64,000 nucleotides of DNA, taken from the NCBI RefSeq assembly GCF_004010195.1, contig NC_057718.1, forward strand, positions 99,381,112 through 99,445,111, in the 5' to 3' direction. The notes under the pieces were generated by a model that worked only from the letters and a program-made list of their open reading frames with translations, searched no databases and was not told the origin of the DNA. This document shows, piece after piece, positions 1-64,000 of the stretch. The position numbers were made by a program, and so were the translations under genes. The stretch is from Chiloscyllium plagiosum. Its lineage: Eukaryota. Within the stretch, counting starts at the first letter, position 1, and the number at the start of each line of letters is the position of its first letter.

Positions 1-359
1 TCTGTCTAGTTCACTGTATCCTATCCACCCGTACCTGTCTAGCCCACTGTACCCTTCGCACCCATATCTGTCTAGTCCACTGTAGCCTACCTACCTATAT
101 CTGTCTAGCCCACTGTGTCCTACCCACCCGTACCTGTCTAGCCCACTGTACCCTACGCACCCATATCTGTCTAGTCCACTGTAGCCTACCTACTTATATC
201 TGTCTAGCCCACTGTGTCCTACCCACCCATTCCTATCTAGCCCGCTGTGTCCTACCCACCCATTCCTATCTAGCCCGCTGTATCCTACCCACCCATATCT
301 GTCTAGCCCACTGTATCCTACCCACCCATATCTGTCTAGCCCTGTATCCTACCCACCCA
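1..359. repeat. 33-bp minisatellite (consensus ~CTGTCTAGCCCACTGTATCCTACCCACCCATAT), ~11 units, cut by the window start
   Basis: CTGTCTAG recurs at 2, 35, 68, 101, 134, 167, 200 (period 33); a 99-bp three-unit block is duplicated. Confidence 0.95.
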
Positions 360-1697
360 ATATACCTGTTGCGACTGTTCTAATTCTCTGTGACACATCT
401 CAAGGAAATTGAAACTAAGTAAACTGTGGCATCTACTAACTGTTCTGCAGCATTCTGCACTCAACACTTTGCTTAAAGTGTAATATATTATCCAGACCAA
501 GCACGAATGATGTATTCAATGTTGACAAAGCACCCATAAGTGTTGTGTATTCTGGGCAATGGCATTGCTGTTGCAATAAATTACAGGAGTACCTTGATGA
601 TTGTTTTTCCTGATGTAAATACACCTTACAGATTATGTTAGCAACAGAAGTAGGAATGATGTTCTTGTCATTACGAAAACTTTATGATTAGGTGAACTGG
701 CTGCACACAGTGTATTACAGGAGGAGGGATTTATGTGGCCATATATCAAACATATTATTGTTAATGGAATCTTGGCGTAACTGGAGTTGTGGGGGGCTGT
801 GTTTTTACAATATACGTGTACGTTACTATATCTTTTCATTGAAAGTCAGGGATCAAACTAATTTCATTAATGGAGAGGCAATCAACATCACCATGTCGCA
901 TGGAGTCATCAGTTATTAGACTACTCTGGTTGTCTCTGTCAAAACATAAAAGTGTATTTTAACTGACAGACCCCAATGTAAGAATTGCAAACATTTGGGT
1001 TAAATATTTTTAACAGCAATAATAATTGTGGAGCGTTGTTGCATGGCAGGGTCATGTTGCCTAACCTTTTCGTCTTGTAGTCGTCAGGACCAATGCAAGA
1101 GTGCCAAATTTTAATAGGTCATTAGAATTTATAGTGCAGGGAAAAGGCTATTGTTTGACTGGCAAATTGACCCTGGTTGGCTAAGGGATTGCCATGAAGA
1201 AAGCACCGGGGATCTAAAGGCTACCCTAGCCTCAAAAACAATGTTACAGTGTCTGGTCATATTCCTTTTGTTTGCAGGATCAACCATGAGCTCATTGGAA
1301 CAGGCTCAAGGTGATAAATGTTCTCTGCTTGTTCCTATGTTTCTAGAACAGGCCCCTGCATATTAATGAGTAATCATTATTCTTAATTAAAGAGATGCCT
1401 CAGCAGATTTTTTGTAGCAATGTAAACCAGCCAGGCAGAGGTGAGTTCAGATTGGGCTACCCGACTGATAACATGATGGAAAGGCTCACACCATTACTCC
1501 AGCAAGCTGACCTGCCTCTTCCCAAAGGGAGCCCGCTTTTCAGTCGCTGGCCATGGGTACAGTTTTTCAACATAAGCTGAAGGATATCTGTGGACAGACC
1601 GGTCCCCCTGCATTGTGGTTACTTTGGCAGAGATTCTCATTCCTTTTTGGTTTTTATTCAGAGTTTATTCAGAACCACTGTGATGTTTCAGGGAAGG

Positions 1698-2021
1698 TTA
1701 GATTAGATTAGATTAGATTAGATTCCCTACAGTGTGGAAACAGGTCATTCGGCCCAACTAGTCCACACTGACCCTCCGAAGAGTAACCCACCCAGACCCG
1801 TTTCCCCTCTGACTAATGCACCTAGCACTATGGGCAACTTAGCATGGCCAATTCACCTGACTTGCACATCTTTGGACTGTGGGAGGAAACTGGAGGAATC
1901 CCACGCAGACACGGGGAGAATGTGCAAACTCCACACAGACAGTCTGCCCAAGGCTGGAATTGAACCTGGGATCCTGGTGCTGTGAGGCAGCAATGCTAAC
2001 CACTAAGCCACCATCCCGCCC
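1698..2021 (-). mobile_element. HE1-type (V-SINE) tRNA-derived SINE, near full length
   Basis: Minus strand has a tRNA-like head (GGTGGCTTAGTGGTTAGC A-box, GGTTCAATTCC B-box), the conserved body TGTGTGGAGTTTGCACATTCTCCCCGTG and a CR1-like tail ending in (TCTAA)n; the same sequence recurs about 20 times in the window. Confidence 0.9.
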
Positions 2022-2029
2022 ATTATGTG

Positions 2030-2410
2030 AATACCTTATTCCAGGGGCTGGTCACAACACTCAGGATGGAGGAAAGGTTTCAAGGGGAGGATAAGTGGTT
2101 AATTGAAAAAGATATAAAGGTAGTATTAAAAAAAATTGTGCAAAGGAGCTTGGAAGGTCAAAATATTGAACAGAATATTTTAAAAAAGCAAAGAATGATG
2201 AAAAGATTAATAAGAAGGGGAAAATTAAATATGGGAGAAAGTTCACTAGAAATAGTTTAAAACGATAGACAGAGTTTCGATAGATATTTTAAAACAAGTT
2301 AATAAGATGAGTTTTGGTCCGTTTGAAAGAGAGTCCTGGAAATGACAATGGAAAGAAAATGGTATTTATAAATAGGCATTTAATTCTGCAGTACAGAGGA
2401 AATATTTATA
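2030..2410 (+). mobile_element. Old, degenerate CR1 LINE ORF2 fragment (endonuclease-RT linker)
   Basis: Lys/Arg-rich broken frames (KKQRMMKRLIRRGK) resembling the better-preserved CR1 linker at 43.6-43.9 kb. Confidence 0.5.
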
Positions 2411-2704
2411 AATCAGGTAATGGAAGGGAGAGTGAAATTCGAGAAAATTCCAATTGTCAGATAACTCCATTTATTGTCCACCCTTCGTTTCCCATGAGAA
2501 GATGGTTTTAAGCTGCTAATGAAATAATTTCAAGGTTCCGTAACTGTTGCAATAAAGTAACTGCAGCAACCAAACTGAGCACAGGAAGCTCTCACAAGTA
2601 GCAACAGGAACCTAGTTATCATGGAGATTCCAATACTATTGGCTAGGAGACTTGAATAACTCCCTGGTATCTCCTCAAAATTAGTGGACATAACATCTTA
2701 TACG

Positions 2705-3165
2705 GTCATACAGCACGAAAATAGACCTTTCGGTCCAACCAGTCCATGTCGAACATAATCCTAACCTAAACTTGTCCCACCTGCCTGCTCCTGGCCCATA
2801 TCCCTCCAAACATTTATTATTCATGTACTTTATCCAAATGTTTTTTAAACGCTGTAACTATACCCATACCCATCACTTCCTCTGGAAGTTCATTCCACAC
2901 ACGAACCACTCTCTGTGCAAAAAGAATTGGCCTTCGTATATTTTTAAAATCTTTCTCCTCTCACCTTAAACATCTGCCCATTCGTCTTGAAATCCCCATC
3001 CTATGGAAAAGACACCTGCCGTTCACCTTACCTAAACCCTTCAATGTTTTATAATCCTCAATAAGGCCACCACTCAACCTCCTATGATCCAGTGAAAGGT
3101 CCCAGCCTGTCTGGCCTCTCCGTATAACTCAAATCCTCCTTTCCTGGCAACATCCTGGTAAATCG
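2705..3165 (-). mobile_element. CR1 LINE 3' fragment
   Basis: Reverse complement matches the CR1 ORF2 C-terminus and 3' UTR at 45.1-45.6 kb (RVWNELPEEV-like motif, tail GGACCGAAAGGTCT). Confidence 0.85.
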
Positions 3166-3174
3166 CTTAAATTT

Positions 3175-3372
3175 TCTTATTGAAGAAGTTGGCTGTTTGC
3201 TATATTAGAGTTGATCTTTCTCTGCACCTTCCTTGTAGCTGTGACACTATATTCTGTATTCTGTTCTATTACCCTGATGTGCTTAGGTAAGGTATGATTA
3301 ATGTGGTTAGCACGCAAAACAATACTTTTCACTGTATCTCGGTACATATGACAATAATAACTCAAATCAAAA
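3175..3372 (+). mobile_element. Rex1/Babar-type LINE 3' UTR fragment
   Basis: Ends in TTTTCACTGTATCTCGGTACATATGACAATAA plus a short repeat tail, shared with the RT-bearing Rex/Babar locus at 47.6-48.9 kb and with 41.5-41.85 kb. Confidence 0.65.
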
Positions 3373-4505
3373 ATCTGGTAAATGGATAAGGTCTATTACA
3401 TTCCTAACAGAGATACAGGCAGGAACACAATTTAGCACTTCATCCCAAATTACAGCACCTCTGGCTGTGTAATGTAACATTGGAGTGTCAGCTTTAGTTT
3501 TTGTTCTCTCAGCCTGGAGCAGGACCTGAACTCTCAACTCACTTCAAGTTGAACACTGGAAGCAGAGCATTAATCCTTGTTTGATGACTCGCTAGAAACA
3601 TTATCACCTAAATTCACTTTCTAAATCTCTGGGGAGAAATGCATCTTCCAGAAATTGAACTCTTACAGGGTGACTGTCCCCATCTGAGGTCCACTGACAA
3701 CTGGGACACAGTAGCATCTGGTTTATGTTCTGACCTCATCACTATTCTCCAGAGTCATATCACTTATTTTAAAATCTAATAACTCTCCTCTTGGGGTGTT
3801 AAATCTGTCGGGCCTGAATTACCATTGAGTGCTGGAATTGATATTTTCTGACTTTTGTGAATCAGTCTTCATTTGTGCCCCTAATCTGTCAACCTCACGC
3901 ATGAGTTAAGGTCAGAGGTGAAACCTCTTAGCTGCTTCAAGTTCCTTCTGACATAGGGCATTCCTGATATACATCACTGACAGCTTTATCACTTTGCTGT
4001 CCTCATTAACCTCCCCGTTGCCAAAGGAGGAGACAGGGTGAGGGAAGATCGTTAGCCTTGGGTTTGAATATTTGGAGTAACCACATCTGATTACAGGATG
4101 TTGAGCAACCAACCAATTCTAACGTCAGGACAACTGAGCAAAGAACTCACTTCAAAGACTTTAATCATACAGCATGGAAACAGACCTTTTGATCCAACTC
4201 GTCCATGCTGACCAGATTAATCTAGTTCCATTTGCTAGCATTTGGCCCCTATCCCTTTAAACCCTTCCTGTACATGTACGCCTCCAGATGCCTTTTAAAA
4301 GCTGTAATTGTACACCCTCATTCCATACACACAACACCCTCTGTGTGAAAAAGTTGCCCCTTTAGGCCCCTTTTAAATCTTTCGACTCTCACCTTAAACC
4401 TACACTCTCTAGTTTTGGACTCTGCCACCTTGGGAAGAATACCTTGGCTATTTACCCTATTCATATCCTTTGTGATTTTATAAACCTGTATAAGTCACCT
4501 CTCAG

Positions 4506-4708
4506 GAGAAAGTGAGGTCTGCAGATGCTGGAGATCAAAGTTGAAACTTTATTGCTGGAACAGCACAGCAGGTCAGGCAGCATCCAGGGAACAGGAGATT
4601 CGACGTTTCGGGCACAGGCCGAAGAAGGGCCTGTGCCCGAAACGTCGAATCTCCTGTTCCCTGGATGCTGCCTGACCTGCTGTGCTGTTCCAGCAATAAA
4701 GTTTCAAC
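4506..4708. mobile_element. Young palindromic PLE-terminus insertion (family A) with hammerhead motif at the apex
   Basis: Perfect 82-bp inverted arms 4539-4620 and 4628-4709; 15-bp TSD TAAGTCACCTCTCAG (4491-4505, 4709-4723); arm sequence is homologous to the pLTR downstream of the GIY-YIG frame at 57.3 kb. Confidence 0.9.
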
Positions 4709-4967
4709 TAAGTCACCTCTCAGCCTCCAATGCTCCAAGGAAAATAATCCCAGCCTGTTCAGCCTCTCTGTATAGCTCAAACTTTGACAACATTCTTCTA
4801 AGTCTTTCTGCATCCTTTCCAGTTTAACAACATCCTTCCAATAGCAGAGACCAGAGTGAAAGGTGGTATTCCAAAAGTGGCCGAACCAATGTCCTGTACA
4901 GCCGCAACATCACAACTTCGATACTCAATGCACTGACCAGGAAAGGCAAATGTACCTGACACCTTCA

Positions 4968-5138
4968 TAAAAACCAGAATAACTGCAGATGCTATAAATC
5001 AGAAACAAAAACAGAAATTGCTGGAAAAGCTCAGCATTTGAGTTCTGAGGAAGGATGACTGGACCCGAGACGTTAACTCTGATTTCTCTCCACAGTTGCT
5101 GCTAGACCTGCTGAGCTTTTCCAGCAATTTCTGCTTTT
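4968..5138. mobile_element. PLE-terminus insertion (family B), partly palindromic
   Basis: Inverted CAGAAATTGCTGGAAAAGCTCAGCA / TGCTGAGCTTTTCCAGCAATTTCTG; decayed hammerhead CTGAGGA...GACCCGAGACGTT at 5045-5074; diverged TSD TGTACC...CCTTC. Confidence 0.75.
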
Positions 5139-5899
5139 GTACCGAGCGCCTTCTTCACGACCTTGTGCACTTGTTTTACATCCCCTTGAATCCTGAATCC
5201 ACATTAATGCAGTCAGCTACCTGTTCATTCGAATGACTGTTCTGTCTCTGCTCTCCCCTCACACACTATCATCTGTCTCCCTCTGAACTTGCTCAAGTCT
5301 AAACCTGACTTTGTTATCAAACCTTCTCCAACTCATTCGTAGCTGTGACAAGGAGATGTGAGTTTAGTTTAGAGCAGGAGGGAATCTGTCTTGGCTGCTG
5401 TTCTGTGTTACTGTATTGTGTAACAGTGGGTGGCAATATATGGGGTGTGTCTCAGTAATAGTTTAAAGCCATCCTTAACTCTAATTTAATCCTTGCTGCA
5501 TTGTGAAGCCACAGTGAAACTTTACATTGGACTGATTAAAGTCTATGTGATCAAATCCACTCAAACCAAGCAAGTTTGAAACTTGTTTCAATTTTCGAGA
5601 TTCAGATTTTCAGTTTTCTTTATTGTTTTTGCAGGAGGGGAGATTTGATACTTGCTTAATCACTGCTGAATATGAACATAAAACATTTCAAGGGTGAATT
5701 ATGCTTTAGCTCTGTCCAGCTTTTCATTATGTGCTCTTGCTGCAGGAAGATCATATTTCGAAATGTGTTTGCATTTTTAAAATCAGATTTCATGGCCTAT
5801 ATTAGGGATGCCAGTATTTGAAGTTTCATAATTGAGGCTCAGATAGGTTTTGAGTCAATATCAACATCCTGGGGGTTACCATTGACCAACAGCATATAT

Positions 5900-6216
5900 A
5901 TTAGATCCCCACAGTGTGGAAACAGGCCTTTTGGCCCAACAAGTCCACACCGACCCTCCAAAGAATAACCCACCCAGATCCATTCCACTACCCTATATTT
6001 ACCCCTGACTAATGCACCTAACACTGTGGGCAATTTAGCATGGTCAATTCACCTAACCTGCACATTCTTGGATTGTGGGAGGAAACTGGAGCAAACCCGC
6101 ACAGACACTGGGAGAATGTGTAAACTCCTCACAGACAGTTGCCCAAGGCAGGAATTGAGCCCAGATCCCTGGCACTCTGAGGCAGCAGTGCTAACCACTG
6201 AGCCAACATGCTGCCC
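5900..6216 (-). mobile_element. HE1-type SINE inserted in a LINE RT remnant
   Basis: Same head, body and tail as 1698-2021; flanks translate on + as INILGVTID and HLSTMATRAGQRIG (RT thumb region). Confidence 0.9.
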
Positions 6217-6848
6217 ACTTATATGGGCTGGCCATTTAAGTACAATGGCTACAAGAGCAGGTCAGAGGATAGGCCTGAGGCCTAGACTCTTGGCAGTGTC
6301 AGCAGCAGCAGGGGCGCGGCCTCCTGGGGCATCATTGCTGTTCCTAGAGCAGGACTCCTCAAGGACCAGAATGCATTTCAGAAGCTCTGAAGCCCGTGCT
6401 TGAGACCCCAGTTTGAACAGAAGCTGATCTCTCATTTACCTTGCTTCTTTTTATCCTTGTTGTAACTCAAAATGGAGCCAGATTGTGGTGACAAAACTCT
6501 TCTCACTGTACCTTCAAGATATATGGGGCGATAAATTATTCACTCATTTGAATTGATCAGATTCTACAGTGGCTATTTATCTATCAGAGTACCAGCTGGT
6601 GGTTAAAGGTGAAGATTTCTCTTGGTGTGCCATAATGGAAGCAGAAGGACCTGAGAAACAGAGTGCAGTATTCGTTTGCACTGACTGAAGATGACCCAGC
6701 CCCAGCAAGCCCTTCCTATGAAATGTCCCTGCTCTTGACTAATATAAAGCATTGCGGATCATTGGATTTAAACTGCTCTGACCACCAGGCATCACAAAAC
6801 AATGGGACTGTTGTATTACAATCCCAAAGCTCTTACTTGTGAATTGAC

Positions 6849-7186
6849 TAGAGTCCCTATAGCGTGGAAACAGGCCCTTCAGCCCAACAAGTCCACACTG
6901 ACCCTCCAAAGAATACCTCACCCAAACCCATTCCCCTACCCTATTATTCTACTTTTACCTCTGACTAATTCACTTAACCTACACATCCCTGAACACTATG
7001 GGCAATTTCCCATGGCCAATTCACCTGACCTGCACATCTTTGGATCTGTGGGAGGAAACCGGAGCACCCGGAGGAAACCCACACAGATACGGGGAGAATG
7101 TGCAAACTCCACACAGTCAGTCGCCCGAACACAGGTCCCTGATGCTGTAAGGCAGTAGTGCTAACCACTGAGCCACCGTGCTGCCC
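6849..7186 (-). mobile_element. HE1-type SINE
   Basis: Complete head (GGGCAGCACGGTGGCTCAGTGGTTAGC on minus), body and tail. Confidence 0.9.
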
Positions 7187-7902
7187 AAGTCCTCTGTATT
7201 TGTTTTTTCTTCAAATATCTATTGAACTATAAGTATCATTCAGGAACATGATCTATCCAGCATCTGCTTTGATTCTGATAAAGCTCATAGCATGGAAAAA
7301 GTGTGATCCCTTATTTGGGGTGGAATGATTTTTGAATCAGCATTTGAACAAAAGTCAATCTCAATCTGGGGCTTTTATGTTATTGGTTCGAACTGAATTT
7401 TCTGCTTCCTTAAATTGACAATCATTTAACTTCAGTCATTGGGCTCTTAATTTTGATTAAGTCCTGATATAGTAACTGTCTAGTTAAAATCTTCCAGCTT
7501 TGTGCGAATGTGATGGAAATGTATTGGCTGTAACCTCACCAGTCCATGGGAAGTGTGGTTAGAGTGACGGCTTTTTGTGTGTAGAAGTGTGTGTCAGTTA
7601 TTTTGATAATATAATACTTGTTTCTAACTTTTGTCTGCCATTTTCTTGTGCCATCTCTGTGCTGTCTCAGAAATTAATTACTTTCTTGTGCATTGTATCT
7701 TTAGGTTCAACGGAAGAGAGGTGATTCTTGATGAACTCTTTGAGCTCTGCTTGTACGTGTGTCCAGATAAGTTAATGCAAATACAGAATGTAATGTGGCT
7801 ATGTGGCTGGATCACCTGTAACTAAGCTAATGAGAATGATGCAAGGTCCCCCTGAAACAACCCTCAAAGATTTAAAAGCAGCCCTCCAGATGATCTCAGG
7901 AG

Positions 7903-8187
7903 GAGTCATAAAATCCCTACACTGTGGAAGCAGGCCATTCAGCCCATCAAGTACAAGAGCATCCCACTCAGATCAACCCCAACGCTGTATTTACTGCAGC
8001 TAACCCACTCACACAATGGGCACTTTAGCATGGCCAATCCCCCAACATGCACATCTTTGGACAGTGGGAGGAAACCCACACAGACACGGGGAGAATGTGC
8101 AAACTCCACACAGCATGAGGCTGGAATCGAATCCGGCTCCCTGATACTGTGAGACAGCAGTACTAACCACTGAGCCACCTTACCACC
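7903..8187 (-). mobile_element. HE1-type SINE (internally deleted)
   Basis: Head and body homology with the other copies. Confidence 0.85.
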
Positions 8188-8314
8188 TTTGAAAAGAAAT
8201 GTTGACATCTGTATTGAATTGATCTGGTGAAATAAGTTGCTTTTTTTTATTGTAGTGCAACTTCTGATGGAGTAAAATTGCTGAGACAGTGAATTAGAAA
8301 GAATATATTAGCTA

Positions 8315-8436
8315 CCTGACGAAGGAACGGCACCCCAAAGGCTAGTATTTCCAATTAAACCTGTTGGACTATAACCTGGTGTTGTGTGATTTTTAACTTT
8401 GTACACCCCAGTCCAACACCGGCTCCTCCAAATCAT
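8315..8436 (+). mobile_element. PLE terminus (family C), starting at a decayed hammerhead core
   Basis: CTGACGAAGGAACGGCACCCCAAAGGCTAG followed by AAACCTGTTGGACTATAACCTGGTGTTGTG...CCAGTCCAACACCGG, shared with 12.9, 14.2, 34.5, 46.9 and 47.4 kb. Confidence 0.8.
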
Positions 8437-8990
8437 GTCTTTAGGGAAGGAAATCTGCCATCCTTACCAGGCCTGGCTGACTCCAGACCCACAGAAAGAA
8501 TTTTAATTGTATCAAAAATTGATCTGTTGTTGAGGGAAGCAACGTCCATGATAAAAAATAAAACGTTTAGCCATTGAAATAGGAAGAACTTTTTAAAAAT
8601 TGCTAAGTTGCCTTCCTTGATAAGGTACAGCAGGTCTATTTTTTGAACTTTCTACAGAACACGATAGATTTTACAATTGTTGGGTGTTTGCTTTGGTGTG
8701 TGGCATTATGCGAAAGTGTGTGACAACTCCTAATAATGATTAGGCCTGTCCACTCCAGGCCAGACACATTCTTTTTATCTCTCTCTTTCATTTTCATCTT
8801 TTTTCTTTTTGCCTTCTTTTCCTCATTGTCCTGACGTCATGGGGATGATGGAGAGGAGTCGGTGGTGACCAGAGCTGGGAGTCCTGTGTGTGGTAGGCCC
8901 AGACCGGGGACCTTGCACAGATCTTGAATATGTCCTGTGTGTGATAATATGATTTGGGGGTGTGGTGGAGGCTGTGGAAAAATATCTCTG

Positions 8991-9210
8991 TACAGGTCGT
9001 TCTGCTATAGCATGCGTTTCGTTGACAGGAATTCGCTAATAACACGATTGACGAGTTGGGGACACTGTTTCTCAAACACGAACGTTTAAAGCATGTATTA
9101 GTTATAACGCAATTCTGTCCCCATTAGTTTAAATGGTGCTGCTATTACGCAATTTTCCTATAACACGGGATTGCCCGAGAATGGAACTACTGCGTTAAAG
9201 CAGAACTGCA
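8991..9210. mobile_element. Non-autonomous Tc1/mariner (pogo/Tigger-like) MITE, ~220 bp
   Basis: Left end TA-CAGGTCGTTCTGCTATAGC; right end GCGTTAAAGCAGAAC is its imperfect inverse; internal TATAACGC/TAACACG subterminal repeats. Confidence 0.6.
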
Positions 9211-10431
9211 CAGAAGGTGATTTCGCAAGGAATTTAATGAAGAGTGCTGTAAGACAAATGGCGCTGAGGTAGGAAATGGAATGCCATCTGAAGGATGGTT
9301 CAAACCATGGCATCTGGGTCACGTGCACAATCAGTAAATGGGAACCCTTCCTCTCCTTGTTCATGTGGAGAAACTCAACCCTTTGTTGGCCATGGACCTA
9401 TGAGTGACATCATCACAGCAGGCATGTGCAGTCCATGACAAGTCCTACAGGCAGCTAGGATGGAGTAACCCAGTTCATTTCTCTATTAATAACTGCATAG
9501 TGCAAAACTTGGGTCCAGTTTATTGCACCATCCCTATCCTTAAATTGCACCATTAATTTTCAACGGCTTAAAATAGCTCCGATTGACTCTGTACAGTGGA
9601 ATGTTTAAGACAAAGACACAGTAAATGAGTCAAACTAGCCTTGTTCAAAGATTAGGTAATAAGTATTTATTTAGTTATTACAGCTGACTGGACTTTCTGA
9701 CGGGAGTGTGTTTGCTCAGTTCCTAAGTTTTCTCCAAGGCAGACTTTATAAACTCATCAGGAACGATCCGTGGGTGGAATCCAGCTCTCTGATGGATCCC
9801 AGCAATGTTTCTCCTGTATTTCCGTCAGAGGGGAGGCTCTTAAAGCCTTGTATCTGGCACTCAGCGTTTCTACTGGCACGGGAGCTGTAACCTAACCCAA
9901 ACGGCTTGGTAAACAGAAAGCTAGCTGGTCCACAGCTGTGAGTAAACCAAGACAGAAATGGAAAGCCGCTGTGAGTCAAAACTGACAAGAACTCCCAGGG
10001 TCTTCAGACTCAAGTGAAAGTGTGAACTTATAAGACATCCCACCTCCTCACAACCCCGGCCAGTTTTCTGAGCTGAAATGACTCTGTTCACACACGGCTG
10101 GCTTCTCTCGCTGCCCCCTCCCCAGCAGTGAGCACACACACGTTGATTGACCAACAATCCATTAGGGGTTGGGTTCTATGGGGGTGGTGGGGGGAATTTG
10201 ATGGAACTCTGTTGCGTCAGCTGCTGTCGTACTGAAATTTCGTCAGGGCTGGATGAAAATAGTGGTCTGGTACTGTTTCACTGGCAGGCCAGTGCCAACC
10301 CGGGGATTATATTCCAGCCTGGAGCTCAGAATGCTAATGGGAAAGTTGGCATGAAGCACACCTTCCCTTGGCTTGGAATGATTGCAGTCAGTTCGACACA
10401 GCAGCATTGGCTCCCAGGCTGGGGGCGTCTT

Positions 10432-11910
10432 CCAAAGATGGCGGCCGGGTAAGAACATTGAGCCGGAGCTCATCTGCTCCATCAGCTTCTTTTCCTTTTT
10501 TCTATCTTTGTGTCTTTTCTTTTTCTTTTTACCTCTCGTCCTCAGGTGGATCGACAATGTCCGGGGTGAAAGTCAGAGTGGACTCAGACTCCCAACCTCA
10601 ACATGGAATGGAACTCCCAACCTCAGCGTGGAATTGATCTCCCAACCTCAGCGTGCAATTGATCTCCCAACCTCAACATGGAATTGAACTCCCAACCTCA
10701 GCGTGGAATTGATCTCCCAATCTCAGCGTGGAATTGATCTCCCAACCTCAGCGTGGAATTGATCTCCCAACCTCAGCGTGGAATTGATCTCCCAGCCTCA
10801 GCGTGGAATTGATCTCCCAACCTCAGCATGGAATTGATCTCCCAACCTCAGCGTGGAATTGATCTCCCAACCTCAGCGTGGAATTGATCTCCCAACCTCA
10901 GTGTGGAATTGATCTCCCAACCTCAGTGTGGAATTCAACTCCCAACCTCAGCGTGGAATTGATCTCCCAACCTCAGCGTGGAATTGATCTCCCAACCTCA
11001 GCGTGGAATTGATCTCTCAACCTCAGCGTGGAATTGAACTCCCAACCTCAGCGTGGAATTGATCTCCCAACCTCAGCGTGGAATTGATCTCCCAGCCTCA
11101 GCGTGGAATGGAACTCCCAACCTCAGCGTGGAATTGATCTCCCAACCTCAGCGTGGAATTGATCTCCCAGCCTCAGCATGGTATTGATCTCCCGGACTCA
11201 GTGTGGAATTGATCTCCCGGTCTCAGCGTGGACTCAGACTCCCGGCCTCAACGTGGATTCAGATCCAGGCCTCAGTGTTGACTCAGCATCCAGGCCTCAG
11301 CATGGACACGGTCTCCAGGCCTCAGTGTGGACTCAGACTCCTGGCCTCAGTGTGGACTCAGACTCCAGGCCTCAGCGTGAACTCAGACTCCCGACCTCAG
11401 CGTGAACTCAGACTCCCCGCCTCAGTGTGGACTCAGACTCCTGGCCTCAGTGTGGACTCATACTCCAGGCCTCAGCGTGAACTCAGACTCCCGACCTCAG
11501 CGTGAACTCAGACTCCCCGCCTCAGCGTGGACTCAGACTCCCGGCCTCAACATGGATTCAGATCCAGGCCTCAGTGTAGACTCAGCATCCAGGCCTCAGC
11601 ACGGACACGGTCTCCAGGCCTCAGCGTGGACTCAGACTCCCGGCCTCAGTGAGGGCTCGATCTCCCAGCATTCTCAGTCTTGAAGTGAAGCCCAGCGCTT
11701 GTAAGGACTATCATTCTGAACCCTATTTTTCTAACGCCTTTATGGATCTATGATTTTTTTTATTTTCCTAAATCTTCCCCCTCAGAATTTGCACTTAAGA
11801 ATTTGTACCTGGGCACCTTGATACTTAAGATGGTACCATTAAGTGGTGACTTATAAACTTTTCATTCATTTGAGTACATGTGACAATAATGCGAATTCTA
11901 AATCTAATTC
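10432..11910 (+). mobile_element. Non-autonomous element with a Rex/Babar-like 3' tail, hosting the 25-bp minisatellite
   Basis: Starts at CAAAGATGGCGGC, then a pyrimidine-rich block; ends GAGTACATGTGACAATAA...(TCTAAA)n; similar organisation at 46165-47090. Confidence 0.5.
10572..11668. repeat. 25-bp minisatellite, ~44 units, two unit types
   Basis: CCTCAGCGTGGAATTGATCTCCCAA repeats with period 25 (10621, 10646, ...); after ~11220 units change to CCTCAGCGTGGACTCAGACTCCCGG variants. Confidence 0.97.
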
Positions 11911-12189
11911 TAAAAGATAGTGGAGATTTTGGGGTGTTCAAAATTATAATTATATGCAGATTACCTTTCTGTGTCTCTTTTCCTTCAGATTTGCACCTCT
12001 GTTTCACAAAATATCTTGTTTCTTACATTGCTGTTCCTTCAATGTTGCTCAGTCAAAATCCTGGAATTCCCTTCCTAAAAGCCCTGTGGATATCGGAATA
12101 GCCCAAAGATTGCAGCAGTTCTTAAGCGACAGCTCAATTCCACCTTCTCCAGGTCAAAGAGTTTTCAAATGGAGTATACTGTGGAAAAA

Positions 12190-12732
12190 TATGAATTTGG
12201 TCCCTTGTTTAAGGAAGCATATTTCATTGGAGGTAGTTCAGATAAGGTTCACTAGAATAATCCCTGGTTTGGAGGGATTGTTTTATGAGCAAAGGTTAAA
12301 CAGGTTAGGACTCTACTCCCTGGAGTTTAGGAGAATGGGAGGTGCTCTCATTGAAACATATCAGATTCGTAAGGGGCTTGACAGAGTCAATGTTGAGAGG
12401 ATGTTTGTCCCTTCATGGGAGAGTCTGGGACCAGAGGATAGAGTCGCAGAATAAATGGGCACCAATTTCAGACTGAGATGAGGAGGAATTCCTTCCCTCA
12501 GAGGGTTGAGAGTCTTTGGAACTCCTTACCACAGAGACAGCTGTGGGGGCAGAGTCCCTGTGTATATTTAAGGCTGAGATAGATAGATTCTTGATCAGTC
12601 GGGAATTCAAAGGTTTTGTGGGAAGGACAGGAAAGTGGAGGTGAGGAATGTCGGATCAGCCACGATCCTATTGAATGTCAGAGCAGGGCGGAAGGGCCGA
12701 ATGGCTTACACTAAATGGCTCTCTCTTATGAA
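12190..12732 (+). mobile_element. CR1 LINE 3' fragment
   Basis: LEVVQIRFTRIIPGLEGLFYEQRLNRLGLYSLEFRRM motif followed by the 3' UTR. Confidence 0.9.
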
Positions 12733-12881
12733 CTATGGTCTTAGAGGTCAACAAAAAATCCTGGCCCAGCCATCGACACACACTTCCCAAAAAAAAACCA
12801 AGTAAAATGTCTATCTTGTGTTTGTTTTTGCACTGTCAAGTTGCACAGGTGGATACATCAATAGGTTTACCCCCTTTGTCT

Positions 12882-13156
12882 GTGATGTGGAGATGCCGGT
12901 GTTGGACTGGGGTGGACAAGGTCAGAGGTCACACAACATCAGGTTATAATCCAACAGGTTTATTTGTCAGGTCTAGTGAGAGGGAAGCACGCTGGCGCAG
13001 AATTTATGGGCAGAGAGATCACACGCAGAGCGATCAAAAGATCATACAAATGGTTTTGTGTTCCGCGCACTTCCCTCTCACCACACTCCAAAAGCTTGTA
13101 ATTTCAAATAAACCTGTTGGACTATAACCCGGTGTCGTGTGACTTTCGTCCACCTT
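12882..13156. mobile_element. Palindromic PLE-terminus insertion (family C)
   Basis: Inverted arms CAGGTTATAATCCAACAGGTTTATTTG / CAAATAAACCTGTTGGACTATAACCCG. Confidence 0.75.
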
Positions 13157-14140
13157 TGTGCGTGCAGTTACTTCTCCTGAAACGATCCATAGATTTTCCA
13201 TCTCTCCCCGTCCCAGTTCGATAGGTGCTCCTGAACGGAGATGCCTAGTTCCGAACTCGCTTTCTCCGTTTGAGTACTTGGCTGGGGCAGGAGCTTCCAC
13301 CTGCTTTGGGGTCGAAGGGCTGTGGGGCGTGGGGGAATGAGAACTACCTTCAGAAGGAACGTGGATCCCCGCGCTGCATGGGATCTGGTCTAAAAGCAGA
13401 CCTGTCACGTATATCATCCAGGCAGGCCCGCTCCGGCTGGGGAAGATGGCGATGGCATCGCTCCAGAAGGCAGCATTCCCATTTAGAAAATTTGAAATGT
13501 CTTTTCACAGCTTGGATCATGTTCGAGTGGGAAGGTTTGGACGAAATCTTGTTCCCTCTCCACATGGTACTGAGCTACTATCACAGAGGGAGTCTCACCA
13601 ACAGTAGCCTTCTCTTTTAAAGCAAAAACGGAATCCTTCAGAATGATTTAACAACATTTTCGTTATTCTGTCAGTCTCTTTTTGTAATATCTCTTGCCTG
13701 AGCTGTAAATGTCAATGACTTTTGATAAGAGGATAGGTTTTTAACAGAATTACTGAGGCATCGAGAACAGAAGCAATCCAAGTGGGATGCAACTGCTCAG
13801 ACATGCTCCACCATTCAGTACGTTCATGGCTGGTCTCCAAACTCCAATCCATTTTCCTGCCCTTTCCCTATATTATTCTTCCTGGTGTTCAAGGTGGAAT
13901 GGGGCCATTATTTGAAGAGAGGAGAAGACCAGAAAATAGCAGGATGTGCAATACTCTTTTGGAGAGTTGGTACAGAAACAATGGGCTGAAGGGCCTCTTT
14001 TCTGTGTTGTACCAATTCTTCCACAGGCAGGGCCAGCATTCCTATCTGAACTAACTCCACAGAGGCCGGTATCCCATCACTCATTTGCCCTTTATTGACA
14101 TGTGGAGAGTCCTTGATGTTAGTACTGCCTCATTCAGAGC

Positions 14141-14559
14141 TGTGATTTGGAGATGCCGGTGTTGGACTGGTGTGTACAAAGTTAAAAATCACACAACACC
14201 AGGTTATAGTCCAACAGGTTTAATTGGAAGCACACTAGCTTTCGGAGCGCCGTTCCTTCATCAGGTGATAGTGGAGGATACAATTGTAAGGCACAGAATT
14301 TATAGCAAAAGTTTACAGTGTGATGTAACTGAAATTGCACATTGAAAAATACCTTGATTGTCTGTTGAGTCTTTCATCTGTTCGAATACCATGATAGTTT
14401 CAACAATATGTTGTCAACATATTGTCTCGCTAACACCAATTGTTACAGTTAACCTGAGAATGCAACTTTTAAAAAAAAAGTTTTGTCATTTACACATGAA
14501 AGAAGTGAAACTATCATGGTGAAGGAGCGGCGGCCCGAAAGCTAGTGTGCTTCCAATTA
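14141..14559. mobile_element. PLE family C 3' end with inverted segments
   Basis: Long arm on minus with an intact hammerhead core; short + arm GAAGGAGCGGCGGCCCGAAAGCTAGTGTGCTTCCAATTA; flanked by ATTCAGAG direct repeats. Confidence 0.8.
14234..14267 (-). ncRNA. Minimal hammerhead ribozyme motif (PLE family C)
   Basis: Minus strand CAC-CUGAUGA-A-GGAAC-GGC-GCUCC-GAAA-G-CUA-GUG: core boxes intact, helix I CAC/GUG, helix II with one mismatch. Confidence 0.7.
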
Positions 14560-14924
14560 TTCAGAGATAGCTCTCAGAGTGCCAGTATCTCTGACGGTCC
14601 TGTTTGTATCTGTCAGCCAAGGTTCCCTGATTTGACCAGCCCCAATCAGGGAACTCAGATACTATGAGATCCACTTGGCTGACCTCGTTACAATCACTAC
14701 ACTGACCTGAGAAAGTGTTAGGGAGCATTGATTCAATTCTAATTCTCTTCGTGCAGCTAGACCCATTGATCTCAAGGTGTTGAGTCAACATTTGGCTCAA
14801 ACAATTACTCCTTGTGATCTCAGACAACTTGCAGAATAAACAAGATGGAGCTCCATTACCTAAAAGTGTGGTAAAATAAATAAAGCAGAAACTTTACCAA
14901 CATATTGCAATCCTTTCCATCAAA

Positions 14925-15054
14925 AATCTGTGTTTTTGTTTTTGCCGCTGTTTACCTATTATTTACTATCTATGCTACTTAACTCTGTGACTCGCAAGAC
15001 AAAGCCTTTCACTGTGCCTCGGTACATGTGACAATAAATTCAATTCAATTCAAT
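14925..15054 (+). mobile_element. Rex1/Babar LINE 3' tail with (ATTCA)n
   Basis: Close reverse-complement match to the 3' end of the Rex/Babar copy at 47686-47820. Confidence 0.8.
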
Positions 15055-15211
15055 TAAAGATGCTGACTGGGAACTGGAGTGGAAACATCTGCAAATGACT
15101 GCATATGATGTCTTGTTTGGTAAAATGTACAAGCAGCATGGAGCAAGGGAAGTAATTGAATGGTGGAAGAGATCGATGAACTGAATGGCCTGCTGATGTC
15201 CCACAGAATGG

Positions 15212-15500
15212 GAGTGGCTCAGCAGTTAGCACTGTTGTCTCACAGGGTCAGGGAGCTGGGTTCAATTCCACTGTCGGGTGACTGCTTGTGTGGAGTTTGT
15301 ATATTCTCCCCGTGTGTGCATGGGTTTCCTCCAGGTGCTCTAGTTTCCTTCCACAGTGCAGGTTAGGGTGGATAGGCCATGTTAAATTGCCCATAGAGTC
15401 CAGGGATGTTTGGGTTAGGTGGATTAGGTGTGGGAAATACGAGGATTGGGTGGGATGCTCTGCGGAGGGTCGGTGTTTTCACACTGTAGGGATTCTATGA
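15212..15500 (+). mobile_element. HE1-type SINE (diverged)
   Basis: GTGGCTCAGCAGTTAGC head, GGTTCAATTCC B-box, conserved body. Confidence 0.85.
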
Positions 15501-15784
15501 AACACACAATTGTTTGTTGCATCCAGCCCATCATGTCTGCCTTGGCTTTCCCCATGATCAAATCTCACCTTCTCCCTGACACCTTGTACATTCTTCCTTT
15601 TCCTGTAACATTCTAACTTTCTTCCGAATGCTTCGCTTGAACCTGTTTCTGCCTGATTCTCAGACGATGCATTCCAGACCTTAGTCGCTCACTGCTTTCC
15701 TCATGCCCATCCTGCCTACTTTGCCAATTACTTTAAACCCTGTGCCCATCCATTATTGATCGTTTCCAAGCTCCGAGGAAAACA

Positions 15785-16490
15785 GGATAGGAGCTGGAGT
15801 AGGCCATTTGGCCCCTCCAGCCTCCTCTGCCATCCATTAAGATCATGGCTGATCATTGAGCTCAATATGCTTATGCCACACTCCCTGCATATCACTTGAT
15901 CATTTTCACCATAAAAGCTACATCCACCTCCCTCTTAAAAACACATAATGCTTTGGCTTCAACCACTTCCAGTGGCAGTGAATACCACAGGCTCACTACA
16001 CTCTGATGAAGAAATTTCTCCTTATCTCAATCCTAAAGTGTTTACCCCTTTGTCTTTAACTGTAACCTCTGGTTCTGGACTCCTCCACCATGGAGAAAAT
16101 CTTTCCTGCATGTAACTTGTCTCGTCCTGTTCGTATTTTATAGGTCCCTGTAAGATCCAACCCCCGCCCTATTCTTCCAAACTCCAGTGAATACAATCCT
16201 AAGCGATTCAATCTGTCCTCACATGTCAGATGGACTGCAGCGGCTCAAGAAGGCAGCTCACCCTGATCTTCTCAAGGGGCAACTAGGGACGGGCAATAAA
16301 TGCCCATGTCCCACAAATGAATAAAAAAGAAGTCTTGCCATTTCAAGAATCAGTTTGTTAAACCTTCTCTGCACTCCCTTAAAAGGTAGAGCGTCCTTCC
16401 ACTGATACAGAGACAAAACCTCCACGCAATACTCCAGGTATGGCCTCACCAATCCCCTGTAAGAACAAGACATCCTTATTCCTGTGTTTG
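15785..16490 (-). mobile_element. CR1 LINE 3' fragment with a + strand LINE-tail insertion at ~16230-16330
   Basis: YRGLVRPYLEYCV...VQRRFNKLI on minus. Confidence 0.85.
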
Positions 16491-16859
16491 GAAGCAATCC
16501 TCACTTGTCCAAACTATCTTCATAACTGAAAGTCCTCATCATTGGAATAATTCCTGTGAATCTTTTCAGCACTCTCTCCAATACCAATCTTCCCGAAGTG
16601 CGACACACAGAACTGGATATGGGACTCCATCTGAGGCCAAACTAATGTCCCGTGTTCTTAATTAATATATTTCTGACCACCTTCTTTAATTATACGGTCC
16701 CCCAATCCCATGTTGGTAAGACATTTGCTGACAGGTTGTTCTTTATGTGACTAAAACCATTCTTAAATAGTTTAACTCCAGGGTATCCCAGTGCACTGTT
16801 GGCCAGACTTCCACATTCTAAGCTGTGTAAACCCGAGTCCATCCAAAGCTCTCCTGCCC

Positions 16860-17235
16860 ACTGACGTAACACGCTCCAACTCCTGTTCACTCAGCACTCA
16901 TGCTTGTTAGCCTTCATTGGCTCCTGATTAAGCAATATCTCAGTTTTAAGGTTCCCATCCTACTTTTCAAATTCTCCCACTCTTCTGCCCCCATCTCTGT
17001 CACCTCCTCTGGCCCCATAATCAGTGACCCACCTACCCACCTCTCCCCACCCCCCAGCCTGTCATATCCATGCTCCTCTAATTCCCCATGTGAATGACTC
17101 CACTCTTGGAGACCTATACTTTCAGTTGCCTGGGCCCTACGCTGTGGAACTCCCTCCATAAATATCTCCAACTCTACCCTCTTTTCAGAAACTCCTTACA
17201 ATGTACCCCTTTAATCAAACCTTTGATCATCCGAC
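16860..17235 (+). mobile_element. L2-like LINE ORF2 C-terminal remnant
   Basis: LVSLHWLLIKQYLSFKVPILLFK resembles the L2 'LHWLP..RI.FK' motif; GPTLWNSL downstream. Confidence 0.65.
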
Positions 17236-17289
17236 TAATATTACATCATGGCACTCTGTTGAAACACAGGATTATTATGATGCAGAAGG

Positions 17290-17676
17290 CGATTATTCTA
17301 TCCATCATAACTGTGCCGTCTCTGGATCGATTATCCAAGCGGACTTTATTACCCAGTCTGGCCCAATTATCCAGTTGCTCTATTAACCAGTCCAGATCCA
17401 TTAACCAGTAAGGCACTATAATGCAGTATGGCCCTATTATCCAGTCTGTCTCTATTATCCAGATTGCCTCTATTATCTGGTCTGGCCTTATTATCCAGTC
17501 TGAGATCTATTATCCAGTCTGGTATCTATTATCCACTCCGGATCTATTATCCACTCTGGATCGGTTATCCAACCTGGATCTTTTATCCAGTCAGGAATCT
17601 AGTATCTAGTTCGGGATGTATTATTTACTGTGGATCTATTATCCAGCCTGGGATCTGTAATCCACTCTGGATCTAG
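17290..17676. repeat. Degenerate ~18-bp minisatellite (GATCTATTATCCAGTCTG), ~20 units
   Basis: TATTATCC core recurs at 17-19 nt spacing. Confidence 0.85.
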
Positions 17677-18682
17677 TACAAATCTCCCTCCTTTTCCCCA
17701 TATCCCAGCACACTGCTACTATCCAAAACAGACCCTCTCCCTCTTGGATGCTCAAATATTACTTTTGTATGTTGCTGTGCAATGCTCGGGGGTGGTTGTG
17801 CCCTGGCGCTACTCTCTGTAGATGCCAGTTGGTGTTGTTGTTTCGCTTTAGCCCTTTTTAGTGTTACCCTGATGCGATGGTGGCAAGTCCATCACCTCCC
17901 TGATAAACCTCCTCTCCCCGTCAGTAGGGGCCGTTCAGCTTAAGGACTCTGCAAACACGCAAATCGATTTCTTTTGCAGCGCGGGAATATTTCGACTGGT
18001 GCCGTGCAAGTAGAAACGTGGACAGAAGGGTAGGTACCGAAACACTTTGAAAGCAAAAAAAAACGTGAAGGCTAATTATAGCCTTGGATACCAGTTTGAT
18101 TGTGAAATCCACTGAATCATTTACTCCCAAAAGTCTTGCACTGCCCGTAAATGAATGTCTTCACTTTCTTTTTCTGAAGCTAGCATGGGGTCACCTGCAA
18201 CTCCTCTCACTGGCAAAGTGAGGTCCACTGGGGCCGACATGCAGACTGAAATGTTATCTGATACTTTCTATTAATACAGTAGACTCCTGCTGATGTTGCA
18301 ACTTCCCAGCACTCTGGCTCTGTCAGGCATAACATCAAAACAACTCCAAAGTAACAAAACCAGCCCCTCACTTCTGCTTTCGGCCTTAGCTCATCATGAA
18401 CGTCAGGGAAATCCCATTTCTCTCAGGCAGATTCATTCTGTTGCTTTGAAACTCATGCAAATGTCACTTTGCAATCATTTGAAAGCTCCATCAGCTTTAT
18501 TTCTGCAGTATTGATTAGGGTCAATTTTACACATGGGTACAACACTCTCCGCCTCTGCCCCTTTGCTGTTTCTCGGTGGGTCGGTATTCTCAATTCTGCC
18601 CTATCCCCGTATCAACCTGGTGCAGAAGGTTTTAACAACTTGCACTTGTATAGCGCCCTTGGTGCTGTGAAACATCAGCCAG

Positions 18683-19380
18683 TTATAGAGTCAAAGAGAT
18701 GTACAGCATGGAAACAGACCCTTCGGTCCAATCCGTCCATGCTGACCAGATATCCCAACCTAATCTCGTCCCACCTGCCAGCACCCGGCCCATATCCCTC
18801 CAAACCCTTCTTATTCATATACCCATCCAAATGCCTCTTAAATGTTGCAATTGTACCAGCCTCCACCACATCCTCTGGCAGCTCATTCCATACACGTNNN
18901 NNNNNNNNNNNNNNNNNNNNNNNNNNNNNNNNNNNNNNNNNNNNNNNNNTCTGAACCCTTTCAAGTTTCACAACATCTTTCCGATAGGAAGGAGACCAGA
19001 ATTGCATGCAATATTCCAACAGTGGCCTAACCAATGTCCTGTACATTGCATGCAATATTCCAACAGTGGCCTAACATGACCTCTCAACTCCTGTACTCAA
19101 TACTCTGACCAATAAAGGAAAGCATACCAAATGCCTACTTCACTATCCTATCTACCTGTGACTCCACTTTCAAGGAGCTATGAACCTGCACTCCAAGGTC
19201 TCTTTGTTCAGCAACACTCCCTAGGACCTTACATTAAGTGTATAAGTCCTGCTAAGATTTGCTTTCCCAAAATGCCGCACCTTGCATTTATCTGAATTAA
19301 AGTCCATTTGCCACTTCTCAGCCCATTGGCTCATCTGGTCCAGATCCTGTTGTAATCTGAGGTAACCCTCTTCACTGTCC
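18683..19380 (-). mobile_element. CR1 LINE 3' fragment spanning an assembly gap
   Basis: [43 protein letters not shown] and RVWNELPEDVVEAG motifs. Confidence 0.92.
18898..18949. other. Assembly gap (52 N)
   Basis: Run of N. Confidence 1.
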
Positions 19381-19551
19381 ATTAGCATTGGGCACAGAGG
19401 GTTTGGAAGCTCAGTGCCCATGCTCTTTTCCCTGGGGAGGTGTTGGCGAGGGATGTGACAGGAGAGGCAGGGAGAGCACGGGCATCACTGCCAGGAATAG
19501 TGAGTTGTTGGAGGAGGCTTCAGGGAGCATTGCTAACTCGCCTGTCTCATA

Positions 19552-19730
19552 GACAGACAGGAAGCTGGAAGAACACAGAGTAGATAGAGTGTGGTGCACA
19601 GCAGGTCAGGCAGCATCCGAGGAGTAGGTGAGTTGATATTTCAGGCAGGACCCTTCATCTGGAAGAACACAGCACACCAGGTGGCTGTGGAGAAGTCAAC
19701 GTTTCGGATGTAACCCTTCTTCAGGACTGG
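19552..19730 (-). mobile_element. PLE terminus (family D) with a family A fragment nested inside (19579-19658)
   Basis: 14-bp direct repeat CTGGAAGAACACAG flanks the inner fragment; hammerhead in the outer element at 19698-19724. Confidence 0.7.
19694..19728 (-). ncRNA. Minimal hammerhead ribozyme motif (PLE family D)
   Basis: Minus strand AGUC-CUGAAGA-A-GGGU-UAC-AUCC-GAAA-C-GUU-GACU: intact core, helix I AGUC/GACU. Confidence 0.7.
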
Positions 19731-19941
19731 ATGTCTCTCTCTCTCTCTCTCTCTCTTGTCAGTAGCTTGCCTCTCTCTCAGCTGATTAGCTCACTAAGAG
19801 AGAGGCTTCCACTTTAAATAGGAGTGGAGTAGGCACTTGTTAGAGGGGGTGGACGCAATACCAGGTGGGGGTGGGGGTGGGGACGAGGATAGATGTGCGA
19901 TCTGGGTGAATAACAGACTCAGCCAGCACCAGCGGATCAAG

Positions 19942-20915
19942 AGATCAAAGAATCTTACAGCACAGGAACAGGCCCTTTGACCCTCCAAGCCTACACCAAT
20001 CCAGATCCTCTGTCTAAACCTGTCACCTATTTTCTAAGGGCCTGTATCCCTCTGCTCCCTGCCCATTCATGTATCTGTCTAGACACATCTTAAATGTCAC
20101 TATTGTGCTCTTCTCTACCACCTCCACTGGCAACTTGTTCCAGGCATCCATGACCCTTTGCATAAAGAACTTTCCATGCATATATCCCCTAAACTTTTCC
20201 CCTCTCACCTTGAACTCATGACCTCGAGTAATTGCGTCCCCCTCTCTGGGAAAAAGCTTCTTGCTATCCACCCTGTCTATACCTCTCATGATTTTGTAGA
20301 CCTCAATCAGGTCCCCCCTCAACCTCCATCTTTCTAATGAGAATAATCCTAATCTGCTCAACCTGTCCTTATAGCTAGCACCCTCCATACCAGACAACAT
20401 CCTGATGATCCTCCTCTGCACCCTCTCCTAAGCATCCACATCCTTTTGGTGATGTGGTGATCAGAACTGTACGCAGTATTCCAAATGTGGCCAAACCAAA
20501 GTCCTATACAACTGTAACATTACCTGCCAACTCTTGTACTCAATACCCCGCCTGATGAAGGGAAGCATGCCATATGCCTTCTTGACCACTCTATCGACCT
20601 GCGTTACCACCTTTAGGGTACAATAGACGTGAATATTCAGAACTCTCTGTACATCAATACTCCCCAGGGCTTTTCCATTTACCGTATAGTTCACTCTTGA
20701 ATTGGATCTTCCAAAATGCATCACCTTGCATTTGCCGGGGTTGAACTCCATCTGCCATTTCTCTGCCCAACTCTCCAATCTATCTATATTCTGCTGCACT
20801 ATCTGACAGTCCCCTTCACTACCTGCTACTCCACCAATCTTAGTGTCATCTGCAAACTGGCTAATCAGACCACCTATACCTTCCTCCAGATCATTTATGT
20901 ATATCACAAACAAAG
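19942..20915 (-). mobile_element. CR1 LINE 5'-truncated copy (RT from the FADD motif to the 3' UTR)
   Basis: LFVIYINDLEEGIGGLISQFADDTKIGG...WAEKWQMEFNPGKCKVMHFG...YRTLVWPHLEYCVQF; stop-disrupted. Confidence 0.95.
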
Positions 20916-21571
20916 ACAGCGATTGGAAATTCCCCTGTATGGCTGAGTTTAATGTTCTCCCCAAATGCAAATGCTGGAAAGTGGGGTTAGAAGAGTGAGC
21001 TGGTTGTTCCTGACAGGCACAGACCAGCTGGGCTGAAGGGCCTTGTCTCTGCTGTAGACCTCCGTGACTGTATGGCGCATGAGCGCCTGAATCCTGGGAG
21101 TGGCCTGCTTTGACACGATGGTCAGGTTGGAAAGGGAGTTCCCAAAATAAAACCAGCGATGCCATTGTCTCTGGCCGCTATTCTCAGAGTTCCTGAGGTG
21201 AAATCTTTAGGACTCACCCTTTCCCAATCATCTGCTGAGGAATTGCAAATGGCAGGGGAGCTACATTTTAAAAGCTGAAAAATTGGGAGCATAGTAAGCC
21301 ATTCAGTCCATCAAGCCTGCCCCATTATTCAGAAAGGACATGACTGAGCTAGTGCGGCCTTTTCTTTCCTGTCTGTCCCCGGAGACTCTCAACTCCTATC
21401 TCCTAGGAGCTGGACATCAGACTGCTCACACTTTATAATCCAATGGAGGGGCGGAAGGTTCATAGTCCTAGAGTGCTAGAGTCATACAGCACGGACACAG
21501 ACTCTTGGGTCCAACCAGTCCATGCCAAACATAGTCCCAAACTCAGCTAGTCTCCCCTGCCTGCTCCTGCC

Positions 21572-22242
21572 CCAGCAGGAATGGATTCACCAAGGACACA
21601 GTGTGATTAGCTCTCCTACCCCCTCGGGTTTTATTTTAAAGGTGCTAAAGATACCTGATAGACAATATTCAGGACAACATCCAGTCTTCAGTCGGGTATG
21701 CGATGCAGTTGGAATGAGAGAGCTGGAAGCTGATAACCGAGACCCTCCCTCCCTCCCTGGTAAAATGATCGTACATTGCAATATTCTGTTCCAAACTCCG
21801 CTCTTGAGTCTCAGCTAATTAAAACAGAATGGTCTTGGGCTGCCCAAGTGTCTTAATTATCTTTGACTTTTAAAGTATGGGGATGGTATAAGATTAATTC
21901 TCCTTTAATTATGGTGTAACCCACCAGTGATGACCCCCACACACACACATCTCTGAGAATTGATAAATACTACAATTGATAAATTGAAAATTTAGCTGAG
22001 ACTCAAGAACGGAGGTTGGAACAGAATATTGCAATGTACGATCATTTTACCAGGGAGGGAGGGTCTCTGTTATCAGCTTCCAGCTCTCTCATTCCAGCTG
22101 CGTCGCATACCCGACAGAAGACTGGATGTTAGCATGTTGTCCTGAATATTGTTCAAGTGGCATCCTTCGCACCTTTAAAGTAAAACATGAGGAAGTAAGG
22201 GAGCTGATCTCACTGTGTCCTTGGTGAAGCCATTCCTGCTGG
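21572..22242. repeat. Long imperfect inverted repeat: arms 21572-21818 and 21992-22242, 173-bp spacer
   Basis: For example GGTAAAATGATCGTACATTGCAATATTCTGTTCCAA (21759-21794) is the exact reverse complement of TTGGAACAGAATATTGCAATGTACGATCATTTTACC (22016-22051). Confidence 0.93.
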
Positions 22243-22531
22243 TGGTTAAATTTTCAGGGTTCAATGTCTTATCCAACAGATTGAGAATTATTTGCCAAAT
22301 ATGGGACAGTGGTTATATTATAATAACAGAGGCCATTCAGCCCACAGTCTCTGTGCCAGTTCTATGACGAAACTACCCGATCAATCCCAATCCTCTGCTC
22401 TTTCCCCATGGCCCAGAAATCTAGTTACCTAATAATGGACTTACAATTTCCTAAATACACAAGAGCACAATAAATATTTTGCATGATCAATGTTGCATTA
22501 TTCACAGAAGTTAATATTATAATTGACTCCA

Positions 22532-22763
22532 TTGAGAGTGTGTTGCTGGAAAAGCACAGCAGGTCAGGCAGCATCTGAGGAGCAAGAGAATCGACATTTT
22601 GGGCCGGAGCCCTTCATCAGAAACGTCGATTCTCCTGCTCCTCCAGTAGGAGAGGGTAGGACCCAAGGCACAGCCTTGGAGGAAAGGACCAACCCTGCTG
22701 TGCTTTTCCAGCACCGGACTCTCAACTCTGATCTCCAGCATTTGCAGACCTCACTTCCTCCTT
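22532..22763. mobile_element. Palindromic PLE-terminus insertion (family A) with a captured CR1 patch
   Basis: Inverted GCTGGAAAAGCACAGCAGG / CCTGCTGTGCTTTTCCAGC; antisense CTGATGA core at 22614-22620; tail CTCCAGCATTTGCAGACCTCACTTCCTCC. Confidence 0.85.
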
Positions 22764-23254
22764 AATTGTCTGTACGCTGAATCAAGAGTAATGATTGAAA
22801 AGCTAGCAAGCAAATAATTAAATACTAATCAAATGAATATAAGTTGATCTTTCTTGATGGATGAAATCCTGTGGTCTTCCCCCCAGATTAAGTAGGACAG
22901 TTGTCTGGCTGAAATGCCATGTCCAGCTTCTCAGGAGTGGGAGTTAAACCCACACTTTGTTGACACAGTAGTAGGAGTGCTACCTACTGAGCTATAGTTG
23001 ACACTGGTTCATGCAAGCTTAAGTAGACCTGAAGTAGCTTAATTGCATAACACCTTTACACATCCCATACTATGTCAACAGTGCAAAGTTTCTATTTATT
23101 CAGCAAATCTAGGGTTGTTTTTATCTATCAACCCATTATTAGGCCCTTCAGCCTTGATTGACACATTACTCCAGACTGAAAGAGGTGTGCTTTATGCAGT
23201 GTATTTGTCTGGTAAATATTTAAATGCTTGAGCAGTGATATATAGGGGTGGAGT

Positions 23255-23715
23255 GTCAGACAGCATTAGAATACAAGAGCAGAGACATCCTACAGAGGCT
23301 GTATAACGCTCTAGTCAGGCCGCATTTGGAATATTGTGAGCAGTTTTGGACCCTGTACCTAAGGAAGGATATGCTGGCATGGGAGAGGGACCAGGGGAGG
23401 TTTACAAGAATGATCCTGGGGATTCAAGGCTTGTCATTTGAGGAGCGGTTGAGGACTCTGGGTCTGTACTCAATAAAATGTAGAAGGATAAGGGGGATAT
23501 TCTGTTTGAAACTTATAGAATCCTGAGAGGCCTGAGTGGACAAGATGTTTCCACCAGTAGGAGAGAGTTGGACCCAAGGGGACAGCCTTGGAGGGAAGGT
23601 CCAACCCTTTAGAACTGAAATGAGGAAGAATTTCTTCAGTCAGAGGGTGGGGAATCTGTGGAACACATTGCCGCAGAGCGCTGTGGAGGCCAAGCCATTG
23701 TGTGTATTTAAGGAA
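23255..23715 (+). mobile_element. CR1 LINE 3' ORF2 fragment
   Basis: LYNALVRPHLEYCEQFW and FRTEMRKNFFSQRVGNLWNTLP motifs. Confidence 0.9.
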
Positions 23716-24031
23716 TAGAATACTCAATGATTGAGAATTCAAATAGTCAATGACTGAGAATTATAATATTCAAAGATTGAGTATTCTCTTGGCTAGAGAT
23801 TTTTGAAGATTTACATGCCTCTGAGTGAAGTGATTACTGCTCATCTCTTTCTGAAGTCATCAACCTACCACCCTGATCCTGGGTCTCTCGGCTCACTGTA
23901 CACAAAGAAAGTAACCCGCTGTGTTAACCCTGAGAGGTTCCAATACATTTTCAGGAGATGACCTCCCACTCTACAAGTCCGTTGAATGCAGGTACATTTT
24001 CTCCAATCTTTCCAAAAGGGCTAACTCTTTT

Positions 24032-24169
24032 ATTCTGAGTTAGAGTGGCGCTGGAAAAGCACAGCAGTTCAGGCAGCATCCGAGGAGCAGGACCTGACCT
24101 GCTGTGCTTTTCCAGCACCACGCTAATCCAGAATCTGGTTTCCAGCATCTGCAGCCATTGTTTTTACCT
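24032..24169. mobile_element. Palindromic PLE-terminus insertion (family A variant), apex deleted
   Basis: Inverted arms; the right arm matches 57350-57380 and continues with a ~35-nt tail. Confidence 0.8.
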
Positions 24170-25486
24170 AACTCTTCTTTTCCCAAGAATCAATTTCAAC
24201 TGTACTTCACATTGCCATGGGGCTGGCACGGCCAAGTGGAGGTACTCAGTTCCCTTGACCTCTGCTGGAAACCGTATTACCTCATTTTCATTTCCAACTG
24301 TGGAGTAACGTAGGCCACAGGGAGAATCTCATGCTCAAAGGCTGACACTCAGAATCTCAGTACCTGGCAACTTTCGAGAATTCCTTGCCCCTGGCACAAG
24401 CCGCAGTTACACAACATTTGTCCATGTCCATGGCACGCACTCAAGGGAACACAGCTAAATAATTTAGCTAATGACCAAAGGTACCATCTTACTGCGAGGA
24501 CGCTGCACAGGAAGATGTTGACGGAAGCCGGGAGATAACGGTGGAAGATGATCGAGCTGAGAAGGTCGATGTAGTTTTGTAACAGCCTTGGGAACATCCC
24601 TGATTTTAATTGCTCCAACTTTGGCAACAGTGTTTTCCATTAATAAGGCTCTGGAATTTCCTTCACAGTCATCTCTGTCCCTCTGCCTCTGTCTGTGCCC
24701 ACACTACACTCCTTAAAACCAACTCTTTGACCAGGAACACCTGTCCTAACATTCAGCATGTGGCTCAGTGACAAATTTTGTCCGATAATTGCTCCTGTGA
24801 ATTTGTCTTACTCCATTAAGGGGACTATATAAATGTGCGTTGTTGTTTTCTTTGGCCAGCCTGGTTATGATGACTAACTGATAAAACAAAACAAATTGTT
24901 ACGCAACAAGTACTAGCAGAGAAATCTGTGTTCCATTACACCCAGAGGAAACACATTTGAAATATGTTTTATAAGTTCCTCACTGTGCAGTAATCATAAG
25001 TTTTCATCGTCTCCTTATAACTCTTCACTCTCCAAAGGCACTTAATTGAACAGTAGCCAGAGGAAATGACTCCTAAGGTGGAACTTGATGCACACCTTGT
25101 TGTATAGGTAGAATCTTATAGGGATCTGAGCAACATGAGCTATGATGAGATTTGTGGAAGAGTTGGACAAGAAATCTTCAGAGACCCATCTTGATGTTGG
25201 GAGTGTCTCCATACATCTTTTATGTTTTTCATTGCAGTTTGGCAAGTTTCTCACTAGGCAGTGGTGTGTTGCCAGTGAAGGGAGAGTGTAGCTTGTTAAA
25301 CGCCTTGTTGATGACCCAACTTGCATCATGTATATTTGTTTTGTTTAAGCAAATACACCAAACAAATTAGACATTGGGAAAATGTGATGTGGAAGTCAAA
25401 ATGGGTCGCTGGTGCATTCAGTTTGTCACTTGCTCCAATGGACCCTGTGCTGAGCACTGGGCAGCAGCATCTCAGGGCACTGGCCA

Positions 25487-25638
25487 AACACACACATACT
25501 CATGCATGCACACGCACACACACACTCGCATGCACGCACACACACACTCGCATGCGCGCACATACACAGTCACACACGCACACACACACACACATACTCG
25601 TACATGCAGACATATATATATATATATATACACACACA
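25487..25638. repeat. Compound (CA)n/(TA)n microsatellite
   Basis: Directly visible. Confidence 0.95.
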
Positions 25639-25644
25639 AACGAT

Positions 25645-26570
25645 TGTTTACTAAGTATATTAATGACATAGATGTGGAAAGTGAATGAGGCTATTGCCAA
25701 GTTTGCGGATGCCTCTGAAATAGATGGGAAGGCAAGTAGTGAGGATGACCCAAAGAGGGACAGAGACAGGTTAAGTGAATGGGCAACAACTTGGCAGATG
25801 GAATATAATGTGGAGAACTGTGAGGTTCTTTGGCAGCAAGAAGAGAGGGGCTGATTATTATCAAATGGAGAAAGACTGCAGAAAGCTACGTAACAGAGGG
25901 ATTTCATCAAATCATAGAGTCCCTACAGTGTGGAAACAGGTCATTTGGCCCAACAAGTCCACACCAACCCTCTGAAAAGTAACCCACCCTGTAAAGACCC
26001 ATTCCCCTACCCTATTACTCTACATTTACCCCTGACTAATGCACCTAACCTATGGTACATCCCTGAACACTATGGGCAATTTAGCATGGAAAATTCACCT
26101 AACCTGCATATAGAGTTATGGGAGGAAACCCAAGCAGACACAGAGAGAATGTGCAAACTCCACACAGACAGTCACCTGAGGCTGGAATTGAACCCAGGTC
26201 CCTGATGCTGTGAGGCAACAGTGCTAACCACTGAGCCACCGTACCACCCATTTGTGAATCATAAAACCATTTGGGAGTTCCCATTTTTGAGTAATAAAAA
26301 GGGAGCATCATGTTCAGTGGGTAATAGTGATGACAAATTGAGCGATGGCCTTCATTTCAAAGACAATGGAATTTATAAGTATGGGAGTTTTGCTAAAGTG
26401 TACAAGGCAGATCACAGGTGCAATACTCTGGACAGTGTTAGGACCCTTACCAAAAGAAAGGAATACTAACATTGGACATAGTCCAGAGAAGGTTCACCAG
26501 ACTGCTACAAGGTGTGCAGGGACTGTCTTATGAGAACAGGTTGAGAAGGTTGGACCTGGACACATTGGAC
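25645..26570 (+). mobile_element. CR1 RT fragment interrupted by an HE1 SINE (25911-26249, minus)
   Basis: IAKFADASEIDG...DRLSEWATTWQMEYNV; SINE head ends near 26249. Confidence 0.85.
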
Positions 26571-27678
26571 TAAATGTGGTCTGACCAGAACCTTATAGAA
26601 CCTCAGAAGTACATCTGCTGGAGATTGTGGCTGCCTCACTGCATCTCACTACAGCATGTCCACCAAAGGAGCCACCCACCAGGAGCACCTTCCAACTTGG
26701 GACAATGGGTGAGCTAGGCACCTGGCTGTGCCAATGGTAGCATGGGTAGCATTGTTCTGTTGACAGCCCTACTGGGAGAGGTAGGTGGTGCTGGGCAGTC
26801 AGGAGAATGTCAGGCTTCTTCAGAATGGACGCATGCTCTGAAGTGTAAGCTCCTCAACACAATATGGAGCCCCAGCTACTCTGGTCAACACTGTGGAGTG
26901 AGAACCCCTAACCCCCCCACTTCACATAACTGTGGTCTTGTGACACTGGCTGCCCAGTGGGGAATGGCAATATGGAGAAATATCCTCACCCAGAGAGTGG
27001 TGAGTCTGCACAATTCTCTGGCCACAGCAAGCCAAAACATTTGCACGGTGTTAGATATAGTTCTTAGGGTTAAGGGAATCAAAGGGTATGGGAGGGAAGC
27101 AGGAACTGGATTTGGGTAATCAGATTAATTATACCAGATGGGATTTTACACCAAATCAATGATAGATTCATGGTTACCATTATTAGACTAGTTTTATATT
27201 CCAGATGGTTCCAGAGAAATGAAATATTATCTACTGTTTAGATGGCTGCTGTAATATTAACTACCCAGTCTTACGAGTCCCAGCAATATTATTATGAATC
27301 CACTCTCTCCCCTGCTGTAAAAATGACCTCTGTTATTTCACTGTGATATTGTCATCTCTTTATTAAAAGCCAGTACAACAAAGGGCTTCAATTATTGTAT
27401 ATAACTGGAACAAGTCTCACATATGAGTGTCATATGAGTCTGACATACGAGGAAAGACTGGATTGACTGGGCTTGTACTCGCTGGACTTTAGAAGAATGA
27501 GGGAGGAGTCTCATAGGAACATTTAAATCCTGCTGGGACTGGACAGGCTAGATGCGGGAAGAATGTTCCCAGTGCTGGGCGGCACGGTGGCTCAGTGGTT
27601 AGCACTGCTGCCTCATAGAACCTGGATCCAGGGTTCGATTCCAGCCTCAGGTGACTGTCTGTTTGCGCATTCTCCCCG

Positions 27679-27886
27679 TTGTTGTAGTTCTGTTCACCGA
27701 GCTGGGAATTTCTGTTGCAGACGTTTCATCCCCTGTCTAGGTGACATCCTCAGTGCTTGGGAGCCTCCTGTGAAGCGCTTCTGTGTTGTTTCCTTCTGGC
27801 ATTTATAGTGGTTTGTCTCTGCCACTTCCGGTTGTCAGTTCCAGCTGCCCGCTGCAGTGGCCGGTAAATCTTCTCACAAACTTTGA
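27679..27886 (-). mobile_element. PLE terminus (family E) inserted in an HE1 SINE
   Basis: 10-bp TSD ATTCTCCCCG (27669-27678, 27887-27896); contains a hammerhead motif. Confidence 0.75.
27717..27756 (-). ncRNA. Minimal hammerhead ribozyme motif (PLE family E)
   Basis: Minus strand GCA-CUGAGGA-U-GUCACCU-AGAC-AGGGGAU-GAAA-C-GUC-UGC: intact core, canonical GUC triplet, helix I GCA/UGC. Confidence 0.72.
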
Positions 27887-29009
27887 ATTCTCCCCGAGTC
27901 TGTGTGGGTTTCCCCCCACAGAGATGTGCAAGTCAGGTGAATTGGCCATGCTAAATTGCCCAGTGCATTAGTCAGAGGGAAACGGGTCTGGGTGGGTTAC
28001 TCTTCGGAGGGTCAGTGTGGACTGGTTGGGCCGAAAGGCCTGTTCCTACACTGTAGGAATCTAATCAATCCAGTCTTGACTCATATGAGCCTCATTTGTG
28101 AGACTTGTTCCAGTTATATACAGCAATTGAAGCCACAGTGTAACAATAAGGGGCAAGCCATTCAGGGTCACAGTGTAACAATAAGGGGTAGGCCATTCAG
28201 GACTGAGATGGGGAAGAATGTCTTCACCCTGTGAACCTGTGGAATTCTCTCCCACAGGAAGCTGTTGGGGCCAGTTCATTAGATAGATTCAGGAGGGAGC
28301 TGGAAGTGGCCCTTGTGTGGCTAAAGCGATCAAAGGTCTCGAGGGAAAGTGGGAGTGGGATACTGCGATTACATGATCAGGCATGATCATACTGAACGGT
28401 GGGGCAGGCTCGAAGGGCCGAATGGCCTAATCCTACACCTACTTTCTATGTTTCTGTGTGAAAGGTGTTTATGTGAATATTCTATGGGGAATTCTGCAAC
28501 ATGTTTCACATTTATAGCAGTGCGGTTTAGAGGAAGGGACGGGCTGTCACAGAAATTATTTCGTTCATTGTGAAGGTTCAGACTTCACAGGAAGCATGCG
28601 GGTGAACTAATACAGCACGTCATTTCACATTCTGCTTACAAATCCCTGGGAACTGGCCCAGCAACCAAAGGCTTCACCTTACTGATAATTGCACTTTTCC
28701 GCTGTCAAAGTCGACCAGGAAGGTGACCTCAGGAAGGGAGATGGTGTCACCAGGTTAATGTGACTGTGTTACAAATCAGAGCCCCAGCAGCGTGGGTTAG
28801 ACTCCCCCTACACCCCCCCCAGGGTAGCGAATGGAATTAATCAGATACTAATATGGAGTCCAAAGGCAGTTCTATAAAGCTACCAGTGATTGTCATGTCT
28901 GTGACTCCAGACCCCCAGCAATGTGGTCAACTCTTAATTGACCTCCGAAATGACCCTGACAAGGCACTCAACTCAGGGACAAGTTAGAGGATTCCCAGGG
29001 AGGCTCCAG

Positions 29010-29435
29010 GAACGAGACACATCAGACTGGAGGATAGGCTGAAGGGGTGGGCTTCCCGAGAGGAGGAGGCCGAGAGGAGATCTAGTGGAAGCTTTCGAAA
29101 TCATGAGCGGGCCAGTTAGGGTGGACAGGGAGAAGCTGCTCCTGCTCCTTAAAAGGGAAATAAAAGAACGAGTGGGCCGTAGATCTGAAGTGACGCGCAA
29201 GTGAGGCAAGGACGCGGTGAGGAGAAACAGTCTCACACAGCGAATGGTCTGGGTGTGGAATACACTGGCGTGGTGGAGGCTGGTTCAGCTGAGGCATTCA
29301 AGAGGGCCACTGGATGCCTATTGGGATCAAAATGGTGTGCAGGAGATGTGGAGAGAAGACAGGAGGGTGGGCACTAGGCTGGTAAAGGCATGATGGGCTG
29401 AATGGCCTCCCTCTGCACCATAACAATCTCTGATA
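29010..29435 (+). mobile_element. GC-rich CR1-like LINE 3' fragment
   Basis: Decayed RRRPRGDLVEAFEIM and VWNTL motifs; tail GGGCTGAATGGCCTCC. Confidence 0.65.
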
Positions 29436-30421
29436 TCTAATCGGTGCCCGTGCTGATGGTCAGCTGTGACAATATCACGCAACAAATCGCCCCAAGGGAC
29501 CATTCTGACCAGGCAGAGTCAGCCTGAGAACAGGGAGAAACTGCGTCACTCAAACTTCGCAGGAAGTGAATGATCACTTTGAGTCTGTCTAATGGTTTGT
29601 CGTGGCCATTAGCCTGTGGCCAGTCCATTTCCTGTGCACTGACTGGAGGAGCAAGGATCGACCAGTCTGCAATTTAACCCAGGGTACAAGTGTCACCCAC
29701 ATTAGCCAGATAGGGGAAGAGAAAAGATCTATTAGCTGCACTAAATGCCGTGGGAATAAACACATTGCTTCCCCACAGCTAAAGATTTTCATATCGTGGT
29801 TCCCAGAAACATCAAACCATTGGAAAGAAAGGCTCTGAATGCATGAATTATAGCCTCTGTCACTGAAGCCTGGTATTGGCTTTCTAATGATAACCAGGAC
29901 TACATGCACTGGACCTGTCGTAGCTTCTGGATAATGTATAGCCAGGCTATAAAAATCGCAGAGTTTTACGACCCAACTCTAACAATAATAACTCTGAATT
30001 CGTAAAGAAAATCCAAGAGGAGTAATGTGAACAAATTCTAAATTTGGTCATTTTCACAATCTTGCAGTTTGCAGTTACTCACACCGAGGAACGGGGAAAT
30101 AAAAACAGTGGCAGCGGGGATTGAGGTGATGGAATGTTTAGCTTGAAACCTTATCAAAAATAAGATAGGTTGCACACATGATGTCTAGAATATGATGTCA
30201 TGATTCCCCTGGACTGTGCGGTCCAAAATATTTCACTTTCGCTGAAGTGAATCTGTTATTCGGAAAGACAAAGGTGCTATTACATTAAAGCTTGAGAAAT
30301 TTGAGCTGGATTCATCCATTCTGCCCCTTGAACCTAAAGGAAAGTAGTTAGAAAAGCACATGGAATATTGGCCTTTGCTCCAGAGGGAATGCAGTTTAAA
30401 AGTTGGGAGGTCTTGCTCAAA

Positions 30422-30730
30422 TGGGGCAGCATGGTGGCTCAGTGGTTAGCACTGCTGCCTCATAGCGTCAGGGAGCCGGGTTTGCTTCCCGCCTCGGGTG
30501 ACCGTCTGTGTGGAGTTCGTGGATTCTCCCCCGTGTCTGCGTGGGTTTCCTCCCGCAATCCAAAAGATGTGCTGGTTAGGGTGGATTGGCCATGCTAAAT
30601 TGCCCATAGTGTTAGGTTCATTAGTCAAGGGTAAACGTAGGGTAGGGGAATGGGTCTGGGTGGGTTACTCTTCAGAGGGCCTGCTGGGCCGAAGGGCCTG
30701 TTTCCATACTGTAGGGAATCTAATCCTATC
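30422..30730 (+). mobile_element. HE1-type SINE inside a decayed CR1 (30340-31170)
   Basis: Head GGGGCAGCATGGTGGCTCAGTGGTTAGC, body, tail (TCTAA). Confidence 0.9.
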
Positions 30731-31189
30731 CAAGTCAGATAGCAGCTGGAAAACTTTGAACAGTTGTGGGTCCCTTATTGATGGAAAGATGTACTGGCAT
30801 TGGAGGCAGTCCAGAAAAGGTTGGCTTGGCTTATCTCAGATATGGAGAGAGTGTCTTATGAAGGGAAGTGGAGAAGGTTGGGCCTGTGCTCATCATAATT
30901 TATAAGAATGAGAGGTGACCTTATTGAAATATGAATGATTCTTAGGGGACTTAGAGTCATAGGGTCATACAGCATAGAAACAGACCCCTTAGTCCAACTT
31001 GACAGGGTGGATGGGCCAAAGTTGTTTCCCCCTTGTTGGGCAGCTCAGGTCCATGTCATCCCAGAATAAGAGGTCAGCTCTGAAAGAGGGCTGTCACTGC
31101 TGGGACTTTAAGTATATTCAAGGCTGAGATTTTTAATCAGTGAGAGCATCCAGGGGCAGGAAGTCAAAGATTATCAGCTCAGACAAAGA

Positions 31190-31676
31190 ATCTCTGCAGT
31201 GTGGAAGCAGATCATTTGGCCCGTTGAGTCTGTATTGACCTTCTGAAGAGCAACCGGTCCAGACCCATTCTCCCAACCCTGGAACCCTGCATTTCCTACT
31301 GCTAGCCCACCTAGCACTGGACAATTTAGCATGGCTAATCCACCCTGACCTGCACATCTTTGGATTGTTGGAGGAAACCCACGCAGACATGGGGAGAATG
31401 TGCCTAACTCCACGCGGACAGTCACCTGAGCCTGGAATCGAACCTGGGTCCCTCGCGCTGTGAGCCAGTGGTGCTAACCATTGAGCCACCGTGCCACCCT
31501 AACCAGACCAGCACATATTTGGACTGTGGGAGGAAACCAGATCATCTACAAAAAAACAACCCCACATGGGCATAGGGAGAATGTGCAAATGTCACACAGT
31601 CACCTGAGGGTGGGATTGAACCTGGGACGCTGGCGCTGAGGTAGCAGCGTTAACCACTGAGCCCACCATACTACCC
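31190..31676 (-). mobile_element. HE1-type SINE (31190-31499) plus an adjacent 5'-half copy (31500-31676)
   Basis: Two heads, ending near 31499 and 31676. Confidence 0.85.
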
Positions 31677-32137
31677 GGACCATGACCTCATTAAATGGTG
31701 AAGCAGACTCAGCTGATTGGCTACCTCAGGTCCTGCCCTGGTCTTCTGGAGCTAATCTCAACTCCACTTCGCTGCTGAATCCCTGTACTGCTGACTCCTC
31801 AGCTCCCTGAAATCGGTCACCCTTCATCCTAAATCCAGCCAAGACTGATGTCTTTGGCGCAGTCATTTCCAAAATCCTCAGAGCGAAGAAATTTCTCCTC
31901 ATTTTGGTCTGAAACAAGTGATCCCTTATCCTGAGATTTCAGCCTCAGGTTCTAGACCCTCCAGTCTCGGGAAACATCTTCTCAGCATCTGTCCTGTCAA
32001 GCCCCTTAAGAACTTTGTACATTCCGAAAAGATCACCTTCCATTCTTGTAAATTCCAGGGAAGCGTTGGACTCATCTGCTCAGACTCACCTCATAGTACC
32101 ATTCCCCATTATCACAAGGGATCATTGCGCAAAGAAG

Positions 32138-32628
32138 GGGCAGCACGGTGGGTCAGTGGTTAGCACTGCTGCCTCACTGCACCAGGGACCTGGCTTCGAT
32201 TCCACCTTCAGGTGACTGTTGGCATGGAGTTTGTACATTCTCCCTGTGTCTGCATGGGTTTCCTTTGGTTTCTCTCCACAGTCACAAAGGTTAGATTACC
32301 TGCAGTGTGGAAACAGGCCCTTCGGCCCCACAAGTCCACACCGACCCTCCGAAGAGCAACCTACCCAGACCCATTCCCCTACATTTACCCCTTCACCTAA
32401 CACTACGGGCAGTTTAACGTGGCCAATTCACCTAACCTGCACAATTTTGGAGGTTAGGTAGATTGACCATGATATATTACCCTGCAGTGTTGAGGGATGT
32501 GTAGGTTAGGTGGATTAGGCATAGGGAAATACAGGGTTAGGGTGGAGTGTCAGGTCGACCTGCTCTCTCGAGGGTTGGTGTGGACTCACTGGGCTGAACA
32601 GCCTGCTTCCACACCGTAGGGATTCAAT
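32138..32628 (+). mobile_element. HE1-type SINE with an opposite-strand HE1 3' half nested at 32290-32448, inside a decayed minus-strand CR1
   Basis: Head at 32138; body interrupted by TTAGATTAC...CCTAACCTGCAC. Confidence 0.85.
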
Positions 32629-33093
32629 TAACCTTGGTCACGCTTATTCTCAGGTGGACATATCGTTCCTGAGGTGAGAAAATGAAAATTGTACACAGTA
32701 CCCCTAGTGTGATCTTATCAAGGTCCTGTATAATTGCAGCAAGACCTTTTCATTCTTTATATTTCACTCCTTCACTAATGAAGGGTAGCATTTCACTTGC
32801 TTTACTTGTTGTAGCGGCATGTTAATGTTCTGTGATTGATTACACGCTAAATCCCTGTGAACAGCAACATTTGCTAGCGTATTGCTATTTAAAAAAAAAT
32901 GCTCTGCCCTCAAACCATGCCCGTCATTGCTCATCTGTGCTTAACCTGATAGACTCTGTGATTGAATATTAATGGGCTCCAGCAGTTTGTCAACAAATGA
33001 ATCAAAATCAGAAATGTTGTTTAGCACCAGATTTCCGCAGAGCTGTTTGCTGCAGTGGAGGGGAGTGGTGCTTTAAGGGCAGTTTTTTATTTA

Positions 33094-34146
33094 GAGTCAT
33101 AGAGTCATAGAGATGTACAGCATGGTCCAACCCGTCCATGCCAACCAGATATCCCAATCTAGTCCCACCTGCCAGCACCCGGCCCATATCCCTCCAAACC
33201 CTTCCTATTCATATACCCATCCAAATGCCTCTTAAATGTTGCAATTGTACCAGCCTCCACCACTTCCTCTGGCAGCTCATTCCATACACGTACCACCTTC
33301 TGCATGAAAAGGTTGCCCCTTAGTGAGTAGAGTGGGTTCTTTCTTGATTATACGTTTTTGGAGATATGTCTCTTAATTAAACTTAAATATAAGCCATAAT
33401 TATTAATTTAACCTGGGGCAGTGTTTTGTAGAGGAATAAGACAGTGTTATTTTCTGGGTCTGTAGATTGTGAAGGAGCAAAAATGGCCTTTGCAGTGATA
33501 TATATTTCCTGTCAGATGTGGGAGTATAAAGAGAGTTTAAGGATTACTGCGGATTTTATCTGCCATAAAAGATTTGCTTTCCCAAAATGCAGCACATCAA
33601 ATTTATCTGAATTAAACTCCATCTGCCACTTCTCAGCCCATTGGCCCATCTGGTCCAGATCCTGTTGTAATCTGAGGTAGCCTTATTCGCTGTCCACTAC
33701 ACCTCCAATTTTGGTGTCATCTGCAAACTTACTAACTGTACCTCTTATGCTCGCATCCAAATCATTTATGTAAATGACAAAAGTAGAGGGCCCAACACCG
33801 ATCCTTGTGGCACTCCACTGGTCACAGGCCTCCAAATGAAAAACAACCCTCCACCACACCCTCTGTCTTCTACCTTTGAGCCAGTTCTGTATCCAAGTAG
33901 CTAGTTCTCCCTGTATTCCATGAGATCTAACCTTGCTAATCAGTCTCCCACGGGGAACCTTGTCGAACGCCTTACTGAAGTCTAACTAGATCACATCTAC
34001 TGCTTTGCCCTCATCAATCTTCTTTGTTACTTCCTCAAAAAATTCATTCAAGTTTGTGAGACATGATTTCCCACCCACAAAGCCATGTTGACTATCCCGA
34101 ATCAGTCCTTGCCTTTCCAAATACATATACATCCTGTCCCTCAGGA
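33094..34146 (-). mobile_element. CR1 LINE (RT plus 3' end) with an internal replacement at 33323-33569
   Basis: ILRDRMYMYLERQGLIRDSQHGFVGGKSCLTNL, nearly identical to the 44.3 kb copy; (CTATGACT)n tail at 33094. Confidence 0.92.
33323..33569 (+). mobile_element. Probable CR1 5' UTR / ORF1 N-terminus fragment
   Basis: ATG at 33483 gives MAFAVIYISCQMWEYKESLRITADFICHK, resembling the CR1 ORF1 N-terminal 'CxSCxMWE...DYxCxKC' zinc-finger start. Confidence 0.55.
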
Positions 34147-34437
34147 TGTATATTTGATCAATGCTTTGCAGACAGCAACCTCTGTTCAAATACAAATATA
34201 ACCTTTTCACCTATAATTTGAGGAAATAGGGAACAGAACCCACAAGATATTTCGTTTTTCCCTGGGCAAATTGCCAAGAGTGGTTCAAGTAGAAGAAAGC
34301 AAGAGGATGGCCAAAGGAAGAGATGAAGGGGTTAATGTGAGCTGTTTCCTTTTTCAAGAAGCCATTGCCCCAGGGGGACCTATCTTGACAGGAGGAAGCC
34401 ATTCTGTGCCCCCTTGGCTGCTCCACCATTCAGTTAG

Positions 34438-34855
34438 GTTAGGTCAGAAGTCACATGACACCGGGTTATAGTCCAACAGGTTTATCAAAAATCATGAGCT
34501 TTTGGAGTGCTGCTCCTTCATCAGATGACGTTTCACTTCACTTGATGAAGGAGCAGTGTTCCAAAAGCCCATGATTTCAAATAAACCTGTTGAACTATAA
34601 CCTGGTGTCGTGTGTCATAGAGTCATAGAGATGTACAGCATGGAAACAGACCCTTCAGTCCAAACTGTCCATGTCGACCAGATATCCGACCCAATCTAGT
34701 CCCACCTGCCAGCACCCGGCCCATATCTCTCCAAACCCTTCCTATTCATATACCCATCCAAATGCCTTTTAAATGGTGCAATTGTACCAGCCTCCACCAC
34801 TTCCTCTGTCTTCTGACCTTGCCCACCCCAGTCCAATACCGGTACCTCCACATCA
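34438..34855. mobile_element. Palindromic PLE family C insertion, later hit by a CR1 3' tail (34615-34808, minus)
   Basis: Inverted arms around TCCTTCATCAG...TGATGAAGGA; the right arm resumes at 34809; flanked by CACCATT repeats. Confidence 0.8.
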
Positions 34856-35628
34856 CCATTAAATTATGGAGGATTTAATCTCCTAAATCTTCTTAAATTT
34901 GCGCCATTTGTGTCCCTTCCAAAAGGAATTGGTTCAGGCTATCACAGTTGGAAGCAGTCCCAAAAATCCCAACTCCGTTAATCACTTCTCACCATCTCAC
35001 CATCTCACCACAAGGCAACAGTCTTCAGCTTATGTATCTTAACACATGTTGAATGTCCACTGACAGCACACATTGCGAAGCCATCTCAATTCCTTCTCTC
35101 ATGCAGGCATTAAACCCTTGAAGCCGAAGACTCCATTTATCACACTTTGCAGCCCTACAAGTCTGGGCCCATCTCCAGCCTAATCTAACATCATTTGTAG
35201 AGTAAGGTGCTAGACTGCTCATCTACCCCAACCTGCACACTTTCTCTCAAATTTCATCAAACGTGCCACTCCATGTATTAGATAATTGCTTCCTTGTTAG
35301 CAGTGAATGAGAACCTGTCACGGTCTAAACTTGACTGTTTCCAGTTAATACAGCAATGACTAAACCTTGGCTGCACTTATTGCCAAGAGCAGTTAGCTAA
35401 ATCGTTTCACGGAATGACACGGTTTCTTGCATTTCTGCCTGTGCACTGTCAGATAGCAACAGTGCCTTTGAGTGCATCTGCCTTTTGCTGCATCATCACA
35501 GACCGGCAGCACAGTCGCTCAGTGTGCTCTGCAGCTTTCTATGTTTGGCCTTTCTTCCCAGAGACAGGCAGATGATCCCTCTGCAGCAAGTCAATGCTCC
35601 TCAGAGTGAGTTCCCTGTCAATGTTTTG

Positions 35629-36128
35629 AGTGGCACGGTGGCTCAGTGGTTAGCACTGCTGCCTCACAGCACCAGGGACCTGGGTTGGATTCCACCCTCG
35701 GTCTGGAGTTTGCACCTTCTCCCCGTGTCTGTGTGGATTTCCTCTGGTGCAGCAAGTCAATGCTCCTCAGAGTGAGTTCCCTGTCAATATTTTGGGTGGC
35801 ACGGTGGCTCAGTGGTTAGCACTGCTGCCTTACAGCACCAGGGACCAGGGACCTGGGTTGGATTCCACCCTCGGTCTGGAGTTTGCACCTTCTCCCCGTG
35901 TCTGTGTGGATTTCCTCTGTTTCCTCCCACAACCCATTGATGGACAGGTTAGGGTGGATTAGCCATGCTAAATTGTCCATAGTGTTCAGGGATGTGTATA
36001 TTAGATGCTTTAGTCAGGGGTAAATGGAGAGTAATAGGGTAGGGGATTAAGTTTGGGTGGGATACCCTTTGGAGAGTCAGTGTGGGCTTGTTGGGCTGAA
36101 AGGCCTGTTCCCACCCTGTAGGGATTCA
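35629..36128 (+). mobile_element. HE1-type SINE with a tandemly duplicated head and upstream flank
   Basis: The 166-bp unit 35582-35747 is repeated from 35748. Confidence 0.9.
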
Positions 36129-36499
36129 ATTTTATATAAAGAGATCACAGAGCACGGAAGAAGACCACTTGGCCCTCACAACCATGTTGGGTCTTCTAAA
36201 CCGTTATCTGAATGATGAGAATAGAGCCACTCTCCAGCTCTTCCCCATTGCTTTTCCTATTGTGCTTTCCTCTTGAACATTTTTACAGAGCTTCTCCACC
36301 ATTTTATCATGTATTCCGGACCACAGCAACTTGATACTTTAATAAGGAACTTGCACCTGTTTCCCCTGTCCCATCACCTTACCTAGGAGGACTTGTGATG
36401 CAGTGGGTAGTGTCCCTACCTCTGGGATGGGCTTCAAGTCCCACCACAAGTCTTGATGACCATGAACAGTGTGTCATATTTGAGGTCAAACACTTGTAC

Positions 36500-36650
36500 G
36501 TACACATGAACACACGTACACACACATGCAGGCACATGCATACACACACACACTTGCACATGCGCACATACAGACACATACACACGTACACACACATGCA
36601 CGTATAAACTCACACACACTCACGCACACAGACACTTACAGACACACACT
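36500..36650. repeat. Degenerate (CA)n microsatellite
   Basis: Directly visible. Confidence 0.9.
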
Positions 36651-37364
36651 CAAATGTCTCTGGTTACCATTCTGCCACTCAAACCTGCTTCTCATTAACT
36701 GCTTTATCAAAAACTGCTCACGATTCTGATCACCCCCATCAACCCATCCCTTAGCTTTCTCCGTTCTCAGGAGAAAGAGTCCAGCTTCTCCACTCTCTCC
36801 ACATCACCAAAGTCCCTCCTCCCCGCAATAGGAGTTCAACAAAATGCATTTGAACAGAAAGAATGCAGTGTGAGTGCATGGTATTCTATTGAACCTCATT
36901 AAAGTGCCAATCCAACATCGCGCCTGAATAGTTCTTGATAGTAGACACACCACCTTATCAGTGTCACTCATGGGAATCATCCTGGTGGGAATTATGCTAA
37001 AGTTGCATCGTCTGGGGTTCACTTTGACTCTTGAATCTATTTCAGCTCATATCCCAAAACGCCCATCATTTCCTCAAATATATATTACTTCACTTTGCAC
37101 AAGCATCTTACCCACACACACTGTTTCTTGATCTGTAGAGAGTTCCAGCCAGCATCAATAAAGTGAAAACCCTCCCACAAAGATATATTTTTAAAACATT
37201 TCATTCTTTCCAGTGGCTTAACTGTGACAGTGATGAGTGAGAATAATCATTACAAGCCTTGATTCAAACAGTTCTCAATCTCATATCGAATCTTTAACTG
37301 GTGCATTGGTGTATTTAACAGAGGGGTCCTGAGTCCTCAATTTTAAAGTAAGACAAGAATCCTT

Positions 37365-37675
37365 AGAGTTTGGTAGCTGGCCATTCAGCCTATCAAGTCT
37401 ATACTATCCCTCCAAAGACTGTACCACCCAGACACACTCCCCTACCCTATCCCTGTAACCCTGCATTTCCCATGGCTAACCCACCTAGCCTGCACATACC
37501 TGGACACTATGGGTGATTTAGCATGGCTGATCCATCTTAACCTGCACATCTTTGGACTGTGGGAGGAAACTGGAGCACCTGGGAGAAACCCACGCAGACA
37601 CTGAGAGAATGCGCAAACTCCATGCAGACAGTTGCCCGAGGGTGAAATTGAAGCCGGGTCCCTGGCACTGTGACA
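37365..37675 (-). mobile_element. HE1-type SINE lacking its extreme 5' end
   Basis: Body and tail homology with the other copies. Confidence 0.85.
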
Positions 37676-38269
37676 CTGAGAGGTTTCACACGTATTCTCT
37701 ATTGTTAGAGACTGTCCCACGTTAGACTTTGTATACAAAGGATCTCCATAAATAACTAGACAGACACTGGCTATTCAGGCCTTGCTTAGCCCTTTATCAA
37801 CTAGCTGTATTTAGGCACTCCCCAGTGAAAGTTTAACACAGACTTCAAATTACATCTCACACAGGAGCTGGCACAAGTGGAGGCCATCAGGGTGAAGAGA
37901 TATCGATTTCCAGCTGTACACTGGCCACACACTTCATAAAAAGGCCGCCAACAATGCAAGATTTCCTTGGAAGTGGGCAGTGATTTGGGATACTTGTACC
38001 CAAGGGAATCAGACCCTGTGAACAAGTTCCACACTGAACCCTGTGCCATCTGCACAACAGAGACAACTAGAAAGGATCTAACTTGTTCCGTTTGGCCAGA
38101 AGAGGTCAAAACTGACTGAACCTTTTTGGGACCAGACCCTTTGGGGCACCATTTCCAAAGTAAGCCTTAGGAGGGACAATCCCATCCCAATCCCAATCGA
38201 GAAGCTGTTCCTGCATTTCTGGATTGCTGAATGGAAAGCTTTATTTGACCTCTGTGAAATCTGTCTAAA

Positions 38270-38805
38270 AGACCATTGAAACTACCATCCAGAGAGACAA
38301 GGGCAGCAAATACACCACCATTTGAAAGTTCCCCTCCAAGCCACTCACCATCCTGACTTGGAAATATGTCGCCTTTAGTTCTGTGGCGCTGGATGAGAAT
38401 GCTGGAATTCCCTCCCTCAGGGCATTGTGGACAACACGTGGACTGCAGCAGTTCAAACTGGCAGCTCACCCCCACCTTCTCCAGGGACAACAAAGAGTGA
38501 ACTAAAAAAAAGACACATTGTACAGAGCCTGCGTCCATGATGGAAGGAGTGAACGTTTATGGATTCGGTCAAAAAGCGTAGTGCTGGAAAAGCACAGCTG
38601 ATCAAGCAGCTCTGAGGAGAGTCAACATTTTAAACATAAGCTCGTGGTACTGATTAAGCAGATTATTTTATCCTGGATGGTGTCGAGCTTCTTGAGTGTT
38701 GTTGGAGCTGCACCCATCCAGGGCAAGTGAGGATTATTCCATCACACTCCTGACTTGTGCCTTGTAGATGGTGGGACAGGCTTTGAAGAATCAGGAGACA
38801 AGTGA
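38270..38805. mobile_element. Fragments of a second CR1/L2-group LINE: + strand 3' end (38270-38510) and minus-strand RT C-terminus (38665-38805)
   Basis: Minus strand gives a frameshifted IYKAQVRSVME...WMGAAPTTLKKLDTIQDK; the + tail is shared with 16230 and 39920. Confidence 0.65.
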
Positions 38806-38971
38806 AAATAACAGTAACACAGAAACAGGAAGAGGCCATTCTGCCCCTCATTTTGAGACTGCTGGTATGGTTCTTTCGTAGCTCTGATGGCCAAATCTTA
38901 CTCGCTTTTAACAACTTGAAGCTTTCGATCCAAACCCTCCTTGCTTTGGAGCTCCACATACTAGAAACCAC

Positions 38972-39007
38972 TTCTGAGGAAGGGTCTCGGACTCGAAACG
39001 TTAACTC
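38972..39007 (+). ncRNA. Minimal hammerhead ribozyme motif (PLE family B)
   Basis: UU-CUGAGGA-A-GGGUC-UCG-GACUC-GAAA-C-GUU-AACUC; helix II fully paired (one G-U); helix I reads GAGUU/AACUC in the 5040 copy. Confidence 0.72.
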
Positions 39008-39105
39008 TGGTATCTCCTCGCAGATGCTGCCAGACCTGTTGAGCTTTTCCAGCAATTTCTGTTTTTGTTTCTGATTTATAGCATCCGCAGCTCTTCTGGG
39101 TTTTG
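38972..39105 (+). mobile_element. PLE terminus (family B) starting at the hammerhead core
   Basis: 13-bp TSD GAAACCACTTCTG (38964-38976, 39106-39118) whose last bases overlap the CTG of the core. Confidence 0.85.
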
Positions 39106-39380
39106 GAAACCACTTCTGCTGAGGTGACTGGGTTCTCCTGGACTATCGCGATTCTCTTGATATGAGAGAACTGTACCAGCTCTCAGCTCTTCAGAACTGA
39201 CCTTTATACCCTCTGTTTTTGAAGGCAAAACTTAACTAATCGCCTTAATGTGATTACTCTGCCTGTCATAAACCCAACAGTGTACATATTTCATCAATTA
39301 ACACCGATATGGTCTGCTAAGTGGTTATTTGAAGTCCTAGACTTTCTTAGAAATGATGCATTAATGTCACTATCCAAATG

Positions 39381-39672
39381 ATTAGATTCGATTCCCTACA
39401 ACGTGGAAACAGGCCCTTTGGCCCAACAAGTCCACACCGACCCTCCGAAGAGTAACCCACCCAGACCCATTTTCCTACATTTACCCCTGACTAATGCACC
39501 TAGCTCTATGGGCAATTTCCCATGGCCAATACACCTGACCTGCACATTTTGGACTGTGGGAGGAAACCGGAGCACCCAGAGAATGAGCAAACTCCACACA
39601 GACAGTCGCCGAATTGAACCTGGGACCCTGGTGCTGTGAGGCAGCAGTGCTAATCTCTGAGCCACTGTGCCA
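39381..39672 (-). mobile_element. HE1-type SINE
   Basis: Head, body and tail homology. Confidence 0.9.
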
Positions 39673-40545
39673 TGTGACATTTGAAAACAACCAATTTCAT
39701 AGAATTAACCAAAGCCATCTGCCTCTATTTATTAAAAAATTCCAAAAAATGATAATAACATATAATGCACAATTAATATATTGGGTCAAGGAAAACTAAT
39801 GGAAAATTAGCCTAAACTTTGATGATGACTTGCCTATTTGCCAGAGGCTCAGTGAGCCATGGAATCTTTGCAGCATTGAAAAAAGCCATTCGGCCCATTG
39901 GGGTCAGTTCCAGCTCCCTGACTGGAGATTCCCTCCCTAAGGGCATTGTGGGTCAACTGACTGCACATGGACTCCAGTGGTTAAAGGAGGCAGCTCACCC
40001 CCACTTTCTGAAGGGGCAACTAGGGACAGGCTATAAATGCTGGGCCCAGCCAGCAACGTCTCCATCCCCCAAGTGAAAATAAAAACCAAACCCAGTCAGT
40101 CTCAATTTCACCACTTGACTGGGTAGTCTGCCATTTAATTTCCTTCTGTGTCCATCCAACTTCCTTGTAAAAACATTGATTATCCCCACTGCCGGATGTG
40201 TGTTGCAAGTAGCAACATTCCTGGTGCATCATCATTGGCCAATCCTCTGTCCACTTCACAGATCCAAGTTCAGATCCAGTCAATCAGGAATGAACACCAA
40301 ACTGAGGGTTCCATTCTATAAAAATGAACATGAACCAGGTACATCTTCAAAAACCGTTAGCCTTAAACATTATCCCAGAGAGGAAAGTGGAAATCTGTGT
40401 GATAGAGTTATGAAGGTCTGCAGCAGAGAAACAGACCATTTGTCCCATTCAGTTTGTGCTGGTCAAAAGCAACCACCTATTCTAATCCATTTTCTAGCAC
40501 CAAGGCTCTATAACTTGGTCGAAGCCCTTTTTAATATAAGTTTAG

Positions 40546-40830
40546 GTTAGATTAGATTAGATTACTTAGTGTGGAAACAGGCCCTTCAGCCCAACAAGTC
40601 CACACCGACCCTCTGACGAGCAACCCACCCAGACCCATTTACCCCTTCACCTAACTCTACGGGTAATTTAGCATGGCCAATTCACCTAATCTGCACATTT
40701 TTGGACTGTGGGAGGAAAATGGAGCACCCGGAGGAAACCCAAGCAGACACGGGGAGAATGTGCAAACTCCACACAGACAGTTGCCTGAGGCAGGAATTGA
40801 ACCCGGGTCTTTGGTGCTGTGAGGCAGCAG
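40546..40830 (-). mobile_element. HE1-type SINE
   Basis: (TTAGA)n tail, body and B-box. Confidence 0.9.
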
Positions 40831-40849
40831 GGTGCCACTGTACTGTTTG

Positions 40850-41855
40850 AAAACACGTACCTACAAATTCAAGAACAGCTTCTTCCCTGCTGTTAAGACC
40901 ATAAGACATAGGAGTGGAAGTAAGGCCATTCAGCCCATCGCGTCCACTCCGCCATTCAATCATGGCTGATGCTGAAAATGTGTTGCTGGAAAAGCGCAGC
41001 AGGTCAGGCAGCATCCAGGGAACAGGAGAATCGACATTTCGGGCATAAGCCCTTCTTCAGGAATCGTCCCTGAAATGTCGATTGTCCTGTTCCCTGGATG
41101 CTGCCTGACCTGCTGCGCTTTTCCAGCAACACATTTTCAGCTCTGATCTCCAGCATCTGCAGACCTCACTTTCTCCTCAATCATGGCTGATGGGCATTTC
41201 AACCCCACTTACCAGCATTCTCCCCGTAGCCCTTAATTCCTTGTGACATCAAGAATTTATCAATCTCGGCCTTGAAGCCATTTAGCGTCCCAGCCTCCAC
41301 TGCACTCCGCGGCAATGAATTCCACAGGCCCACCACTCTCTGGCTGAAGAAATGTCTCCTCATTTCTGTTCTGAATTTACCCCTTCTAATTCTAAGGCTG
41401 TGCCTATGGGTCCTAGTCTCTTCGCCTAATGGAAATAATTTCCTAGCGTCCACCCTTTCCAAGTTATCAGACTTTTGAATGAATTTCTCATAAATTGGAG
41501 TTGATCTTTCTCTGCACCTTCTTTGTAGCTGTGTTACTCTATTCTGCATTCTGTTTTATTACCTGCACGTACTTATGTAAGGGATGATTTGCCTGGACAG
41601 CACACAAAGCAATACGTTTTATTGTAAAAAAACAAAGAAAAAAATCCACAGATGCTGGAAATCAGAAACAAAAACAGAAATTGCTGGAAAAACTCGGCAG
41701 GTCTGGCAGCATCTCTGAAGAGAAATCAGAGTTATCGTTGAAACGTTAACACTGATTTCTCTCCACAGATGCGGAGCTTTTCCAGCAATTTCTGTTTTTG
41801 GTACTTTTCACTGTATCTCAGTACATGTGACAATAATCAAATCAAATCAAATCAG
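40850..41855 (+). mobile_element. Rex/Babar-type 3' fragment interrupted by a CR1 3' end (40896-41462, minus) and by a PLE family B palindrome (41626-41800)
   Basis: KFKNSFFPAV at ~40866 resumes as IRLLN at ~41466; tail GTACATGTGACAATAA(TCAAA)n. Confidence 0.75.
40971..41176. mobile_element. Palindromic PLE family A insertion in CR1
   Basis: 16-bp TSD TCAATCATGGCTGATG; inverted arms; ~35-nt unpaired tail; antisense hammerhead CUGAAGA-A-GGGC-UUAU-GCCC-GAAAU-GUC at 41033-41060. Confidence 0.9.
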
Positions 41856-42504
41856 CCTTTCATATGCCTGGGTACAAGTGGACCATGTTTGAAGAGCTTA
41901 TGCTTGAACCGTCGATTCTCCTGCTCCTCGGATGCTGCCTAACTGTCTGTGCTTTTCCAGCACTGTACTATTTGACACAGACTAATAGCTGGCTTAAAGG
42001 AACTCACTCCTTTTTGATAGTGGAGAGCAGTAGAATAGGTAACTCTTAATAACCTCCGTCAGCTTCAAATAGAATTGACAGCTGTACTGAGCTCCAAATG
42101 ACAGCAGTGTCAGACTCACAGCAGTTCACTGCGGGTCAGTAATCGTTGTTTTACTGCCTGGGTTTACGGCTGGAGAATTTCACTCACACCTGCTGAGGGA
42201 TCAGATACACCGAGCGTAAAATCCCAGTGTGTCCCTGACAAACAGCAAGTGCTTTTACTGCACGGCAATCTGATTGTGAAACCTTGCTTTTCCTGGCATC
42301 GAGCCACTCAAATGGGTTTCACATCAAACTGAGTCGAGTTGTGGTTTTAATTGCAATGTGTCACTTTTAAGCTGCTTGAACATTGTGTGAAAATATGGGT
42401 TTGCAGTCCTTCCCTTTCCTGACTGGATGTTTGCCTTGTCCTGTTTTACGATCCTATTCCCAGGCCTTTGCCCACTTGATGGTCATGCTTCCAATCGCGG
42501 AAGC

Positions 42505-42931
42505 ATAAAATCCCTACAGCGTGGAAACAGGCCATTCGGCCCGTCCTGACTCTCCAAAGAGCAGCCCACCCAGATCCAGCCCCTACCCTATCCCTGTAAT
42601 TCCCGTGGCTAATCCACCTACTCTGCACATCTCTGGATGCAAAGGACCCTCACCAATGTTCAGATAAGCACCATAGAAAGCATTCGCGTTGCTGTGGAAA
42701 TGCTGCCAGCATCATCAAAGACCCCTCCCCTCTGTGTGGAGTTTGCACATTCTCCCCGCGTCTGTGTGGGTTTCCTCCCACAATCCAAAAATGTGCAGGT
42801 TAGTTGAATTGGCCATGCTAAATTGCCGGCAGTGTTAAGTGTAGGGGAATGGGTGTGGGTGGGTTGCGCTTTGACAGGTCGGTGTGGACTTGTTGGGCCG
42901 AAGGGCCTGTTTCCACACTGTAAGTAATCTA
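42505..42931. mobile_element. Two HE1 3' halves (42505-42635 minus; 42730-42931 plus)
   Basis: Body and tail homology. Confidence 0.8.
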
Positions 42932-43319
42932 AGTAAATTTTATAGATTTCAATGAGATTCCAACCCCTTCCCTTCCCCATTCATCTAAACCCCCATGAAT
43001 ATGATCCTAGCCGATCCAGTCTGTCTCCTTACGTCAGTCCTGCCATGCCAGGAGTCAATCTGGGAAACCTTTGTTGCACTCCTTCCAGTGTTGCAGAACA
43101 TACTGCAGCATTCTACAGCTGTGAAAGGTGCTATGTAAATACAAGTCCATCTTTTTCCTTTCACACAAGGAGCTACGGCATACAAAGTGCGGGTCAGGGG
43201 CAAATTTAACATGTAGACAGCATGAGTTCAAGTGTGAGCTTTGACCATCTGAAGAAGACCAATGGCTGATCAGAGGTGATGGCGGTCCATTGTATTTTGT
43301 GCATTAAAAAAGTGTGATG

Positions 43320-45598
43320 GGGAAATAAGGCAGGGCAGATGACTGAGGTGTCACTGGGGTAACACTTTAGGGCCAGCGACTAAAGTTCTATTAGATTTAA
43401 AATAGTGATGGAAAAGGATAGATCAGATCTAAAAGTTGAAGTTCTAAATTGGAGAAAGGCCAATTTTGACAGTATTAGGCAAGAACTTTCAAAAGCTGAT
43501 TGGGGGCAGATGTTCGCAGGTAAAGGGACGGCTGGAAAATGGGAAGCTTTCAGAAATGAGATAACGCGAATCCAGAGAAAATATATTCCTGTCAGGGTGA
43601 AAGGGAAGGCTGGTAGGTATAGGGAATGCTGGAAGACTAAAGAAATTGAGGGTTTGGTTAAGAAAAAGAAGGAAGCATATGTCAGGCATAGACAGGATAG
43701 ATCGAGTGAATCCTTAGAAGAGTATAAAGGAATTAGGAGTATACATAAGAGGGAAATCAGGAGGGCAAAACGGGGACATTAGATAGCTTTGGCAAATAGA
43801 ATTAAGGAGAATCCAAAGAGTTTTTACAAATACATTAAGGGTAACTAAGGAGAGAATAGGGCCCCTCAAAGATCAGCAAGGTGGCCTTTGTGTGGAGCCG
43901 CAGGAGGTGGAGGAGATACTAAATGAGTATTTTGCATCAGTATTTACTGTGGAAAAGGACATGGAATGCGGAGAAATAGATGGTGACATCTTGAAAACTG
44001 TCCAAATTACAGAGGAAGAAGTGCTGGATGTCTTGAAACACATTAAAGTGGATAAATCCCAGGACCTGATCAGGTGTACCCTAGAACTCTGTGGGAAGCT
44101 AGAGAAGTGATTGCTGGGCCTCTTGCTGAGATATTTGTATCATTGATAGTCACAGGTGAGGTGTCGGAAGACTGGAGGTTGGCTAATGTGGTACCGTGTT
44201 AAGAAATGTGATAAGGACAAGCCAGGGAACTATAGACCAGTGAGCCTGATGTCAATGGTGGGCAAGTTGTTGGAGGGAATCCTGAGGGACAGGATGTACA
44301 TGTATTTGGAAAGGCAGGGACTGATTAGGGATAGTCAGCATAGCTTTGAACATGGGAAATCATATCTCATGAACTTGATTGAGTTTTTTGAAGAGGTAAC
44401 AAAGAGGATTAATGAGGGCAGAGCATTGAACGTGATCTATATGGACTTCAGTAAGGTATTCGACAAGGTTCCCCATGGGAGACTGATTAGCAAGGTTAGA
44501 TCGCATGGAATAAAGGGAGAACTAGCCATTTGGATACAAAACTGGCTCAAAGGTAGAAGACAGAGGGTGGTGGTGGAGGGTTGTTTTTCAGACTGGAGGC
44601 CTGTGACCAGTGGAGTGCCACAAGGATCGGTGCTGGATCCACTTTTCATCATTTATATAAATGACTTGGATGTGAGCAAAAGAGGTACAGTTAGTAAGTT
44701 TGCAGATGACACCAAAATTGGAGGTGCAGTGGACAGCGAAGAGGGTTACCTCAGATTACAACAGGATCTGGACCAGATGGGCCAATGGGCTGAGAAGTGG
44801 CAGATGGAGTTTAATTTAGATAAATGCGAGGTGCTGCATTTTGGGAAAGCAAATCTTAGCAGGACTTTTATACTTAATGGTAAGGAGTGTTGCTGAACAA
44901 AGAGACCTTGGAGTGCATGTTCATAGCTCCTTGAAAGTGGAGTCACAGGTAGATAGGATGGTGAAGAAGGCATTTGGTATGCTTTCCTTTATTGGTCAGA
45001 ATATTGAGCACAGGAGTTGGGGGGTCATGTTGTGGCTATGCATACATTGGTTAGGCCACTTTTGGAATATTGTGTGCAATTCTGGTCTCCTTCTTATTTG
45101 AAGGATGTTGTGAAACTTGAAAGAGTTCAGAAAAGATTTACAAGGATGTTGCCAGGGTTGGAGGATTTGAGCTATAGGGAGAGGCTGAACAGACTGGGGC
45201 TGTTTTCCCTGGAGCGTCGGAGGCCTTATAGAGGTTTGTAAAATCATGAGAGGCATGGATAGAATAAAGAGACAAAGTCTTTTCCTTGGTGTGGGGGAGT
45301 CCAGAACTAGAGGTCATAGGATTTAGGGTGAGGTGGGAAATATATAAAAGAGACCTCAGGGGCAACTTTTTCACACAGAGGGTGGTACGTGTATGGAATG
45401 AGCTGCCAGAGGATGTGGTGGAGGCTGGTACAATTGTAACATTTAAGAGGCATTTGGATGGGTATATGAATAGGAAGGGTTTGGAGGGATACGGGCCGGG
45501 TGCTGGCAGGTGGGACGAGATTGGGTTGGGATATGTGGTCAGCATGGACAAGTTGGACCGAAGGGTCTGTTTTAGTGCTGTACATCTCTATGACTCTA
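43320..45598 (+). mobile_element. CR1 (HER1-like) LINE, 5'-truncated, ORF2 from the end of the endonuclease through RT to the 3' UTR; disabled by frameshifts and stops
   Basis: [78 protein letters not shown]; tail CTCTATGACTCTA. Confidence 0.97.
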
Positions 45599-45771
45599 AG
45601 TTATCCTTTATTTATACAGACATAGTACAATAGCTCAGAGCAGTCAGCTCAGAGCCAATGCCTAGAGTGAGGAGACTCTCGGAATCCCCTATTTCTATCT
45701 GTCAGCCTGGGCTCCCTGATTGGCCCAGGTTAACAACCCCAAACAATGAGATCCAATGTACCAATCACTAC
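45598..45771 (-). mobile_element. Partial solo-LTR-like element related to 14047-14701
   Basis: Shared TATCTGTCAGCC..GG.TCCCTGATT and terminal CAATCACTACA. Confidence 0.55.
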
Positions 45772-46164
45772 ACCAAGTGACCACATTTCCAATTTAGTGA
45801 CAGGTGTCTTTTTTTTTTATCAATGAAGACGTTGACTAGTTTGAAGAATAAAGTTGAAGATTTAATTGCATTGCGCAGTCTCTGAAAATACTGTCACGTA
45901 AAACAATGGGGACTGCAAGGTTACAATGGAAAGGGTCTCAGATGACACAATTATTCACACCACCTGGCACCTTAGCTACTTCATTTCCTGCCTTCTTAAA
46001 AACATTCCAAACTTTGCTGTTGTTTTAAATGCATTCAGACTGGAAATTAAAGATGGTGATAATTCAGCAGAAGAATATAAGACATAAGATACAGGAGAGC
46101 AAGCCATTCATTCTGCCATTCTCTAAGATTGCCATCATGTTGCTGAGTGACACATGACCCTTAC

Positions 46165-47090
46165 CATGTAGTGGCGGTGTTGGAGCGGGCAGCATCCATG
46201 CTCTTGAGCCTGAGGCTCCTCCATTCTATCCGTTTTCTTTCATTCTTCCTCTCTCTTTCTTTTGTTATCCGTGCTTCTTAACTTACCTTCTGGAGCGAGC
46301 TTGATTGAGGAGGTAGCGTGACAATGGCTGGGGACCAGCCTGAACACAGATGGGAATGGGGGTGGTCAGCGGCAATGCGGCTGGTGAGGTTGGCATGACT
46401 TCACCCAGTGAGGGGGTTGGGAGAGTGCCCTTGTGGGGAAAGCCCAGTTTGGATGATTGCATGCCCACCATGGCTTGGTGGTTAGCGCTAGGGATCTGGG
46501 TCCGATTCCAGCCTCAGACGACTGTCAGCACCTTCTCCCCGTGTCTGTGTGGGGTTCCCCCCGGGTGCTCCGATTTCCTCCCACAGTCCAAAGATGTGCA
46601 GGTTAGAGTGAATTGGCCATGAGAAGTGCAGTGTACAATGATAGGGGTCTGGATCCTGGTGGGATGGCCTTTAGAGGGTGAGAGCGGACTCGATGGGCCA
46701 AATGGCTTGCTTCCACACTTTAGGGATTCCATGAAAGGACTGCAATGTTTAACTTCTAACATAATTTTTCTACATTATGCTAAAGTCCTTTTAATTTATT
46801 TCATTATTTTTCCATTTTTGTATCTCAGATTTTGTACCTCTGTACCAGTGTAAGTAAGTAAGATGGCATTGGGAATGGTAGCCATGATGTGGAGGTGCCC
46901 TCCTGACAAAGGAGCAGTGCTCCGAAAGCTAGTGCTTCCAAATAAACCTGTTGGACTGTAACCTGGTGTTGTGTGATTTTTAACATTGGGAATGGTGACT
47001 TTGTATTCTTGTCTCTGTACCCCTGTACCCCTGTATGTGTACTTGAGTGCACATGTCTATAAACCTAAATCTAAATCTAAATCTAAATGT
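46165..47090 (+). mobile_element. Non-autonomous element related to 10432-11910, interrupted by HE1 (46472-46733) and a PLE family C insert (46883-46983)
   Basis: Shared TTTGTACCT...TAAGATGG 3' block and (CTAAAT)n tail; the PLE insert has a 13-bp TSD CATTGGGAATGGT. Confidence 0.55.
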
Positions 47091-47352
47091 AATCAAACAT
47101 TTCCCAAGCTGGCACAGTTCATCCCAGGCCTGTGTGTAAACTAGAGAGGCTCAGTGTGCAGGGTCCAGTCAAAATCTAAACGGAGACTAACTCACTAAGT
47201 GCAGTATTGAGATATAAAATAGCAGCTTTGGCATTGATCCTAAACCTTTGGATAACAAGTGAAACCGATCTGTGCAAGCTCCCATCGTACAATCTGCAGA
47301 TGAAAACAGTGAAACAACACAGATTGGGCAAAAGAAATGTGAAATGTCACTG

Positions 47353-47522
47353 AACACCAGGTTATAGTCCAACAGGTTTATTTGAAATCACAAGCTTTTG
47401 GAGCGCTGCCCCTTTGTCGGTCTTCACCTGCTTGTGATTTCAAATAGACCTGTTGGACTAGAACCTGGTGTTGTGTGAGTTCTGACCTTGTCCACCCCAG
47501 TCCAACACCGGCACCTCCACAT
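47353..47522. mobile_element. Palindromic PLE family C insertion
   Basis: Inverted arms AACACCAGGTTATAGTCCAACAGG / CCTGTTGGACTAGAACCTGGTGTT plus tail. Confidence 0.8.
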
Positions 47523-47685
47523 GTAGCCATTGAATCTAGCCACAAAACCTTGAGGTGATTTGATTTCTTGTCGTCACGTGCACCTAAGTACAGTAAAAAG
47601 TTTTGCTTTATGAACAGTACAGGCAGATCATAGCAAACAAGGACTTACAGATCACAGGGCGCTTGGACAGAGCGAGGCCTACAAT

Positions 47686-48630
47686 TGAATTGAATTGAAT
47701 TGAATTTATTGTCACGTGTCACAGTGAAAAGCTTTGTCTTTCGAGCAATACAGGCAGATCACAGAGTTAAGTAGCATAGGTAAGTGAATAAGAGTAACAG
47801 CGGCAAAAACAAAAACACAGGTACAGGCGAATGTTAAGAGTTTATAAGTCCATTCAGTATTCTAACAACAGGAGGGTAGAAACTGTTATGAAACCGGCTG
47901 GTGCGTGTGTTCAGGCTTCTGTACCTTCTCCCCGATGGTAGAGGTTGTAGAAAAACATTATCAGGGTGGGATGGATCTTTGAGAATGCTGGCAGCCTTTC
48001 CTTGACAGCGGGCCTGGTAGATGGATTCTACAGATGGGAGGTTGGCTTTTGTGATTGTCCGGGCCGAGTTCACCACTCTCTGTAACCGTCTCCGATCTTG
48101 AATGGTACAGTTGCCATACCAGGTAGTGATACATCCAGATAGAATGCTCTCGATGGCGCACCTATAAAAGTTGGCAAGGGTATTCACCGTCATGCCAAAT
48201 CTCCTCAGCTGCCTGAGGAAGAAGAAGCGTTGTTGGGCCTTTGTAACCAGTGCGTCCACATGAAGAGTCCAAGAAAGCTTACTGTGAATGACCACTCCCA
48301 GGAGCTTGACACTCTCCACTTGTTCCACCTCAGTGCTGTTAATGTGTCCAGGGGCATGAGTAACGTCCCGCTGAAAGTCAATAATGAGTTCCTTGGTTTT
48401 GCTGGCATTGAGAGCTAGGTTGTTCTCAGTGCACCATGTTTCAGGTCTTCCATCTCCCATCTGTAGTCTGTTTCGTGGCCATCTGAGATTCGACCAACAA
48501 TGGTGGAGTCATTAGCGAACTTGTAAATGGTATTAGTCTGGTATTTGGCAACGCAGTCATGGGTATACAGTGAGTACAGTAGGGGGCTGAGTACGCACCC
48601 CAGGAAAGCTCCAGTGTTGAGTGTTAGTGA
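47686..48630 (-). mobile_element. Rex1/Babar-clade LINE, 5'-truncated (RT C-terminal half), nested in an older relative (47555-47685 and 48660-48890)
   Basis: LSPLLYSLYTHDC, IYKFANDSTIVG, WCTENNLALNASKTKELIIDF, FYRCAIESILSGCITTWYGNC, LPSGRRYRSL; (ATTCA)n tail. Confidence 0.9.
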
Positions 48631-49569
48631 AATATAAAGTACAATATAAAATAGATAAAAAGTACAATGTTACACTGTGCAGGAGGTGCGTGAAGCAAGA
48701 CCAACATTAGATTTAAAATTGGAGAGGCCCATACATCAGTCTAATAACAGCCGGGAAGAAGCTGCTATTGAACCTGTTGGTGCGTGTGTTCAAGCTTCTG
48801 TATCTTCTGCCTGTTGGAAGAGGTTGTAGGAGGGCATTACCAGGATGGGAGGGGTCTTTGATGATGTTGGGAGCCTTTCTGAAGCAACAGCATCAGAAAT
48901 GCGTGTTGTATATGGAGCTATTGCAATGACTTTGGAGATACATTAAGATGTTAGAGTCTTAATTAATGAAGTGGAGACAACCCCTATTACACCTGACATC
49001 AATATTTCTTATTTCAGGCTTTTTGCCATAAACAAGCCCAGGTTTACTTATTGAATGAAATTTGGTGAATATTTGTTGTAATTTAGTATTTCTTTGGTGA
49101 CATCTCATTAACTCTTAAACTTAAGGATTTAACATGACCAAAATGACAAGTGCTGCAATGAGTTGTCTCATTCCACCCAAAGCCGTTAAGAAACTGGTTG
49201 AAAGTTTGCGAAGGTGGTGAGGTTTTCTTGCTGTGGAGGTCAAAACCAGGAATGTATGGTTTGTATATTCACCCCATTAACCTTTGCCCGTACCCCTGGG
49301 TGCCAGAAGTCAATAGCAATGAACAGAGTGCAGCCTGAGATCTCAAACTCTGCATTCCTGAAATTAGTCTCTGCTACAGGAACTTGAATGTCTGTGGGAA
49401 AGGGTGGAGATGCTTTCTGCAATAAGTGTTACAACAGCTGGCGGTTAATATCACATCTTTAACATTGTTAAAGAACTGTGGACTGAAATTTCTGAAGATG
49501 CCACCCTGGTGTATGAACTAAATCCCTTTGAGAGGTGGGATTTTCGGAATCCACTATAAATAATTTCAT

Positions 49570-49910
49570 AAAGTAATTTCTTTTCTCATATATTACACCA
49601 CTTTCTTAGCCTCAGAATATTCCAAAGTGATTGAAATTACTTTACAATATATAAAACTGCTGTAGTGTTGAGGAAATGAGTCAACTTGCGCACAGCAAGA
49701 GCCCACAACCAGTATTGAGATGAAAGATCTGATATCCTGTTTCAATTGATGCTGGTTGAAGGATCAAGTATTGGCCACAACACTCATGATGATTCCCCTA
49801 CACATTTTCAAAAATGCCACATGACCTTTATGTCCATTTGAGGGGATGGATGGAACTTCTGTTCAATATTTCATCAAAATCCAAAAAATGCTGCTGTTAA
49901 GTAATACCTC
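49570..49910 (-). mobile_element. Old SINE remnant (possibly DeuSINE-type), related to 2560-2700 and 55500-55740
   Basis: Shared decayed blocks (CACAGCAAGAGCCCACAA; reverse complement TGTGAGAGCTTGCTGTG at 55.6 kb); family assignment from memory only. Confidence 0.35.
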
Positions 49911-50099
49911 TCCGTGCATGATATTTGGATAGCAAATGTGGTTCCCTTGTTCAAAAAGGGGAGTAGGGATAACCCTAGTAACTATAGGCCGGTGAGTCTC
50001 ACTTCTGTTGTGGGCAAAGTCCTGCGCTGTATTCTTCTATGTTCTATGTTCTATGGAAGTAATTCTTTTCCTGTACTACCCAACAGGTTACAGGATTTA

Positions 50100-50860
50100 A
50101 AACATAGAATATAGAACATTACAGCACAGGAATGAGCCCTTCGGCCCAAAATGCTGTGCCGAATGTGATGCCAAATTAAACTAATCCCTGCTACCTCTCC
50201 TTGACCTGTACCCCTCCATTCCTTGCATGTCCATGTGCTTATTTAAAGCTGCGTAGACCCCCCTATCGTGTCTGTCTCCACCTCCACCCCTTGGCAGTGC
50301 ATTCCACCCCTCTTACCACTCTCTGTGTAACAAAATCCACCCTCGCCTTTAAACTTTGCCCCTCTCACCTTAAATGCATGCCTCCTAGTTTTAGATATTT
50401 CAACTTTGGGAAAAAGATTCTGACCATCAACCCTATCTATGCATCTCATGTTTTTATAGACTTCTATCAAGTCTCCCCTCAGCCTCTGCCGCTTCAGTGA
50501 AAACAAGCCGAGTTTTTCTAGCCTTCCCTGTAGCTCATACCCTCTAATCCAGGCAGCATCCTGATAAACCTCTTCTGCACCCTCTCCCAAGCCTCCACAC
50601 CCTTCCTGTAATGTGACGATCAGAATTGAATGCAATACTCTAAGTACAGGCTAACCAAAGTCTTATAAAGCTGCAGCATGACACCCTGACTCTTGTCTAG
50701 ATTAGAGTGGTGCTGGAAAAGCACAGCAGGTCAGGCAACATCCGAGGAGCAGGAGAATCGACGTTTCGGGCAAAAGCCCTTCTCTTCACCACCCTATCTA
50801 CTTGTGCGCCAACTTTCAGGGAGCTATGGGCTTGAAACCCAAGATCCCTGGCTACATTAA
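50100..50860 (-). mobile_element. CR1 LINE 3' fragment with a PLE family A half-arm at 50695-50781
   Basis: RLEKLGLFSLKRQRLRGDLIEVYK motif. Confidence 0.88.
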
Positions 50861-51601
50861 ACATCAAATGACAAACTCAATATTAAAACAATTTTGCGGA
50901 AACTTACATGAACACCATTTTTTCTTTATCTAGTCTCAGTAATATCATTGATTATTGCAAAAACTCATCTTGTTCACTAATGTCCTTTCGGGTGAGAAAT
51001 CGGGCATCCTTACCTGGTCAGGTCTACATGTGACTCCAGACCCACAACAATGGGGTTGACTGTTAACAGCCCTCTGACATGGCCACTCATTTCAAAGTCA
51101 ATTCAGAAATAGGCAATGAATGACATCCACATCCCTCGAAAGAATAAAGAACAAATATCTGAGCAACAATGTGAAATGATTATAATAAATGTCTGAACTC
51201 AGGGTTGCTTATTTGGCCCTCCTCTCCCATTAGTTCAGTTGGTTGGATGGCTGGCTGACAATGTGGAGCCATGCCCACAATCTGGCTCCAATTCCTGTAA
51301 CTGGCTCAGGTCAGCATTAACATCCTGCTCCTCACCTGAGGGACCCTCGGTTTAGATTCGTCATCCATTCTCCCTCTTACTGTTGAGAAAGCACCCACAG
51401 TCCCCTGGGAATACAGCAACCTCCACTTCAAATCTCCCATGTTTGGAAAAATGGCTTCAATTGATTCAAGCAAGTGATTTTTTTTAAATTACTTTTAGAA
51501 TGCATGTCACAATGTAAAGATCCACCCTGACATTCTCAGTTTAGAGATGTTGCTCTCTCTCAACCTACTTGCTAAATAAAGCTACAACAAATCAGTCACT
51601 C

Positions 51602-52010
51602 ACAGAATCCATACAATGTGGAAGCAGGCTACTCGACACATAAGCTCCGCTCCACACCAACACTCCAAAGAGCATTGCACCCAGACCAAACCCCTTACCC
51701 TATCTCTGCATTTCCCATGGCTAACCCACATATCCCAGGACACTATGGGGCAAATTAGCATGGCCAATTCACCTGACCTGCACAGCTTTGGCCTGTGGAA
51801 GGAAACCGGAGCACCCGGAGGAAACCCAGACAATGTGCAAACTCCACACAGACGGTTGCCCATCGAAGGGCTCATGCCCGAAATGTCGATTCTCCTGCTC
51901 CTTGGATGCTGCCTGATCTGCTGCGCTTTTCCAGCAACACATTTTCAGCTCTGGATTCGAACCCTGGTCCTGTGAGGCAGTAGTGCTAACCATTGAGCCA
52001 CTGTGCCACC
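51602..52010 (-). mobile_element. HE1-type SINE containing a PLE family A arm (51865-51951, +)
   Basis: SINE body interrupted by GAAGGGCTCATGCCCGAAATGTCGATTCTCC...CATTTTCAGCTCT. Confidence 0.88.
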
Positions 52011-52555
52011 TGCATGCATGCTCTGATTGTTTTCATTTCTGTGTTGCCAATATGGCATTTATAAACTTGTTATTTTTGAGTCTGTCTCTTTAATTTCTGT
52101 AAAAATGGAGGAATAAAGTGGGTCATGTGACCTGTTTGAAATCCTACCTGACAACAGACTTGGTTCACCTGTAAATGAAAACTTGAAAAGGAAAATAGAT
52201 TGTTTTATTGGGAAGAAGCTTCAAGATATTCACATCTATTGACAATAGGAAGTGCAAGTACACTGACTCTGGGTATAATATTGGCCCTCAAGCCCCATAT
52301 AAACAGTTATATTTTAAACTAGTTTTTCATAGACAGGATGGAATTGTGTGTTTAAAGGAGAGCTCATTAGCATTTCCAGATGGATGCATGGCCCACATGA
52401 TTCACATGACAGTGGACTTTAGGAGGAAATAGTCACTGGGAAGCAAGTTGAGGATTGAATTGCAGGCTCACACGAGATATAGCTGACCTTCAGACTCAAT
52501 CATTGCACAAGAATATGAAACAGCGAATTAGAAAGATGAAGGCAGCCAACACGTG

Positions 52556-52915
52556 GCACTGCTGCCTCACAGCACCAGGGACCTGGGTTCGATTCCAGCT
52601 TTGGGTGACTGTCTGTGTGGAGTTTGCACATTCTTCCTGCATCTGTGTGGGTTTGCTCCAGGTGCTCTGGTTTCCTCCCACAATCCAAAAATGTGCAGGT
52701 TAGTTGAATTGGCCATGCTAAATTGTTCATAGTGTTAGGGTGCTCCGGTTTCCTCCCACAGTCGAAAGATGTGCAGGTCAGGTGAATTGGTCATGTTAAA
52801 TTCCCCATAGAGTTAGATGCATTAGTTAGGGGGAATGGATCTGGGTGGGTTACTCTTCGGAGGGTCAGTGTGGACTTATTGGACCGAAGGGCCTGTTTCC
52901 ACACTGTAGGGAATG
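52556..52915 (+). mobile_element. HE1-type SINE with an internal duplication
   Basis: The GGTTTCCTCCCACA...TGTGCAGGT block occurs twice. Confidence 0.88.
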
Positions 52916-53745
52916 AAATGAAATGTGATGTTCATCATCTAAAACCCAAGCGAAAGCTCTTACTCTGAAGAGTCCAAGTTTGTGAGGAATCAAATGAGGT
53001 TGGAGGATTTACCTAACTTTGATTGGGGAAAATATCTCCAGGGTAACTCACAACACGAAAGTCAGTTTGGGGATTCGAAACTGTCTGGAAAAGTATGAAG
53101 GAAGTAACCACTATGAGCTGAAAATAGTTTGGGGCAAGTTCTTGAAGAATGAAATGTTCACTTAAGGCAAATGTGATTACTTTCTAAACCTTGGCAGGCT
53201 TTATGGGCACTGTAACAGCAGAAGACATCTTTATGCTTTGCAAACCAAAGATTACATTTCAAGTGCTTTCAAATATTTCTGGTCAATTATATTGTCAGCA
53301 ATTTTCCGTTGGACAGTGTGTATTTTATGAACACAATACTGGGTGTGTATGGCCAGTCATAACCTCAACCATAAAACCTTTACTGATGTTGCAGACACCT
53401 GTTCTTTTAAAGATAAAACTATCCCTTTTCATCCTTCCTGACTTGTTTGCAACCTTTAATACATTTGATGCTACTAATCAACCCATTCAGACGGCTTCAA
53501 CAAATTTCTGAGACTTGAACTGAGCCCTCCTAGCTTATAGGTAGGGACACTACCACTAGGCCACCAGAGCTCTCAAGTCTTCAGGTGCCTGTCAATCTGG
53601 GCTGGATTAAGGTTTAGGCTTCATAATGGAACATTAGTGGAAACTATTGCTGCCAATATTACAAACTCACAAAGTGCTATCGTCCTTGTGTCTCAACATT
53701 TTGTTTTTGGTTTCCTCACTCCCCCATCAATAGCACAATGTTGTA

Positions 53746-54040
53746 AGGGGTATTGGTGTTATCACTAGACTATCAATCCAGAAATTCAGGTAATACCTGG
53801 GACACAGGTTCAAATCCTACCATGGCAGATGTTGGAATTTGAATTCAATCATAAACTGGAATTAAGAGTCTAATGATGACCGTGCATTGATCATCATGAG
53901 AAGCCCCTCTGGTCCACCAAACCCCTCCAGGGAAAGAAGTCTGCTGGACTAGCCTCCATGTGACTCCAGACCCACTGCAATGTGAGTTACTCTCAACTGC
54001 CCTCTGGGCAATAAATGCTGGTCTGTGAATTGAATATTAA
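53746..54040 (+). mobile_element. Second tRNA-derived SINE family (related pieces at 59060-59350 minus, 50945-51135, 28760-28985)
   Basis: GGTTCAAATCC B-box, shared TGTGACTCCAGACCCAC block, tail GGGCAATAAATGCTGG shared with the LINE tails at 16290 and 40030. Confidence 0.65.
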
Positions 54041-54887
54041 AAATAAAAGCTACCCTTCAGAGTCTAATTTGTGGCCTCTCCGATATTTGTCAGGCTTCTG
54101 AATACTGTAGAAACTGGAAAAAATCACCCAGTTCCAGGTGTACTGTTTCATTACATCCCATTGATTCAGCAGCAGCCGAGTTAGTCACATTTGGCACGTT
54201 GGCTAATGTCAGAGCTTCCTACAGTTTGATCATGTTTCCTTTATGAAAAATCACAGCTGAGGCAACCACAATATTTACCACATTAACGCTCGTATATTTC
54301 ACAATGATTGGACCGTAAATCCCACAGGAAGAACAGAAAGTGGGATGACACAGAACCATTTATCCTGTTTCAATTTACCAGGACATCGATTGGGAAAGGG
54401 CAGAGGCACATTTTGGCCTCGATCTTCCGAATTGTGGGAGAGGCTTCGAACCCAACCTCATCATTGATGCTCCTTGGAATACTTAGGATGTTCTTTCATA
54501 CGCACATCCTTGATAATTATGCGGGAATTTTGAAGTTCCGATTGGTTAGTCTTGCCCTGCCCGGATTGATGTGTGATTTCTGCGAATGTGGGATCTCATG
54601 GCCAGATGTAGGCCGATGGATCCTGGTTGATGTGTAACAGCTTTTCATCGCAGGAATTAAAGTAGCAGAATTCATGCTGAAGGTGCTACAGCAACCCCCC
54701 CTCCCCACCCACTCCTGATGACAAACAGCACCCACTAACCCCACGCCAACATCGCTGGGATATTGCTCCCCCCCAGCGTTCACACTCCCTCACCTCCCAA
54801 TGTGTTATATATTCACACACCCTGAACAGAAACCCACGGACAATGTTACCCACCACTCCTCCTGCTCCCCCAGACAATGGTCACTTA

Positions 54888-55206
54888 CCCTGGGGGAGTC
54901 CAGAACGAGAGGGCACAGGTTTAGGGTGAGAGGGAAAAAATATAAAAGGGACCTAAAGGGCAACTTCTTCACACAGAGAGTGGTGCGTGTATGGAATGAG
55001 CTGCCAGAGGAGGTGGTGGGGGAGGCTGGTACAATTATAGCATTTAAAAGGCATCTGGATGGGTATATGAATAAGAAGGGTTGAGAGGGATATGGGCCCA
55101 AGAGCTGGCAAATGAGACTAGATTGGATTGGGATATCTGGTTAGCACGGGTGGGTTAGACCGAAGGGTCTGTTTCTGTGCTGTACATCTCCATGACTCTA
55201 TGACTC
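54888..55206 (+). mobile_element. CR1 LINE 3' end
   Basis: GESRTRGHRFRVRG...FFTQRVVRVWNELPEE; (CTATGACT)n tail. Confidence 0.92.
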
Positions 55207-56356
55207 TGTTGCCCCCCCACCCCAACTCATTTCCCAACACTGTCCCAGTTAGACAGCCTTTGAGAGCCTTTCAGTCTCTATGGCTCTATGGTCAGCGTGG
55301 ACAAGTTGAACCGAAGGGTCTGCCGCTCCGGCTGAGTGTTTCCAGCATCTTTCATTCTGCTTTTCTTTTGGACAATCCTCTTCCCAATTAATTAAGCTGT
55401 GGTCTGGATGGACGCTGTTTGACTTGACCAGCTATTTCAGGATGTGGCACCATTGCAAGTCAGAAGGAGGACAGCACCTACTTTGGGTGGGTTAATCCCA
55501 TGTCCCATCTCAGTGCACATAAAGGATTCCACAACATTATTCTGAAGAGGGACAGAGCTGCTATTCAAATGGCGTCCTGGTCAATATTTGCCTCTCCATT
55601 TCCAGCATTTAACACAGCTTATACCACATTGCTGTGTGTGAGAGCTTGCTGTGTTCAACATAACTTCTGCATTTCCTAAATTATGACTGAGACTTTCCCA
55701 TGTCTGGAGATGCTGAAAGATACTCTACAAAAGCAAGGCTTGCCTTGTCACCCAGGGTCAGACTGTGAACTTCCATTGGATTGGTCCACACTTCTGGGTC
55801 AAATGGCACACTTGCCTTTATTGGTCAGTGCACTGAGCATAGGAGTTTAGATTAGATTACTTACAGTGTGGAAACAGGCCCTTCGGTCCAACATGTCCAC
55901 ACCGACCCGCTGAAGCGCAACCCACCCACATCCCTACATTTACCCCGTCACCTAACACTACGGGCAATTTAGCATGGCCAATTCACCAGTTGGGAGGTCA
56001 TGTTGCAGCTGTTCAGGACATTGATTAGGCCACTTTTAGAATACTGTCTTCAATTTTGGTCTCCCTGCTATAGAAAAAAATTTGCTAAACTTGAAAGAGT
56101 TCAGAAAAGATTTACAAGGATGTTGCCAGGGTTGGAGGGTGTGAGCTACAGGGAGAGGTTGAATAGGCTGGGGCTGTTTTCCCTGGAGTGTTGGAGGCTG
56201 AGGGGTGACCTTTTAAAGGTTTATAAAATCATGAGGGGCATGGATAGGGTAAATAGACAAAGTCCTTTTCCTATGATAATGATCCAAAACTAGAGGGCAT
56301 AGGTTTAAGGTGAGAGGGGAAAGATTTAAAAGCGACCTAAGGCGCAACTTTTTCAC

Positions 56357-56558
56357 GGAGAAAGTGAGGTCTGCAGATGCTGGAGATCAAAGTTGAAACT
56401 TTATTGCTGGAACAGCACAGCAGGTCAGGCAGCATCCAGGGAACAGGAGATTCGACGTTTCGGGCACAGGCCCTTGAAGAAGGGCCTGTGCCCGAAACGT
56501 CGAATCTCCTGTTCCCTGGATGCTGCCTGACCTGCTGTGCTGTTCCAGCAATAAAGTT
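56357..56558. mobile_element. Young palindromic PLE family A insertion
   Basis: 13-bp TSD GCAACTTTTTCAC (56344-56356, 56559-56571); identical to 4505-4708 except at the apex and the end. Confidence 0.92.
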
Positions 56559-56688
56559 GCAACTTTTTCACACAGAGGGTGGTGCGTGTGTGGAATGAGC
56601 TGCCAGAGGAAGTGGTGGAGGCTGGTACAATTACAACATTTAAAAGGCATCTGGATGGGTATCCACATCCATCAAAGTTTCACCTGCC

Positions 56689-57120
56689 CACACCTCCTCC
56701 CTCACCTCCATCCAAGGCCCCAAAGGAGCTTTCCACATCCATCAAAGTTTTACCTGCACATCCACTAATATCATTTATTGTATCCGTTGCTCCCGATGCG
56801 GTCTCCTCTACATTGGGGAGACTGGGCGCCTCCTAGCAGAGCACTTTAGGGAACATCTCCGGGATACCCGCACCAACCAACCACACCGCCCCGTGGCCCA
56901 ACATTTCAACTCCCCCTCCCACTCTGCCGAGGACATGGAGGTCCTGGGCCTCCTTCACCGCCGCTCCCTCACCACCCAACGCCTGGAGGAAGAACGCCAC
57001 ATCTTCCCCCTCGGAACACTTCAACCCCAGGGCATCAATGTGGACTTCAACAGTTTCCTCATTTCCCCTCCACCCACCTTACCCCAGTTCCAACCTGCCA
57101 GCTCAGCACTGTCCCCATGA
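56689..57120 (+). pseudogene. PLE GIY-YIG endonuclease domain, 5'-truncated (no start codon, no RT)
   Basis: My translation, in frame with track ORF 56893-57120; IIY...YIGETGR...R.H motif with an intervening CxxC. Confidence 0.88.
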
Positions 57121-57284
57121 CTTGTCCTACCTGCCTATCTCCTTTTCCACCTATCCACTCCACCCTCCTCTCTGACCTATCACCTTCATCCCCTCCCCCA
57201 CTCACCTATTGTACTCTATGCTACTTTCTCCCCACCCCCACCCTCCTCTCACTTATCTCTCCACCCTTCAGGCTCTCTGCCTGT

Positions 57285-57320
57285 ATTCCTGATGAAGGGC
57301 TTTTGCCCGAAACATCGATT
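57285..57320 (+). ncRNA. Minimal hammerhead ribozyme motif (PLE family A), one CpG-type decay
   Basis: AUUC-CUGAUGA-A-GGGC-UUUU-GCCC-GAAA-C-AUC-GAUU (GUC in sister copies). Confidence 0.7.
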
Positions 57321-59351
57321 TTACTGATCCTCGGATGCTGCCTGAACTGCTGTGCTCTTCCAGCACCACTAATCCAGAATCATTGAATAGGAAAGGTTTT
57401 GAGAGGTATGGGCCAAATGCTGAAAAATGGGACTAGATTAATTTCGGCGATAGGGTTGGCATTGATGAATTGGACTGAAGGGTCTGTTTCCTTGCTGTGC
57501 ATCACTATGACTCTAAACCTTGCGCTGATTTGGTGGATGGCAGATCCCAGGGGACTGACCCGCTCTTACCTCTGGCAATCAGGGTTATTGTGAAGATTTA
57601 CAGCTGGACAATCTGTCAGACTGTTGTGAAAGCATCTTTCGGAGACGATAACTCCTAAACTGGGATTTGAATCAGGATTGTCTGGCTCAGATGTGGGGCT
57701 TTTATTGTGCGATTTGATGCCACATTATGAGTCAAGATGGATGGTCAAGGAGAAGAGAATGTTTTCATGCTTGACTCCAAGACAACATTATTCATCGCAT
57801 GTTATTACAGGATACTACTACAGGTAGTCAGAGACGTATCAGGTTCTGACTTTCATTGGTAAGGATTCATCTAACATCTTTGTGTGTTCATAACCAGCTG
57901 CTCATGGGTGTTTTCCACAATGTGTTTATCTCCATCCATTTTGTGCTCTTTATACTCACTGATGTGCAGCTCCATGACATCTTCACGCGATTGCTCCCAG
58001 GACCAGGAGCCCTTACATAACGGTCAGGACACTACCCTCTGTGTCACAGGACTCACTACCCTTTAGACCCTGTACAAAGAATATGGAATGGAGGCATTTC
58101 TGATGATTTGATGGGGGTTTCAGAGTAGAATCCAACAGTGTCATCCTGACATGAATAAAGGAAGATAAGCAGGGACCACGCACTGACTCCTTCACCCTTT
58201 CGGATTTTGCAGCTTCAATCATGGCTGCTGTTCCATTCCTGTGATTTGTCTTCAAGTCTAGACGGCTAGAATTCCCTGCTTGAATTCCTGGGATGCTGCT
58301 CAGTTGGGACGGATCTTCATTTTCACTGATTCCACCCCACCCTTGATGTGTTTTGCTAAACCACGGGTTGCACACACGCATGTACACAAGTTCTGTCCAG
58401 CAAAGTGGCTGGAATTCCAATGTCCTCCAGGTATTGAGGATGCGAAATACCCAGCCCACCTTCTTCAGGGAGAACATGGAGCAGTCGGGAAGAGATGAAA
58501 AGTTTAATAACAGGGGGAAAAGAAAATAATCTTCTTGGCATTTTCTACCATTCTGCAGCCTTTTTAAACATGGAAATTGTAATGAGCGAGCACAACAGAC
58601 CACCATTTACAGAAGTTAAAGATCTGGTAGAATATGCTATCGCATCAAAATTCTGCACATCTGCCACGTTAATCATGTGATGTTTATGTATATATTTACA
58701 AAGGGAATACTGCTAATCTATTGTCAAGATAAAATGACTATTTTGCCTCACAGTAACTGTGGGTTCGTTCCTTTCCATTGGTGGCACCTACTAATTCACT
58801 CGAGCTGTCTGGGTGACTGTTTGAAGATAATAACCAAAGGCGTCATTTTGCTTTATGGCTATAATTAGGTCATATTATTCAGCAGATGCCTGGAGGGGAT
58901 GCATTTGGAGAGAATGTTACTGTCTGCGAGGATTATTGATAGCAGCAACGATAGTGTCTCAACAGAGTTTGAAGCAGATGATGAAAATGTCAAGGCAGCC
59001 TTAAAACGGGGTGTGAAACTTGACAGTCACTTTCCAGCACGGGCCAACGTCTTTCTGTAAACAGGGCGTGGGCATCGCTGGCAAGGCCAGCATCTTTTGC
59101 CCGTCCCTAATTGGCCAGAGTTGCTGGTGAGTGTGGAGGGTCAGACCAGGTAAGGATGGCAGATTGCCTTTTGCTGAACGACATTCCCGAACCAGATGGG
59201 ATTTCCCTGACAACTGACAACTGTTTTATGGCCATCATTAGATTCTTGGTTTCAGGTTTTTTAGAAACTGATTGCACCACTGGGCACGGTGGGATTTGAA
59301 CCCAGGTCCCCAGAGCATTACCTCGGTGTCTGGATTAATAGTCTAGCGATA

Positions 59352-59535
59352 ATCCAAAAGTGTGCAGGTCAGGTGAATTGACCATGCTAAATTGCCCACA
59401 GTGTTAGGTGCATTAGTCAGGGGTAAATATAGGGTAGGGGAAGGGGTTTGGGTGGGTTTCTCTTCGGAGGGGCGGTGTGGACTTGTTGGGCCGAAGTGCC
59501 TGTTTCCACACTGTAGAGAATCTAATCTAATCTAA
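59352..59535 (+). mobile_element. HE1-type SINE 3' half
   Basis: Body, tail and (TCTAA)n. Confidence 0.88.
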
Positions 59536-60427
59536 TCATAATACCAAAGGGGCCATTTCCTCTCCAGAATCAGCCAAAGTCACAATCCCATCCTTTCATA
59601 GCCAAGATTGATCTGTATTCCAATTTTGTTGTCTTCCTGTTTCATTTTCATTCCCAGAATTTTGTTTTCTTTAAAACTCTTTGATCTCATTAAAACTAGT
59701 TGGGGAACTGGGCGGGGTGGTTAGCTTTCACCTCTAACACCTGGGTTTAAACCTTGCTGAAAATGTGCTGAACATCGCCCCTGAGTGCTGACCTCAGGGA
59801 TACTGTATGAAATAATTCTGCATGCAGACTCGCACAGTGTGAGATCAGTGTTACTGTCTGAGCTCTTTCAGACACTTTGACCAATCGGTTATAAACTTAC
59901 CAAGGTGTCTAGCGATACTTGACTGGTTAAATCACTGCAGACTCCAGTGGGAACCCGGGTCCCTGGCACTCTGAGGCACCATGCTGGCCTACTGCTTGGC
60001 TGTCTCCAGGAGGTCCAAGAGATTGATCTACAGGTAAGTGCCTGTTCTCAGACCTTTTTTGGATGGTTTCCTGGAACTTTCTATCACTCAGGTCAATCAG
60101 GGAGACTTGCTTAATAGTTCAAAACATTGTCAGTCATTTGGATGGCTCGCCGATGAGTGTGTCTTTGTGTAGCTGGGCCCGGGCGCGCCTTTCTGTCAGA
60201 TGTTTGGTTGAAAATGCATTCTTCCTTAGTTAGCTGATCCATTGTTGGGGGTATGTCTGTTTAGGATAACTGTTGATGAGATACCTCTTTTTTAATTATG
60301 CTAATGTCATTAGCACCTGACTGCTGCGTTTGCACAGTATCTAGCTTCTGGGTTTGTAGTTTGCAGAGCTTTACTTGGCCAATGTGTCCCATTCCCATAA
60401 TCCCTTGCTGTTTGGCCAAGTTGGCAG

Positions 60428-60720
60428 ATTAGAGATTAGATTAGATTCACTACAGTGTGGAAACAGGCCCTTCGGCCCAACCAGTCCACACTGACCGTCC
60501 GAAGAGTAACCCAACCAGACCCATCTCCCTCTGAGGAGAAGGTGAGGACTGCAGATGCTGGAGATGGGCTCATGCCCGAAACGTCGATTCTCCTGCTCCT
60601 TGGATGCTGCCTGACCTGCTGTGCTTTTCCAGCGACACATTTTCGGCTCATCTCCCTCTGACTAATGCACCTAACATTATGGGCAATTTAACCTGGCCAA
60701 TTCACCTGACCTGCACATCT
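60428..60720 (-). mobile_element. HE1 3' half containing a minimal PLE family A insert (60535-60648)
   Basis: 13-bp TSD CATCTCCCTCTGA; the insert is an antisense tail only, followed by a sense pLTR that starts at helix II. Confidence 0.88.
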
Positions 60721-60811
60721 TGTTTCTCATTAGACCACCAAGTCATGTTCCTCTCACACGAAGTAGGCCTTGGAGAATCTGACTAGGAAAGAAGATGGGA
60801 CCATTCCTCGT

Positions 60812-60944
60812 CCATTCCTGATGAAGGGCCTTTGCCTGAAACGTCGACTCTCCTGCTTCTCGGATGCTGCCTGACCTGCTGTGCTTTTCCAGCACCACTC
60901 TAATCTTGACTCTAAGCTCCAGCATCTGCAGTACCCACCTCTGC
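60812..60944 (+). mobile_element. PLE family A terminus with an intact hammerhead core (60818-60845)
   Basis: AUUC-CUGAUGA-A-GGGC-CUUU-GCCU-GAAA-C-GUC followed by pLTR and tail. Confidence 0.85.
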
Positions 60945-61015
60945 CAAGAGGATGAGGCCATAAATCCATCCCTTTCACCAAGGTGGGCTACGGCAAGGAT
61001 CCGTCATACAGTGAG

Positions 61016-61515
61016 NNNNNNNNNNNNNNNNNNNNNNNNNNNNNNNNNNNNNNNNNNNNNNNNNNNNNNNNNNNNNNNNNNNNNNNNNNNNNNNNNNNNN
61101 NNNNNNNNNNNNNNNNNNNNNNNNNNNNNNNNNNNNNNNNNNNNNNNNNNNNNNNNNNNNNNNNNNNNNNNNNNNNNNNNNNNNNNNNNNNNNNNNNNNN
61201 NNNNNNNNNNNNNNNNNNNNNNNNNNNNNNNNNNNNNNNNNNNNNNNNNNNNNNNNNNNNNNNNNNNNNNNNNNNNNNNNNNNNNNNNNNNNNNNNNNNN
61301 NNNNNNNNNNNNNNNNNNNNNNNNNNNNNNNNNNNNNNNNNNNNNNNNNNNNNNNNNNNNNNNNNNNNNNNNNNNNNNNNNNNNNNNNNNNNNNNNNNNN
61401 NNNNNNNNNNNNNNNNNNNNNNNNNNNNNNNNNNNNNNNNNNNNNNNNNNNNNNNNNNNNNNNNNNNNNNNNNNNNNNNNNNNNNNNNNNNNNNNNNNNN
61501 NNNNNNNNNNNNNNN
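61016..61515. other. Assembly gap (500 N)
   Basis: Run of N. Confidence 1.
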
Positions 61516-61844
61516 TTTGAGAAGGTTGACAGTCCAATGCAGCACATGCCAGCTCTTACTGTGTCGGTGTTTGGAGGAGTGGGTACTGGGATTGTCCCAC
61601 ACTTTCAGCACTCCCTCTGACCCCCTCAATGCCACCCCTGATCATTCCCATCAAAGTCTCTCCTTGTGTTTGGTACCTGCCTGAATGAACCTTCTCCACT
61701 CTGGTCAGATACAAAGCAGAGACCCCCCCATGTCTTATGGGAATGACTGACCCTATCAGGGACACTTTGAATCTTTTCTAAAGCATTCCCATTGTCCTGT
61801 TGGGAGTGTCCTGGGACCTGGTTCCAAGCAGGATAAAGATTCCA

Positions 61845-61976
61845 GCTCTGAGAAAGAGTCATCTAGACTGAAAACCTTGCTTGCTCACTCTCTCTCTGTA
61901 GATGCTGCCTGACATGGTGTGATCTCCAGCATTTGTTGTTTTCAGTACAGATTCCAGCCTCTGCAGTGACTTGCTC
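61845..61976 (+). mobile_element. Decayed PLE terminus (family F)
   Basis: CTGAGAAAGAGTCATCTAGACTGAAAAC (decayed core, helix AGTC/GACT), then GATGCTGCCTGAC...TTCCAGCCTCTGCAG. Confidence 0.5.
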
Positions 61977-62159
61977 TTAAGTGTTCCATCGGCTGTCTGG
62001 TGTCAGCGATGTTCACTGGGAATCTTACCATCCTCTCTAGTGTATCTGGTGTGCACTTACAAAGAGGTACTCACGTAGCCACATTTACCCACACGGGCTT
62101 GTGTACACACGCCCCACAATATACCCGTGGAACGGTCAAAATGTTAAGGCTATTTTTTA

Positions 62160-63060
62160 AGATTAAATTAATGGGGTCGACTATGACATGGAGACTACTT
62201 TTGAGGGGCAGAAATTCACGTAAATGAATTACGGTAATTCCACACGTGCTATAGGGGAACGCAGCTCACTGAGCTGTACATAATGGGGGGGTTAGGTGAA
62301 AGTGAGGACTGCAGATGCTGGAAATCAGAGTGCAGATTAGAGAAGGGCTGGAAAAGCACAGCAGGTCAGGCATCCAAGGAGCAGGAAAATCAACATTTCG
62401 GGCAAAAGCCCTTCATCAGGAAAGGCTTCATCAGGATGAAGGGCTTTTGCCCGAAACATCGATTTTCCTGCTCCTGGGATGCTGCTTGACCTGCTGTGCT
62501 TTTCCACAATGGGAGATTGTCACCACACTCTGATATGGGATGCATCTGCAATTTTCACGCCAAATTCTTTCATTTCCCACTATTTTCTCTTGTCCACTGT
62601 TGTTTTAGCTTCTCAAACTACCACTTTAACCTTTCATTTCTGATAAAAATGTTATCAGACATTTGACTCTCATACAGTCTCACCAATCATTGTAACCATG
62701 AGAAATCGTCACCAGCTGCATGGTAATTATTGTGAGCTAAATGCACGTAGGCCTGTCTTATTTAGAAAATGATGGTGTGATAAACTTTGTATCACACTAA
62801 TTACACTAATTATAGCGCTCATGCGATAATGATCTTAAGAAATCTGTAATCCACGTTGGTGTGGACTCGACATCAAAACACATAATAGCACGGGAAAGAA
62901 AATTCATTTCCTCATCGTAACATAATACCTTGACTCAGAAATCTCAATCTGTCATCTGTGAAGAACTAGGATTGACTTTTACATGAGATATACGGAAAAT
63001 TCCAGATCTTTTGGTCAAAAATAGGGTGTCGACTTTTATGTGGGATTGATTTTCACTTGA
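62160..63060. mobile_element. Possible DNA-transposon remnant (pogo/Tc2-like subterminal repeats)
   Basis: Recurrent GGGTCGACT...ACATG-like motifs at ~62174, ~62968 and ~63024; no complete TIR pair seen. Confidence 0.3.
62294..62506. mobile_element. Palindromic PLE family A insertion
   Basis: Arms meet at GCCCTTCATCAGG...GATGAAGGGC; antisense core at 62413-62419. Confidence 0.85.
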
Positions 63061-63061
63061 C

Positions 63062-64000
63062 CTCTTTTATTGCAAAAATATACTTTATTCATAGAAAAAA
63101 ATCTTTGGTACATATACAATTAATGAAGCCATTCAGATTGACACTTACAGAGAACGAACTAACTGACGTTCACCATTCTGTATATTTGCCGTCAACCTCT
63201 TGGTATTTAGCTGAGGTGTCAGCGGGGCCCAATTACTGAATGAGTCCCCATTATTCTTCAGCAGAAGGACCTCAGACGGTGGTCTTTCCCCATTGCGCCT
63301 TGGCAGCAATTACTCCAAGCTTCAGCCTGTCCCTCAGCACGTAGTCCTGGATCTTGGAATGTGTCCGTCTGCAACATTCGGTCAGGGTCAACTCCTTCAG
63401 CTGGAAGATCAGCAGGTTTTGGACCGCCCAGAGAGCGTCCTTCACCGAGTTGATGATCCTCCAGGCACAGTTGATGTTCGTCTCGGTGTGCGTCCCGGGG
63501 AACAGGCCGTAGAGCAGGGAGTCCCGTGTCACGGCGCTGCTCGGGACGAACCTCGACAAACACCACTGCATTCCTCTCCAGACTCCCTCTGCATAGGCAC
63601 ATTCCAGAAGGAGGTGTGTGACAGTCTCGTCCCCCCCGCAGCCACTTCGAGGGCAGCGTGCGGTACGGCTGAGAGCCCTTCTCACCACCAGCCAAGCCAT
63701 GTCTTGGTGCTTGTTGGAAAGTTCTGACAATGAGGCATTCTGCCAAATGGCTTTGACAGTCTGCTCAAGGAACCGCTCGATAGGATTTGCCCTCTCCTTT
63801 TCCCGAAGGGTCTGACCACTTCCTGATGGACTTGTGGTCAAAGGTGTTTTTCTTCATAAACTTCTCCACGAAGGACAGGTGATACGGAACGGTCCAACTA
63901 CTCGGAGCGTTCCGCGGCAGCGAGGCCAGGCCCATCCTTCGCAACACCGGGGACAGGTAGAACCTCAGTACGTAGTAACACTTGGTGTTTGTGCACTGGG
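63062..64000 (-). mobile_element. L1-Tx1-clade LINE 3' part (ORF2 C-terminal zinc-finger region), running off the window end
   Basis: ELSNKHQDMAWLVVRRAL...CPRSGCGGDETVTHLLLEC...WRIINSVKDALW (CCHC, zf-RVT-like); stop at 63272; two AATAAA on minus near 63065-63090; frameshifted. Confidence 0.88.

Follow-up and report, generated by a model that had tools for sequence, protein, structure and literature searches.

Minimal type I hammerhead motifs in probable truncated ends of five Penelope-like families in the genome of Chiloscyllium plagiosum

The 64,000-nucleotide stretch of Chiloscyllium plagiosum DNA analysed here (contig NC_057718.1, positions 99,381,112 to 99,445,111; hereafter the window) contains short repeats of five families (A–E), each with a minimal type I hammerhead motif (Table 1). 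The observation is real: the core boxes CUGANGA, GAAA, and UH are found in type I order, intact in eight copies. A structure-aware scan requiring a perfect core, a helix II of at least 3 bp, and a helix I of at least 2 bp gives nine hits in the window and none in each of eight dinucleotide shuffles. An Rfam search of the window at gathering thresholds gave no match. One scan hit, 9760 on the minus strand, is without relatives in the window and probably fortuitous.

A position check and the scan both locate the motifs where the original prediction had placed them. On the minus strand the sites were right, but their low ends had been given; C3 lies at 41060, 62419, 14264, 19724, and 27753. All 11 core bases are intact in eight of the 11 sites named, and the cores of 5045+ (GAGA), 46903+ (CUGACAA), and 8316+ (CAAAG), which had been read as intact, are broken. 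The cleavage triplet, read as GUC at two further sites, is AUC at 57289+, where the palindrome is ACAU, and GUU at 62419−; both differences are due to CpG decay. About 20 termini had been predicted; 26 overlap the motif region, and eight of these have an intact core, so the count stands, but most termini are decayed or truncated. In family A, helix I pairs perfectly as the proposed AUUC/GAAU in the CUGU-loop subfamily alone; the other two of the three subfamilies have AUUC/GAUU with a U.U mismatch. Nor are the repeats wholly different outside the motif, because A, B, and D have a homologous 3′ tail in common.

Table 1 Features of the five repeat families in the window.
Feature	Position	Strand	Remarks
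Family A Penelope-like ORF 3′ end (GIY-YIG endonuclease fragment, 5′-truncated copy)	56644..57120	+	Pfam GIY-YIG E=0.0023, under curated cut-off; translation
Family A minimal hammerhead in pLTR of ORF-bearing copy	57289..57316	+	Core intact, AUC, palindrome decayed
Family A hammerhead	60818..60845	+	Core intact, GUC; stub 60814-60932
Family A hammerhead	41033..41060	-	Core intact; left arm 40971-41064, head-to-head with 41069-41180(+)
Family A hammerhead	62392..62419	-	Core intact, GUU; arm 62300-62422, head-to-head with 62435-62506(+)
Family A head-to-head pair	4505..4709	.	4505-4620 minus, 4621-4709 plus; both cores truncated
Family A head-to-head pair	56357..56566	.	Both cores truncated
Family A arms	22537..22765	.	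22537-22623(-) core broken; 22694-22765(+)
Family A head-to-head tail pair	24032..24170	.	Both arms begin downstream of hammerhead
Family A stub, core lost	41890..41976	+	Like stubs: 50695-50782(-), 51865-51953(+), 60558-60655(+), 38575-38619(-)
Family B hammerhead	38974..39002	+	Core intact, GUU; stub 38969-39103
Family B pair	4967..5137	.	Hammerhead 5045+: GAAA box broken
Family B head-to-head tail pair	41649..41798	.	Without core
Family C hammerhead	14236..14264	-	Core intact, CUA, helix II weakened; copy 14143-14401; inverted partner 14440-14559(+)
TATAAA, predicted promoter of family C pLTR	14299..14304	-	40 nt upstream of C3
Family C poly(A) signal ATTAAA (14224-14219), addition sites matching 14207 and 14204, then GU-rich tract	14204..14224	-	
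Family C stub, core broken	8314..8437	+	
Family C stub, core broken at G8	46899..46988	+	
Family C head-to-head pair	34448..34614	.	Both cores broken
Family C head-to-head pair	47336..47522	.	Cores truncated
Family C tail arms, no core	12883..13146	.	12883-12966(-), 13086-13146(+)
Family D hammerhead	19698..19724	-	Core intact, GUU; then same-strand broken family A-like copy 19596-19664
Family E (Poseidon-like) hammerhead	27720..27753	-	Core intact, GUC; copy 27677-27869, with 23-nt inverted tail piece at 27866-27888

As predicted, helices I and II covary between families. Seventy-six of 80 subfamily cells are paired, and in each of the 18 representative sets the true assignment outranks every other among the 120 permutations of the families; helix I is only 2–4 contiguous bp long. 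The extra base between positions 9 and 10.1 is A or U in 10/10 subfamilies, and the 10.1–11.1 pair is G-C in nine and G-U in one. The predicted collapse of helix III to a palindrome holds at the family level, with C-G at 15.2–16.2 in 7/10 and G-C in 2/10 subfamilies; in family D the majority is C-A from CpG decay, and copies with ACGU are also present. In a sample of 100 unselected 10-kb stretches (972,391 bases in all, with 317 tail-bearing copies), the palindromic 15.2–16.2 pair is found in 81 of 133 strict hits. These features are those of the minimal hammerheads (min-HHRs) of metazoan Penelope-like elements (PLEs) as described by Cervera and de la Pena (2014, PMC4209133), which have a type I core whose helix III has shrunk to a palindrome, one additional base after A9, a G10.1-C11.1 pair, and several consensus families per genome with compensatory changes, and which are mostly solo motifs from truncated elements with some opposite-strand pairs.

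The 11 catalytic bases and the dimer palindrome are kept across families and H17 is never G, at an ORF identity of ~25–50%, which is what selection for catalysis predicts. In inserted copies, core positions are slightly less variable than the tail (3.6% vs 5.6% in A; 6.8% vs 15.3% in C), figures confounded by subfamily differences and selection by alignment. The motif might instead have been retained as a signal in reverse transcription, for protein binding or folding, with no cleavage in vivo now. Consistent with this, hammerhead mutants left insertion by an Anolis Poseidon element unaffected in vitro (PMC11167929), hammerhead-less Naiads proliferate well (PMC8557442), and helix I of family A tolerates the U.U mismatch. 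However, the retention of catalytic bases and palindrome described above argues against it, as does the Anolis motif, which cleaves with protein and shows a C3G/G8C rescue (PMC11167929), and we regard such a signal as highly improbable.

All five families are tied to Penelope-like ORFs, as the original prediction supposed, each lying downstream of a GIY-YIG ORF somewhere in the genome. In the window, the family A GIY-YIG fragment ends ~170 nt upstream of hammerhead 57289+, and that copy stops at 57381, the short tail end (+92). A first look at the genome gives 147,333 candidates for this fragment. Three loci elsewhere (L012, L013, and L023) have PLE-type reverse transcriptase (RT) motifs and GIY-YIG, followed by a family A hammerhead. 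Same-strand ORF hits lie upstream at 5/10 (A), 1/30 (B), 2/30 (C), 12/30 (D), and 6/30 (E) loci, a few of them from neighbouring elements of other families and two of the A loci overlapping, vs 1/130 loci with a same-strand hit downstream. The GIY-YIG is family-specific for B, C, D, and E. Family A has RT and GIY-YIG, D and E have pieces of both, and B and C have GIY-YIG pieces only, with Pfam scores below curated cut-offs.

A Neptune-type CX2-5CxxC linker lies between RT and endonuclease in A (L013), C (L223), and D (L181 and L189). The Cys linker was not seen in the ORF sequence of family B, from one locus, or in the family E translation of one locus (L158) from the RT thumb region to GIY-YIG. 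Judged by sequence, A, C, and D are likely Neptune-like and E Poseidon-like. Neptune PLEs (Arkhipova 2006, in the summary by Craig et al. 2021, PMC8557442) resemble A, C, and D in having RT followed by a C-terminal GIY-YIG with the same linker, and also have partial tandems, an adjacent inverted truncated copy, and an optional tail; the likeness is one of linker and architecture, and family B offers too little sequence for placement. The Anolis carolinensis Poseidon element PAc (Frangieh et al. 2024, PMC11167929) similarly has its hammerhead in the pLTR, a tail with a stem-loop (AC-rich in our family E) and two ends separated by 30–40 nt, and no RNA ends at the cut site. Of the families here, only E looks Poseidon-like, A, C, and D having the Neptune linker.

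One full family A element, L291 (G000:C46:722500-732400), has the hammerhead-plus-tail module at both ends on one strand, with hammerheads at 5338 and 8818, 3,480 nt apart, and the tail running into the 5′ region. It includes an inverted pLTR, a partial tandem, and a 10-bp target-site duplication, an architecture as drawn for PLEs in PMC3846280 and PMC8557442. Its reading frames begin downstream of the tail or near the tail end, whereas the PAc ORF begins inside the hammerhead (PMC11167929). The L291 ORF is broken, and no intact element was found among these families. Inverted pairs are present in A, B, C, and E, and two classes of 3′ end, reflecting an optional tail of 30–40 bp, in A, B, C, E, and D.

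The predicted genome-wide pool is indeed very large, with 391,729 strict cores vs 30,289 for the reversed pattern, an excess of ~361,000 intact cores by sequence pattern. Approximately 99,000 are estimated, by extrapolation from 27 cores in 972 kb, to have a helix II of at least 4 bp, a helix I of at least 3 bp, and a Watson-Crick 15.2–16.2 pair. Family C stubs number ~200,000 by extrapolation. By count, the pool of intact cores is far above the per-genome min-HHR numbers found in the literature: PMC4209133 gives ~4,000 for coelacanth and ~9,000 for Xenopus with a helix-requiring descriptor. The descriptors differ, and our helix-filtered figure is the ~99,000 given above. The host lineage differs as well, two of the three supplementary files of that paper containing no shark, Callorhinchus, or Leucoraja.

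It had further been proposed that some relics may cleave host pre-mRNA by pairing with one another; same-strand stubs of a pre-mRNA, or stubs of separate RNAs, would pair via the palindromic helix III. In favour of this, besides the ~361,000 excess and ~99,000 helix-filtered cores, 87/195 copies that span the core lie within 3 kb of a same-strand neighbour, stubs are transcribed in the RNA run, and schistosome min-HHR dimers cleave weakly in vitro (PMC4209133). However, 78 such neighbours are expected at random, and same-strand cores within 500 nt are found for 17/195 copies vs 18.6 expected; 150/317 tail-bearing copies are head-to-head inverted pairs, with their two motifs on opposite strands. 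The double-hammerhead fold through the 4-bp palindrome is less stable than two monomers in 9/9 window copies (nearest-neighbour energies, core non-canonical pairs left out). Read ends do not pile up at the cut site in family A or C (one RNA run, ~2% read, from one sample, perhaps of a related species, in which 5′ cleavage products and very short 3′ products would be missed after poly(A) selection), and the two strands contribute roughly equal numbers of family A tail reads. In Anolis, the element has neither RNA-seq ends at the site nor cleavage absent protein (PMC11167929). The proposal is thus not supported, and we consider cutting of host RNA by stubs quite improbable.

PLE hammerheads are described as weak as dimers (PMC4209133) or protein-dependent (PMC11167929), and their role is treated as still open (PMC7761336, PMC8557442). 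We consider it likely that the repeats are truncated ends of five endonuclease-bearing Penelope-like families, whose minimal type I hammerhead would cleave only when paired with a second copy in the RNA of the element itself and assisted by protein; the scattered stubs are therefore probably inert as ribozymes.

The ends of the stubs bear on how they arose. Their 3′ ends fall at two points 30–40 nt apart, with class medians of 89/125 (A), 92/121 (B), 83/121 (C), and 75/110 (E), and the tail has a conserved helix. Among 5′ ends of A, B, and C, 139/290 lie at −12..+10 around the core, 6.0 per nt vs 0.29 per nt at −40..−13. Upstream of the core, TATAWA is found at −36 to −40 in 15/19 long family C copies and at −31/−33 in 2/4 family B copies, and YTTATM at −35/−37 in 32/34 family A copies, the box being non-canonical in A and D. 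In family E, TATAWA lies at −50/−53 in 14/23 copies, and the few short copies, ending at −14..−1 (four ends), do not fit a start near −21. Drosophila Penelope is described as having a TATA-less internal promoter (PMC2377424). Near the cut site, 5′ ends at +27..+36 amount to 2.7 per nt in the sample, and a mild excess of 5′ ends at +27/28 (~2,070 ends per nt vs ~1,030, ~1,610, and ~1,480 in three flanking windows, roughly normalised) likewise indicates that some templates may have been cut.

Stubs might alternatively form a non-autonomous SINE- or retrozyme-like family, self-amplifying via short or circular RNAs from hammerhead cleavage. Their very high copy number and fairly uniform size (90–130 nt) would suit such a family, and pLTR-derived tandem retrozymes with type I hammerheads have been described from vertebrates, one chondrichthyan among them (bioRxiv 10.64898/2026.07.22.740005). 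Against this, most stubs begin ahead of the core rather than at the cut site, and the stubs correspond to the ends of ORF-bearing copies from the same subfamilies, show no enrichment of close same-strand neighbours, and lack the TATA-like upstream box; we judge it very improbable. Identity with non-LTR retrozymes themselves was rejected, as these are head-to-tail tandem arrays whereas the stubs are dispersed, solo or head-to-head, and same-strand cores within 500 nt are no more frequent than at random.

For truncated ends of Penelope-like elements, motif spacing and stub ends suggest the following cycle. The TATA-like box, 31–40 nt upstream, would place the transcription start at the leading edge of helix I; the element RNA would then begin with one hammerhead and end soon after a second, and the two could form a double hammerhead via the ACGU/AGCU palindrome. 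Reverse transcriptase would start inside or just past the tail helix; priming at the 5′ copy of the module would run off at the RNA 5′ end after 90–130 nt, yielding hundreds of thousands of stubs from mostly uncut RNA. Anolis Poseidon RT is reported to start internally at two tail sites, to give products that shorten with 5′ truncation of the template, and to use uncut RNA, its hammerhead needing protein (PMC11167929).

The motif class itself is already known, the minimal hammerhead having been described for Penelope pseudo-LTRs in 2014; here it occurs on a very large scale. New are the TATA-like box ~35 bases upstream, the pile of stub 5′ ends at the point where this box would start transcription, the full element with hammerheads at both ends, the conserved tail helix, and family C polyadenylation (one RNA run). 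With about a million dated insertion ends from five families, the genome makes the replication cycle readable from its products, including the start of reverse transcription, the start of the template, and the mostly uncut state of the template.

Family C is polyadenylated 28–31 nt after the cut site in RNA run X19 (one run), so that cleavage at that site would strip the RNA of its poly(A) tail. Poly-T loose ends occur in 405 and 495 reads at the sites matching 14207 and 14204, from family members of at least 85% likeness that may not stem from locus 14204..14224. The pLTR could be built like a retroviral U3-R-U5, with a TATA box, then a short terminal repeat with the hammerhead (and the poly(A) site in C), then the helix at which reverse transcription starts. 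Stubs would then be strong-stop-like cDNAs, and those of family C a mobile cassette combining ribozyme and terminator, by which host transcripts would end within introns; protein-gated cleavage 30 nt ahead of the poly(A) site would serve as an off switch. We offer this reading tentatively, as an unlikely one. If host transcripts are affected, the poly(A) site is a more plausible cause than cleavage by the ribozyme. AWTAAA is found at +38/+40 in 34/44 anchored family C copies.

The repeats carry the minimal hammerhead ribozyme (min-HHR) already known from Penelope-like elements (PLEs); the host group is new, and the scale is very large. A plain scan of the window finds the hammerhead core boxes at the places where they had been predicted. 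A structure-aware scan (perfect core, at least 3 pairs in helix II, and at least 2 pairs in helix I) yields 9 matches, while none of 8 dinucleotide shuffles yields any; Rfam gives no match for the window at gathering thresholds. When the window is aligned to real genomic reference copies, 45 pieces are identified. Of these, 26 overlap with the hammerhead region, and all 11 core bases are intact in 8 of the 26. Among the 11 sites named in the original prediction, 8 are intact and three (5045+, 46903+, and 8316+) are broken. The GUC triplet attributed to family A was misread at two sites, being AUC at 57289+ and GUU at 62419 (C3, minus strand). The division into five families (A–E) stands, but their repeats are not different throughout: A, B, and D have a homologous tail in common and are therefore related lineages.

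The helices covary between families, as proposed. Covariation was scored on columns anchored by the core boxes alone, because MAFFT shifted family C by one column. With 8 pairs scored in each of 10 subfamilies, 76 of 80 cells are paired. Permuting the 3′ strands among the five families gives 120 assignments, and the true one outscores all the others in 18 of 18 representative sets. Pairs one to three of helix I each display three Watson–Crick pair types, and helix III is indeed collapsed to a palindrome, either ACGU or AGCU. The covariation reflects selection on master elements. The core is kept in 59/83 family A and 20/34 family C inserted copies, CpG sites are the fastest-decaying positions, and selection on stubs (truncated end-pieces) is not seen in the same 83 and 34 copies.

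A search of the 3.56-Gb genome with the pattern CTGANGA-N10-24-GAAA-NN-TH gives 391,729 occurrences versus 30,289 for the reversed control, an excess of 361,440 strict cores (one per 9.8 kb), bearing out the anticipated very large pool of ribozyme relics. Tight family patterns return 15,996 (A, one subfamily), 388 (B), 18,505 (C), 544 (D), and 20,752 (E) occurrences, and all of their reversed controls return 0. An unselected sample of 100 stretches picked by position only (972,391 bases) contains 133 strict cores versus 10 reversed. Twenty-seven cores in this sample pass a helix filter (helix II, at least 4; helix I, at least 3; Watson–Crick 15.2–16.2 pair), which drops most family A copies because the native family A helix I carries a U·U mismatch. 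The sample also holds 317 tail-bearing copies, corresponding to ~1.2 million genome-wide by extrapolation. Open frames of 800–1,300 aa among the first-look genome candidates proved to be assembly gaps. An earlier survey, whose descriptor differs from the pattern used here, counted ~4,000 motifs in the coelacanth genome and ~9,000 in that of Xenopus (PMC4209133). We found no specific paper on hammerheads in sharks; supplements of PMC4209133 and of a preprint (bioRxiv 10.64898/2026.07.22.740005) may list cartilaginous-fish motifs, and the preprint reports tandem retrozymes from one chondrichthyan.

The Penelope-like origin is supported by upstream coding sequence. Within the window, a GIY-YIG fragment lies shortly upstream of 57289+, and at other genomic loci the family A hammerhead is joined to PLE-type reverse transcriptase (RT) motifs and GIY-YIG. 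Each of the five families has upstream open reading frame (ORF) matches on the same strand (A, 5/10 loci; B, 1/30; C, 2/30; D, 12/30; E, 6/30), some of which come from neighbouring elements, and families B, C, D, and E each yield an endonuclease sequence specific to the family. An RVT_1 match at one locus, L013, was excluded, because it belongs to an unrelated LINE-type piece that is fused to the element on its upstream side. Among named sequences, the family A protein is most closely related to those of Chiloscyllium punctatum (79%), Rhincodon, and Stegostoma, which makes a carpet-shark host likely. The CX2-5CxxC linker, which marks Neptune in the definition given in PMC8557442, is found in A, C, and D and is absent from E, which looks Poseidon-like; the linker was not seen in family B, for which a single locus had ORF sequence.

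One locus, L291 (G000:C46:722500-732400), is a complete family A insertion with a broken ORF. It consists, in order, of an inverted short arm, a partial upstream copy, a hammerhead (5338), a tail running into the 5′ region, RT, GIY-YIG, and a second hammerhead (8818). The two hammerheads lie on the same strand at a distance of 3,480 nt, and the whole insertion is flanked by a 10-bp target-site duplication. The hammerhead module therefore both closes one copy and opens the next. The long tail end of L291 adjoins a pyrimidine tract, which may provide a splice acceptor.

The 3′ ends of copies in the unselected sample fall into two classes, 30–40 nt apart, which represent the PLE tail; in an Anolis element, the tail marks two RT start sites (PMC11167929). 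A long-range tail helix of 7–8 bp is present in all five families at about +43 to +112 (counted from C3 of the core). The short tail end sits within the helix loop, and the long end lies ~10–20 nt beyond the helix. In family E the loop is AC-rich and one pair is compensatory (G–C in 10 and A–U in 7 of 18 copies), a single event; compensatory change is found at 0 of 7 pairs in A, B, and D. Of 290 5′ ends of tail-selected A, B, and C copies, 139 cluster at −12 to +10. Copies of A, B, and C, and some of D, have a TATA or TATA-like box 31–40 nt upstream of the core, a spacing from which transcription would begin where the stubs start; family E does not fit. For a rotifer, a TATA box within the pLTR has already been published. 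The stubs would thus be run-off cDNAs made off the 5′ copy of the module. Because the stubs retain the hammerhead, the template would be mostly uncut. Genome-wide, 5′ ends do not spike at the cut site: the excess there is only 1.3- to 2-fold, and fold-back joins at helix I account for part of it.

The original prediction also suggested that some relic hammerheads may pair with one another and cut host pre-mRNA, which we consider improbable. Nearly half of the copies (150/317) are head-to-head pairs with motifs on opposite strands, and same-strand cores within 500 nt are no more frequent than expected at random (17/195 observed versus 18.6 expected). For 9 window copies, the double-hammerhead fold (−0.5 to −9.0 kcal/mol) is less favourable than two monomers (−9.8 to −23.6 kcal/mol), in energies that leave out non-canonical core pairs. 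In published work, moreover, min-HHR monomers are inactive and dimers cleave weakly (PMC4209133), and the Anolis hammerhead needs an element protein (PMC11167929).

Reads of one single-cell poly(A) RNA run, whose source may be a related species, were compared with one family A and one family C copy. In this run, read ends do not pile up at the cut site of either copy. Reads of the family A tail come about equally from both strands, and family C reads over the hammerhead are ~8 to 1 element-sense. Of 3,390 family C reads, 900 have loose ends of poly-T at two sites, which lie 12 and 15 nt past ATTAAA and precede a GU-rich tract; the element itself is not rich in A at this point. The reads belong to family members, not necessarily at this locus, and may stem from element transcripts or from host read-through. 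The hexamer is present in 34/44 anchored family C copies. No specific report of pLTR poly(A) signals was found in the literature; this site and the promoter–hammerhead–tail layout are what the present analysis adds of value. An AATAAA at +75/+76 in one family A subfamily (13/77 anchored A copies) is a candidate signal. Over the family A GIY-YIG region (56730-57120), reads are ~3–4 to 1 antisense, if the family C poly(A) strand convention holds. At 57317, 64 reads fuse a pyrimidine-rich, AG-ending sequence onto the first base past the family A cut site; the flank is uniform and looks like a single locus rather than free ends.

Features mapped in the window
Feature	Position	Strand	Remark
Family C poly(A) hexamer, addition sites, and GU-rich tract	14204-14224	-	just after hammerhead
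LINE-type element fragments	20464-21177 (-), 33686-33985 (-), 44150-44893 (+), 47837-48508 (-), 63275-63853 (-)	as marked	RVT_1, ALKBH8_N, weak zf-RVT matches
280-360 bp repeat, ~20 occurrences	1700-2032, 5897-6225, 6831-7188, 25910-26259, 39379-39672, and others		probable SINE
THAP domain, weak match	12732-13124	+	E=0.0064, below cut-off
Assembly gaps	18898-18949, 61016-61515		

A family E copy (27677-27888) seems to be inserted within one of the 280–360 bp repeats. The apparent long ORFs at 60840-61684 result from an N run and are artefacts. Just 3′ of the window, a degenerate CA/TG-rich repeat of ~1.9 kb (L040:1774-3661) is open in six frames.
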